A stretch of DNA of 59,214 nucleotides, filler included, from Jimgerdemannia flammicorona (GCA_003990765.1; 3 parts of 3 records of this genome joined end to end with filler, not necessarily neighbours in it); one strand, 5' to 3'; shown: positions 1-59,214, counted from the first letter of the whole stretch. Notes: generated by a model not told the origin, from the letters alone. Numbers and translations are program-made.

Positions 1-783
1 CTCAGTTGAGATAAGTAAAGGACTTACATATGAGGTGAGAGGAGACCCCCAATACCCCACTACTCAAGCTTGCAGGCCTCGATCACATTGCTATATCAGC
101 TCCCAGTTCCAGTTGAGTATAGCCAAGATGTCTGAAATGGGTAGCCTTGAGCCTCCCAATCCATCCTGATGACCAGGGTCCAATCTGCCAAATCACCAAA
201 AGAAGCCGAGAGTGATATCTATCACCTAACCATGCCACACCAATCAAAAGGCCCCACTGAAGCAGTACCCACTCTAGCCCTGATGACTGCCCTCAGCCTA
301 GCACTCTACTGGTTTACCATTATCACTCTTTCTCCTATCTGTGATGGCCATCTCTCCTCCTATTCTAACAATCCCAAAAAGTAGTTATCTATACCAGAAC
401 CATACTCACCAGAAAGCTTACCAAAGTCAGAGGGCCCCACCACAGATACTGAGAACCTACAAGTAACCTATACTGAGCACTTGATGCCTAAGATTGGCTG
501 ACTCCCTATATAGTCCAAGATATACTGAGACAGTACCTTATTGGTAATAACAAAAGGAAGAAGGCACCACACCAAAATGGATACACTCCAGATACAGCCG
601 AAGGTACCAGAAACTACGAAAAAGTAGAGAAGACACTGATCTGACACTGATAAAGGGGCAACTCATCACCATTGCCTCTCTCCCACTGCTCTGCAACAGG
701 TACAGCAAACTAACCTGAGATAGAGGGGGTAATAATTATGGTAAGTGGACTTGGAAGGTTGTCTACCAAACTATTGTGACTGG
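1..783 (-). mobile_element. Older copy (5' part) of the non-coding poly(A) retroposon also seen at 19114-19675
   Basis: 11-126 is the reverse complement of ~19165-19310 (GTAAAGGACTTACAT...GGCCTCGATCA...CAGCTCCC.GTTCCAGTTG). The minus-strand start ACCAGTCACAAT...AGACAACCTT resembles the LINE 5' end at 49281. Right boundary approximate. Confidence 0.5.
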
Positions 784-1023
784 TAAGGTAGTAGAGAAAG
801 GATGGTAGTTTTGCAGTATTGTTAATATGGAAAAAGGTTATGTAATATTAATTGATTATAAAATTTGATAATAGAAAAAGTCAGATATTATATATAGAAT
901 CTAAAATAATTGATTTTTATTTTATTAAAGAATACTATATATTTCTAGTTACCTAATATTAGTCTGTTTCATTTATTCTTCTATTATTCTTATATATATT
1001 TAATACAATAATAATTTATATAA

Positions 1024-1497
1024 TGTAATAGTTGATCTAAATTTGAAATATAAATCAGAGAAATAGATGTTTAATTATAATACCTAAATCTGATTTCCAA
1101 ATATAGTATATCCTTACAAATAGTAGTTATTTCATAAATGTTAAAGTTTTAGCAAATATTAAACTCTTTGCAAATGTTAAGATTTTAGTAATTATTAAAG
1201 ATTTAGTAGATATCAAATACTTGTAAAGAATGACTCACAGAAAATATAGTCATAACTTAGTTATCTTATAGCTAGCAAACTTGTATAAATATCTCCAGTA
1301 TCTAGAGTGAATAAACCTCAGATCAAAATAGTTTAAAATAAAGAGAAAGCAAAGGAACTAGTAAGCCTGTAGGCAGATATACTTCAAACTCACCCATCTT
1401 TATATCTCAAGGACTCTGCAGAGTCAAAGAAGATCAAGTTTTTAAGATATACTAGAAATCCAACATACTTATACAGTTATATGTCTACTACATTACA
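1024..1497 (+). repeat. 5' LTR of family A
   Basis: TGTAAT...ATTACA termini; TATAAAT at ~1284 and AATAAA at ~1310; colinear with 7282-7741. Confidence 0.9.
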
Positions 1498-1611
1498 ACT
1501 TAGTATCTATTAGCTGATGATTCAAGATAAATCTTTCACTTTTAAGCTAAATAATAAACAATTACTATCACTTGAACAACTATACAAATTGAATTAAGAT
1601 ATTTAGACAAA

Positions 1612-4600
1612 ATAGATATAAAACTACTAGTATTTCATAAATATATCTCAGATAAATCAATCATTACCTTTATTAATGATTTCAAGCAGTATACTACTAT
1701 AAGGACTCTAACAGTAGTACAGAAAGTAGCTCTCATACTCTTCAGCCTATAAGGTTCTACAAGAGCAGCATTCACAGCCACAATCTATACAGGAAATAAT
1801 ACTAATACTATACTGTTAGTATAGAAGATCTGACTCTAAGCCACCTACTATATAGACAAGATTAAGCAAGTCCTAAAGAATCAGCTCAATACAATATACT
1901 AAGGAATGAGCAAGAATCTAAATATATTTTATATCAGAATCTAATATTAGATAATTCTTGCTGATTATACTGATGCTATCTGAGATCAAGTAGCTGAAGC
2001 AACCTTTATAAAAGAAGTTCACTCTGAGATAGCTATGGTCATCTGCTCATTACAAGTAGTTCTGAACTTAGTACAAAAGGTTACCTATATCTAGTAATAT
2101 TGGATAGCTAGATACTCATAAAACTACATAATGGAAAGAGTTACTGGAGTCAGAATTGAAGTATCCAAGACAACTAGCATGATCTCTATCATAGTAATTA
2201 ATTGAAATATATATATCTCAGCTAAGAGCTACTGAGCAGCAGAGGAACAGCAATCCTATAGAGGAACTTGTTAAGAAGTTTGCTGAAATAACTGTCCATC
2301 TAGGAGATGTGGTAAAAGAAATTAGAGGAAGGAATCACTGCCCAGTTCAGAAGTTTGCCACTACCTCAAATAAAAAGAGAGATACTTACTATTCTTGTAG
2401 AGAAGAAAACTACTCCTTATATAAATATATAAGTGAAATCAAGTATAAGGCCCAGCCAAGCAATATTACTCAAAATAAGAAATAGGCCAATACTATTACC
2501 TTTGAAGAAATTGGAAAATCAGATGAAGAAGAATGGGAAGCCTACTCTATTAAGACGGTCAAAAAGAATATCTGTAAGCAACTCTACAAGAGACTACCAG
2601 AGAGACTCAAGAAGAACTCTATAGAAAAACAGATGGAGAGTGCTATGGAAAGCCAAGCTGAAGAAATAGATCAAGATATGGAGTTAGAACAGACTGTCCA
2701 AGATATCATCTGAGGAACTACTTTAGCCAGTAAAGGAGAAAAGAAGAAGAAGCTTTGTAAGACCAAGACTTTCAAGTATGATATCTTCAAAGATCTCAGT
2801 CAACAAAAGGTCAATACAATCTTTGACTAGCTGGCAGAAATACCCACATTCAGACAGCAAATGAGATATGAACTTGCTGAAATAACTAAGAAATAAGAAT
2901 GGAAAATAACTGAGGCCAATAATGTTCAAGAAGACTCTGGAGAAGAGAGTGAAGATAATTACAAGACATCTGTCTATGTAACCTATCAAATTGAAGATAA
3001 AATCTTTGAGGCCATCATTAACACTAAAGCAGAAGGATGCTTCCTTAGCAAGAAGGCAGCAGACTGCCTAGGTTGGGAGGTTGAAGAAGTAATCAAATTA
3101 ATATTCATCATAGTAGATAACATAAGAACCACACCTCTAGGAAAGATCTAAGATATTTCCATCAAGTTTGGAGAAGTAACTATCTCAGTAAATGTGATCA
3201 TAACTAATGCTACTAACTATAATATACTCATTGGCAACTAATGGCTTCATAAAGCTAAGGCAATAATTGACTCAAATGTCTAGAAGATTTGAATTATCTA
3301 CCAAGGTTAGAAGATGTAAATTTCCATCAATATTAATAAAGAAGTATTATCTGAGATGAAAAAAGAAAATAGTGAGCAAGAAGAAGTCTATATAGTGACT
3401 ATATAGAAAAGGAAGAAAAAAGTCAGATGGATCAGTAAGAAAAAATAGTGCAAAAAGATCATTGAGAGATATATACTACAAAGAGTCTGCCCTCATAGAA
3501 TCAAGATGTACTATATGAAATATGTTGACAATTACTACTAATATATTAGCAGAATCAAGAAAATCTACTATAAAAGTAGACAGAAGACCCTTGAGAAATA
3601 AGCAAGGCAAGAAAAGAAGGAGAAAGAGAATAATAAACAATCAGCCCTTCTAAAGAACAGTGACAATAAAGAAGAAATCAAGGTTAAGATTTGGAAAATT
3701 CACTCTGATGTAGTTCTATTAGAATATAAGTTGAAGAATATAGCTGAAATAAATATCACCACAGTAGAGAAGACTATACTCAAGCCCCAGATAACCACTC
3801 TACTTATAACTAGTCTAGAGATAACTATTCCAAAAGACCATATCAGGATCCTCAAAACAAGAAGCAGTCTGACTAAGAGTGAGATTACTATTGAAGAAGA
3901 AGTCATTGATTTAGATTATATTAAAGAAATACTACTTATTACTAGAAACTACAACCCCATAATTCTATTCCCAATTAAGAAGAAGGACCAATTAGTGCAG
4001 ATGTTGATCTTCCTAATTCTTCAGCCAAAGATTATAGAAGTCAAGAAGTTGGAGGAAACAGAAAGAGAAAAGAAAGAATTTAGATTCACAGAAAGAGGAG
4101 TATTTATTAGCACCAAGATTACTGAACTGGATCACAAAAAGGAGAAACTCATAAATAAGCACAGCTATATTATTGAAAATAAATTTTCACTCAAGAAGAA
4201 ACTCAAGAAGATACTCTATGAATTTGAGGATATACTGGCCACAGACTTCAAGAATATCAAGAGAAAGACTCCATACTACTACTATGATATAGCTACTAGA
4301 AACACTAAATCCATTTATCAAAAAGTAAGACCAATTCTACCAGTCTATTATGAATAGCTTAGAGAAGAAATCAAGCAGATAGAAGAAGCTAGTATCATCA
4401 AAGAAGCCAGCAGCCCTTGGGTTTCACCAGTTATATTAACTTCAAAGAAAGAAAGCAAATCAGAAGAATTCACTCTAAGGCTCTGCACTGATTACAGGAA
4501 ACTTAACCTGACTATAAAGAAGGATTGCTAACTACTGCCCCTCATTAGTGACATTGTTATAACTCTAGGAGATGAAGCACAGTATTATAGTACCTTGTAT

Positions 4601-6786
4601 TTATACTCAGGATTCTATTAGATTGGTCTTACCAAAGTAGTGAGTGAAAAATCAGCCTTCATCACTCTAGATAGAACCTATGTCTATCTGTAAATACTAT
4701 TTAGAATATATAATGCACTAATAAGCTTTCAGTAAATGATGAATAAAATTTTCCACTATAATATGAGAAGATGGATAATGGTTTATATAAATAATATTAT
4801 TATCTATAATAAGATAGCTAAAGAATATCTACAGCACATCTAGCAGATAATGGAGAAGCTAAGATAGTATAGTCTTTACATTAAGTCCAAGAAGTGCAAG
4901 TTGCAAAAATTGAGATCTCCTACCTTGGTCACATTATTAACTAAGATGGAATACACATAGACCCCCTCAAGATTCAAGCAGTAGTAGCATACCTAAGGCC
5001 CACCACTGCTACTGAAGCCCAAGCCTTTATGGAACTTGCCTCATACTACTGCAGATTTATTAAAGGATTCTCCAACATCATAAGTCCAATTTATAAACTC
5101 AATAAGAAGGATGTTAAGTCTCAATAGACTGAAAGGCAACAAAAAGTATTCAATAAACTTAAGATCAGACTGACCCAAGCACCCATCCTCAGAAGACCTG
5201 ATTGGATCCAAGAATTCATCTTGTAGACAAATGCAAGTACATAAGAACTAGGAGCAGTTCTGATATAGAAGATAGATAAAGTAGAGTATATCATTATATA
5301 TCTAAGCCAAGGAATCTGAAGAGCTGAAAAAGAGTATAAATTCTATAAGTTGGAATATCTTGCAGTTATCTGGACTATAGAGAAGTTCCACTAGAGAGAT
5401 ACTTCACTATTTAGATAGACTACTTAGCCCTTATCTGGCTGCTGACAACTGGACAACCCAAAGAAATCTATGCCAGATAGATTATAAAGTTATAAGCTTA
5501 TAATATAACTATTATATACTGCTCTGGAAGAACTAATGTCAATACAGATACCCTCTCACAGATACTCCAAAGAACTTCCAACTAGAAAATTAACCATAAA
5601 TAAGGAACTTTACTATAGAATTATCACCTACCTGGGACAGCAAAAGATGTCCCAATATCTAGAAGAATAAATACAAATAATTATCAACAGAATATAGAAA
5701 CAATTTAAGACTAATAGAGAAACACTAAAGAAAAGAAAGCTACTAGTTATACCCAAATATAAGAAGAAGTAAATAATGAAATCAGTATACAAACTTAGCT
5801 ATCTAGGAGGAATAAATACATATGATAAAGTAAAATGAATAATGTAGTGACCAGAAATGAAGGAAAATATCTGATGATTTGTTAAGACCTATGACAAATA
5901 TCAGAAACAGAAACAAAATTAACAAAATCAGACTCTAGAATTAGCATACATAGAACCAGTACTCTTTGCATACATTACAATAGACATAATTGACTCTCTA
6001 CTCTTGAATTTAACTGAAAACTAATATATCATTATCATTGTAGACCTTTTTATGAAATGGATAGAGACAGGATCTCTCAAAGAAGCTAATGTACAGTCAA
6101 TTGCTGATTTCTTTTATAAAGAAATTATCTGCTGATTTAAGACCCTAGCATAAGTAACTATAGACAGAGAAATAGAATTGATAAATCAGTTCTTTGAGAT
6201 TCTCTATAAGAAGTACAAGATCCAGTATATTCAGACTACAGCCTATTATCCTTAGGAAAATAGATAAGTAGAAAGAATCAACAAGACCCTCAAGAGCATT
6301 GTCATCAAGATCTATAATAACTACAAAAACTGGGATCACTATCTGCTAATAGCATTATCTGCTCTTTGGGATATCTAATCACAAAGCACCCATTTTATCT
6401 CTTGAGAAATACTGTTTGAAGAAGAAAGTTCTCAAGAAATCTTATCATCTAATAGAGATACTGTATGGAAATGTATGAATACAGAAATATAGAGACTATA
6501 TCAAATCAGAAAGAAGGCTGAGAATTATATAACTAAGGCATAGGTACTATAATAGAATAATATAGAAAAAACTCACAAATCTCTGGAGATTATTAAGATA
6601 GGAGACAAAGTCCTAGTATATCAGAATATAGTAGAAGCTTTATGATCATAAAAACTAGAACCTAAGTGGAAAGAATCTTACCTTGTACAAGATATAAAAG
6701 GAACTACCTTTTGGTTACAAAAACTCTTAAGTATAATTATCTCTACTACTATTCACTGAAATAGACTCAAGAAGTATCATAGCTAA
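1612..6786 (+). pseudogene. Family A gag-pol, many stops
   Basis: (M)DIKLLVFHKYISDKSIITFINDFKQY aligns with family C gag MEIYSPTFYGYTTEELILTFIEDFEQF. PR IFEAIINTKAEGC at ~3002; RT SPWVSP...RLCTDYRKLN at ~4410-4510; RNase H and integrase remnants; ends NRLKKYHS*. Confidence 0.88.
3677..4098 (+). pseudogene. dut: dUTPase domain of family A, between PR and RT
   Basis: ILKTRSSLTKSEITIEEEVIDLDYIKEI...KKDQLVQML...EFRFTER is a G>A-decayed version of family C IIKTRSSLAKSEISVEGGVIDPDYTGEI...DRIGQML...GFGSTGR. Confidence 0.85.
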
Positions 6787-7240
6787 CTAACAGAGTACTA
6801 TCACAGCTCTCAAGATTACTAGTACTATATAATAAGTTATAGAAAGATAATGATATACTACCAAGCCATCCACAATAGAGAAATCCTTCAACAGTATCCA
6901 AAGTATAGTCCAGATACACTTGTTATAAATCTTATACTTCAAGGCCTACCCAAACTGGACTGAGTTTCAAGAATACTTCAAGTTAGAATAGCTACTGAAT
7001 TTGCAGCTAGAGATGGAAAAAGAAAACTAGATCAGAGAATGTTAGCTCTCTTACACTTAGATCACTATTGTCAAAAGAGTGTACAAGTTATTCAAAGAAG
7101 ATGAACAAGCCCTAGCTCATTTCTGAGGAGTAGCTTCAGAAGACTTTGGATATATCAAGAGATATCATTGAGAGAATATAATGATACAAATTACACAGTA
7201 TAAGAAGATACAAATTATGGAAGCTTAGAAGTTCAAATGA
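6779..7240 (+). pseudogene. Family A ORF3 between integrase and PPT; homologue of the LTR-encoded proteins of C and D
   Basis: One frame from ATA (probable former ATG) at 6779: ...WTEFQEYFKLE*LL...ITIVKRVYKLFKEDEQALAHF*GVASEDFGYIKRYH*ENIM. The stops are revertible by single transitions. End approximate. Confidence 0.65.
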
Positions 7241-7281
7241 ATAGAATGCTTTAGAGATGAATTATCTATTCAGGAGAAAGT

Positions 7282-7741
7282 TGTGATAATTGATCTAAAT
7301 TAGAAATATGAATCAAAAGAATAGATATTTGATTACAGTATCTGAATTTAATTCTCAAATATAGTACAGTCTTATAAATAGCAAATATTAAAGTTTTAGC
7401 AAATGTTAAACTCTTTGCAAATATTAAGATTTTGGTAATTATTAAAGATTTAGTAGATGTAAAACACTTATAAAGAATAACTCATAGAAAACATAGTCAT
7501 AACTTAGCTGTCTTATAGCTAGCAAACTTATATAAATATCTCCAGTATCTAGAGTAAATAAACTTCAGATTGAAATAGTTTAAAGCAAAGAGAAAGCAAA
7601 GAAACTAGTAAGTCTGTAGGCAGATATACTTCAAACTCACCCACCTCTGTATTCTGAGAACTCTGTAGAGTCAAAGAAGATCAAGTTTTCAAGATACAGA
7701 AATCTGATATACTTATATAATTATATATCTACTATGTTACA
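7282..7741 (+). repeat. 3' LTR of family A
   Basis: TGTGAT...GTTACA, follows the PPT, colinear with 1024-1497. Confidence 0.9.
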
Positions 7742-8012
7742 ATAATCTCAAACTATAACTAATCTATTTAATAAATAAATGATAATTTATTATGATTATA
7801 AAGTATACTTAAATAATCTTCTTTAGACAAAATATCATTACTTTCATATTTGAATTCGGTATATTAATAATATATTATATATATTTATATATATTTAAAA
7901 AGAGTTTTTTTTATTATTTTTTTAAAAGATAAAATAAATAAAATTTTAAAAAATAAATTATATGAGATTATAGAGAAATATTAAAAAAATAACCATAATA
8001 TATTTTAAATAT

Positions 8013-8766
8013 TATTACAGTAGGCACTTAGTTCTTCAAGTATATCAGATTCTCTTCAAGATATATATCTTAGACTAACTATAAGTTTCTTATAAGCAAG
8101 TTTTATTAAAGTACCTTTCTAAGGTCTTATAGTCCTCAAACTTCTTATCTTTAAACTATTCTGTTGTCTATTGGATTTGCTTATATGGAATTGAGTAGAG
8201 GACTAGAACTTCTGTACTCTTGAATAGTTGAGTAATTGAATACTTAAGTGTTTTAATACTGACTTTATTTCAAGAAAATGAGAGGAATATTTATACAAAA
8301 TATAATTTAATAGTTGCTAAGATGTAAAGCTAAATATAAAATCCAATAACTAAATAAGATATTTGAATACAGGAAACTTCAGGTTATAAGTACAAATTTA
8401 AGTATCTGTATAATTAGTTGCACAAGATCAGAATGCTGGAATAATTTCTAACAGTTGTACAAAGTCAGAATACCAGAACATTCAAGTGTTTAAATAAATA
8501 GTTATACAAACAAATTAGAGTAGAATGTTCAAAATTCTGGAGGCTTTGTCTTCATCATTATCATCAAGGTTAGAGATCAAGAATAGGATATCTTTGAAGA
8601 AAATAAGGTTAGCAATCTGTTTTGTTTATTTTATGTATATTGATTAGCAGGATAATATCATCACTTATGATATATATCATCTTATTTAATAGTGATAGGA
8701 AGGAGATCAGGGGCTCTCTAATCTATTCTACAAAATAGAAAACAAAGGTAGGATCTTGAGAGAGTC
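8013..8766 (-). repeat. Older family-C-type LTR (3' or solo), truncated by insertion of D1
   Basis: Colinear with 42508-43230. Retains the C-terminus of the LTR ORF (...DDNDEDKASRILNILL*, stop 8515-8517). No PBS adjacent; flank ATAT. Confidence 0.85.
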
Positions 8767-10523
8767 TGTAAGCACACAACCTCTAAGCCACCGAAATTAC
8801 ATGTCACCCTCTGAACAAGCCACTGAAATTACATGTGACCTCTGAACAAATCTGAAAATCACCTGCTTGATCATGAAGCTGAGTCAAACCGAAGTCACAG
8901 TGCACAAAGCTAAGTCAATACGAAGTCACGGAAGACAAGATTTACACAAATGGAATCTTACCAATCAGGACCAAATGCATATATACTGAGCACCGAGATG
9001 CATCAAATCAGAGAACCAAAGCAAACAACAACCACAACTTCCAAATACACAAATATGACCACTGAGATCTACAACTGTATCCGCACTGACATTTGGAATG
9101 CCATTGTCAACTGAGCCACACTCCCTCTGCCCCTCATGAATATCCATAGCCTGGCACCCCTCTACTTCGTGGAAGCCTGATAGAATGTCCTGAACATGCT
9201 TAGCAAGGCCCACCGAATCGGACAAATCTCAAGCTACTACCAGATTGGCCACCTCCTGGAAGACATGGTCAAACACCACCATGATACAGACATTACCCAG
9301 ATGTCTCAACACCAAAAGCTCATCGCCCGCAAATATCGAGAACTCTTCTATAAGTATAACACCTTTATTCTCTGCCTCTGAGTCACTACCAGCGAAATAG
9401 TTGCTACCCTGTCCTATGGCCAAATTGATGACATGATACAAGAACTCAACTACAAGTACCTCAAATATGTGCAGACCACAGACAGAACCTTCCTGCACCC
9501 TGATGACCATATCCTGCAAATGCCTCAAGTCGGATATGCCATGAAGGATGTCTATAATATAATCCACTTCGACGAAGATGAAGCAGAAGATAATGATCCC
9601 TCTGATGCCAATATAACCTCTAGCCAAGGATCTCTGCCAACCCTGATCACACCACCAAACTTGCTGATGAACTTGCAACAGTTCATAACCACATACGAGA
9701 CTTATTGGGACAATGACCACTGGCATGAATATCAATCTGCATTCACCCCCAATTACTTCAACTACAATGAAGAGACCAGAGAACACAACCTGTACCTCCA
9801 GACAACCCTCAAGATCAAACCAACAACCCCACCACCTGAGTATGAGTGACATGAACCACAGCCGCCAGCTTACTACAACCCCGCGACTTATAGTACTGTA
9901 ACTTATAGAAGATACATAGACAGTGAATCTGATGAAAGTGAAGATGATGCACTCCTCCTTCGCCCACCAACACCTTATCCAGCATATGAGACAGACGATA
10001 CTATCCTGTGGGATGGAGACGAAGTTCCAATGTACTATTACCTCAGCGAACAAGGAGAAGTAATCCGCGAACCATTATTCCTAGACAACTACTTCATCAG
10101 AGATGATGCAATCGATGGTGATGTTATCGAAGACTACCCAGACAGTACCTAAACCCATAAATAGCCTAGCAGTCATAGTATAGTTAGATTAGCATTGTAC
10201 AATGTGACTGTGAACTGACTCAGCAGTCAGACGATCTCTTGACATGTCAGATCACACTTATACTATGTGACTGCATTCTGACTCAGCAAGGCACTTAGTG
10301 CTACATCTATATCTAGCATAGTTTAGATAGCCCCTCACTAGTATAAATACCCCCTCCCCCAGACCTCAGAATCTCAGACTTGAACAGACTTGAACACACA
10401 AGAACATTCCTGAATACTTCCCTACAATACCCCTTCATACAAATATTCCTAATATAGCAATATCATGAATAGCAAATAAACCTATTCCATAACCCACAAA
10501 CTACTCCTAAGTAAATCTGCTCC
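8767..10523 (+). repeat. 5' LTR of D1 (extent shared with the 3' copy; true end uncertain, candidates 10437 or 10838)
   Basis: Colinear with 17357-19113 and 50154-51911; TATAAAT at ~10342 and AATAAA at ~10475. Confidence 0.85.
9055..10152 (+). pseudogene. LTR-encoded accessory protein (~365 aa), D1 5' LTR
   Basis: Single frame MTTEIYNCIRTDIWNAIVN...YYQIGHLL...LIARKYRELF...IRDDAIDGDVIEDYPDST*. Five internal stops, all revertible to CGA/TGG and mostly sense codons in sister copies. Confidence 0.8.
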
Positions 10524-11798
10524 CTGTTAGGTCCCACTCCTAACCCCATCACGAAATTTCCTAATTGGGTATTGTCTGCAGCGATACACCAATTCAACTA
10601 AGCTGGCCTTAGTTTCTTGAACTTCCTGAAATATGGAAAATCCTGAACATCCAGAACTAGTCCAAAAAAGGACTTTGGTTAAGATGTCAACCCAATCTTG
10701 AAATCAATAAGCGTAGAGGATGTACTCCATATGAAATTGATCTTGACCATAAGAAAATGGTCTTCCAGAACATCCAGAATATTCAGAAAACCTTTCCAGA
10801 ACTACGTAATGGTTACCCTAAAAAGTAATCCTCTTACAACTTGATAGCAGTAGTTTACAATCCAATTCTGCTTCAAGACGCTTCCTCACCCTGCTACAAA
10901 CCCCTCTGCGAATTCTACAAGTTGGTATAAAGCCCAACCTCTGAACTGGAATTTATCCGAACCATCTGTCAATCTGGAGAGAATTGAACCTGACATACAA
11001 GGACAATTTGACCTCCACACCTGCAACAAGTGGGATAAACTTCATTCAAAGAAAGAAGTACTCAAGTTAAACTAGCAAATAGGTGAAACCCTATTCACCG
11101 AACTCCTTGCACTACACCCAGCAAGTCAAGATGAAGAAGGTCTTATTGAAGCCTTCTTTACTCTTCTCAACAAGAGTTTTGTCAGCTCCACAAATCTGAG
11201 CGACCTAGGACAACCAGCAGCAGTCTTTCTAGTCTTAGTTTCTCACAAAGCCCAAGCCTCTGTAGCCAGGTGGCTCAACTCTACTGACTTTCACCACACC
11301 AGGACCAAGACCACCTTATACTACCGATTCCAGAACAGCAAGGCCCACCATATCCTTAAGAAAGAAGCAAGAGAAACTCTTCATCAACTACCTGACCCTG
11401 AACCTGAAGCAGGCCCTACTACAGCCCTACCTGAATCTGAAACCAATACCGAACCTGAACTTGACTTTGAATTAAGTCCATCTGAAATCAGATATACAAC
11501 TGATTCCATCTACTTTGACACTGAGCAAACCCAATTACATAGGGACCAAACTGAAGAAGAGGAGGAGTATCTCACTGAATTCGATCTCAGATACACCACT
11601 GAAGGAGACACATGCCCATCAGGACAGAATACACCTATATAGCAACAAACAGCTATCTATCAAGCCCTCACTCCAGATCCACAACTACTACTCTAGCAAC
11701 TTACACAGACCCAAAGAACTCCATCACACTCTGCACCAGTATCTCAAGTAGTACCAGTAACACCACTATCAGTAGTCCAACCATCTCCAGTAATCAAC

Positions 11799-14700
11799 AT
11801 GGCGAACCAACAGATTCTAGACCTTATAGCCCAAGTAGCTATAATGGCAGCAACCATTACTGCCTTAGCTGAACAGACCCGACCTACCAAAAATCTGAGC
11901 CTACCTACCTTCAATAGTACTGCACAAGAAGCCCAAAGCTTCATTAGTGTAGTTGACACCAACTTCAAAGCCAATCAATGGATTAATGAACGAGTTGCTG
12001 ACCGCGTTCTGACAAACAATCAAGACCACACCCTGGAACAACTCTTTGCTACCACTACAGCCTATGTCTGCTGAGTTGTTACATTCTTCTGAGGACCTGC
12101 CGAAGAATGGTGGCGAACCCTTCCTAAAAAACCCCTCACATGGGATACCTGACCTGCAGTAGTTGCCCAGAATGCAGCAAACAATGCCCCAGGATATAGA
12201 GCCCATCCTGCAGCCCCTGGACTCAAACAACTCATGATTGCTCAATATCGCAGTGAAATCATGATTGCCAAATCTCGAGTAAAACTCTGCAACCTCAAAT
12301 TCAATGTATATGGCAAAGAAGAATTTGAAACCTTCTGTACAAAACTCGAGTCACTCCTGAACACTGTTGGCCTAGGATACATTGCCAATGACAAAGTACG
12401 AAATGGTACAAGAGCAGACCATTTATTTGATGCCCTGCCTGAATGGCTTACTAGAAAAATCTGAGAACAAGGCTGCCCAGTTGGTTGTGATCACCAACAA
12501 TGGTGCCTAGCAAGAATCAAGACCATGGTCAAGCGAATCCTAACAGCTGGACCAATTCTGCCCTGAAGACAATTTAACAACAAGGAAAAGACTTGGACCA
12601 AGAAAGAAGAACCCAAGCATGAAGCATCTCGAGCTCCCTCCACATCCACCTCTTGGATACCCAGAAATCATGAACCCACCCAGCCAAGTACCTTTAAGAA
12701 ACTTACTGAAGGTGAAAGAAATGAACTTTGAAGAAGTGGAGCATGCTTCTATTGCCGAAAGACAGGACATATGGCCAGTGCCTGCCCTAACCGAAAAACC
12801 TGAATGGCAACACGAGCAACTGTTACCACTCTTCACCACCTCAACAACCTGATCACCAGAACAGTAGACTTTGTCAAGTTAAGACAAACTGCTAAGGCCC
12901 CAACCAAAGGAAGTCAAAAAGCAGCTGGATATGACCTGTATGCAGCCGAAGAAGCTACAGTTTCCAACTGAGAAGTCAAACAAGTCTATACAGGAATCAG
13001 TATCCAAATCCCTGAAGGATATGTTGGAAGAATATGCTGTCACAGCAGCCTAGCGCTAAAGGGACTCTCAGTAGAAGGAGGAGTCATTGACGAAGATTAT
13101 ACAGGTGAAATCATTATCCTCATTTGAAACTACAGTTGAACATCCTTCAAGATCCCTATTGGCTTCTGCATCGCCCAGATTCTATTCAAAAAAATTGAGT
13201 CAACCCTGACAGTCAAGGAAGTCCCTGAACTACTGCCCACTATCTAAGGATCTAAAGGATTTGGCTCATCAAACAAAGCCCCAGTCCAACCTACCATGAG
13301 CAAAAAAGAACAATTCTACAAGAAGATCGAAGATGGATATGTGCCAAGTGGCTGATGCCCTCATGGTATTGGAATGTACTCTTCCTGAATGATTGATGAT
13401 TGCTTCTCTTGTATCAACGAACTGGCTCAAAGAAGAACCAATAGAAGAAAGACTTCTACAACTGAAATCACCAGCATTGGATCAGACAAACTGCTCACCC
13501 TTAAGGCTTTTGTCAATGGAGCACCTGTCAAGATTATGATAGATAGTGATGCCTCAGGCAACTTCATTAATGAAGAGACAGCCAACAGACTCAAGGTCTT
13601 CACCTCCCCAGTACAGCAAACTCAAGCAGTTGCTACAGCTGATGGAACGTCACATGTTATTAGCAAAAACGTCCACAATCTATCTTTCCGAATTGGTAAC
13701 TACCAAGTACATGTTACCCTCCAAATTGTACCACTTCAGGACAATGAAATCATCCTTGGGACTCCATGGTTAAAACAAGAGAACCCCATGATTGATTGGG
13801 TAAACCATTCCCTGACCATCAAGAAAGGATGCCACAACTTCAAACTACAAGGCGAAAAGGACCCACTCAACTCTAAGGACCCTGGACCAAAGATCACCCA
13901 CATCAACAAGCTACAACTCAAGAAATTGGCCAAGAAATGCCCTCTCTTCGCTATCTCCATCTGACCATCTAAAGGAGAACCCGAGAACTCTGAAGAAGAT
14001 TTTTCCAAAGTTGACAACCATGTCAGACCACTACTCCAGAAATTCTGAGACATATTCCCAAAGAAGCTCCCGAAAGGCCTACCTCCCAAATGAGCAGTAG
14101 ACCATGTCATCAAGACTATCCCAGATGCCAAACCAGCCTTCAAGTCAATCTACCACATGTCTCCGAGAGAAATTGATGCACTCAAGAAAGAAATCGACGA
14201 ACTCCTAGAACAAGGATTCATCAGACCCAGTGTATCACCCTATGGTGCACCTGTCCTCTTCGTTGTTAAGAAAGAAGGAGACCTGCGAATGTGCATTGAC
14301 TACCGCAATCTCAATGAACAGACCATCAAGAACTGTTGCCCACTACCGAGGATCGATGAAATATTCGATAGACTTACCAATCCACAATTCATGAGCTCTT
14401 TTGACCTGTGAAATGGTTACTAGCAAATTGCCATGAAAGAAGAAGACATCTACAAGACAGCTTTCCAAACTCACTATGGACACTTCGAGTTCCTAGTTAT
14501 GCCCTTTGGCTTAACTAATGCTCCAGCAACCTTCCAGACACTGATGAATACCATTCTGTATCCATACCTAGACAAATTCATTGTTGTCTACATTGATGAC
14601 ATCCTAGTCTTCAGCAAAACCCTGGAAGAACATCTTGAACACCTTGAACTAGTACTACTAAAACTCCGAGAAAACTGACTCTTTGCAAAACTCAGCAAGT

Positions 14701-16931
14701 GCAAATTTCTTCTGAAAGAAATTCAATTCCTTGGACACATTGTCACCCCAAATGGAATCAAAGTGGACCCCAGCAAAATCTCTGCAATCAAGGATTGGCC
14801 CACACCCAAGAAGCTGAAAGACCTCCAGTCATTCCTGGGATTAGCAAACTATTACAGGCGATTCGTTGCCAACTTTGCTAAAATCGCTACTGCCCTCACC
14901 CAAATGACCAAGCACAGCAAGAAACAAGAACAACCTTGGACCATGAAACAAGAGAAAGACTTTAACAATCTTGTAAATTGGGGACTCGAACAAGATACCG
15001 CCTTCCAAGCACTGAAAGATGCTCTGATAACCACACCAGTACTTCAAGTGGCAAACTCTGCCCTATCATATGAAGTCACCACTAATGCCTCTGACCTAGC
15101 TCTTGGAGCAGTGCTCATGCAAGAAGGACACCCTGTGGCCTATCACTCCCACAAGTTCAATGATGCCGAAATCAACTACGCAACTCATGAGAAGGAAATA
15201 CTAGCCATCATAGACACTCTGATCAAATGGCGACCATATCTAGAAGGAGCATACTTCACTGTATTGACTGACCATAAGTCATTAGTCAACATCAAGATAC
15301 AGGCTACCCTTTCCCAAAAGCAAGCTAGATGGATGAAAGTCCTCACCAACTTTGACTATGAAATCCAGTACCGCCCTGGCAAGGAAAATATTGTTGCCGA
15401 TGCAATCTCCAGACCACCAATCGAAGAGGTTATCCAAACTCTGACCTTGGTTACCAACACTATCATGGAACAAATCATCACAGCATGTGTTGATGATAAA
15501 GAAGCTCAAGCACTCTGAGAAATCCTGAACAATGATGATGCTGACAAGTATACCCAGTACAATCAATATCAACTCAAGGATAATGCTATCTACTATAAGG
15601 ACAGATTGTATGTTCCAAACAACTGAGACCTCTGAAGGACTATCCTATTCGAATGTCATGATGCCCCTATAGCTGGACATTTAGGATTTGATAAATGTTA
15701 CAAAGTTATCTCTCGAAACTTCTATTGGCCCTGCATGGCAGATCAGCTCAAAACCTATATCACTTCCTGTGATGCCTGCTAATGAAACAAGTCCTCAACA
15801 CTAGCAAAACCCAGCTTACTTCACCTTATCCCAGTACCATCCACAAATTGGGAACAAATCTCTATGGACTTCATTGTATAACTACCCCGAACCAAGAATG
15901 GAAAAGATGCAATTGTTGTCTTTGTGGACTATCTCAGCAAACAAGCCCACTTTGTGCCTACTACAACTACTGCAACAGCTCTAGACATAGCCACACTCTT
16001 GTTTGACAACATCTTCCGCCATCATGGTCTTCCTAAAATCATTATTAGTGACTGAGATCTGAAGTTCACCAGCCATTTTTGGAAAGCCCTCCATGCATAC
16101 CTTGGAATGAAACTTGTACTATCTACAGCCTTTCACTCTGAAACAGATGGCCAAACTGAAAGAATGAACCAAACTCTGGAACAAATACTAAGGAACTATG
16201 TCTCTTACAGACAAGATGATTGGCATGAACACCTCACCGCAGTCGAGTTTGCCTATAACAACAGCAAGCAAGCCTCTCTTGGAATGACCCCATTCTTCGC
16301 CAATACTGGACAAAACCCAAACACCCCTTTGACACTTATCCGAACTACCGATGAACCCTCTACAGTTGAAGCTGTTGAAGAATTTCTACTCCGTATGTGC
16401 AATCTAAGCCAGATCGCAATTGAGAATTTATCACAAGCTCAAGAACAACAGTCACAGTATGTTAACCTACACTGCCGAGAAGAAACCTTTGACATTGGAG
16501 AAAAAGTCCTACTAGACATCAGAGGATACCAAGTTGACAACCTCAAGCATAGACCATCTACAAAGCTGAACAGTAAGTTCATTGGACCATTTGAAGTCAT
16601 TGCACAAGTCTCTCCAATCTCCTACAAACTGGTGCTACCGGACACCATTAAGATTCACCCAGTCTTTAATATTCAATGTCTCAAGCAATACAACAATAAT
16701 GATGACAAGCTATTTCCAAACTGGACCACCAAACCACCTGCACCTGTCATCATTAATGATCAAGAAGAGTACAAAGTTGAACAAATCCTCAACAAACATA
16801 GTAACAAGAACCACCCTGAGTATCTTGTCAAATGGAAAGGTTACCCAATCCATGATGCAACCTGGGAACCCAAGACCAACCTTCAGAATGCTACTGATCT
16901 AGTTCAGGAATATGATTTCTTGAACAACTAG
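11799..16931 (+). pseudogene. D1 gag-pol, single frame with internal stops; frame probably extends upstream to ~10460
   Basis: Zinc knuckle CFYCRKTGHMASAC at ~12743; dUTPase at ~12870-13270; [39 protein letters not shown]; RNase H; integrase; chromodomain EEYKVEQIL...YLVKWKGYPIHDATWEP. Confidence 0.92.
12870..13270 (+). pseudogene. dut: dUTPase domain of D1, between NC and PR
   Basis: AKAPTKGSQKAAGYDLYAA, SSLALKG, GGVIDEDYTGEI, IAQILF, GSKGFGSS match dUTPase motifs I-V. Confidence 0.9.
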
Positions 16932-17356
16932 AACCAAATATTCTGCACCCATCCATACATACTATATATTACCCTCCTGAACATTATAACTATCACAAAC
17001 CAAGTCAAGAACTCAGCAAAACAAGACAAGAATACCAAATCTCTGGAAAAATAGCAAAACTGAAAGCAAGCCTATTCTCCCTGTATCACTGGTGGGAAAC
17101 AAGGCATAGATATTTAAGAAGATTCCTTAGAGGAAATTCTCCAGCAGTGAATGATGTCAGAATCACTTCCGGCACACGGCATTGAACACATGACCCTTTA
17201 ACATGTGAATTCAACATGTTAGGCAACTGTACTACGAGCATGCCACTTTCTGAGAAAATAGACCTTACCAGACTTTTGACCTCTCAAATGGTGTAACAAC
17301 ACTAGAACAAATTAGAAGGCCCTGATGAGGATGTTGAAAGCTAAGAAGGGGAGAGT

Positions 17357-19113
17357 TGTAAGTGCACAACCTCTAAGCCACTGAAATTACACGTCACCCT
17401 CTGAACAAGCCACCGAAATTACATGCAACCTCTGAACAAATCTGGAAATCACCTGCTTGATCATGAAGCTGAGTCAAACTGAAGTCACAGCACACAAAGC
17501 TGAGTCAATATAAAGTCATGGAATATAAGATTTACACAAATGGAATCTTACCAATCAGGACCAAATGCATATATACCGAGCACCGAGATGCATCGAATCA
17601 GAGAACCAAAGCAAACAACAACTATAACTTCTAAATATACAAATATGACCACTGAGATCTACAACTGTATCTGTGCTGACATTTGGAATGCCATTGTCAA
17701 CTGAGCCACACCCCCTCTGCCCCTCATGAATATCCATAGCCTGGCACCCCTCTACTTTGTGGAAGCCCGATGGAATACCCTGAACATGTTTAGCAAGGCC
17801 CACCGAATTGGACAAATCTCAAGCTACTACCAGATTGGCCGCCTCCTGGAAGACATGGTTGAATACTACCATGATACAGACATTACCCAAATGTCTCAAC
17901 ACCAAAAGCTCATCGCTCACAAATATCGAGAACTCTTCTATGAGTACAACACCTTTATTCCCCGCCTCCGAGTCACTACCAGTGAAATGGTTGCTACCCT
18001 GTCCTATGGCCAAATTGATGACATGATACAAGAACTCAACCACAAGTACCTCGAATACGTGCAGACCACAGACAGAACCTTCCCGCACCCTGATGACCAT
18101 ATTCTGCAAATACCTCAAGTCGGATATGCCATGAAGGACATCTATGATATAATCCACTTCAATGAAGATGAAGCAGAAGACAATGATCCCTCTGACACCA
18201 ATATGATCTCTAGCCAAGGATCTCTGCCAACCCTGATCATACCACCAAACTTGCCGATGAACTTGCAATAGTTCATAACCGCATACGAGACTTATTGGGA
18301 CAATGACCACTGGCATGAATACTAACCTGCATTCACCCCCGATTACTTCAACTACAATGAAGAGACCAGAGAACACAACCTGTACCTCCAGACAATCCTT
18401 GAGATCGAACCAACAACCCCACCACCTGAGTATAAGTGATATGAACCACAGCTGCCAGCTTACTACAACCCCATGACTCATAGTGCTGTAACTTATAGAA
18501 GGTACACAGACAGTGAATCTGATGAAAGCGAAGACAATGCACCCCTCCTTTGTCCACCAACACCTTATCCAGCATACGAGACAGACAATGCTATCCTGTG
18601 GGACAGAGACGAAGTTCCAATATACTATTACCTCAGCGAACAAGGAGAAGTAATCCACGAACCATTATTTCTAGACAACTACTTCATCAGAGATGATGCA
18701 ATCGATGGTGATGTCATTGAAGACTACCCAGACAGTGCCTAAACCCATAAATAGCCTAACAGTCATAGTATAGTTAGATTAGCATTATATGATGTGACTG
18801 TGAACTGACTCAGCAGTCAGATGATCTCTTGACATGTCAGATCACACTTGTACTATGTGACTGCATTCCGACTCAGCAAGGCACTTAGTGCTATATCCAT
18901 ATCTAGTATAGTCTAGATAGCCCCTCACTAGTATAAATACCCCCTCCCCCAGACCTCAGAATCTCAGACTTGAACAGACTCGAACATACAAGAACATTCC
19001 TGAATACTTCCCCACAATACCCCTTCACACAAATATTCCTAGTATAGCAATATCATGAATAGCAAATAAACCTATTCCATAACCCACAAACCACTCCAAA
19101 GTAAATCTGCTCC
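17357..19113 (+). repeat. 3' LTR of D1 (interrupted)
   Basis: Follows the PPT; colinear with 8767-10523. Confidence 0.9.
17645..18742 (+). pseudogene. LTR-encoded accessory protein, D1 3' LTR
   Basis: Same length as 9055-10152 and single frame; includes track ORFs 17726-18271 and 18473-18742. Confidence 0.8.
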
Positions 19114-19675
19114 TGCGGCAACGCGATCGAGGCCCGCAGGCTTGGGGAGTGGGACCTTCCTCATTTGGCAGTACCCAACTGGAACCGGGAGCTGACATGG
19201 CAACATGATCGAGGCCCACAGGCTCGGGGAGTGGGAGTGGGGTCTTTTCAGGCCCTAGCCCATGCGTAAGTCCTTTGAGGAAGGTGCTGCATGTAAGTCC
19301 TTTACTCACCTGCTTTGAATCTACTTTGTTCTCTGTTGGTTGGTTGGGGGGTTTTTTCTTTGCCTCAGGCTTTCTTTTGGGGTTCGGGAGGCTATTCTTT
19401 ATTCAGTCCCGGCACTGCTAGATCCGACGCGTAGGTGTGCTCTCGCGTGTAAATGATGATCCAGCCCTGGTGAGCAGACAAGTCTAGTCTATGTCGTTGG
19501 GGTCGACGTAGCCGGTGTTCGACAGGTATAGCTGGAGCGGTGAGACTGCTGGACAATTTAGTAGCCTAGGTTAATGGGGGGATATTGTTCGGTGGGTGGT
19601 GGGGGAGGGTTTTGGCCTATATAGTCTAGGTTCCCTTCCAATAAAAATCCATGGGACTATGAGTCCGTTAAAAAA
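19114..19675 (+). mobile_element. Young 5'-truncated non-coding poly(A) retroposon (SINE-like) inserted in the D1 3' LTR
   Basis: Abrupt switch to CpG-retaining DNA; internal ~38-bp direct repeat (GGCAAC..GATCGAGGCCC.CAGGCT.GGGGAGTGGGA); ends AATAAA...GGACT-ATG-AGTCC-GTT-poly(A); homologous to 1-126 in reverse. Confidence 0.6.
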
Positions 19676-19775
19676 NNNNNNNNNNNNNNNNNNNNNNNNN
19701 NNNNNNNNNNNNNNNNNNNTTAATTAATTAANNNNNNNNNNNNNNNNNNNNNNNNNNNNNNNNNNNNNNNNNNNN
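19676..19775. other. Artificial contig spacer
   Basis: N44-TTAATTAATTAA-N44, with stops in all six frames. Confidence 0.98.
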
Positions 19776-20749
19776 AAAAAAAAAAAGACAGTCTACCAGC
19801 CAGACCTCTCTGCTATAGAAGAAGTAGGAGGATCACAGCTCAATATAGAAGATATAATCAATGCTATGGCCCACCAAATTCAAGAACTGCAAGTATAACT
19901 AGAATAGCAGAAAACACAAACTGTGGGTATATCACATCCTGCCATAGTGCCAGTCAGTTTTAAGCCACTCAAGCCAGATACCTTTGACAGCCATCAAGGA
20001 GGACTATCTACAGATACATGGACCTTCCAGTTGGATCAATACTTCAAGCTCACAAGAATGGAAGATGATATGTAAGTCTAATTTGCCACTACACTTCTCT
20101 GAGGAAATGCAGTCATCTGGTGGTACAATCATATCATGGTTACATCTGTACACTCATATATATAAATCAGAGATTGGGAAGCTTTCAAGAGAGCCCTTCA
20201 CAAGCAGTTAAAGCCTACTAATACCACCAAGCTAGCCAGGGACAAGCTAGCAAACATCAAGCAACTCAAGTCTGTGCAAAACTACAATATACAATTCTTG
20301 TCAATCCTACTTGAGCTACCAGTGGTATCTGAGGATGAAAAGATAGACCACTATGTCCAAGGTCTGAAGGGAAACACACAAGTCAAGGTCAAGCTAGAAG
20401 AGCCCAAAACTCTTGATGAAGCCATGAGAATCACCAATAGATTTGATGTTATCACCTTTGGTAACTGCTTTGAATCAGAATGCCACAAGAAGAACCACTT
20501 CAAGAACTGCCACAGAAATCAACCAAGGATAGTTGGCCCAGCACCAATGGACTTAGACACTATGAACAAAAAGAACACCAAGCTCACCCCTGAAGAAAAG
20601 GACTGCCTGAAAAAATCCAGAGCCTATTTCTTCTGTCACCAAACAGGACACATTGCAACCAAATGTCCTAGAAAGACTAGAAAACCCTCAAGACCAGTCA
20701 CTGTATTATTCAAGAATACACCCATCAATCTCACCACCAGTCAACTTGA

Positions 20750-21160
20750 GCTCAAGATCAAAAAGCTTCATCTGAAGACCCAGATCCCTCAATATCAAAC
20801 AGAAGGAGCCATTGATCTTAACCTACACTCAGTCAAACAAGTCACTATTCCAGCTAAGGGCCACACTCTGGTGCCTACTGAAATTGCAGTCCAATGCCCT
20901 GAAGGACATTATGCTAGAAATGTACTGCAATCAGGACTCAGTATCAAACATCATTTAGATATAGGTACTGGTGTCATTGACCCAGACTTCTGAGGGCAAG
21001 TTCAAGTCTTGCTTGTCAACCAGAAGGATCAAGACTACACAGTTAAAGAAGGAGACTAAGTTGTACAAATGATCCTGGAAAAAGCCAGTCAACTCAAGAT
21101 TACAGAAGTCCAAGAACTCCCTGAAACCAAATGAGATCAAAAGGGTTTTGGCAGCACTGA
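20750..21160 (+). pseudogene. dut: dUTPase domain of E, between NC and PR
   Basis: IPQYQTEGAIDLNL...QSGLSIKHHLDIGTGVIDPDF*GQVQVLL...KGFGST. Confidence 0.88.
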
Positions 21161-23964
21161 TTAAGCAGCAAGTCTTAGTGAAAATCAAGCTCAAGCTCAA
21201 GCTATACTCATTTTCAAAGGCCTAGTCAAAGGAAAAGAAGTTTAAGTACTCATAGACAGCAGAGCTGCAGGGAACTTCATCAACTAGAATCTCATCAAAA
21301 GCCTCAAGATCCTCACCAAGCCTGTACCCAACAATAATAGTATAGTTACTGCAGATGGTACTCTGCACCCCATTGAGTCAAAACTCTGGCTTATGAGATA
21401 CAATCCAGATATTGATTGGTACAAGAATAAAGTTACCTTACTTCAAGATGGAGCTAACATTATGATCAAGACAGACAAGACTATGAGCAAGATCCAGATT
21501 GCAATACTGTTAACTATATAGTACAAGAAAGCACTCAAGAAGGCAATATATACCTTTATTGTAATAATCTGCCTCAAGAAACAAGACAAGAGACTATCAG
21601 TCAATGAAAGCATCAAGCTATTGCTAGAGAAATTCAAAGATGTCTTTCCAGACAAGCTACCTGATCTACTACCTATACAAGAAGTTGATTATGAAATCAA
21701 ACTGACCCCTGGAGCTGTACCACCTAAGAAATACATGTACCACATGTCACCACTCGAAATTGAAGCAGCCAAGAAGGAACTAGAAGAACTACTTACATAA
21801 GGAGCCATCCAGCCAAGCAAATCTCCTTATGGCTCACCAGTCTTATTCATCAAGAAGAAGGATAGTACCCTGCAAATGTGCATAGACTATCATGTACTCA
21901 ATAAACTCACTATCAAGAACCACTATCCATTACTCTTGATTGATCAAATATTTGATACTCTCAAGAATGCTAAGTACTTCACTAAGTTAGACCTCATGTC
22001 AGGATATCATCAGATCTGAATCAAGTCAGAAGACATTTCCAAGACTGCATTCATGACCTCTTTTGGACTCTACGAATTCCTGGTCTTAGCATTTGGTCTC
22101 ACCAATGCACCTATCATATTCCAGACTCTGATGAACAAGATATTCAAGGACTAACTATTTATTTTCCTATTGGTATATCTTGACAACATCCCGATCTTTA
22201 GTGCAACTAAAAAAGAACATCTCAAATATATTTGAATAGTCCTGGAGATCCTGCAAAAATACAAGCTTTATATTAAGCTCAAGAAGTGTAAATTCTTCAA
22301 GGAACAAGTCAAATACCTTGGCCACATTGTCTCTATACAAGGAATTCAAGTAGACCCATACAAGATAGAAGCAATTGAAGAATAGCCCATTCCATTGAAC
22401 CTTACAGAACTCTGATCTTTCCTTCATCTAGCTGGCTATTACTGCCACTTTGTCAGAAACTTCTCTGGCATTGCTGAGCTACTAACTAACCTCATGAGGA
22501 AGGCCCCACACTCTGACCACTATGTATCCTACACTTGGGACCTCTTCTGTCAACAAGCCTTTTAAGAACTCAAGAACCACCTGACCCATGCTCCAGTTCT
22601 GTGTAATGCAGATCAAGGCCTAAAATTCATGATCATTACTAATGCATTGAATTTTGCCATTGGAGCAGTCCTGTCACAAGATGATGGCAAAGAACATCAC
22701 CTTATTGCTCTTGAGTCCTGCAAGCTGGCCATAGCTGAACAAAAGCTAGCTACTTATAAGAAGGAACTACTAGCAATAATACATATACTAGACCACTAGC
22801 AATGCTATCTAGAAGGTATTGAGTTTGATGTTATTACTGATCATCAATCTCTCAAGTACATTAACACCCAACCTACTCTATTATGTCTATAAGCCAAGTG
22901 GAGCCTCAAGCTTCAAACCTTCAACCCAATAATCATCTACAAGCCTGGCAAGACACTTGTAGTACCAGATGTCTTATCAAGATGCCCAGACCTCACCACA
23001 ATTATACAAGTCACCTTAGTATCAGAATTCCTAAACCAAATTAGGCAAGCTTACAACGAAGACACAGTTGTCATCAGAGTTTTCTTGAATGAACTCAAGG
23101 ATATATATACTATCAAGAACAATCTGATCTATCATCAAGATCAAGTTTATCTACTTGAAAACATGAATCTACACTATAAGGTTTTGCAAGAACACTATGA
23201 CTCTCCTCTTGCCAGTCATCTGGAAATTGAGAAGACTGTCAAGAACATCCAATACCACTACTATTGGCCAAAAATGGTCAAGGAAATCAAGAACTATGTT
23301 GCCAGCTGTGATCTATGTCAGCACAACAAGTCTACCAACCAAGCACCTGCCAGTTTGCTACAACCACTGCCAATTCCTACCAAAGAAGTTTGAGCAAGTC
23401 ACCATGAACTTTATAACTCAACTACCATGAACTCAATCTGGTGCTGATGCTATCATTGTATTTGTTGACTGCCTGACCAAGACTATGATTGCTGAACCAA
23501 CTACTACCAATGCTACTGTATCTGAGATTGCAAGAATCTTCTACAAGTCCATCTTCCATCACTATGGCCCACCATGAGTAATTGTTAGTGACCATGACCC
23601 TAAGTTCATCAGTCACTTCTGGAAAACCCTCTTCAAGACTCTGGGAATCCAATTGGCTATATCTACTGTCTTTCACTTACAAACTAATGGACAAACTGAG
23701 CACATGAACAGAACTCTAGAACAAATGCTTAGAAACTATATTTCTTACAAGCAAGATGATTGGGACATCTACTTGACTTATGTGGAGTTTGCATACAATA
23801 ATGCCATCCAATCATCTACTGGTCTTTCCCCTTTCTGGTTACTCCATAGTCAAGATTCTGAGACCTCTTTTTTTTTTATTTTTTTTTATTTTTTTTAGTC
23901 ACTTAGACTCTATCCTTTATTAATACTCCTATCTATCCTCTATATAATACACAGTGCCCCACCC

Positions 23965-26900
23965 CTATCTGATCTCTCTAGGGGCCCTCTCCCCCTCCTC
24001 CTCCCTACCACTCCTCTCCCCCACCCTCTCTCGATGAAAGACCACTTTGTCAAACACTATCTCCACCTGTCCACCACTCTGTCTACAGATATCCTCCACC
24101 AGATGGCAATGTTGCCCACCCTGGAGACCCCAACCAATCCACCACCCAGTCAGTAGATCTCTCACTAAAGCCTCCCACCTCAACAACTTCTCCTATATTC
24201 CTAGTTGTTGCCTTTCCTCAAAAACAAAGAGCCAATGCCCAGCCAAACCTACCCACACTGCTATAACCCACCCTACCATGAGTCACTCATTGCCAATACC
24301 TCCCACCAGTCTAGATTTCAAATCCTTCCAGTGATCTCTCTCACCATCTGGCCTCCTTCCTACCTCAGCCAGGCCCCTATAGCTATCCAAAAGTCCCCCA
24401 AAACCTCACATTCTCTCAGCCAATGTTCTGGTGTCTGCACAACTCCCCCAGCTTGCTCTACATTATAATACTCCTCACAATCTAGTCAGCCACCATCTAC
24501 CAGATGCCCAGCATAGAAATTCAACATAACATTCCTCTGCAGCATTCACCACCAAACTACCCAGAACTTGGGAGGAAGCCACCTCCACACCTCAGCACTT
24601 CAGGACCAGATTCCTGCCCAGTTCCACTCCTCACCAATCTCCACTGCCTGCCAACTCCTTGGCCAAAGATCCTGGCCAAGTCCCTGCTGACACTCCACTC
24701 CATTGCCAATGTCAAACTCAGTAAGTGGAGTCCCCTCTAGAAGCAGTCGGTCCCATTGCCACATAGCAGAGCCCCACACCACCTCTCTCTCATTGCCACA
24801 CCAGTACAGGCCTATCCGGTGTGCTCCATCCACTACTCCCCACCAGAAGCCCTTATATCTCATCTGTCAGCTTCTATCCAGATCCATCAGAGAGAGCAAA
24901 TCTCCTGAGGACCCTTGAGGAGAGAATCTCATCTCTCACACCTTCTGCATCAGTGGTACCCAACCTCCTCCCTGCAGCTCTACCACCCTTCTCAACCACC
25001 AGGCTCACAGACAGTGTAGCCACTTAGGGAAATCCACCAGACCTAGGCCTCCCCTAATCCCTGGCTCCACAAGGGTATCCCAACTGATCTGAGACCTTCT
25101 TCCTGCCCAAATCCAATCCCTAGCCAGTTTCATCAGCCTCTTCACCACCCAGGCTGGAAAGTCTAAGTGATATGCCACATACCACAGCTTGGGGAACCAG
25201 TAAATATTCAAGATCGATACCCGCCCCACCAGGGAGATATGATGACCTCCCCAACCTCTAAGAGCCTCCCCCCAAACAGCTACCCTCCTCTCCCACCATA
25301 CCCATGGTAAGACCAACCCATATACAGAAAGGAAGATACTAAGATACTGCACCACCTCTCTTGTGGGGACAATTGTTCCAATGATGTCCCCTCCCACTAA
25401 CCCATTCCCCAACACCATTGTCTCACACTTATGCCAGTTGAGTTTCGCCCCAGAGTGTGCCTCATACCATTCCACCATTTTCTTAAGTGCCTCTACATCT
25501 GCTACTAATCCAAGTCCAACTACCATATCATCAGCAAAGGCCCCCACCTTCCACACTACACTGTATACAGAGAGCTACACCACCTTCCTACAGATTCTGT
25601 CCATCAAAGGTTCCAGTGAAAGAGCATAAAGAATAGGAGACAGTGGGTCTCCTTGAGGAACTCCTCTTCCTAAGGGAAATGCCAAACTCCTGTGACCATT
25701 GCACATTAGTGCTGCCCTACTGCCCTCCAATAACTTCAATATAGAAGCCCTAAACTGTTGTGGAACACCAATTCTATCCAGTACCTTACCCAGCCATACC
25801 TGCTGAACATGGTCATAGGCCTTTTCCTGGTCCAGAAAGACCAGTCTACCATCCAGTCTACAAGCCCGGGCCCCTTCTATGATGCTATGCACCCAGGCAG
25901 TCCCATCTCTGATAAGTCTTCCTCCTATAAAGCCCTGCTGCTCCTCACCCATCACCTGTTGAGCAACCTCTGTAGTCTTGCAACAATCACCTTAGTCACC
26001 AACTTCTGGTCCATATCCAAAGCATGATTGGCCACCAGTTCTTCCAGTTCTCCTGCCTACCCTTGTCTTTATACAATAATGCCACCAGTCCCAAGTCCTG
26101 CTCTTCAATCTACTTGCCATTCAGAAGAACATGGTCACAGAGGGCAGCCATCTCTCCTAACACTTTAGGGACCTTTGCCATCTTCTTCCAGAAGTCCCAA
26201 GGTAACCCATCCTCCCCAGGTGCCATCCCAAGCTTAGTTGCTGCAAGGACCCCCTGGATCTTCTCCTCTTGGACTGACAAGATCAGGTCATCCAGTCTCT
26301 CTACCTGCAGTGGCTCCCACTCTTCCAGGGCATCACCAATTGCCTCTTCCTCCACACCCCCTTATTCCTCACTCCATAGACCCTGCCAACTCTCCTTCAA
26401 AACCCCAAGATCTGTTGTGTGCTGTGTACCATATTCCCCTCAGCATCCAAGACCCCATCCCACCTATGTTGCACCCTCCTAGCTTTGAGGAGTCTTGACA
26501 AGTACCTAGTAGGCTGCTCTCCCTCCTCTAGCTCCTGCTATCATAACCTGGCAGCCATCCCTCACATATGAATCTCTTCCTCCTCTCCCAACACCTGTTG
26601 TAGTTCCACTATCTCCAATTTCGCCTGCTCTAACCTCCAATCATCCATTTCAACAGAAGAAAGCAAGTCTGCCCATTCCATCTGCAATCTCATTGGCCTA
26701 TTTGAAGCACACTATATGTGCTTCCTCCTCTGTCTCCCAGCCTCTCTCCCAGCTCTACTCCAATAAGCCCTGACAGCCTCCTTCAACCTCATCCACTAGA
26801 CACCCACAGACAAACCCTCATGCCTCCAGCTAGGAACCTTCATCTGTACATCCTCCACCCATGAGTCCCACAACCCCTTCTCAGCCAGTAGAGAGGAGTT

Positions 26901-27642
26901 AAGGTGCCAATGTTCAGGTCCATCTCCACTCTCCTCAAACTGCCTCTGCCCCAACAGTCTCCAGTGATCAGACCATGGGCACCACTCTACCTCCAAAGTC
27001 TTCTAAACATCAGCACCCCAACATTCAGCTGTCAGTACCCAGTCAATCCTTGTACCTAAGCCATTCACCCAATGTGTGTAGACCCTGGTGTCACCCCACC
27101 ATGTTCTGCCCATATCCCCTAAGGAACTAAGATTCTCCACCTCCTCCATGCCTCCAGGCCACCAATTCTCCCACCTGCATTTCTCCCTCCATCAGTTCTA
27201 TCTAGAAGTGGATTCTGAACCATATTAAAATCACCACCCAGAATATCAACTCCTTCCTCCAAGAGAATACCCTCCTCTAGCAGCTCCTCAATCTATATAA
27301 TCCTCTCACCCCTAACTGCAGGGCAGTAACAGGAGCCAACCCTCACCAATTCCCACCCTGGCCAAATCCAATCTCCCCAGACTAATTGATCACTCAGTTC
27401 CAGATTCCCCCCAGGTCTCCTCTACCCTTCTTCACCAGAATCGCCACTTTGTCAAACCAAGCAGTAGCCTCACCCCATTCTCTAGTCCACTCTATCTGAT
27501 CATCCTCATTCTCACACTGCACATCCTGCAGTAAAAAGAGATTAGTCTCCAATCTCTTGAGCTAAGTAAAAATGTTCTTATGCTGTCCAGAACTCCTTAA
27601 CCCATTCACATTCAAAGAGAAAATGTTGGTTGTACTGTTTAT
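23965..27642 (-). pseudogene. LINE ORF2 (APE endonuclease, RT, C-terminal Cys/His motif)
   Basis: NIFSLNVNGL, WSDH, APGEDGLP, LDQEKAYD, GVPQGDPLSPILY, AFADD, PKLWY, GGLGL, ETPEHWLREC. Confidence 0.92.
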
Positions 27643-27673
27643 AAGAAATAATGTTATATATCACTCACATCCT

Positions 27674-29686
27674 CTACAAATCCACATTCAACTCCTCCTG
27701 TGCCAAGTCCAAGTCCCTTTCTGCTGCTAGTTCTTTCTTCTCAGCTTTCTGTGCCTCCAACCCTCCCAGAAGTTCAGCCATTGCCTCATCCTCTCTCTCC
27801 TCAAAGTCCTCATGATACTCCAGACAGGCCTCCTGCCAGAGCTGCAAACCATGACACTCTGCCCAGCAGTAGGCAGCCTGAACCACCAGCTCCTCCTCTC
27901 ATACCTTATCAATCTCATATCCCTCCTCCTCCATGAAAATCACCAGAATCTCCACCTTCAGTGCCTCCACCACCCCATCGCTATGCAGAATCTGTGCCTA
28001 ATGCTCCTCAGGCATCACATACAGATCCACCTCTCCCAACTCCTCAGCTGCAAGGTTATCTATCACCTTACTCATCCACAGCAGGTTCCCCACCTCCTTC
28101 CCTCCTAGAGTCCCTGGCCACCCTGTATCCAACATTGTGGTATCAGCTCCTACACTGGTAGCCTCATCCCACTCCTCCTCAGGGACATCCACCAGCTCGT
28201 CCTCACTGACTGCCACCACCTGGCCCCCTTTTGCCACATCGGGGACCCCAAAGTGTACTCACTGGGCCCCCTGCATCAGCACATCCTCTGTTGTCCCTCT
28301 CCTCACAGCTGGGCCTCTCCTGATAAGAGGGGGGGGGGGTGGTATCCAAATTCTGCTCCCAGACTTCAAATGTGCCATCTGCATAGGGGTCCTTGCTCAG
28401 CACCTTCCCAGCTCCTTCCTCATTCACCTCCACCTCCCCTTCTCCTTTACTAGCCCAGACTCTGGCTTTGATGCCCTCAGATACCTCAGTCCCATCTACC
28501 TTCTTCTTTGCCCCTCCTTTCATACTCGCCAATAGCTCTCTCTGCCTCTTGTGTCTCTGGGCCCACTCTCACTGTCTCTTGTCAGTATGAATATGCTTCC
28601 CATCTACAATCTCCAGATGTGTTGACTCCTCAAACACTCTCCAGGCCTTTGCCCTCCTCTCAACTACACCACTCAACTCCTCCAAAGCCTCTAACAAGTC
28701 CTTCTCCTCCTCTTTACTCCCTTTCACCCTCAACACCTTACAGACAAAAGCCCCCCACATTAGCACCGAGGGCCAGTCACTTGTCTTCCCAGTGGCCTCC
28801 TTCCCCACCAGTCAAATCCTGACATCAATGTCACCTGTCCTGAATATGGTCCCCTCCCACATCTGGAAGCCAATGTCCACCATGTCACCATACTCTACTA
28901 TCACCTCCTCCACTCTCCTCCTAGTCTCCTCCTTCATCACCATCAGCACTCCCCTCACTAGAAGCTGTACTACTCTAGGGTCCCACCTCAAGTACTGTAC
29001 CATGGGGACCACCACTTCCCCAACCACTACTCCAGTCTTCAGGATCTTGTCCTCCAGCCCCTTCAGGAACTTCACCAAGGCTGCCCCAGCCACCTGCTTT
29101 GAAATAAGCCCCAGGACCATCCTTGCCGTCACTACCAAGCCTCAAAAGCACAAGGTGGCCACAAACTCCGAGATCGACTTCTTGAGCAATGGGGCCACTG
29201 CCAGCCCCATTACATCATCTGCCAGGTCTCTCTTCCACATTGGGATCCCCTGCCCCACCTGGCCATCAGCCATCACATCTCTTTTTTTTCCTGATCCCCT
29301 GTCACACTCCCATCAATAGTCACACCCCCAGCCACAGCCCCTCCAGCCCCTATGCTCTCCCCCTGAGGGTCACTCCCCCTTCTGATGCTAGCCTTGCCCT
29401 TCCCCTCAGCAGTGCCAGTCCTGGTTCCAGCAAGCCATCCACTCGCCTTCACCTTGTCAGCAAAGCTGGAGGGACCAGGTCTTCCCCTAGATCTACCAGA
29501 CACCAGTCCTCCTCCAGAGCCTCCACCACCCTTCGACCCTCCAAAAGCCCCCATCCCCAATTCATACCCTCTCCCCACATGCTGCCAGCCAAAAGCCCCA
29601 GGTCCACCTGACCCAGTATACCTGTCAGAACTCTTGCTTGATGACATTTTTATAATACCTTTTCTCCAAGTTGTGTTGAAAACCAT
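27674..29686 (-). pseudogene. LINE ORF1
   Basis: Gly-rich N-terminus, SFADKVK, RRM-like VEEVIVEYGDMVDIGFQMWEGTIFRTGDIDVRI, acidic C-terminus. Homologous to 45895-47915 and 49343-50153. Confidence 0.75.
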
Positions 29687-30521
29687 TGCTTGAAGTTTGT
29701 ATAATATGAATTATACAGGAGAAAGGTGACAAGATTCAATTCTGAGACCCCTGCAAGTCTATTCTCTTTCAAGAAAACCAGTCAAATATAAGTCCCAACC
29801 ACTAAGAACCTTATAGACAAAATGGACAAACTACTCAAGATTGCTACTGTAAATCTTCAGAAGGCTCAACAGCATCAAGCCAAGTATGCTGATAAGAAAC
29901 ACCATAACATTACTTATACTATTAGAGATTAAGTCCTACTGTCTACCAAAAATCTCAAGATACAATCTCAAGTCAACTGCCCTTTGAATAAGTTCCAACC
30001 CAAGTATATTAGACCTTTTGAGATTACTGAACAGGTCTCTGTATCCTCCTACTACCTCAAACTATCTGAAACCATGAGAGTACACCCAGTCTTTTATGTG
30101 TCATACCTCAAGACCTGGAACCAGTCACCACCCTACTCTGGTCGAATTCCTAAGCCTTCTACCCCTGTAATTATTGAAGACTATATCAAGTATAAAGCTG
30201 AGAAAATTCTGACAAATGAATCTACTACCACTGTCCTGAATACCTAGTCAAGTAGATGAGTTATCCTGAATATGATGCTATCTGAGAACTACTGATCAAC
30301 CTCAAGAACTCTCAAGATCTAGTTCAAGACTTTGAGGCAAAATACATTGCTCAATCTCTATAGTAACTCCCTTGGATTGTCAACAACCTATAGCAATAAC
30401 CAGTACCTTATACATTGGAAGTTTGCTTTGGGACCACAGAACCAGCAGAACATTTAATGAATGAGAAGTCTACTGAAATGAAGCTACTAGCTGGGTTTGA
30501 ACCCCTCTCAGTTGGTTAGTC

Positions 30522-30522
<1 letters not shown>

Positions 30523-30552
<30 letters not shown>

Positions 30553-30845
30553 GTTACTTGGACTGCCCTTTATTATCACCATCTATAATAATAATGATAC
30601 AATATTACCCCATCCCTTTAACCAATATCCCTCAGACCCATTCCTCTCCCCTCAACATCTCTCTGCCTGAGGACAACCTAGTCACCCACCACCCGAATCC
30701 TCTCATCACTTTTCTGTGAGATACACTGTATCAAACCCCTGTGACTCCTCCTACCTGGCCCCCACCCCTGCTACCAGCCATTCAAAATATCCAGTAACAA
30801 CCATTCCCAATGTGCTACCTTATCTCCAACCCCAACCCGCTGACC
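30523..30845 (-). mobile_element. 5'-truncated LINE (ORF2 3' end plus poly(A))
   Basis: Perfect 14-bp TSD CAGTTGGTTAGTCT at 30509-30522 and 30846-30859; poly(T) run; similar to 23890-24230. Confidence 0.88.
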
Positions 30846-31001
30846 CAGTTGGTTAGTCTGGTAATAGGTCCTCTACTTTATATAAGGATGGCCAATCTCC
30901 ACCAATATGCTGATTCAAGTTTGAGAAATTTTGGTTAAGTATATCTAGTCTTATATTACCTAAAAACTCAATAAGGATGTTGGTTCTTAAGGAGGGAGGG
31001 G

Positions 31002-31465
31002 TGTAACAATTTCACAGTCATATTTAGTCTTAGTACATTTTCACATCTTTTAGTTAGTCTTTTCTTATCTTTTCTTGAACATTCTACTATGTTCTGTTAC
31101 TTTCTACTTGCTTAGAAACCTTCTCTTGGTACCCAGACACTATTAGAACATTTCTGTCTTTTCTTGACACTAAGCACCTTATCTTAGCTAGTTATAGAAC
31201 CTTTTGGAATATTGTAGAATAGTATTAGTCAGCTTTGCCAAGAACCTATTTCTTGGTATTTCTCTTTCTTTCCAAGATCCTTCTGGATCATTCTTTCAGA
31301 TCATGTATAAATATCCTTGTTCTCTGCCTGAATAAAGCTCAGAATATTTTCTCCCAGAAATCCTTCAAGAATACTTGAACCTTTAAGTATCTCTTCAAGC
31401 TACTTTAGGCCAACTAGAACTTCCAGATTTAGCTGCTTCCTCTTAAAGAAACTAGAACTGTTATA
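31002..31465 (+). repeat. 3' LTR of family E
   Basis: TGTAACA...TGTTATA (decayed TGTTACA); follows the PPT; TATAAAT at ~31306 and AATAAA at ~31331. Confidence 0.75.
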
Positions 31466-31786
31466 ATACTACTAAAAAAATGAATAACTAAGTTATCTCT
31501 GAAATATATACTCCTTGAACTTTCTTTTACTATAACTAATTCAATATATATCTAAAAAGGTAATTTATATAATTGCACTATATATATAAATATAAATGAA
31601 TTCTTGCCAAATCTACCCATCTGCAAGATACTATTATTCCCCCAGACATTGTAATTGATATATATATATAGGCCACAGAGCCACTGAGGATAAATGAGAA
31701 TATAATAGATAGATGATATATCTGCAGCTAGTGCTCTGCAAACCCAACCCGATTAACCCAAAATCTGACCCATAAAATAGCCAACT

Positions 31787-32100
31787 CAGAATTAGATATC
31801 ATCTGTCTTTATCCCAACCCAGAATTATACATCACCCATCTTTAACCTGACCCGGAATTATACATCACCCATCTTTAACCCAACCCAGAATTGTATGCCA
31901 CCCATCTTTAACCTGACCTGGAAAGATATATTACCCATCTTTAACTCGACCCAGAATTAAATATAACCCATCTTTAACCCAACCTAGAAATATATATCAC
32001 CTGACCCATTATTTACCCTTAACCCAAACCTGAACCTGAGCCCTGAACCTGACCCTGAACCTGACCTCTGAATCTGACCCTAAACCCAACCCTCTGAACT
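31787..32100 (+). repeat. hAT left subterminal array (33-bp unit, then AACCTG-type short repeats)
   Basis: Unit CAGAATTATACATCACCCATCTTTAACCTGACC, about 6 copies. Confidence 0.85.
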
Positions 32101-32149
32101 CTGCTCTGAAAAAATGATTCAGAAAATATTTGGATAATATTCAGAGCAA

Positions 32150-34480
32150 TTGGAAGTGAAAAATATCTGAAGACCACTAAGAATCTAAATACATACATGC
32201 ATGAATTATATTTACATATAAGCTGTTTTGATATTCAGTCACCAGCTTATCAGCAATAGAAAAAATATGTTCAGAGGGAACAGATGTCACCAAAATAGCA
32301 AGATAATCATGAGCCATTCATGAAAGATTGGGATATACTGACTGATTTTGCCACCACCAATCCAGTATATCTATATGAGAATCAGCTGGATTCTCTGACA
32401 AATAACTGAAATAGAGAAATATGAGTGAAAATTAACCAAGCTAACCAAAAAACATAAAAACAACACCCATCATTCAAGCTCATCATCTACATCAATATGC
32501 TGTTTCTTCTCATATATTGAGTTGATAAAATCATCAGCATTATGAGATATTGAGAGTATAATGACAGCATTAACAGGCTTATACTCCTTTTCCCAGATAT
32601 ATTCCATCTGATTCTTCTATTCATCAATTAAGGATTTTTTCCATTGCTCATGATAGAAATAATGCATGTTGATATATAGATCTAAGGCCAAAGCTATGCT
32701 GTATAATAGTGTTATCTTGTAGTAATACTTTAGAAGTTTCATATATGTATTTTCAGCAGCAGTAAGCATTATCTATAAAAAATAAAAAATAAATGGAAAT
32801 ATATACATATTACTTCCCAATTACTTACTAAATTAGTTCCTAAATTCACAAATAAAATTACTTTCAAAATTATATATATATCTGATTAAAATGTTCACCA
32901 GTTTGATATATATTGATGATATCTTTGAGGTGATCACATAGCTGATTAAATAGTGGGATAACAGCTGCTATTATAGGATACTTTGAAGCTAACATCACAG
33001 TTGTCACTTTGGCAAAAGGCTTGAGAAATTGGCAAATCAATTCAAATTGTTGCCATGCATCTTCAGATATATCACTAATTTGCTTATCCATGGCACACAA
33101 TATATCCAAGCTCTATTTGGATATAATATCAATTTATTTAGTACCAAAATACTTTCAAATCATATTCCAAAATCTATACAAATAGATTCAAAATCTTATC
33201 TTATGAATCTCTAGAGTACATGCTAACATTTTATATATAGAACTCCATCTCATCATAATATCTAAGAGAGGCTTCAAAATGGAAATTCCAGAGGATTCAC
33301 AGATCTTTGCCAGTTGTGCTTATCATTGCACTGAATTTTTGATCTTCTTTATCAACTCTCATAGCTTTTCAATGGGCTTGCTAAGAGAACCAAGAGTATC
33401 ATAAACAATGAGATTCAATATATATCTGAAATAGTATACATGAGTGAGCAGATGATGAAGATTCTCAAACAGAGTATTGTTGTTATTAGCATTATCACAT
33501 ACAATAGCAATGATTTGATTGTCACTAGGCAATAAATCATCTATTACCAGTTTCAGACTTTTTGCAAGATTGGCACCCATGTGTGTTATTTCACTGATAT
33601 TCACAAAGTCTAAGATAATATCATGTATCTTCCAATCACTGTCAATCCAATAGACTATTATTCTAAGAAAGACCTTGATATTAACATCTGATGTCCAACA
33701 ATCAAGTGTAAGTGATACCTTCAACTTGAGCCCTGCTAGTCTTGCTTTCACTTGAGTCTGCGATAGTTTGAATTCCTTTTAAATAACTCATGAAATCATA
33801 TCAGCCAATGGAAGGGCCAGATCAGAGCATAATATGTGAAGGAGATACTTGAAGCCAGCATTTTCAATAGTAGAGAATGGCTGATATCTAGTGATAATGA
33901 AGTTGGTGATTAACCAACAGAAATTTTCATCACTTAAAGTCTTGCTAGTGTGTTTCTATTTGTAATAATAAATTTGATGAATTATTTTTCTAATAACCTC
34001 CTAAGTACTTTCTGAATTCCATTCTATCCATACTTACAATATCATCTTTCTTAGACCAGTGAGGATTCTCAGCATGTTGGAAAGGTAAGAGCATGATATT
34101 ATAATGCTTCCAGAGATGTTGTTTAAGATTGTTGATATTGCTGTCCTTCAATATATAGCTCCAAATCATGCAATAGTTGCAACTGATATGTTTACTTTGT
34201 AAATTCTATTTGAATAAAGAGATATGAGACTATATTAGAACCTCAACTGCTTACAACTGACCACCCACTCTTATAACTGATAAGACCAATCACTCCTATG
34301 AATACAACTATTAGCACAATATATAAAACTACCTTTGTGGCATAATTCCACACCTAGCTATCACTAGGTTTTGTTTTTATTTTTATTCTTATGCTTGTTG
34401 GTGATTATAAACTGGTGGAGATATCTGATATATCCTCTGATATATCCTCCAATATATCATCTGATAGTTCTGAGATTTCT
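32150..34480 (-). pseudogene. hAT transposase (BED finger, DDE core, dimerisation domain), intron-containing
   Basis: BED-like SCNYC...NNLKQHLWKH at ~34100-34200; VSLTLDCWTS and IVCDNANN; FLKPFAKVT; DILDWWWQNQSVYPNLS*MAHDYLAILVTSVPSEHIFS at ~32260-32375; AT-rich GT-AG interruptions. Boundaries approximate. Confidence 0.88.
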
Positions 34481-34854
34481 CCTAAATATACTTCTTGATC
34501 TTTAGATATTTTGAAAAGTGTTTGATGATGGCAGAGACTGGGAGCTTGAGTGGGAGGCCGAGAGCTGGAAAGTGGCTAGGAAGTGATAAGCTAGGGAGTG
34601 GCAAACTGGGAAATGAGCTGGGGGGGCAGTGAACTAGGGGGCAGGGAGTTGGAGGGAGGCAGCAGGCAGCAGGAAAGCCAGGAACTGTGGGGCCTGAAAC
34701 AGGAGTCAGTGAGCTGGGAAGTAGTGAGAGAGAGAGCAGCAAGGTGGCATATGATAGCCAATGATCGATTGTGGACAGAGGATGGATGAATAAATATATA
34801 CAGGTGGTGAACTGGTACCCATCATGCAACTGCAAACAGCAAACATACTTTGGA

Positions 34855-35527
34855 GATTCAGCATATTCTGCATAAGCCCCAATTGAGCAAGGTTTGCAAT
34901 GCTGTTTGAGTGAGATTTGTAGTATATTTGAGTAAGATTTACAGTGAGGTTCAAGTAAGATTTGTAAGCAAGATTAAAGTGAGATTTGTAAGCAAGATTA
35001 AAGTGAGATTTGCATGTAAGATTAAAGTGAGATTTGTATAAGTCAGGCTTTGCAAGCCTTGTACTTGCAAGCCTGGACAAGCTCAGTCACAAGCTGATAT
35101 AATATGTATATAAGCTGATATCATGTGATATCAGCTATTGGCTAAGCTTGTAAGTGTAAGGCTTGGAAAGCCTGGCTTATGCAAATCTCACTTGCAAATC
35201 TCACTTGAACCTCATGGCAAATCTTACTGCAAATCTTGCTCAAATATACCACAAACCTCGCCCAAATGTTGTTGCAAACCTCACTCAATCAGGGCTTATG
35301 CAGAATCCACTGAATCATACAGAGAGGAGTGGAATGCAGTGAGAAAAGCTTCGGATTGCAAGCATAAGTGTAAGCATAAGCTTTGCTTCACTCAGTCTAA
35401 TAAGCTAATAATAAGCTAATATTATGTAATATCAGCTATTAGCTGAGTGGAGCAAAGCTTATGCTTGTGCTTACACTTATGCTTATGCTTGCAATCCAGA
35501 GCTTTCCTTACTGCATTCCACTTCTCT
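34855..35527. repeat. Two adjacent long imperfect palindromes (34855-35316 and 35323-35527) with a shared core
   Basis: Arms are reverse complementary; cores AGCTGATATCATGTGATATCAGCT (35113-35136) and AGCTAATATTATGTAATATCAGCT (35414-35437). Confidence 0.85.
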
Positions 35528-35789
35528 TGCATTTCACTCCTCTTGTATAACCCTCACATATTCCTCTACCTCTCCCACCCTCATTTCTCAGATTGCAAAC
35601 AATATACAATTTAGAAATGGGTTTTGAAAGAGATTTTGAAGAGATTCCAAAAGGGATTTTGAAGAGATTCCAAAAGAGCTTCTGAAAGATATTATAGCTT
35701 TTGAACATTTAAGATATTGAAAGCTTACTTTCACCTCTTGTTCTTTTTACCTCATCCTTCACTTTGCCTTATTCTTTACTTCACCTCAC

Positions 35790-37310
35790 TTAATTCACTG
35801 CTATATTGAGAAAACGTATATATGACCACCTAGTCAATAAGTATTTACTTGGCCCCCCCCAAGCTCGATATACTTCAGCTTGCTGTCCCAAAGCTTGGTG
35901 CCCTAAAGATGTCCAGCTTGCTGACACCCAGCCTGCCAAGCTTGCTGACACCCAGTCTGCCAAGTTTGCTGATACCCAGCCTGCTAAGCTTGCCAACACT
36001 CAGGTTGCTGAGCTCGCCAACTCCCAGCTTGCTGACATCCAGCCTGCCGAGCTTGCTGACATCCAGCCTGCCAAGTTTGCTGACACCCAGCCTGCTAAGC
36101 TTGCCAACATCCAGGTTGCTGAGCTCGCCAACTCCCAGCTTGCTGAGCCTCAGCTCTCTGATCTTCAGCTTGACTGCCAGCTTGCTGCCAGTCCGCAATC
36201 ACCAGATTCTAATAATGCAGCTCAAAAAAGTTAGGTTTTTTTTTTTTTTTTCTTTTTAAATTAATGTCCATATTTTTTTCCTAATAACATTTGAAATATA
36301 CATATTCTCCAGCTTCTAAGCCTGGGCCAGAGTGCAAATCTTACTATAATTGCTATTTTTGTCATCAAGTTTGCCCAAGCACCACCTGGAAGTATTGCCA
36401 AACCAATTTCCTGGATGCTCCAAATCTCACAGAGAAAAGGCCTTACAAATCAGACATTAGGTGTACTTTTGCTGTGGCCAACAAATATATTAAGAAAGTA
36501 CATGATGACCAACTGAGGCGAGAAGTTATAAGAGCAATAGAAAACCATGTAAAAATTATAGAATATTCATCATACTACACCAGCTTCAAGGTGAATGCCA
36601 AAGCATAGAATAAGCAAGGTTGTCTAGATGAAATTGTCATCATGGATGAACACGAAAAACTGCTGGCCATATTTGAATGAGTACTAGTGAAGAATGATAA
36701 AATGCTTTATATGTAACTGATGGATGGCAGGCTTGTGCATTTTGTTGAGAGGGGTAGTGGTGGAGGAGATAGAGAGGTGGGAGAGGTTGGTACCAGTAGA
36801 GGGGTCAGCACCAGTGGAGAGATTGGTGGAGAGATCAGCAGAGAAGGTTGACACAGAGGAGGTTGGCATGGGGGAGGTTAGCACAGAGGAACATGGGGAG
36901 GTCAGTATGGAGGAATATGGAGAGATCAGCGTGAAGGAACATGGGGAGGTCAGCATGGAGGAACATGTGGAGGTCAGTATGGGGGAGGTCAGTGGAGGAA
37001 CATGGGGAGGTTGGTGTGGGGAAGGTTGGCATAGAGAAATATGGGGAGGTCAGTATGGAGGAACATGGGGAGGTCGGTGTGGAGGAATATAGGGAGGTCG
37101 ATATGAAGGACAAAATGAAGGTTGGCATAGAGGAGGTCAGTGCAGAGGAGGATATAGAGGAGGAGGATATAGAGAAAAGCAGTTCAGAATATATAGAGGA
37201 AGATGGTTCAGAATATGAGAAGGAGGAGGATTAATTGGTTTATAGCAATGAAGAGGAGGAGGATCAGTTGGTTTATAGCAATAAAGAGTAAGATCTATTC
37301 ACACCAGTAA
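35790..37310 (+). pseudogene. hAT cargo gene of unknown function (QPAKLADT repeats, Cys-rich exon, Glu-rich HGEVSMEE repeats)
   Basis: ORFs 35806-36234 and 36291-36608 are separated by an intron-like stretch (GT-poly(T)...TTCTCCAG, ~36235-36311); 24-bp tandem repeats at 35915-36150 and 36865-37100. Confidence 0.5.
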
Positions 37311-37449
37311 GTTCTTTATTTTCCTGATTTACTTCCTATATATTTCCAATTTCATTTTGATTTCTGATTCCTAATTATGTTTCTATTTATTTATTCAAAA
37401 TATATATCTTAGATGTGCAATATTTTTTTTTTGATACCTTGTAGCTTAA

Positions 37450-37800
37450 AGGCAGATTAAAGATGGGTCTGTGTCAGGTTAAATATAGATCAGAGTCAGG
37501 TCACATATATTTCTTGGGTTGGGTCATATATATTTCTCAGGTTTGGTTAAAGACAGATTATGTATAATTTCAGATCAGGTTAAAGATGGATGATGTATGT
37601 TTCCAGGTCAGGTTAAAGATGGGTGATATATAATTCCAGGTCAGGTTAAAGACGGGTGACATATAATTCTAGATCAGGTTAAAGATGGGTGATGTATAAT
37701 TCTAGGTCAGGTTAAAGATGGGTGACATATAATTCCAAGTTGGGTTAAAGATGGGTGACATATAATTTCAGATTGGGTTAAATATATACATGGGTTAACT
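37450..37800 (-). repeat. hAT right subterminal 33-bp array
   Basis: GGTCAGGTTAAAGATGGGTGATGTATAATT units, inverted relative to the left array. Confidence 0.85.
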
Positions 37801-39399
37801 TGGGTTGTGATACACTATCTGCAGCTAGAGTTGAGTGGGAGATGGGACTTCTTTCTCTTGAACCATACTGACCAAAAGGTCTAGGTGAAAATTGGATCCC
37901 TATGGTGCAGAGGAAGGGGGGCCATCAGTGTCTCAAGGTTGGGTGTACCAGAAGCAGTAAGAGAAGAGGAGTCCAATGGTGTTGAGTTGTTCTAACCTCA
38001 AGGCTATAGTTTTTAAGTATTTAAGGTTTTCATCATTTCATGGGCCAGACAGTATGATGCAGGCTCTGGGAGCCACTGGCAAGATCTCAAAGAGATGTGG
38101 AGTCTTTTATCTAGTGACATGGCTAGCTTTGTAGTGAGCATCCAACTTACTGGCATGCTCTGGTGGGCTGGAGGACATGGGCCAGACCCTTAGGCTTTCT
38201 TTCACTCAGAGGGGACTCTCACTACATCCTCAAGGCATAGAGGTATACTGGGAGATTTTGGAAGGTGCTTAGAGGATTTTGGAAGATGCAGCTGATGATT
38301 GGCTAAGGTGGATGAGGTGATTTCGACACATAGTATAATGGCGACTGGTGATTGATGGATGTCAGATAGTGTAATTCAAGATGGCAGTGACAATCAGGCC
38401 AGGTGATTGGCTAGTGATGGTGTGATGATCAGCAGGGGGATCAGCAGGGTGACTACTTCACCACTTTGGAGAGGGAGGAGCTGATAGGCTAGGTGCATGC
38501 TGCAGGAGTACTCAAGATATTAGAGTCATGTCCAGTAGCCCTTTAGAGTAAGACCAGATATGATGGCAGTACCATTTGAGATACTGGTGTCACAAGCCAG
38601 ACAGTGACTTCTGACTCAGAGTTGGGCAGGGAGAGCAGCAGTCAGATGGTAGACCCATTTGTTAAGTATGTAGATTGGTACTGGGCAGCCAAGGTAGGGT
38701 GGAGTAACTTATGGTTGGGGATTTATCAGGCCTACATGCCATTTCATTTCTCTTCATTGTATATATTATTTGTATGAGGGGGCTGGTTGTGGCCTTGGTG
38801 GGGCATTGTTATTAGTAAGGAGAGAGGGGTGAGAGCAGCTCAGAGCAGAGAGAACCAGGCCCTGGCCACTTTGGCCTTGCCAAGGTTAGATATTGGGTAG
38901 CCCAAGGCTATTCTTTTCAGAGCCTGACCCCACTTACTTTCTTGTCAGGTAATCCAGGGGATGTTTTTCCACTATTCGCTATATAACTATATTCGGAATA
39001 ACTGAGTGTAGAAAAAAAAAAAAAAAAAAAAAAAAGTTGAGTGAAAGATAATTGATGGGGGGGGGGAGAGGTACAGAAATGTGGATTTATATTAGATATA
39101 ATGGATCTATGGATGGCAATTATAGATTGATGTATATTTATAGCTAAAGTGAGATGATTTGAGAGGAGAGAAGGGGGGGTTAGTAGTAAGATTATTCTAT
39201 TGTAGGAGGAATACAGATCATCAGGTGTGTGGAGAGGGAAACCTATGGATGACAATGTATACATTAATTGATTGATTGTCAGTGGCTAGAGTGTGAGTGT
39301 GTGACCAATGTTACTGATGTAATGGTGAGATACTGATAAAGGAAAGATTAGCAGGAGGGTGCTGAGTAAGGGTCAGGGGGAGATTGTTGAGATTATTGA

Positions 39400-39445
39400 T
39401 TTTTTTTTTTTTCTTTTTTTTTTTATAGTCACTCAGACTCCTTCC
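39400..39445 (-). mobile_element. 3' tip of another LINE, cut by the gap
   Basis: poly(T)-ATAGTCACTCAGACT matches the LINE termini at ~23897 and ~30550. Confidence 0.7.
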
Positions 39446-39545
39446 NNNNNNNNNNNNNNNNNNNNNNNNNNNNNNNNNNNNNNNNNNNNTTAATTAATTA
39501 ANNNNNNNNNNNNNNNNNNNNNNNNNNNNNNNNNNNNNNNNNNNN
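39446..39545. other. Artificial contig spacer
   Basis: N44-TTAATTAATTAA-N44. Confidence 0.98.
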
Positions 39546-42387
39546 GAGGCCCAGGGGCTGATAGCTTGCTTGATGATTCCGGCTTCTTCCATTTCCTTGA
39601 GTTCTGCTTGCAGCCACTCTCTGTAGGCAGGTGGTATGGGTCTGGCTTTCTGGTAGATGGGCTTGGTATCACCAGTGTCAACTTCATGGTAGTACTTGGG
39701 TTCTTGATTGTAGATATCCCTGAAGTCTGTAGCAAGTACTCCTTCGTTCTGGTGCAGGATCTTGAGAAGTTGTTCCTCCAGGGGAAAGTTTTCTCCAATG
39801 GTATATGTGTACTTGTTCTGGTTCTTGTCTTTCTTGTGCTCAAGTTTGGTAATCTTGGTGGTGGCATAGGCTCCTCTTCCAGTAGATCCAAAGCCTTGTT
39901 CTTCTCTCTTGGTCTTGATGAGTTCGATGGCTTCTATGATCTTGGGCTTCTTGACTTCATGGATCAGCATCTGGCCAATCCTGTCATGCTTCTTGACTTC
40001 GAAGGGGGTGGTGTGGTTGTGATTTCTGACTATGAGGAAGATCTCGCCAGTGTAATCAGGGTCAATTACTCCTCCTTCAACTGAGATTTCGCTTTTGGCC
40101 AGACTGCTCCTGGTCTTGATAATTCCAGCATGGTTTTCTGGCAGCTTGACTCCAATTCCAGTACCAAGTAGGGTGGTGGTCTGTGGTTCGAGGGTAGTAT
40201 CTTGAATGCTGGCAAGGTCCATTCCTATGGCTCCTTCAGTCTTGTATTCTGGGATCTTGGCTTCGGGGTGAAACTTCTTGACTTTGAGGGTGATGTCTGA
40301 TTCTTGTTCCTCCTCATCGTCACTATCAGCTTGAAGCTCTGGGGGCTGGTCATCTTCTTCGGCTTTTCTTTTTGCTTCGACGGCTTCTTGCTCATATTTC
40401 TGTTGGCAGATTTTCCTGACTTCACTGATACAGAACCAGTAGTCATTCAGGTGTTTGGAGCAGTACATCCTAGTACCATGGGGGCATCTTCCTTGAGAGG
40501 CATAGCCATTGATAATCTTGTTGTACCACTGCTCATCTGTGAGCTTGGGTGTCTTGCTCTTGTTCTTGTTCTTGTTCACCAAGTGCATGAAGACCTCTGT
40601 GTCTTCTTTATCTCCTTCCTTCATGTCTGGTAGGACTCCTTTGTGGACATTGATAGAGACTCGTACCTTTCTTCCTCTATAGTTGATCTGCATCTTCTGG
40701 GCATTGAGGTCAATGATGGCCTTGGCCTTGTGAAGCCATTGATTGCCAATAAGGATGTCATAGTTGGTGGTGCTTGTAACAATCACATCTACTGGGATGG
40801 TAGCTCCTCCTATCTTGATGGAGACTTCTCAGATTTTGCCAAGGGGGGTAGCTCGTGTACCATCTGCTGTGACATAGACCATCTTGGTGGACTCTTCAAT
40901 GTCCCAACCTAGGCAGTCAATTGCCTTCTTGCTCATGAGGCATCCTCCAGCACCAGTATCAATGATGGCATCAAAGATACAGTCTTTGATCTGGCAGGGG
41001 GTATAGGCTGATGTCTTGCACTGGTCTTCGGATTCTTCACCTAAGTTCTCGGATTCTTCCTGTGTATTGTGGGCTTCTACAATCTTGTACTCTTGATTCT
41101 TGGCTGTAGTTGCAAGTCCTACTCTCAACTGCTGTCTGAAGGCAGGGACTTCAGCTAGCTGTCCAAAAGTGGCATTGACCTTCTGTTCCTTGAGGTTCTT
41201 GTAGATGTCATACTGGTGGATCTTGGTCTTGCGCAGCTTCTGTTCCTTCTTGCTTTCGCTTTCTCCTGAAACTGGAGTAGTGCCTTCAATGATTTGGTGG
41301 GCAGCTTCATCTAACTCCATATCTTGGTCAATCTCCTTGGGTTGAGTCTTGCTTTGAATAGTGACAGCTGGAGTCTTCTTTGGTCTTCCAACTGGCTTGC
41401 TATTGCTCTTCTTGTCATAGGGCTTGGACCAGGTTCTGGTACCTTCAGTAGTAGGGTAGAATTCGAGCTCCTTGTAGTATTCTTCATCATCAGTGTCACC
41501 AATCTCCTCGATGACTACTGTATTGGTTTGTTCTCTAGTTCTGCTAGCATTGCTTGGTTGGACTTTGCGTCTTGTTTTGGTCATGCAACTCTTTGCATAG
41601 TGGCCTTCTTCTCTACATCTGAAGCATGTGATATTACGTTCTTCTGTAGCAGCTGCAAATCTTGCACTGGTCTCCTGTTAGTGCTTCAGACTTCTCTAAC
41701 AATATCACCAAGGTGTGCAGTCATCTCGGCAAACTGCTTGGCGAGTTCTTCCACTGGGTCAGCTTTGGCTGTCTTGGGGGTAGGTGAGGTTGGTTGTCTG
41801 TTTACAACTGTGGTGGGTAGGATACTAGTTGGCTTTGATGGCTCTATCTTGATGCCAGTTATTTTCTCTATTGAGTGTTCAGCAGGATGTCTGGCAGTCC
41901 AATATCTCTGTGCAAAGACCACTTTCTGATCAAGGGTCAGTGCAGCTGGGGTAGACCGGATTGCTAGGGCAATTTCAGGGTGAACTCCTTTGAGGAAGGT
42001 TGAATCTGCTATTTGTTCCCTGAGGCGGTCATCATAGCCAGCCAAGACAATCTGGTGGCAGATTCAGGTATAGAATGAGTTGGGATCTTCACTAAGTCCC
42101 TGGCAGATAGTATTGAGTTGATCCTTGAGAGCTTGCTTGATCTCTTTGGTATAATATATTGTTCTGAGGAAGACCTTCATATTGGCAAGTTTGACTGCAT
42201 CAGCACCAGCAATAGTGGCTGCATTGAACTTGTCTCTAGCAGGTCCTCTAAGGCTGACTGATAGAAGGGCCAATTGAGCATCTATACCAAGGGCTCGTAC
42301 GGTGGCGAATTGTTCAAAGTCTTCAATGAAGGTCAGGATTAACTCTTCAGTAGTATATCCATAGAATGTGGGGGAGTATATTTCCAT
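39546..42387 (-). pseudogene. Family C gag-pol (5' part)
   Basis: Zinc knuckle CFRCREEGHYAKSC; PR IIDTGAGGC; GRCPHG module; dUTPase GAIGMDL/RSSLAK/GVIDPDYTGEI/GFGSTG at ~39870-40290; RT start ISPWA. A few stops and one frameshift near 41665. Confidence 0.92.
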
Positions 42388-42490
42388 CTTGTCTTGAATT
42401 CTTGCAGGTGTGACTCTTGTAGTCAGGGTAGTTGTTGTGGGGGTTATTCATTTTTCAGCTTGAAAGTGAGGAATTCATCTTAAATCACCA

Positions 42491-42504
42491 GGCAATGGGC
42501 ACCA
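42491..42504 (-). promoter_or_regulatory. Primer binding site of family C (TGGTGCCCATTGCC)
   Basis: Begins with TGG, 3 nt after the LTR end, complementary to a tRNA-like ...GGGCACCA 3' end. tRNA identity not assigned. Confidence 0.7.
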
Positions 42505-42984
42505 AGTTGTCACATAGTAGTCACTGAGTCCTTCAAATACGCCAGATTCTCTTCAAGGTGTATCTCTTAGACTAACTCAAGTTTGTTATAAGCAAGTTCT
42601 TATTGGAGTGCCTTCCCAAGGTCTTATAGTCCTCAAACTTCTTATCTTTAACTGTCTTGTTATCTCTTAGATTGCTTGCAAGAAAGTGTGTATAAGTGAA
42701 ACCAGAACTGACTTTATTTCAGAGGAAATAAGAGGGGTATTTATACAAAATATAATTCAATGGTTGCTAAGATATAAAGCTAAATATAAATTCCAATAAC
42801 TAAAACTACTAAGTTCCAGAGTCGGTACCGATGATTGTACAGATTCAGGATGCTGGCATTATCCAGTGTTACATGAGAATACTGGTGCTGGAACAATTTC
42901 GTGTTACCTCAGAATACCAGTGCTGGTATTATCTGGTGTTACATGAGAATACCAGTGCTGGCATTATTCAGTGTAACAAAGAAC

Positions 42985-43803
42985 TTAGAGCAGAAAGTTC
43001 AGGATCATAGAGGCTTCATCATCATCATCATCACTAAAGGAGATGAGATCTGCAAATTCGTTGTTTTCGCGTGCTTTGCATATGTTGATGTCATGCGGGA
43101 TGACGTCATCACCGATGATGTCATCACATTCGGCAGTGGTAGGAAAATCGGGAACAAGATCTGGAATTCTCCAGTCTATGAGGTTCTCTTCCACAAAATA
43201 GGGAACAAATGTGAGGTCTTGGGGAGATCTAACCCGGATGCTTGGGCCTTGGAATACTGAGATCAATCCTTGCAGGAATTGGTCTGGGTTGTCCTGAAGG
43301 ATAGGATGCCAGAAGTCTTCTACTTCTTCACTGTTGAGGGTGATAGTGGACTGGGCTTCTATAGCCACCCTGGCTTCTAGTACATTGATATGGCAGGATG
43401 ACAGGTCTCTGAAGTCTGAGACTCTAACATACTCCAAGTTGGGGATCGACCATGGTGCATGCCTGAAGATCTGATGGATCTTTTTAGCTATCCTTATTTC
43501 ACATATATCCATGGAAGTGGCATCTTGTAGCTCTTGGGTGCTGGCCTGTGGGAACTCTCGGCAGAGGAGGTTTCCTATTTTGTACTCCTGCCACATTTAG
43601 AGGCATTCGGTAGCAATGGTGATCCTTATTTCCATTTCACGGCGGTAGAGGATAAAGTGATAGGGGTCTGCAGTACCCAGGTTGACACTAGGAGTCCTTC
43701 TTGAGCGGGTCCTCATGGCTCTTCTGATGTCTTGGAACATCCTTTTTTCAACTGAGATACCTTGGTGGTTCCTTGACCTTGAGGTTTGGTGGGCAGCAGA
43801 CAT
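42985..43803 (-). pseudogene. LTR-encoded accessory protein (272 aa), family C 5' LTR
   Basis: ORFs 43597-43803 and 42985-43596 are one frame split by a TAA that is CAA in the sister copy; acidic tail SDDDDDEASMILNFLL*. Confidence 0.82.
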
Positions 43804-44122
43804 TTCATTTGTGGTAAGTCTTTGAGCTATTTTGAGATTGGTGGTTCTTGTTGGTTGCTGCTACTGCGGTTCCTTGATTCTTCTTTTATATTCTTCAGGA
43901 TACTTGTGCTGTGGTCACAATGACTCACAGTTGGTCATCATTGTTCATCTCATATGCCGTATAATCTTCTTGTGCTCCAATCTGGTGGCTTGTAAGGAAA
44001 AGCTGTCTCCTGTGCTGATGTCATTATTCTGGGGTCACCATTACAATATTTATATGTAAAAATGTATATATTTGATACAATAACAATTATATAAATAAGT
44101 TTGATATGTAAACTATATATGT

Positions 44123-45659
44123 TGTAACAGTGACCCCAGAATAATGACATCAGCACAGGAGACAGCCTTTCCTTGCAAGCCATCAGATCGGAGCACAAGA
44201 AGATCATACAGCATATGAGATGAGCAATGATGACCAACTGTAAGTCATTGTGATCACAGCATAAGCATCCTGAAGAATATAAAAGAAGGATCAAGGAACC
44301 GCAGTAGTAGTAACCAACAAGAACCACCAATCCCAGAATAGCTCAAAGACTTACCACAAACAAAATGCCTGCTGCCCACCAAACCTCAAGGTCAAGGAAT
44401 CACCAAGGTATCTTAGTCGAGGAAAGGATGTTCCAAGACATCAGAAGAGCCATGGGGACCTGCTCAAGAAGGACTCCTAGTGTCAACCTGGGTACTGCAG
44501 ACCCTTATCACTTCATTCTCTACTGCTGTGAAATGGAAACAAGGATCACCATTGCCACCGAATGCCTCCAAATATGGCAGAAGTACGAAATAGAAAACCT
44601 CCTCTGCCGGGAGTTCCCACAGGCCAGCACCCAAGAGCTACAAGATGCCATTCCCATGGACATATGTACACGAAACAAGGACAGCTAAGAAGATCCATCA
44701 GATCTTCAGGCATACACTATGGTCAATCCCCAACTTGGAGTATATTAGAGTCTCAGACTTCAGAGACCTGTCATCCCGCCATATCAATGCACTAGAAGCC
44801 AGGGTGGCTACAGAAGCCCAGTCCACTATCACCCTCAATAGCGAAGAAGTAGAAGACTTCTGGCACCCCATCCTTCAGGACAACCCAGACCAATTCCTGC
44901 AAGGATTGATCTCAGTATTCCAAGGCCCAAGCATCTGGATTAGATCTCTCCAAGACCCCACATTTGTTCCTTATTTTGTGGAAGAGAACCTCATAGACTG
45001 GAGAGCTCCAGACCTTGTTCCTGATTTCCCCACTACAGCCAAACGTGATGATGTCATCGGCGATGACATCATCCTGCACAACATACGCGAAATGCGCGAC
45101 CTACATGATGAATTCATAGATCTCATCTCCTTCAGTGATGATGATGATGAAGCTCCCATGATCCTGAACTTTCTGCTCTAAGTTCTTTGTTACACTAAAT
45201 AATACCAGTACTGGTATTCTTATATAACACTGGATAATACCAGCACTGGTATTCTGAGGTGATGCGAAATTGTTCCAGCACCGGCATTTTGATGTAACAC
45301 TAAATAATGTCAGCATTCTGAACCTGTACAACCATCAGTACCGACCCTGGAACTTAGTAGTTTTAGTTATTGGAATTTATATTTAGCTTTATATCTTAGC
45401 AACCATTGAATTATATTTTGTATAAATACCTCTCTTATTTCCTCTGAAATAAAGTCAGTCTTCTCAGTGCAATACACACACTTCCTTGCAAGTAATCTAA
45501 GAGATAACAAGATAGTTAAAGATAAGAAGTTTGAGGACTATAAGACCTTAGGAAGGCACTCCAATAAGAACTTGCTTATAACAAACTTGAGTTAGTCTAA
45601 GAGATACACCTTGAAGAGAATCTGGTATATTTGAAGGACTCAGCGACCACTATGTGACA
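44123..45659 (+). mobile_element. Solo LTR of family C
   Basis: TGTAAC...GTGACA, 1537 bp, inverted copy of 42508-44045; 4-bp TSD ATGT at 44119-44122 and 45660-45663; no PBS or PPT adjacent. Confidence 0.93.
44365..45181 (+). pseudogene. LTR-encoded accessory protein in the solo LTR (one 2-nt frameshift near 44675)
   Basis: ORFs 44365-44688 and 44645-45181 together match 42985-43803; TATAAAAG at 44278-44285 lies upstream. Confidence 0.82.
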
Positions 45660-45781
45660 ATGTATAGATAGGAAACTATATATATGAATATGAGAGAGTA
45701 TATATAATGAAGATGGGTTGAGAAGAATGATGGAGAACACATTAGGCAAAAAATAGACAATTTAAGAGAATAAAAAAAAAA

Positions 45782-48700
45782 CATTTTATTGGTACAACTT
45801 GGAGCCAATCATATAATCCATAGTTCACTATTCACGTTATACACACTTTTACAACACACTTTCAAGTCATTTATTGGAGAAAGGTACTAAGTCAATGGCA
45901 AATAGCAAGCAATCTGGGGTACATACTGGGCAGGGTGGCTCTAGTACATTTGACTGGTAGCAGGTGGGGAGAGGTCCTGGTCTGGGGGGAGACATGAGGG
46001 GGCTGTTGGCAGGAGGATAAGAAGGGGAGGTAGCAGTAGAGGACAGGGGTCTGAGAGGGCGAGCTTTGCGGAGATGGTGAAGGAGAGGCAGCAGACATCT
46101 GGGTTGGAGGGTTGGCTGAGGAAAGGCAAGGAGATGGAGAAGATAACAGTTTGTGGGGGAGTAGTCCTTGGTGGTGAGGGCAGTAGAGCTGGGAGAGTAG
46201 TGGCTGGAGGGAGTATGATGGCTGATAGTGACAGGACTGCCAATCTGGAAAAAAATCCAGATGTGATAGCTGATAGAGTGGCTGAGCAACTGAGGCTTAG
46301 AAGGCAGGGAGATTTGGTGGATGGTGTGATGGGCCTGGTGGTGGCTCCATTACTCAAGAAATTGATCTTGGCATTCATAGTGATGTTGTGCTTCTGGGGC
46401 CTGGCAGTGATAGTGAAAATGGTGCTGGGGCTTATCACTAAGCAGGTGGCTAGAGTAGCATCCATAAAGTTCCTGAAGAGATTAGAGGGAGTAGAGGTGG
46501 GCTTTGAGGAGGCTGAGCCTCTGGAGGAAGTGCTGAAGGTTGGATTGATAGTTGGGGAGGTATGTATTCTGATAGCATGCTGTCTGAAATGGGACCCCAG
46601 AGTGGTCCAATTGCTAGTGAAAGGAGTGCCCACAATGATGGTGGTGGAGACAAGAAGGAGAGTCAAGGAGGTTATAGCAGAGTATAGAGAGGTGGTGGAT
46701 ATTGGATTCAGAGTCTGAGAAGGGACCTCACTCAGAACTGGAGATGTGGATGTGAGGATTCAGCTAGTGGAGAAAGAAGCTACCAGGAAGGCAAGGAACT
46801 GGCCTTCGGGGATAGTCTGGAGGGCAATCTTGTGTAAGGTGATAAGAGTAAAGGGGAGTGAGGAGGAGAAAGAGGACTTGTTAGAGGTACTGAAAGAGCT
46901 GAGTAGAGCAGTAGAGCAGTGGGTGAAGGCTTGGAAGGCTTTTGTAGAGTCAACACACTTAGAGGTGGTAGATGGGAAGCAGATTTGAGTAGACAAGAGG
47001 CAATGGGAAAAAGCTCAGAGACATAAGCATCAAAAAGAGTTATTGGCCATGATGGAAAGTCAATCACAGAAGAAGGCAGATGGTATGGTGGAAATGGGGG
47101 GTGCCAAGGCAAGTATCTGGGCTGGTGAGGTTGGTGGGAGTGCAGGGAAGGAAAAAGGAGAGGACAGGAAAGCAGCTGGTAATGACTCATATGCTGATTG
47201 TATGTTTGAGGTCTGAGAGGAAGACTGGAAGGGATTGCCTACCCCTACTCCTCTTATCAGGTGAGGTCCAGCTTCCAGGAGCTGGGTGGGAGAGGATGTA
47301 CTGATGAAGGGGGCCCAGTGAGTGTAGTTTGGAGTTCCTGAGGTAGTAAATGGGGGACAGGTGGTGGCAGTTAGAGAGGAGAAACTAGTGGATGTCCCAG
47401 AGGTATAGGATGAGGCTGCGAGTGCTGGGACTGATACCACAATGTTGGATGGTGGAAGACTGGCAACTCCTGGAGGGAAGGAGGTAGGAAATCTACTTTG
47501 GATGTGCAGGATGATGAATAACCTGGTAGCTGAAGAGTTGGGAGAGGTAGACTTGAGAGTAGTGAGTGATGAGCATTGGGCACAGATCCTGCAGGGGGAC
47601 AGTATGGAGTTGGCATTGAAGACAGAGATCCTTATAGTGTATCTAGAGGAGGAAGGGTATGAGATAGATAAGGAGCAGGAGGTAGAGCTCACAGGGGTTA
47701 CTGGTAAGAGGGCCAAATACTGTTGGGCCAAGTGACATAGATTGCAGCTCTGGCAGAAGGTCTGCCTGGAGTACTGAGAGAAGTTTGAGGAGAAGGCAGA
47801 TAGAGAGATGAATGAGCTGTTGGCTGGATTGGAGGCTCAGAGGGCTGAAGAGGAGGCATTGACTGCAGAACATAATCTGAACATGGCACAGGAAGAGATG
47901 AACATGGAGCAGTAGGGATGGACTGAATATATACACCATACTTCATTATGAATAGTACAACCAATATTTTTTCTTTGAACATGAATGGGTTATAGGGTAC
48001 TTATCAATGTAGGAACATTTTTACTTAGCTAAAGAGATTGGAGGCCAATCTCTTCCTCTTGCAAGATGTCAGGTATGAGGATGATTTGGATAGACTGGAA
48101 TAGATGAAGGAATGGGGAGGTAAGGCAGTTTGGAAGAGAAAGGTTGGGATTCTGGTATGAAAAGGCAGAGGGGAGATAAGAGATATACAGAGCTGGGGGG
48201 ATAGATTGGTCTGGGGTGAATGGATATGTATGGGATAGGAGCCGGTCACAGTGGGCTCTTGTTACTGCCCTGTTGTATAGGGTGAGCATATAGATTGAGT
48301 GAAGGGCCTTCAGGAGAGTAGGATCCTTGCAGAGGCTGGGGTGGATATATTTGGTGGAGACTACAATATAGTCTGAGATGTACTATTGGATAGAACAGAT
48401 GGAGGATGGGGAGCTGAGAGTCAGAGTGGAGGACTGGCAGCATAGAAGGAAGTAAAAAGGCTGAGTGCTCTAGTGGATGCAGGTAGGGAGTGCTGGGGGG
48501 ATAGGAGGGTATACATGCATTGGGCAGAGGGCTTGGAGATGAGAATTGATTGGATTCTGATAGCCAGCTGCCGGAGCTTGGATGTTTGGAAGTCACTAGA
48601 GGTGGAATGGTGTCCTTGGTCGGATTATTGGGGGCTTTTAGGACATGGACATTTTGGGGGGAGTGAGGATGGGCCTGGATATTAGTGCCTCAATTCTTCC

Positions 48701-49280
48701 TTATTAGATGATAAGATCTGGTGAGATAAGTGGGCTGCAGACATTCAACTGAGAGTAAAGTGTTGGCAACAGAAAGATGCCCCAGTTGGTGTTCAGTAGA
48801 TGAAGATAAAAGAGATGGCCAGGACTTACTGAAGGGAGGCTGACAAGGAGGCTGGGAAATGGAGGAGGCAACAGGTGAGATGGGCTTCTAGTAGACTGTC
48901 TAGACTCTTGGAGGATTGAGCAAGACTGACAACATTGGAGGGAGAGGAGAACTGGAGATCAATGAGAGTGAAAAGGGAGGTTGGTGAACTATAACAGGTA
49001 TTGCGGGAGGAGGAAGAGGCAAGAGTGCAGAGCTTGGCAGCATGGCTCCATTGGCAGGGTTTGGAGGAAGAAGAGAGACCCTCAAAGTATCTCATGAGAG
49101 CCCTTCAGGTGAGAAGGGTGCAGCAGAGGTGAGAGGGGGTGCTTGACTCTGATGGTATACTAGTACATAGTATACAAGACATTCTTGGATCTCTAAAGGT
49201 GCATTGGAGTAGATTGTGGAGTGAGGAGGAGGGTGGGGTAGATGTGGATGCCATTGACTGAGCATTAGCAGACATCTTTC
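45782..49280 (+). mobile_element. L1/Tx1-like LINE, 5' part (ORF1 ~45895-47915; ORF2 from ATG 47948), interrupted by the next LINE
   Basis: Homologous to 23869-29738 (APLLKK, WDPRVVQLLV, MNSTTNIFSLNMNGL, RIDWIL, WCPWSD). Start approximate. Confidence 0.85.
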
Positions 49281-50153
49281 ACCAGTAACATTCAGGTGAC
49301 ACAAGACTCAGACAACACTTTCTATAATGTTTTTGGTGATTGATGACTAGCAACATGGATGGCAATGATCGAACTGATGAGTATACTGGCCAGGGGGGAG
49401 GCAGTGTCTTTGGCTGGCAGCAGGTGGGAAGGAGGAGAGATGGTTTGGGAATACCAGAGGCCTCGATGGCTAGCCAGAGCCCTGGTGGTGGAGGGAGGGG
49501 AGGCCTGAGACAGCGAGGAGGGGAGAGGTTGACCTTTGCTGACAAGGTCAAAATGGGGAAGATGGCCTCTGGTCTGAATGGTTGGCTGGGCCTGGGGAAG
49601 GCGTTGACAGCTGCTGCTGGGGGACAGGGAGGAGTGCCCAGGGGAGTGTCTGGTGGTAGAAAAGGAGGGGGAGTAGGGACTGGAGATGTGACTGTTGATG
49701 GGGCTGTAACAGGAGATCTGGCAAAAAATCTAGATGTGATGGCAGTGGCTAATTCAGGATAAGGGGTGGGCGTGAGACCTGGGGACCTGGCAGATGGGGT
49801 GATGGGCATGGTGTCAGCACTGTTACTCAAGAAATCGAGGTCAGAATTTGCTGTCACAATATGTTTCAGAGGCTTGGTGGTGACTGCGAGGATGATCTTA
49901 GGGCTGGTGGCACAGGAGGCAAAAGGAGTGGCCTTGGTGAAGTTTTTGAAAGAGAAAGAAGGAGTCGAAGTGGGGTTTGAGGAAGAAGAGGTATTGCTGG
50001 TAGCCATGGAGAAGGGGGTGACAGTTGGTGGGGTTGTAGTCCCTATGGCCAGGTGTATGTGCTGGGACCCCCGAGTGGTGTAGTTGACAGTGTTGGATCT
50101 TCCTATGGTGTCAAAGGAGAGGGCCAGGGAGTTGATTGTGGAGGTGGTCAAGG
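49281..50153 (+). mobile_element. L1/Tx1-like LINE 5' end (ORF1 from 49343), interrupted by D2
   Basis: YTGQGGGSVFGWQQVG, TFADKVK and WDPRVV motifs shared with the other ORF1s. Confidence 0.82.
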
Positions 50154-50444
50154 TGTAAGCGCACAACCTCCAAGCCACAGAAATCACACGTCACCCTCTG
50201 AACAAGCCACCAAAATCACACGCGACCTCTGAACAAATCTGGAAATCACCTGCATGATCATGAAGATGAGTCAAACTGAAGTCACAGTACACAAAGCTGA
50301 GTCAACATGAAGTCACAGAACACAAGATTCATACAAACAGAATCTTACCAATCAGGACCAAAATGCATATATACTGGGCACCGAGATGCATTGAAACAAA
50401 GAACCAAAACAAACAATAACCACAACTTCTGAACATATACAAAC

Positions 50445-51540
50445 ATGACCACCAAGATCTACAACCACATCCGTGCTGACATTTAGAATGTCATTGTCAA
50501 CCAGGCCACACCCCCTCTGCCCCTCATGAATATCTATAGCCTAGCACTCCTCTACTTCGTGGAAGCCCAATGGAATGCCCTGAACATACTTAGTGAGGCC
50601 TACTGAATCAGACAAATCTCAAGCTACTACCAGATCAGCCGCCTCCTGGAAGATATGGTCGAACACCACCATGATACAGATATTACCCAGATGTTCCAAC
50701 ACCAGAAACTCATTGCCCGCAAACATCGAGAACTCTTCTATGAGTATAGCACTGTTATTCCCCGCCTCCAAGTTATTACTGCTGAAATGTTTGCTACCCT
50801 ATCCTATGGCCAAATCGATGACATGATACAAGAACTTAACCACAAGTATCTCGAGTATGTTGAAACCACAGACAGAACCTTCCCACATCCCAACGACCAT
50901 ATCCTGCAAATGCCTTAAGTTAGATACGCCATGAAGGACGTCTACGATATAATTCAGTTCGACGAAGATGAAGCAGAAGACAATGATCCCTCCGACACTG
51001 ACATGACCTCAACCAAGGATCCCTGCCAACTCTGATCACACCGCCAGCCTTGCTGATGAACTTACAACAGTTCATAACCACCTACGAGACCTACTGGGAC
51101 AATGACCACTGGTACGAATACTAACCCGCATTTACCCCCAATTACTTCAACTACAATGAAGAGACCAGAGAACATAACCTGTACCTCCAGACAACTCTCA
51201 ACATCAAACCAACCACTCCACTACCTGAGTACGAGCAACATGAACCACAGCCACCAGCATACTACAACCCTGTGACTCATAGTGCTATAACCTATAGAAG
51301 GTATGTAGATAGCAAATCTGATGAAAGTAAAGATGATGTATCCCTCCTTCACCCACCAATGCCTTATCCAGCATACAAGACAGATGATGCTATCCTGTGG
51401 GATGGTGATGAAGTTCTAATGTATTATTACCTCAGCGAACAAGGAGAAGTAATCCGTGAACCACTCTTCCTAGACAACTACTTCATCAGAGATGATGTCA
51501 TTGATGGTGATGTCATCGAAGACTCCCAGATAGTGTCTAA
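50445..51540 (+). pseudogene. LTR-encoded accessory protein, D2 5' LTR
   Basis: Colinear with 9055-10152; has stops and small deletions. Confidence 0.78.
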
Positions 51541-53188
51541 ATCTATAAATAGCTTAGCAGTCATAGTATAGATAGATTAGCCTTGTATGACGTGACTGTG
51601 AACTGACTCAGTAGTCAGACAATCTCTTGACATGTCAGATCACACTTATACTATATGACTGCATTCTGACTCAGCAAGGCACTTAGTGCTACATCCATAT
51701 TCAGCATAGCCCAGATAGCCCCTCACTAGTATAAATACCCCCTCCCCCAGACCTCAGAATCTCAGACTTAAAGACTTGAACAATCTGAACATAACTCCTG
51801 AGCACTTTCCCACAATATCCCCTTACACAACTACTCCTAGTATAGCAATATCATGAATAGCGAATAAACCTATTTAATAACCTACAAACCACTCTTAAGT
51901 AAATCTACTCCCTGTTAGGTCCCACTCCTAACCTCATTATGAAATTTCCTAATTGGGTATTGTCTGCAGCAATATGCCAATTCAACTAAGCTGGTCTTAG
52001 TTTCTTGAACTTCCTGAAATATGGAAAATCCTGAACATCCAGAACTAGTCTGAAAAAGGACTTTGGTTGAGACATCAACCCAATCTTGAAATCAATAAGT
52101 GCAGAGGACATACTCCATATGAAATTGATCTTGACCATACGAAAACGGTCTTCCAGAATATCCAGAACTTCCAGAAAACCCCTCCAGAACTACGTAACAG
52201 TTACCCTAAAAAGCAACTCTCTTACAACTTGGTAGTAGCAGTTTACAATTCAATTCCACTTCAAGACACTTCCTCACCCCGCTACAAACCCCTCTGAGAA
52301 TTCCTACAAGTTGGTATAAAGCCCAATCTCTGAACTGGAATTTATTCTGAATCATCTGACAATCTGAAGAGAATTGAACCTGACGTATAAGGATAATTTG
52401 ACCTCCATACCTGCAACAAGTGGGACAAACTTCACTCAAAGAAAGAAGTACTCCGATTAAATCAGCAAATAGGTGAAACCCTATTCACTGAACTCCTTGC
52501 CCTACACCCAGCAAGTTAAGATGAAGAAGGTCTTATAGAAGCCTTCTTTACTCTTCTCAACAAGAGTTTTGTCAGCTCCACAAATCTGAGTGACCTAGGA
52601 CAACTAGCAGCAGTCTTTCTAGCCTTAGTTCTTCATGAAGCCCAAGCCTCTGTAGCCAAGTGGCTTAACTCTACCAACTTTCACCATGCCAGGACCAAGA
52701 CCACATTATACTACCGATTCCAGAACAGTAAGGCCTGCTATATTCTTAAAGAAGAAGCAAGAGAAACTCTTCATCAACTACCTGACCCCGAACCAGAAGC
52801 AGGCCCAGCTACAGCCCTACCTGAACCCGAAACCAATACTGAACCAGAACTTGACTTTGAATTAAGTCCATCCAAAATCAGATATACCACTGATTCAGTC
52901 TACTTTGATGCTGAGCAAACCCAATTACACAGGGACCAAACCGAAGAGGAGGAGGAGTATCTCAGTGAATTTGATCCCGGATACACCACCAAAGGAGACA
53001 CACCTCCATCAGGACAGAATATACCTACACAGCAACAGACAGCTATCTATCGAGCCCTCACTCCAGACCCACAACTACTACTCCAGCAACTTACACAGAC
53101 TCAAAGAACCCCATCACACTCTGCACCAGTACCTCAAGTAGTACTAGTAACACCACTACCAGCAGTCCAACTGCCTCCAGTAAACAAC

Positions 53189-56100
53189 ATGGCAAACCAA
53201 CAGATTCTAGACCTCACAGCCCAGGTAGCCATAATGGCAGCAACCATTACTGCCTTAGCTGAACAGACCCAACCTACCAAAAATCTGAGTCTACCTACCT
53301 TCAATAGTACTATACAAGAAGTCCAAAGCTTCATTAGTGTAGTTGACACCAACTTCTAAGCCAATCAATGGACCAATGAGCGAGTTGCTGACTGACTTCT
53401 GACAAACAATCAAGACCACACCCTGGAACAACTCTTTGCTACCACTACAGCCTATGTCTGCCAAGTTGTTACATTCTTCCGAGGACCCGCCGAAGAATGG
53501 TGGCAAACTCTTCCTGAAAAACCCCTCATATGGGACACCTGACCTGCAGTAGTTGCCCAGAATGCAGCAAATAATGCCCCAGGATATGGAGCCCATCCTG
53601 CAGCCCCCAGACTCAAACAACTCATGATTGCCCAATACTGCAGTGAAACCATGATTGCCAAATCTCAAGTAAAACTCTGCAACCTCAAATTTGATGTATA
53701 TGGCAAAGAAGAATTCGAAACCTTCTGTACAAACTCAAATTACTCCTGAATACTGTTGGCCTAGGATATATTGCCAATGACGAAGCATGAAATGGTATAA
53801 GAGCAGACCACCTATTCAATGCCCTGCCTGAATGGCTTACCAGAAAAATCCAAGAACAAGGCCACCCAGTTGGTTGTGACCACCAACAATGGTGCCTAGC
53901 AAGAATCAAGACCATGGTCAAGCGAATCCTAACAGCTGAACCAATTCTGCCCCGAAGACAATTCAATAACAAGGAAAAGACTTGGACCAAGAAAGAAGAA
54001 CCCAAGCATGAAGCATCTCGAGCTCCCTCCACATCCACCCATAGACATCTAGAAATCACGAACCCATCCAGCCGAGTACCTTCAAGAAACTCACTGAAGG
54101 AGAAAGAAATGAACTTCGAAGAAGTGGAGCATGCTTCTATTACCAAAAGACAGGACATATGGCCAGTGCCTGCCTCAACCAAAAACCCTGAACAGCAACA
54201 CGAGCAACTATTACTACTCTGCACCACCTCAATAACCTGACCACCAGAATACTAGACTTTGTCAAGTTAAGACAAACTGCTAAGGCCCCAACTAAAGGAA
54301 GTCAAAAAGCAGCTGGATATGACCTGTATGCAGCCAAAGAAGCTACAGTTTCCAACCAAGAAGTCAAGCAAGTCTACACAGGAATCAGCATCCAAATCCC
54401 TGAAGGACATGTTGGAAGAATATGCTGTCGCAGCAGCCTAGCATTGAAAGGACTCTCAGTAGAAAGAGGAGTCATTGACGAAGATTACATAGGCGAAATC
54501 ATTGTCCTCATCCAAAACCATAGTTGGATACCCTTCAAGATTCCTATTGGTTTCTGCATTGCCTAGATCCTATTTGAAAAAATCAAGTCAATCCTGACAG
54601 TCAAGGAAGTCTCTGAACTACTGCCTACTATCCAAGGATCCAAAGAATTTGGCTTATCAAACAAGACCCCAGCCCAACCTACCATGAACAAAGAAGAACA
54701 ATTCTACAAGAAAATTGAAGATGGATATGTACCAAGTGGCCGATACCCCCATGGTATTGGAATGTACTCTTCCCGAATAATTGATGATTGCTTCTCTTGT
54801 GTCAATGAACTGGCTCAAAGAAGAACCAACAGAAGGAAAGCTCTTATAACCAAAATTACCACCATTGGATCAGACAAACTGCTTACACTTCAAGCTTTTG
54901 TCAACCAAGCACCTGTCAAGATTATGATAGACAGTAGTGCCTCAGGCAACTTCATCAATGAAGAAATAGCCAACAGACTCAAGGTCTTCACCTCTCCAGT
55001 ACAACAAACTCAAGTAGTTGCCACAGCTGATGGAACCTCACATGTCATTAGCAAGGAAGTCTGCAATCTACCCTTCCAAATTGGTGACTACTGAGTACAT
55101 ATTACCCTCCAAATCATACCACTCCCTGATAATGAAATCATCCTTGGAACCCCATGGTTAAAACAAGAGAACCCTATGATCGATTGGGTAAACCATTCTC
55201 TGACCATCAAGAAAGGATGCCACAACTTCAAATTGCAAGGTGAAAAGGACCCACTCAGCTCTAGCAATCCTGGACCAAAGATCACTCATATCAACAAGCT
55301 ACAACTCAAGAAATTAGCCAAGAAATGCCCTCTCTTTGCCATCTCCATCTGCCCATCCAAAGGAGAACCCGAGAACTCTGAAGAAGACTTTTCCAAAGTT
55401 GACAGCTATGTCAGACCACTACTCCAGAAATTCTGAGACATATTCCCAAAGAAACTTCCGAAAGGCCTACCTCTCAAATGAGCAGTAGACCATACCATCA
55501 AGACTATCCCAGATGCCAAGCCAGCCTTCAAATCAATCTACCACATATCTCCAAGAGAAATTGATGCACTCAAGAAGGAAATCGATGAACTTCTAGAACA
55601 AGGATTCATCAGACCCAGTGTATCACCCTATAGTCACTAGTCCTCTTTATTGTAAGAAAGGAGGAGACCTGCAAATGTGTATTGATTACCGTGACCTCAA
55701 TGAACAGACTATCAAGAACTGTTGCCCACTACCCAGAATCGATGAAATATTTGATAGACTCACCAATCCACAATTCATGAGCTCTTTTAATCTGCGAAAT
55801 GGTTACTGGCAAATTGCCATAAAAGAAGAAGACATCTACAAGACAGTCTTCCGAACTCGCTATGGACATTTCAAATTCCTGGTTATACTCTTTGGCTTAA
55901 CTAATGCTCCAGCAACCTTCCAGACCCTGATGAATACTATCCTGCACTTATACCTGGACAAATTTGTTATTGTCTACATCGATGACATCCTAGTCTTCAG
56001 CAAAACCCTGGAGGAACACCTTGAACACCTTGAACTAGTACTACTGAAACTCCGAGAAAACCGACTCTTTGTAAAACTCAGCAAGTGTGAATTCCTCCTG

Positions 56101-58317
56101 AAAGAAATTTAATTTCTTAGACACATTGTCACACCAAATGGAATCAAAGTGGACCCCAGCAAAATCTCCACAATTAAGGATTGGCCCAGACCCAAGAAGC
56201 TGAAAGACCTCCAGTCATTCCTGGGATTAGTAAACTATTACAGGTGATTTGTTACTAACTTTGCCAAAATCACTACTGCCCTCACTCAAATGACCAAGCA
56301 CAACAAGAAAGGAGAACAGCCCTGGACCATAAAACAAGAGAAAGACTTCAACAATCTTACAAATTGAGGACCTGAACAAGATATAGCCTTTCAAGCACTG
56401 AAAGATGCCCTGATAACTACTCCAGTACTTCAAGCAGCAAACCCTGCCCTACTATATGAAGTCACTACTGATGCCTCTGACCTAGCCCTTAGAGCCATGC
56501 TTATGCAAGAAGGACACTCTGTGGCCTATCATTCCCACAAGTTCAATGATACTGAAATTAACTATGCAACCCACAAGAAGGAAATGCTAGCCATCATAGA
56601 CACTCTGATCAAATGGCAATCATAACTAAAAGGAGCATACTTTACTGTATTGACTGACCACAAGTTATTAGTTAACATTAAGACACAGGCTACCCTTTCT
56701 CGAAAGTAAGCCAGATGGATGAAAGTCCTTACCAACTTTGACTATGAAATCCAGTATCGACCTAGCAAGGAAAATATTGTTGCCAACGCAATCTCCAGAC
56801 CACCAATCAAAGAAGTTATCCAAACTCTCACCTTGGTTACAAATTCGATCATGGAACAAATTTTCACAGTATGTGCCGATGATAAGGAAGCTTAAGCACT
56901 CTGTGAAATTCTGAATAGTGACGATGCTGACAAGGATACTTGGTATCATCAATATCAACTGAAGGACAATGCTATCTACTACAAAGACAGATTGTATGTC
57001 CCAAACAACCGAGACCTCTGAAGGACTATCCTATTTGAATGTCATGATGCACCTACAGCTGGATATTTAGGATTTGACAAATGCTATGAAGTTATCTCCC
57101 GAAACTTCTATTGGCCCTGCATGGCAGATCAACTAAAGACCTACATCACTTCTTGTGATGCCTGCCAATGTAACAAGTCCTCAAAACTAGCAAAACCTGG
57201 CCTACTCCACCCTATCCCAGTACCATCTGCTAATTGGGAACAAATCTCTATGGACTTCATTGTACAACTACTCTGAACTAAGAATGGGAAAGATGCAATT
57301 GTTGTCTTTATAGACTATCTCAGCAAACAAGCCTACTTTGTACCAACTACCACTACTGCAACAGCACCAGACATAGCTACACTCTTGTTTGACAATATCT
57401 TCCGCTATCATGGTCTTCCTAAGATCATTATTAGTGACCAAGATCTGAAATTCACTAGCCATTTTTGGAAAGCCCTCCATGCATACCTTGGAACAAAACT
57501 TGCACTATCCACAGCCTTTCACCCTAAAACTGATGGTCAAACTGAAAGAATGAACTGAACTCTGGAACAAATACTAAGAAACTATGTTTCCTACAGACAA
57601 GATGATTGGCATGAATACCTCACCACAGTCGAGTTTGCTTACAACAACAGCAAGCAAGCCTCCCTTGGAATGACTCCATTCTTTGCCAATACTGGATGAA
57701 ACCCAAACACCCCTCTGACACTTATTCGAACTACTGATGAACCCTCCACAGTTGAAGCTATCGAAGAATTCTTGCTCCGAATGCACAATCTAAGCCAGAT
57801 CGTAATCGAGAACTTATCATAAGCTCAAGAACAACAGTCACAGTATGTTAACCAACACTGCTGAGAAGAAACCTTTGATATTGGAGAAAAAGTTCTACTA
57901 GACATCCGAGGATATCAAGTTGACAACCTCAAGCACAGACCATCTATAAAGCTGAACAGCAAGTTTATTGGACCATTTGAAGTCATTGCACAAGTCTCTC
58001 TGACCTCCTACAAATTGGCGCTACCAGATACCATTAAGATCTACCCAGTCTTCAATGTTCAATGTCTCAAGCGATACAATGAAAATGACGATGAGCTATT
58101 TCCAAACCAAACTACAGAACCACCTGTACCTGTCATTATTAATGACCAGGAAGAATATGAAGTTGAACAAATCCTCAACAAATGTGGACACAAGAACCAC
58201 CCTGAATACCTTATCAAATGGAAAGGTTATCCAATTCATGATGTAATATAGGAACCTAAGACCAATCTCCAGAATGCTACCGACTTAGTTCAGGAATATG
58301 ATTCTCTGAATAACTGA
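53189..58317 (+). pseudogene. D2 gag-pol (dUTPase at ~54255-54660, PR, RT, RH, IN, chromodomain)
   Basis: Colinear with 11799-16931; AAGYDL, IDSSASGNF, YIDD, YLIKWKGYP. Confidence 0.92.
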
Positions 58318-59018
58318 AACCCGAATACTCCAACACCTATCAGTACATACCATATATCACCTTCCGAATAGTATAATTATCACAAACCAAATCAAGAACT
58401 CAGCAAGTTAAGACAAAAGAATACTGACCTCCTAGAAAAATAGCAAAACTGAAAGTAAGCCTATTCTCCCCGTACCACTGGTGGGAAACAAGGTGTAGAC
58501 ATTTAAGAAGATCCCTTAGAGGAAATTCTCTAGCAGTGAATGACGTCAGAATCACTTCTGGCATATGGCATTGAACACACGACTCTTTAATGTATGAATC
58601 CAATGTATTAGGCAACTATACTATGAGTATGCCACTTTCTGAAAAAATAGACTTTACTAGACTTTTGATCTCCCAAATAGTGTAACAATACTAGAACAAA
58701 ATTAGAAGGCCCCGATGAGGACGTCGAAAGCTAAGAAGGGGAGAGTTGTAAGCACACAACCTCTAAGCTACAGAAATCACATGTCACCCTTTGAACAAGC
58801 CACCAAAATCACACACGACCTCTGAACAAATCTGGAAATTACCTGCATGATCATGAAGATGAGTCAAACTGAAGTCACAGTATACAAAGCTGAGTTAATA
58901 TGAAGTTATGAAACACAAGATTCACACAAACAGAATCTTACCAATCAGGACCAAAATACATATATACTGGGCACCGAGACATGTCGAAACAAAGAACCAA
59001 AACAAACAACAACCACAA

Positions 59019-59214
59019 AGCGGGTCATTGGCTATTCATATTTGAGGAGGGGCAGCAGTTGGGGTTGCGTGAGAAGGTGTTAAGGTGGGAGGAGCTGGTG
59101 GGGGATCTGCTGACTGGATGGTGGGTGGGTTGGGGACCTCAGGGGGGCAGACGTCGAGGTTTAGTGATGAAGATATGTGAGCAGAGTGGTGGGAGGGTGG
59201 GGATTGTGTTCGAC
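59019..59214 (+). mobile_element. 5'-truncated LINE (ORF2 C-terminus) inserted in the D2 3' LTR
   Basis: GHWLFIFEEGQQLG...LRWEELVGDLLTGWWVGWG...ICEQSGGRVGIVFD matches the minus-strand translation of 24047-24240. Confidence 0.85.

Follow-up and report, generated by a model that had tools for sequence, protein, structure and literature searches.

To our knowledge, genes located inside LTRs are rare outside retroviruses and are textbook oddities of a few of those viruses. MMTV sag is an ORF inside the U3 region of a retroviral LTR, HIV nef overlaps U3, and foamy viruses use an internal second promoter to drive a transactivator (Tas/Bet). Both sag and nef are expressed from the 3′ LTR copy via a spliced subgenomic mRNA. 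Accessory genes distinguish "complex" retroviruses from simple retrotransposons.

According to published accounts, rotifer ORF3 types are common to unrelated lineages and lie between pol and the 3′ LTR (PMC5408684), fungal chromoviruses can carry an "add. ORF" (PMC2864245), Retrosat2/RIRE elements have ORF0 upstream of gag (PMC3485330), and the Boty brtn gene is antisense (PMC8365987). In fungal Gypsy elements that bear a dUTPase, this domain can occupy one of two positions, the N-terminus of Pol or the interval between PR and RT (PMC2864245).

Herein, we report the analysis of a window of 59,214 nucleotides (filler included) from Jimgerdemannia flammicorona (GCA_003990765.1), for which a preliminary description had proposed one uncharacterised accessory protein family shared by three Gypsy families, called A, C, and D. 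We lean slightly toward the view that this is an undescribed accessory gene of a dUTPase-bearing Ty3/Gypsy group, with its own promoter and a transactivator role. Like MMTV sag, the ORF has ~300 codons and lies wholly in a long LTR (>1 kb), ahead of the promoter core and hence in U3. Unlike sag, its product has no Pfam match and no hydrophobic segment, and its carrier is a Ty3/Gypsy element of a soil eukaryote rather than a betaretrovirus. The gene also resembles foamy virus Tas/Bet and HIV nef as a 3′ accessory gene reaching U3, with a second promoter and transactivator arrangement that we infer here. Unlike in those systems, the LTR encloses the complete gene together with its putative promoter, and both would therefore be present in the 5′ LTR and in solo LTRs as well.

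As with rotifer ORF3, "add. ORF," ORF0, and brtn, this is an extra ORF beside gag-pol with an unassigned or noncanonical function, and some of these ORFs, as far as the available descriptions extend, are likewise cross-lineage and evolve faster than pol. In contrast to them, it is LTR-internal, a placement that the same partial descriptions do not give for any of the four. Both dUTPase positions of the fungal Gypsy elements occur in the window, but no LTR-borne gene is mentioned in the available dUTPase and "add. ORF" accounts (PMC2864245).

Carrier Elements and Position of the Accessory ORF

The carriers (Table 1) are Ty3/Gypsy (Metaviridae) elements, with direct LTRs that start with TG, a PBS after the 5′ LTR, a polypurine tract (PPT) before the 3′ LTR, and Pfam matches to gag, PR, RT, RNase H, and IN in Gypsy order. 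The C element is truncated after dUTPase at an N run, and the D LTR ends in ..GCTCC, not CA. The same PPT and PBS recur as loose ends on independent metagenome contigs, including the tract AAGAAGGGGAGAGT, which there forms the loose end before the LTR start corresponding to 50154. The second C LTR has no PBS after it in the window and is thus a solo or truncated copy; in other copies (10 metagenome contigs), a PBS does follow an LTR of this type.

A chromodomain (PF00385, E 8.8e-17) is located at the integrase C-terminus of D, within 16056–16928, whereas the Pfam scan found none at the integrase end of A. The pol of C/A and that of D share 35–41% amino acid identity, and the order of PR and dUTPase is swapped, with dUTPase at the N-terminus of Pol in D/B and between PR and RT in C/A. 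These features bear out the earlier assignment of D as a chromovirus and of A and C as carriers of a different pol.

Table 1. Carrier LTRs, accessory ORF copies, and candidate regulatory motifs in the window
Feature	Coordinates	Strand	Details
D element 1, 5′ LTR	8767..10523	+	1757 bp; starts TGTAAG; 93% identical to 17357–19113
D element 1, 3′ LTR	17357..19113	+	PPT AAGAAGGGGAGAGT (17343–17356) directly before
D element 2, 5′ LTR	50154..51911	+	Partner 3′ LTR from 58747, cut by window end
C element 5′ LTR	42507..44054	−	~1548 bp; on the minus strand, PBS-like TTGGTGCCCATTGCC, then gag, PR, dUTPase
Second C LTR	44114..45660	+	Head to head with first C LTR, 59 bp between
Diverged C-like LTR fragment	8019..8766	−	64% identical; ends at D LTR start; ORF C-terminal remnant inside
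A element 5′ LTR	1024–1498		Direct-repeat partner of 7282..7742
A element 3′ LTR	7282..7742	+	461 bp, TG..CA; PPT AGGAGAAAGT abuts
D accessory ORF copy 1	9055..10152	+	365 codons, 5 in-frame stops; LTR offset 289–1386 of 1757
D accessory ORF copy 2	17645..18742	+	4 in-frame stops
D accessory ORF copy 3	50445..51540	+	4 stops, one frameshift near 51011–51014
C accessory ORF copy 1	42985..43803	−	272 codons, 1 stop; LTR offset 252–1070 of ~1548
C accessory ORF copy 2	44365..45181	+	One frameshift; final 195 codons open
C-type ORF C-terminal remnant, diverged	8515–8766 (about 8518–8767)	−	Inside C-like LTR fragment 8019–8766
A ORF remnant, decayed	6779..7240	+	14 stops in 154 codons; detectable similarity at 6962–7156
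D LTR core promoter (predicted)	10341..10377	+	GTATAAATACCCC..TCAG; also at 18931 and 51729
Same core-promoter 13-mer, C	42734–42746	−	
Same core-promoter 13-mer, C	45420–45432	+	
Same core-promoter 13-mer, C-like fragment	8284–8296	−	
Same core-promoter 13-mer, A	1283, 7530		
Upstream TATA box of C (candidate)	44275..44285; 43883–43893	+; −	GAATATAAAAG; 87 nt before C ORF ATG
Upstream TATA box of D (candidate)	LTR position 214		GCATATATAC; 75 nt before ATG
35-bp tandem repeat, ×3.7	45188..45315; also 42851–42978	+ (first)	Between C ORF stop and core TATA

All seven copies noticed in the preliminary description hold what it ascribed to them, and its placement of the ORF is also upheld: inside the LTR for C and D; for A, downstream of the integrase stop (~6770) and ahead of the 3′ LTR start (7282). 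The C and D ORFs are wholly within LTRs of 1.5–1.8 kb that have the same layout, namely a head of 250–290 bp, the ORF, and 190–240 bp from its stop to the LTR TATA box. Because the ORFs are entirely in the LTR and upstream of this TATA box, they occupy U3, with the U3/R boundary in C and D placed from motifs. The gene order is otherwise equal in A, C, and D, and the sole difference is the position of the PPT/LTR boundary. CpG-transition decay has disabled every copy in the window; one of the stops, at codon 14, is specific to D copy 3.

Predicted Expression Signals and Protein Product

All TATA, Inr, and poly(A) signals named here were assigned by matching consensus motifs. By these, the core TATA box is at LTR position ~1308 in C and 1576 in D, with TCAG ~31 nt downstream, and both follow the ORF stop. 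A second TATA box precedes the ATG in both families, and the identical 11-mer GAATATAAAAG is found 65 nt before the ATG of a metagenome locus (L001) whose remaining upstream region did not align with C. The D LTRs have two to three TATAWA sites per ~1757-bp copy, of which only two are conserved in all three copies: the core promoter and the site 75 nt before the ATG. Within the tandem repeat of C, a near-palindrome, ACCAGYACTGGT (at most one mismatch), is present in two repeat units of the plus copy and three of the minus copy.

We propose that the TATA box 65–88 nt before the ATG drives the accessory gene and that the transcript ends at the poly(A) signal of the LTR. If so, each LTR, whether 5′, 3′, or solo, would constitute a transcription unit in its own right. 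Judged from such motifs, we consider the existence of a separate promoter to be an evenly balanced proposition.

The predicted protein appears to consist of a helical N-terminal domain of ~130–150 residues, common to C and D in AF2 models of low confidence (mean pLDDT 50 and 30), followed by a long, disordered tail (pLDDT below 50 for residues 162–271 of the C model). The tail is strongly acidic (net charge −22 to −39, pI ~4.05) and rich in prolines and aromatics. It differs between families, contains conserved tryptophans, and has its acidic residues interspersed among aromatic and hydrophobic ones. The models and composition thus agree with the helical core and acidic tail suggested previously. 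Foldseek searches with the predicted models returned nothing at E ≤ 0.001. The top rows from VIA-align were helix-turn-helix proteins of the TetR/AraC type, matching model residues 64–110, led by a TetR-type match at Z 4.7, a value within the noise range stated for the tool. A retroelement env protein was considered and rejected, as had been argued before, because there is neither a TM segment nor a signal peptide: the maximum 19-residue Kyte–Doolittle mean is 0.47–0.97 among seven proteins, and their N-termini are polar.

In trans, the product might activate transcription of the element or serve it as a transcriptional adaptor. Binding to DNA or to a host factor would then fall to the helical domain, and activation or recruitment to the acidic tail. 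The preliminary description had likewise put forward a trans-activator, or else an anti-silencing factor. We offer the transactivator function tentatively, as less likely than not; in composition, the tail would suit an acidic activation region. An alternative that we regard as rather doubtful, but as the strongest competitor, is expression in the retroviral style, in which a spliced subgenomic mRNA from the 3′ LTR copy alone would yield a host-factor adaptor or a silencing suppressor instead of a transcription activator. The main promoter transcribes U3 only in the 3′ LTR, and in A the ORF follows integrase immediately and would thus be part of the genomic RNA. Moreover, a disordered, acidic tail in which tryptophans and aromatics are conserved is like that of short-linear-motif adaptors, and CpG depletion (observed/expected 0.01–0.30) marks clear inactivation of these elements by the host. 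Against this reading, D and L001 as well as C have a TATA box shortly upstream of the ATG, and splice signals were not identified.

Relationship Among the C, D, and A ORFs

The three blocks that had been aligned by hand are reproduced by hhalign and MAFFT, and the predicted profile similarity between families is present. In pairwise comparison, C and D are not significantly similar (Smith–Waterman z 0.7–1.5). With profiles, hhalign aligned ~120 collinear columns at P 0.0063, improving to P 0.00065 once the C profile was made more diverse. The score of 33.6 is 7 SD above column shuffles (14.5 ± 2.6; 0/100 reach it), and reversed controls remained at background (13.6–13.8). MAFFT alone gave the same nearly gap-free alignment, under which the helices predicted for C and D by the low-confidence AF2 models coincide. 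Among six-frame translations of the window, scanned blindly with a C-family HMM, the D ORFs were the best non-C matches (E 0.002–0.01). A second collinear motif pair joins C 194–230 with D 302–358 (P 0.044).

These results, together with the shared LTR layout, suggest that the C and D ORFs are probably homologous. It is unlikely that two unrelated ORFs were gained independently and resemble each other merely in helical amphipathic composition, an explanation that would account for the weak pairwise scores, for an hhalign probability of only 6–28% at 17–18% identity, and for C-terminal halves that do not align beyond one short motif. A HMMER search of 1.84 billion representatives with the C-family profile likewise recovered five proteins, none of the D type, and so made no link. 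Against it stand the gap between true and shuffled or reversed profiles and the rise of the score once the C profile included more diverged members.

The case for A is borderline. Its decayed copy matches the C+D domain HMM at E 0.031, as the best non-family match among 474 six-frame chunks, and hhalign gives P 0.0088, with 0/100 shuffles reaching the score; D versus A alone is not significant. On these profile matches, homology of the A ORF is moderately likely. Thus, the family proposed for A, C, and D holds for the domain shared by C and D and extends less securely to A. The ORF does occur in differing pol lineages, but its transfer between them, as implied by the earlier statement that the gene crosses lineages, is not required. 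The data fit equally well with a 3′ module that evolves fast and is inherited vertically, given the core-promoter 13-mer common to A, C, and D and the PPT/LTR junction common to A and D.

Coding Status and Relatives

Between the window copy of the C ORF and the intact ORF of L001, omega is 0.22 (pS 0.65, pN 0.27), compared to 0.97 and 1.60 for off-frame controls. For the D ORF, element 1 versus element 2 gives an in-frame omega of 0.19, with 0.79 and 0.93 in the other frames and 0.72, 0.34, and 1.36 in the antisense frames. The accessory values of 0.19–0.22, each from one sequence pair with a strong transition bias (ts/tv 9–60), are far below 1, as the proposed gene predicts, and are as low as those of the gag region, PR, RNase H, and IN-chromo segments of the D elements (0.12–0.23). 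Between the two LTRs of one element, omega does not single out any frame (0.50, 0.48, 0.98), which is the pattern that decay after insertion should leave.

Stop-free relatives exist at 28–88% identity, all on short metagenome contigs, with the LTR context visible in L001 only. These are P0014 (88%), P0005 (271 aa, 72%), the L001 ORF (322 codons, 62%), P0003 (62%), and P0012, P0010, and P0013 (28–47%). The L001 tail retains the LTR core promoter. Pfam provided no family for six intact relatives and all window pieces, and a PDB sequence search gave no match at E up to 1. Within these libraries, the protein is indeed uncharacterised and outside any described accessory family.

We conclude that a real, selected gene very likely resides in U3. 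It is quite improbable that the ORF is a passenger, i.e., a captured host gene fragment without a role in the life cycle. ORF capture by retroelements is documented (PMC5408684), and the lack of a family assignment would be compatible with it. In contrast, a passenger should not be constrained as strongly as pol while elements diversify, or be retained across families whose pol genes have diverged so far, with its start codon context and upstream TATA box conserved; furthermore, no differently built cellular relatives were found in searches confined to shorter lengths. Frames open by chance or composition can be dismissed. All window copies do carry stops, and both LTRs of D element 1 contain an open antisense frame of 281 codons, but purifying selection acts specifically on the sense frame (antisense omega 0.72) and intact relatives exist.

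Implications

We speculate, with considerable reserve, that the LTR itself is a gene, composed of promoter, ORF, and poly(A) signal, whose factor activates all related elements or shields them from silencing, with the hundreds of solo LTRs that recombination leaves behind persisting as helper loci. The ORF might have entered U3 by relocation of the polypurine tract, and it would represent an old accessory module of a Gypsy supergroup that bears dUTPase and resides in soil eukaryotes, probably fungi. Because long LTRs are usually presumed to be noncoding, other LTR-borne genes may have been missed or mislabelled.

A selected gene wholly in U3 of Ty3/Gypsy elements, common to deeply diverged families and with no relatives detected in Pfam, PDB, or fold libraries, would show that retrovirus-like regulatory genes evolve in LTR retrotransposons outside animals. 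It would also mean that solo LTRs are possibly not inert, and it provides a concrete candidate for how an element might regulate its own expression or evade host silencing.

Accessory ORFs Within Decayed LTR Retrotransposons

Decayed Ty3/Gypsy LTR retrotransposons lie nested in the window, and three of the families (A, C, and D) bear an uncharacterised accessory ORF. All seven copies of this ORF listed in the preliminary description are present where it had placed them, and the observation is real. The D ORF comprises 365 codons at offset 289-1386 of a 1757-bp LTR, and the C ORF comprises 272 codons at offset 252-1070 of an LTR of ~1548 bp. No copy in the window is intact. Those of D contain 5, 4, and 4 stops, with a frameshift as well in the third; one C copy carries 1 stop, the other one frameshift, and the A remnant 14 stops in 154 codons.

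Coordinates of the elements, accessory ORF copies, and other features of the window
Feature	Coordinates	Strand	Remarks
A element, LTRs	1024-1498; 7282-7742		84-86% identical; 27-33% GC
Accessory ORF remnant, A	6779-7240		
Diverged C-like LTR fragment	8019-8766	minus	Ends at start of D element 1
C-terminal end of C-type accessory ORF	8515-8766	minus	Within C-like fragment abutting D element 1
GAGAGTC	8760-8766		7 bases before D element 1 5′ LTR
D element 1 (full), LTRs	8767-10523; 17357-19113		93% identical
Accessory ORF, D element 1	9055-10152; 17645-18742		
281-codon antisense frame, D LTR	9229-10074; 17819-18664	minus	Open in both D element 1 LTRs; broken in third copy
Region with dUTPase, D	12803-13961; 54192-55091		Before PR
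N blocks	19676-19775; 39446-39545		Alike (44 N, 12 bases, 44 N); beyond D element 1 end and truncating C element, respectively
Element B	19776-24400		Fourth element, D-like; Ty3 capsid, dUTPase, integrase zinc domain
Region with dUTPase, B	20166-20990		Before PR
~5-kb repeat	24300-29700	plus	
Integrase SH3-like piece	29933-30244		
Core promoter 13-mer copy	31305-31317		In 31-39 kb region
220-bp inverted repeats	31763-32003; 37539-37785		5.5 kb apart; ~80% identical
Internal palindrome	34855-35527		
Region with dUTPase, C	39497-41677	minus	After PR
C element, 5′ LTR	42507-44054	minus	Order gag-PR-dUTPase, then ended by N run
Near-palindrome of two C LTRs	42507-45660		3.2 kb; U3 starts 59 bp apart; 89% identical
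Accessory ORF, C	42985-43803; 44365-45181		
Second C LTR	44114-45660		Head to head with C LTR 42507-44054
~5-kb repeat	45900-50150	inverted	
D element 2, 5′ LTR	50154-51911		3′ LTR cut by window end
Accessory ORF, D element 2	50445-51540		

Family D is a chromovirus with the gene order gag-dUTPase-PR-RT-RH-IN-chromodomain, and family A is related to C in gag-pol and carries no chromodomain. The pol sequences of C and A share 35-41% amino acid identity with that of D, and PR and dUTPase have exchanged places; C/A and D are deeply separate lineages. The dUTPase precedes PR in D and in element B and follows it in C and A. Variable dUTPase positions have been noted in fungal Gypsy elements (PMC2864245).

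The LTR boundaries in the window are sound. The LTRs begin with TG, and the 3′ LTRs of D and A are directly preceded by similar polypurine tracts (..AAGAAGGGGAGAGT and ..AGGAGAAAGT, respectively), while the C 5′ LTR is followed by the primer-binding site (PBS)-like sequence TTGGTGCCC. A search of sequencing runs matched six, each with a small share of the words (five labelled soil metagenome and one “organism A”), and listed no RNA run. The same boundaries recur in short contigs from four runs, three of them bearing the label soil metagenome and one the label “organism A.” The loose end before position 50154 is the D polypurine tract in three runs, and the loose end after 45660 is the C PBS in 10 contigs of run X1 and one contig of run X3. 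These short contigs yielded neither a full-length copy nor any transcript ends. The GAGAGTC before D element 1 resembles the polypurine tract end before the 3′ LTR. No target-site duplication was recognised at this element, and the C-like LTR ending there does not resume after position 19113.

Several other features of the window were recorded. Element B shares 42% weighted amino acid identity with D over tblastx segments (54% in the best segments), and neither the C-family HMM nor a combined C+D HMM found an accessory ORF match in it. The two copies of the ~5-kb repeat are ~68% identical and lie in opposite orientation, with GC skews of -0.43 and +0.49, GC content of ~50%, and a CpG o/e of 0.06. 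They show extreme strand asymmetry and have long open frames with a high content of proline, serine, and threonine; the only Pfam domain of the repeat is the integrase SH3-like piece. The unannotated 31-39 kb region carries inverted repeats and an internal palindrome, and its ORFs have no Pfam hit.

Selection and Decay

Database searches revealed stop-free relatives of the accessory ORF, all on short metagenome contigs. The C-type relatives are proteins P0004-P0013 and the full 322-codon ORF of metagenome locus L001, with 28-86% identity and a conserved MP(A/P) start; P0012 is encoded on a contig of 4848 bp. The D-type relatives are P0003 (247 aa, 62%) and P0014 (128 aa, 88%). The scan of metagenome loci gave this one locus of 1345 bp, whose flank is too short to reveal an LTR context.

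By the Nei-Gojobori method, the C ORF compared with that of L001 has a dN/dS of 0.22, and off-frame controls give 0.97 and 1.60. Between the two D elements, the value for the D ORF is 0.19. The off-frame controls are at 0.79 and 0.93, the antisense frames at 0.72, 0.34, and 1.36, and gag/pol segments of the same pair (gag region, PR, RNase H, and IN-chromo) at 0.12-0.23. The frame-specific signal is absent between the two LTRs of one element, whose divergence dates only from after insertion. Thus, the dN/dS check proposed in the preliminary description, at 0.19-0.22 in frame, supports purifying selection, and these values indicate that the accessory ORF is a real, selected gene. The 281-codon antisense frame of the D LTR, long and open in D element 1, was rejected as the gene because it lacks constraint (omega 0.72) and the selection signal sits in the sense frame.

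The stops in the accessory ORF reflect recent decay. Nearly all differences within the LTR pairs of A, C, and D are transitions (ts/tv 14-60). Depletion of CpG is strong (o/e 0.01-0.30), with values of 0.01 in A and 0.24-0.30 in C and D. This pattern suggests that, in the host, silenced repeats undergo deamination targeted at CpG. The third D copy has the one checkable stop, at codon 14, and it is found in the window only: in run X1 a sense codon is read there by 348.2 of the 352.5 depth units, and in runs X2-X4 by all of the depth. The stops common to both LTRs of D element 1 might be taken to mean that its ORF was already dead at insertion, but they are unsafe evidence, parallel hits being likely at CpG hot spots.

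Tests of Homology Among the Three ORFs

The preliminary description had claimed a single protein family common to A, C, and D on the basis of three hand-aligned blocks, which the hhalign and MAFFT alignments reproduce. Pairwise tests give a negative answer. Smith–Waterman scores judged against shuffles are not significant for D with C (z 0.7-1.5) or D with A (z 1.2), and 2 of 300 shuffles reach the score of C with A. A tblastx comparison of the A region with the LTRs of C and D gave nothing below E 0.4, and local alignment of A LTR nucleotides with C or D LTR tails gave z ≤1.1, the common part being the short core promoter motif only.

Profile comparisons of C with D gave stronger results. With seven close C sequences, hhalign yields P 0.0063; after addition of the diverged P0010, P0012, and P0013, it yields P 0.00065 over 119-124 columns, with a probability of 27.5% and C residues 22-148 aligned to D residues 9-133. 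A six-row D profile against C gives P 0.00073. The C-D score is 33.6; reversed profiles score 13.6-13.8, and none of 100 column shuffles (14.5 ± 2.6, maximum 24.5) reaches it. A second, collinear motif pair links C 194-230 with D 302-358 (P 0.044), and MAFFT L-INS-i on the N-terminal parts alone recovers the same nearly gap-free alignment. In a blind scan of the window as 474 six-frame chunks, the C-family HMM ranked the three D ORFs top among non-C hits (E 0.0018-0.01, HMM positions 7-147). Two results count against homology: the hhalign probability is under 30% throughout, and a C-profile HMMER search over 1.84 billion representatives returned only five C-type proteins and no D-type protein. 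On balance, we consider the C and D ORFs probably homologous.

The A remnant matches the C profile with P 0.013 over 64 ungapped columns. Its E value is 1.8 with the C-only HMM and 0.031 with the combined C+D domain HMM, where it is the best non-family hit (the next has E 1.5). By hhalign it gives P 0.0088, and 0 of 100 shuffles reach its score. Of the HMM-HMM comparisons suggested in the preliminary description, that of C with D is significant, whereas that of D alone with the A remnant is not. The evidence leans toward homology of the A remnant with the C and D ORFs.

Probable Position of the ORF in U3

Every LTR in the window bears the core promoter GTATAAATAYCYC, which has 11 matches at ≤1 mismatch in the window compared with 0.34 expected, 8 of them in corresponding positions of the A, C, C-like, and D LTRs. 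A TCAG lies ~31 nt downstream of the core TATA, the usual TATA-initiator spacing, and the tail of L001 shows this arrangement too. An AATAAA immediately precedes the TCAG in A, C, and L001; in D it comes 133 nt after the TATA. The ORF stop precedes the core TATA by 240 bp in C and 190 bp in D. By these motifs the ORF ends upstream of the core TATA and therefore lies inside U3, a placement that we infer with good support.

In family A, 7240 is the end of the remnant, the LTR begins at 7282, and the TATA lies at 7531, so that the order of ORF, then 250-290 bp, then TATA is the same. The sole difference in layout is that the polypurine tract follows the ORF in A and precedes it in C and D. A shift of this tract could be a simple route for U3 to engulf the gene. 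The preliminary description was right that A and C keep the ORF in different places, outside and inside the LTR, respectively, but the common ORF-to-TATA order means that this requires no separate acquisitions. Since the families also have the core promoter in common, as A and D have the polypurine tract junction, the distribution may reflect either vertical descent of a fast-evolving 3′ module or recombinational exchange.

Among retroviruses, MMTV sag is borne in U3, and HIV nef and foamy virus bet overlap it; foamy virus has an internal promoter. A literature search covering journals open without subscription found no described gene family lying inside Metaviridae LTRs. Other LTR retrotransposons do carry additional ORFs: those of rotifers have shared ORF3 types (PMC5408684), and fungal chromoviruses are drawn with an “add. 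ORF” (PMC2864245). ORF0 of Retrosat2 lies upstream of gag (PMC3485330), whereas the accessory ORF is inside the LTR in C and D, and the brtn gene of Boty is antisense (PMC8365987), unlike the accessory ORF, which is in the sense frame.

Predicted Features of the Protein

No already described ORF family, a possibility that the preliminary description had raised, was matched: Pfam has no family for any window ORF piece or for six intact relatives, a PDB sequence profile search gave 0 hits, and Foldseek gave 0 matches at E ≤ 0.001 against PDB and BFVD. The ESM Atlas offered no usable hit for P0005 and P0003 (Atlas models with pLDDT 0.35 and 0.39). The AF2 model of C, built on a 10-row alignment, has a mean pLDDT of 50 and helices across residues 18-184, with its best stretch at 70-160 (pLDDT 57-89) and a tail at 162-271 below 50. 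The D model is poor (pLDDT 30), and its helices (3-18, 30-74, 85-116, and 121-141) coincide with those of C under the hhalign register. The tails have net charges of -22 to -39, a pI of ~4.05, 7-12% proline, and 7-15% aromatics; charge in the N-terminal parts ranges from near neutral to basic. These low-confidence helices and acidic tails agree with the predicted helical core and acidic tail, and, as had also been claimed, no hydrophobic segment or signal-like N-terminus is present. In a VIA-align search of 48,161 chains, TetR/AraC-type helix-turn-helix structures ranked on top for residues 64-110, which hold the conserved AKKIHQ(I/V)FRH helix. With a best Z of 4.7, within the noise range of the tool, this modeled likeness is a lead only.

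A Possible Mode of Action

The function of the accessory protein can only be inferred. Transcriptional activators typically combine a helical domain with a disordered tail of acidic and aromatic character. In C, a 35-bp repeat of 3.7 copies fills the gap between the ORF and the core TATA, and the near-palindrome ACCAGYACTGGT occurs in two to three of its units (7 matches compared with 0.6 expected); the repeat may plausibly act as a binding array. Our leading reading, held tentatively and by analogy, is that the protein may be a Tas-like transactivator of the element’s own LTR. Second comes a role as adaptor or silencing suppressor, with expression from a spliced 3′ RNA.

A second TATA box is found shortly before the ATG: GAATATAAAAG lies 87 nt upstream in C, L001 has the identical 11-mer at 65 nt within a stretch that blastn otherwise failed to align, and GCATATATAC lies 75 nt upstream in D. 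Each D LTR copy has two to three TATAWA sites, and the only two conserved in all three copies are this site and the core promoter. A dedicated promoter in the LTR head is therefore favored. We propose that such a promoter would drive the accessory ORF, with transcription that would cross the ORF and terminate at the LTR’s own poly(A) signal. Each LTR would then be a self-contained transcription unit.
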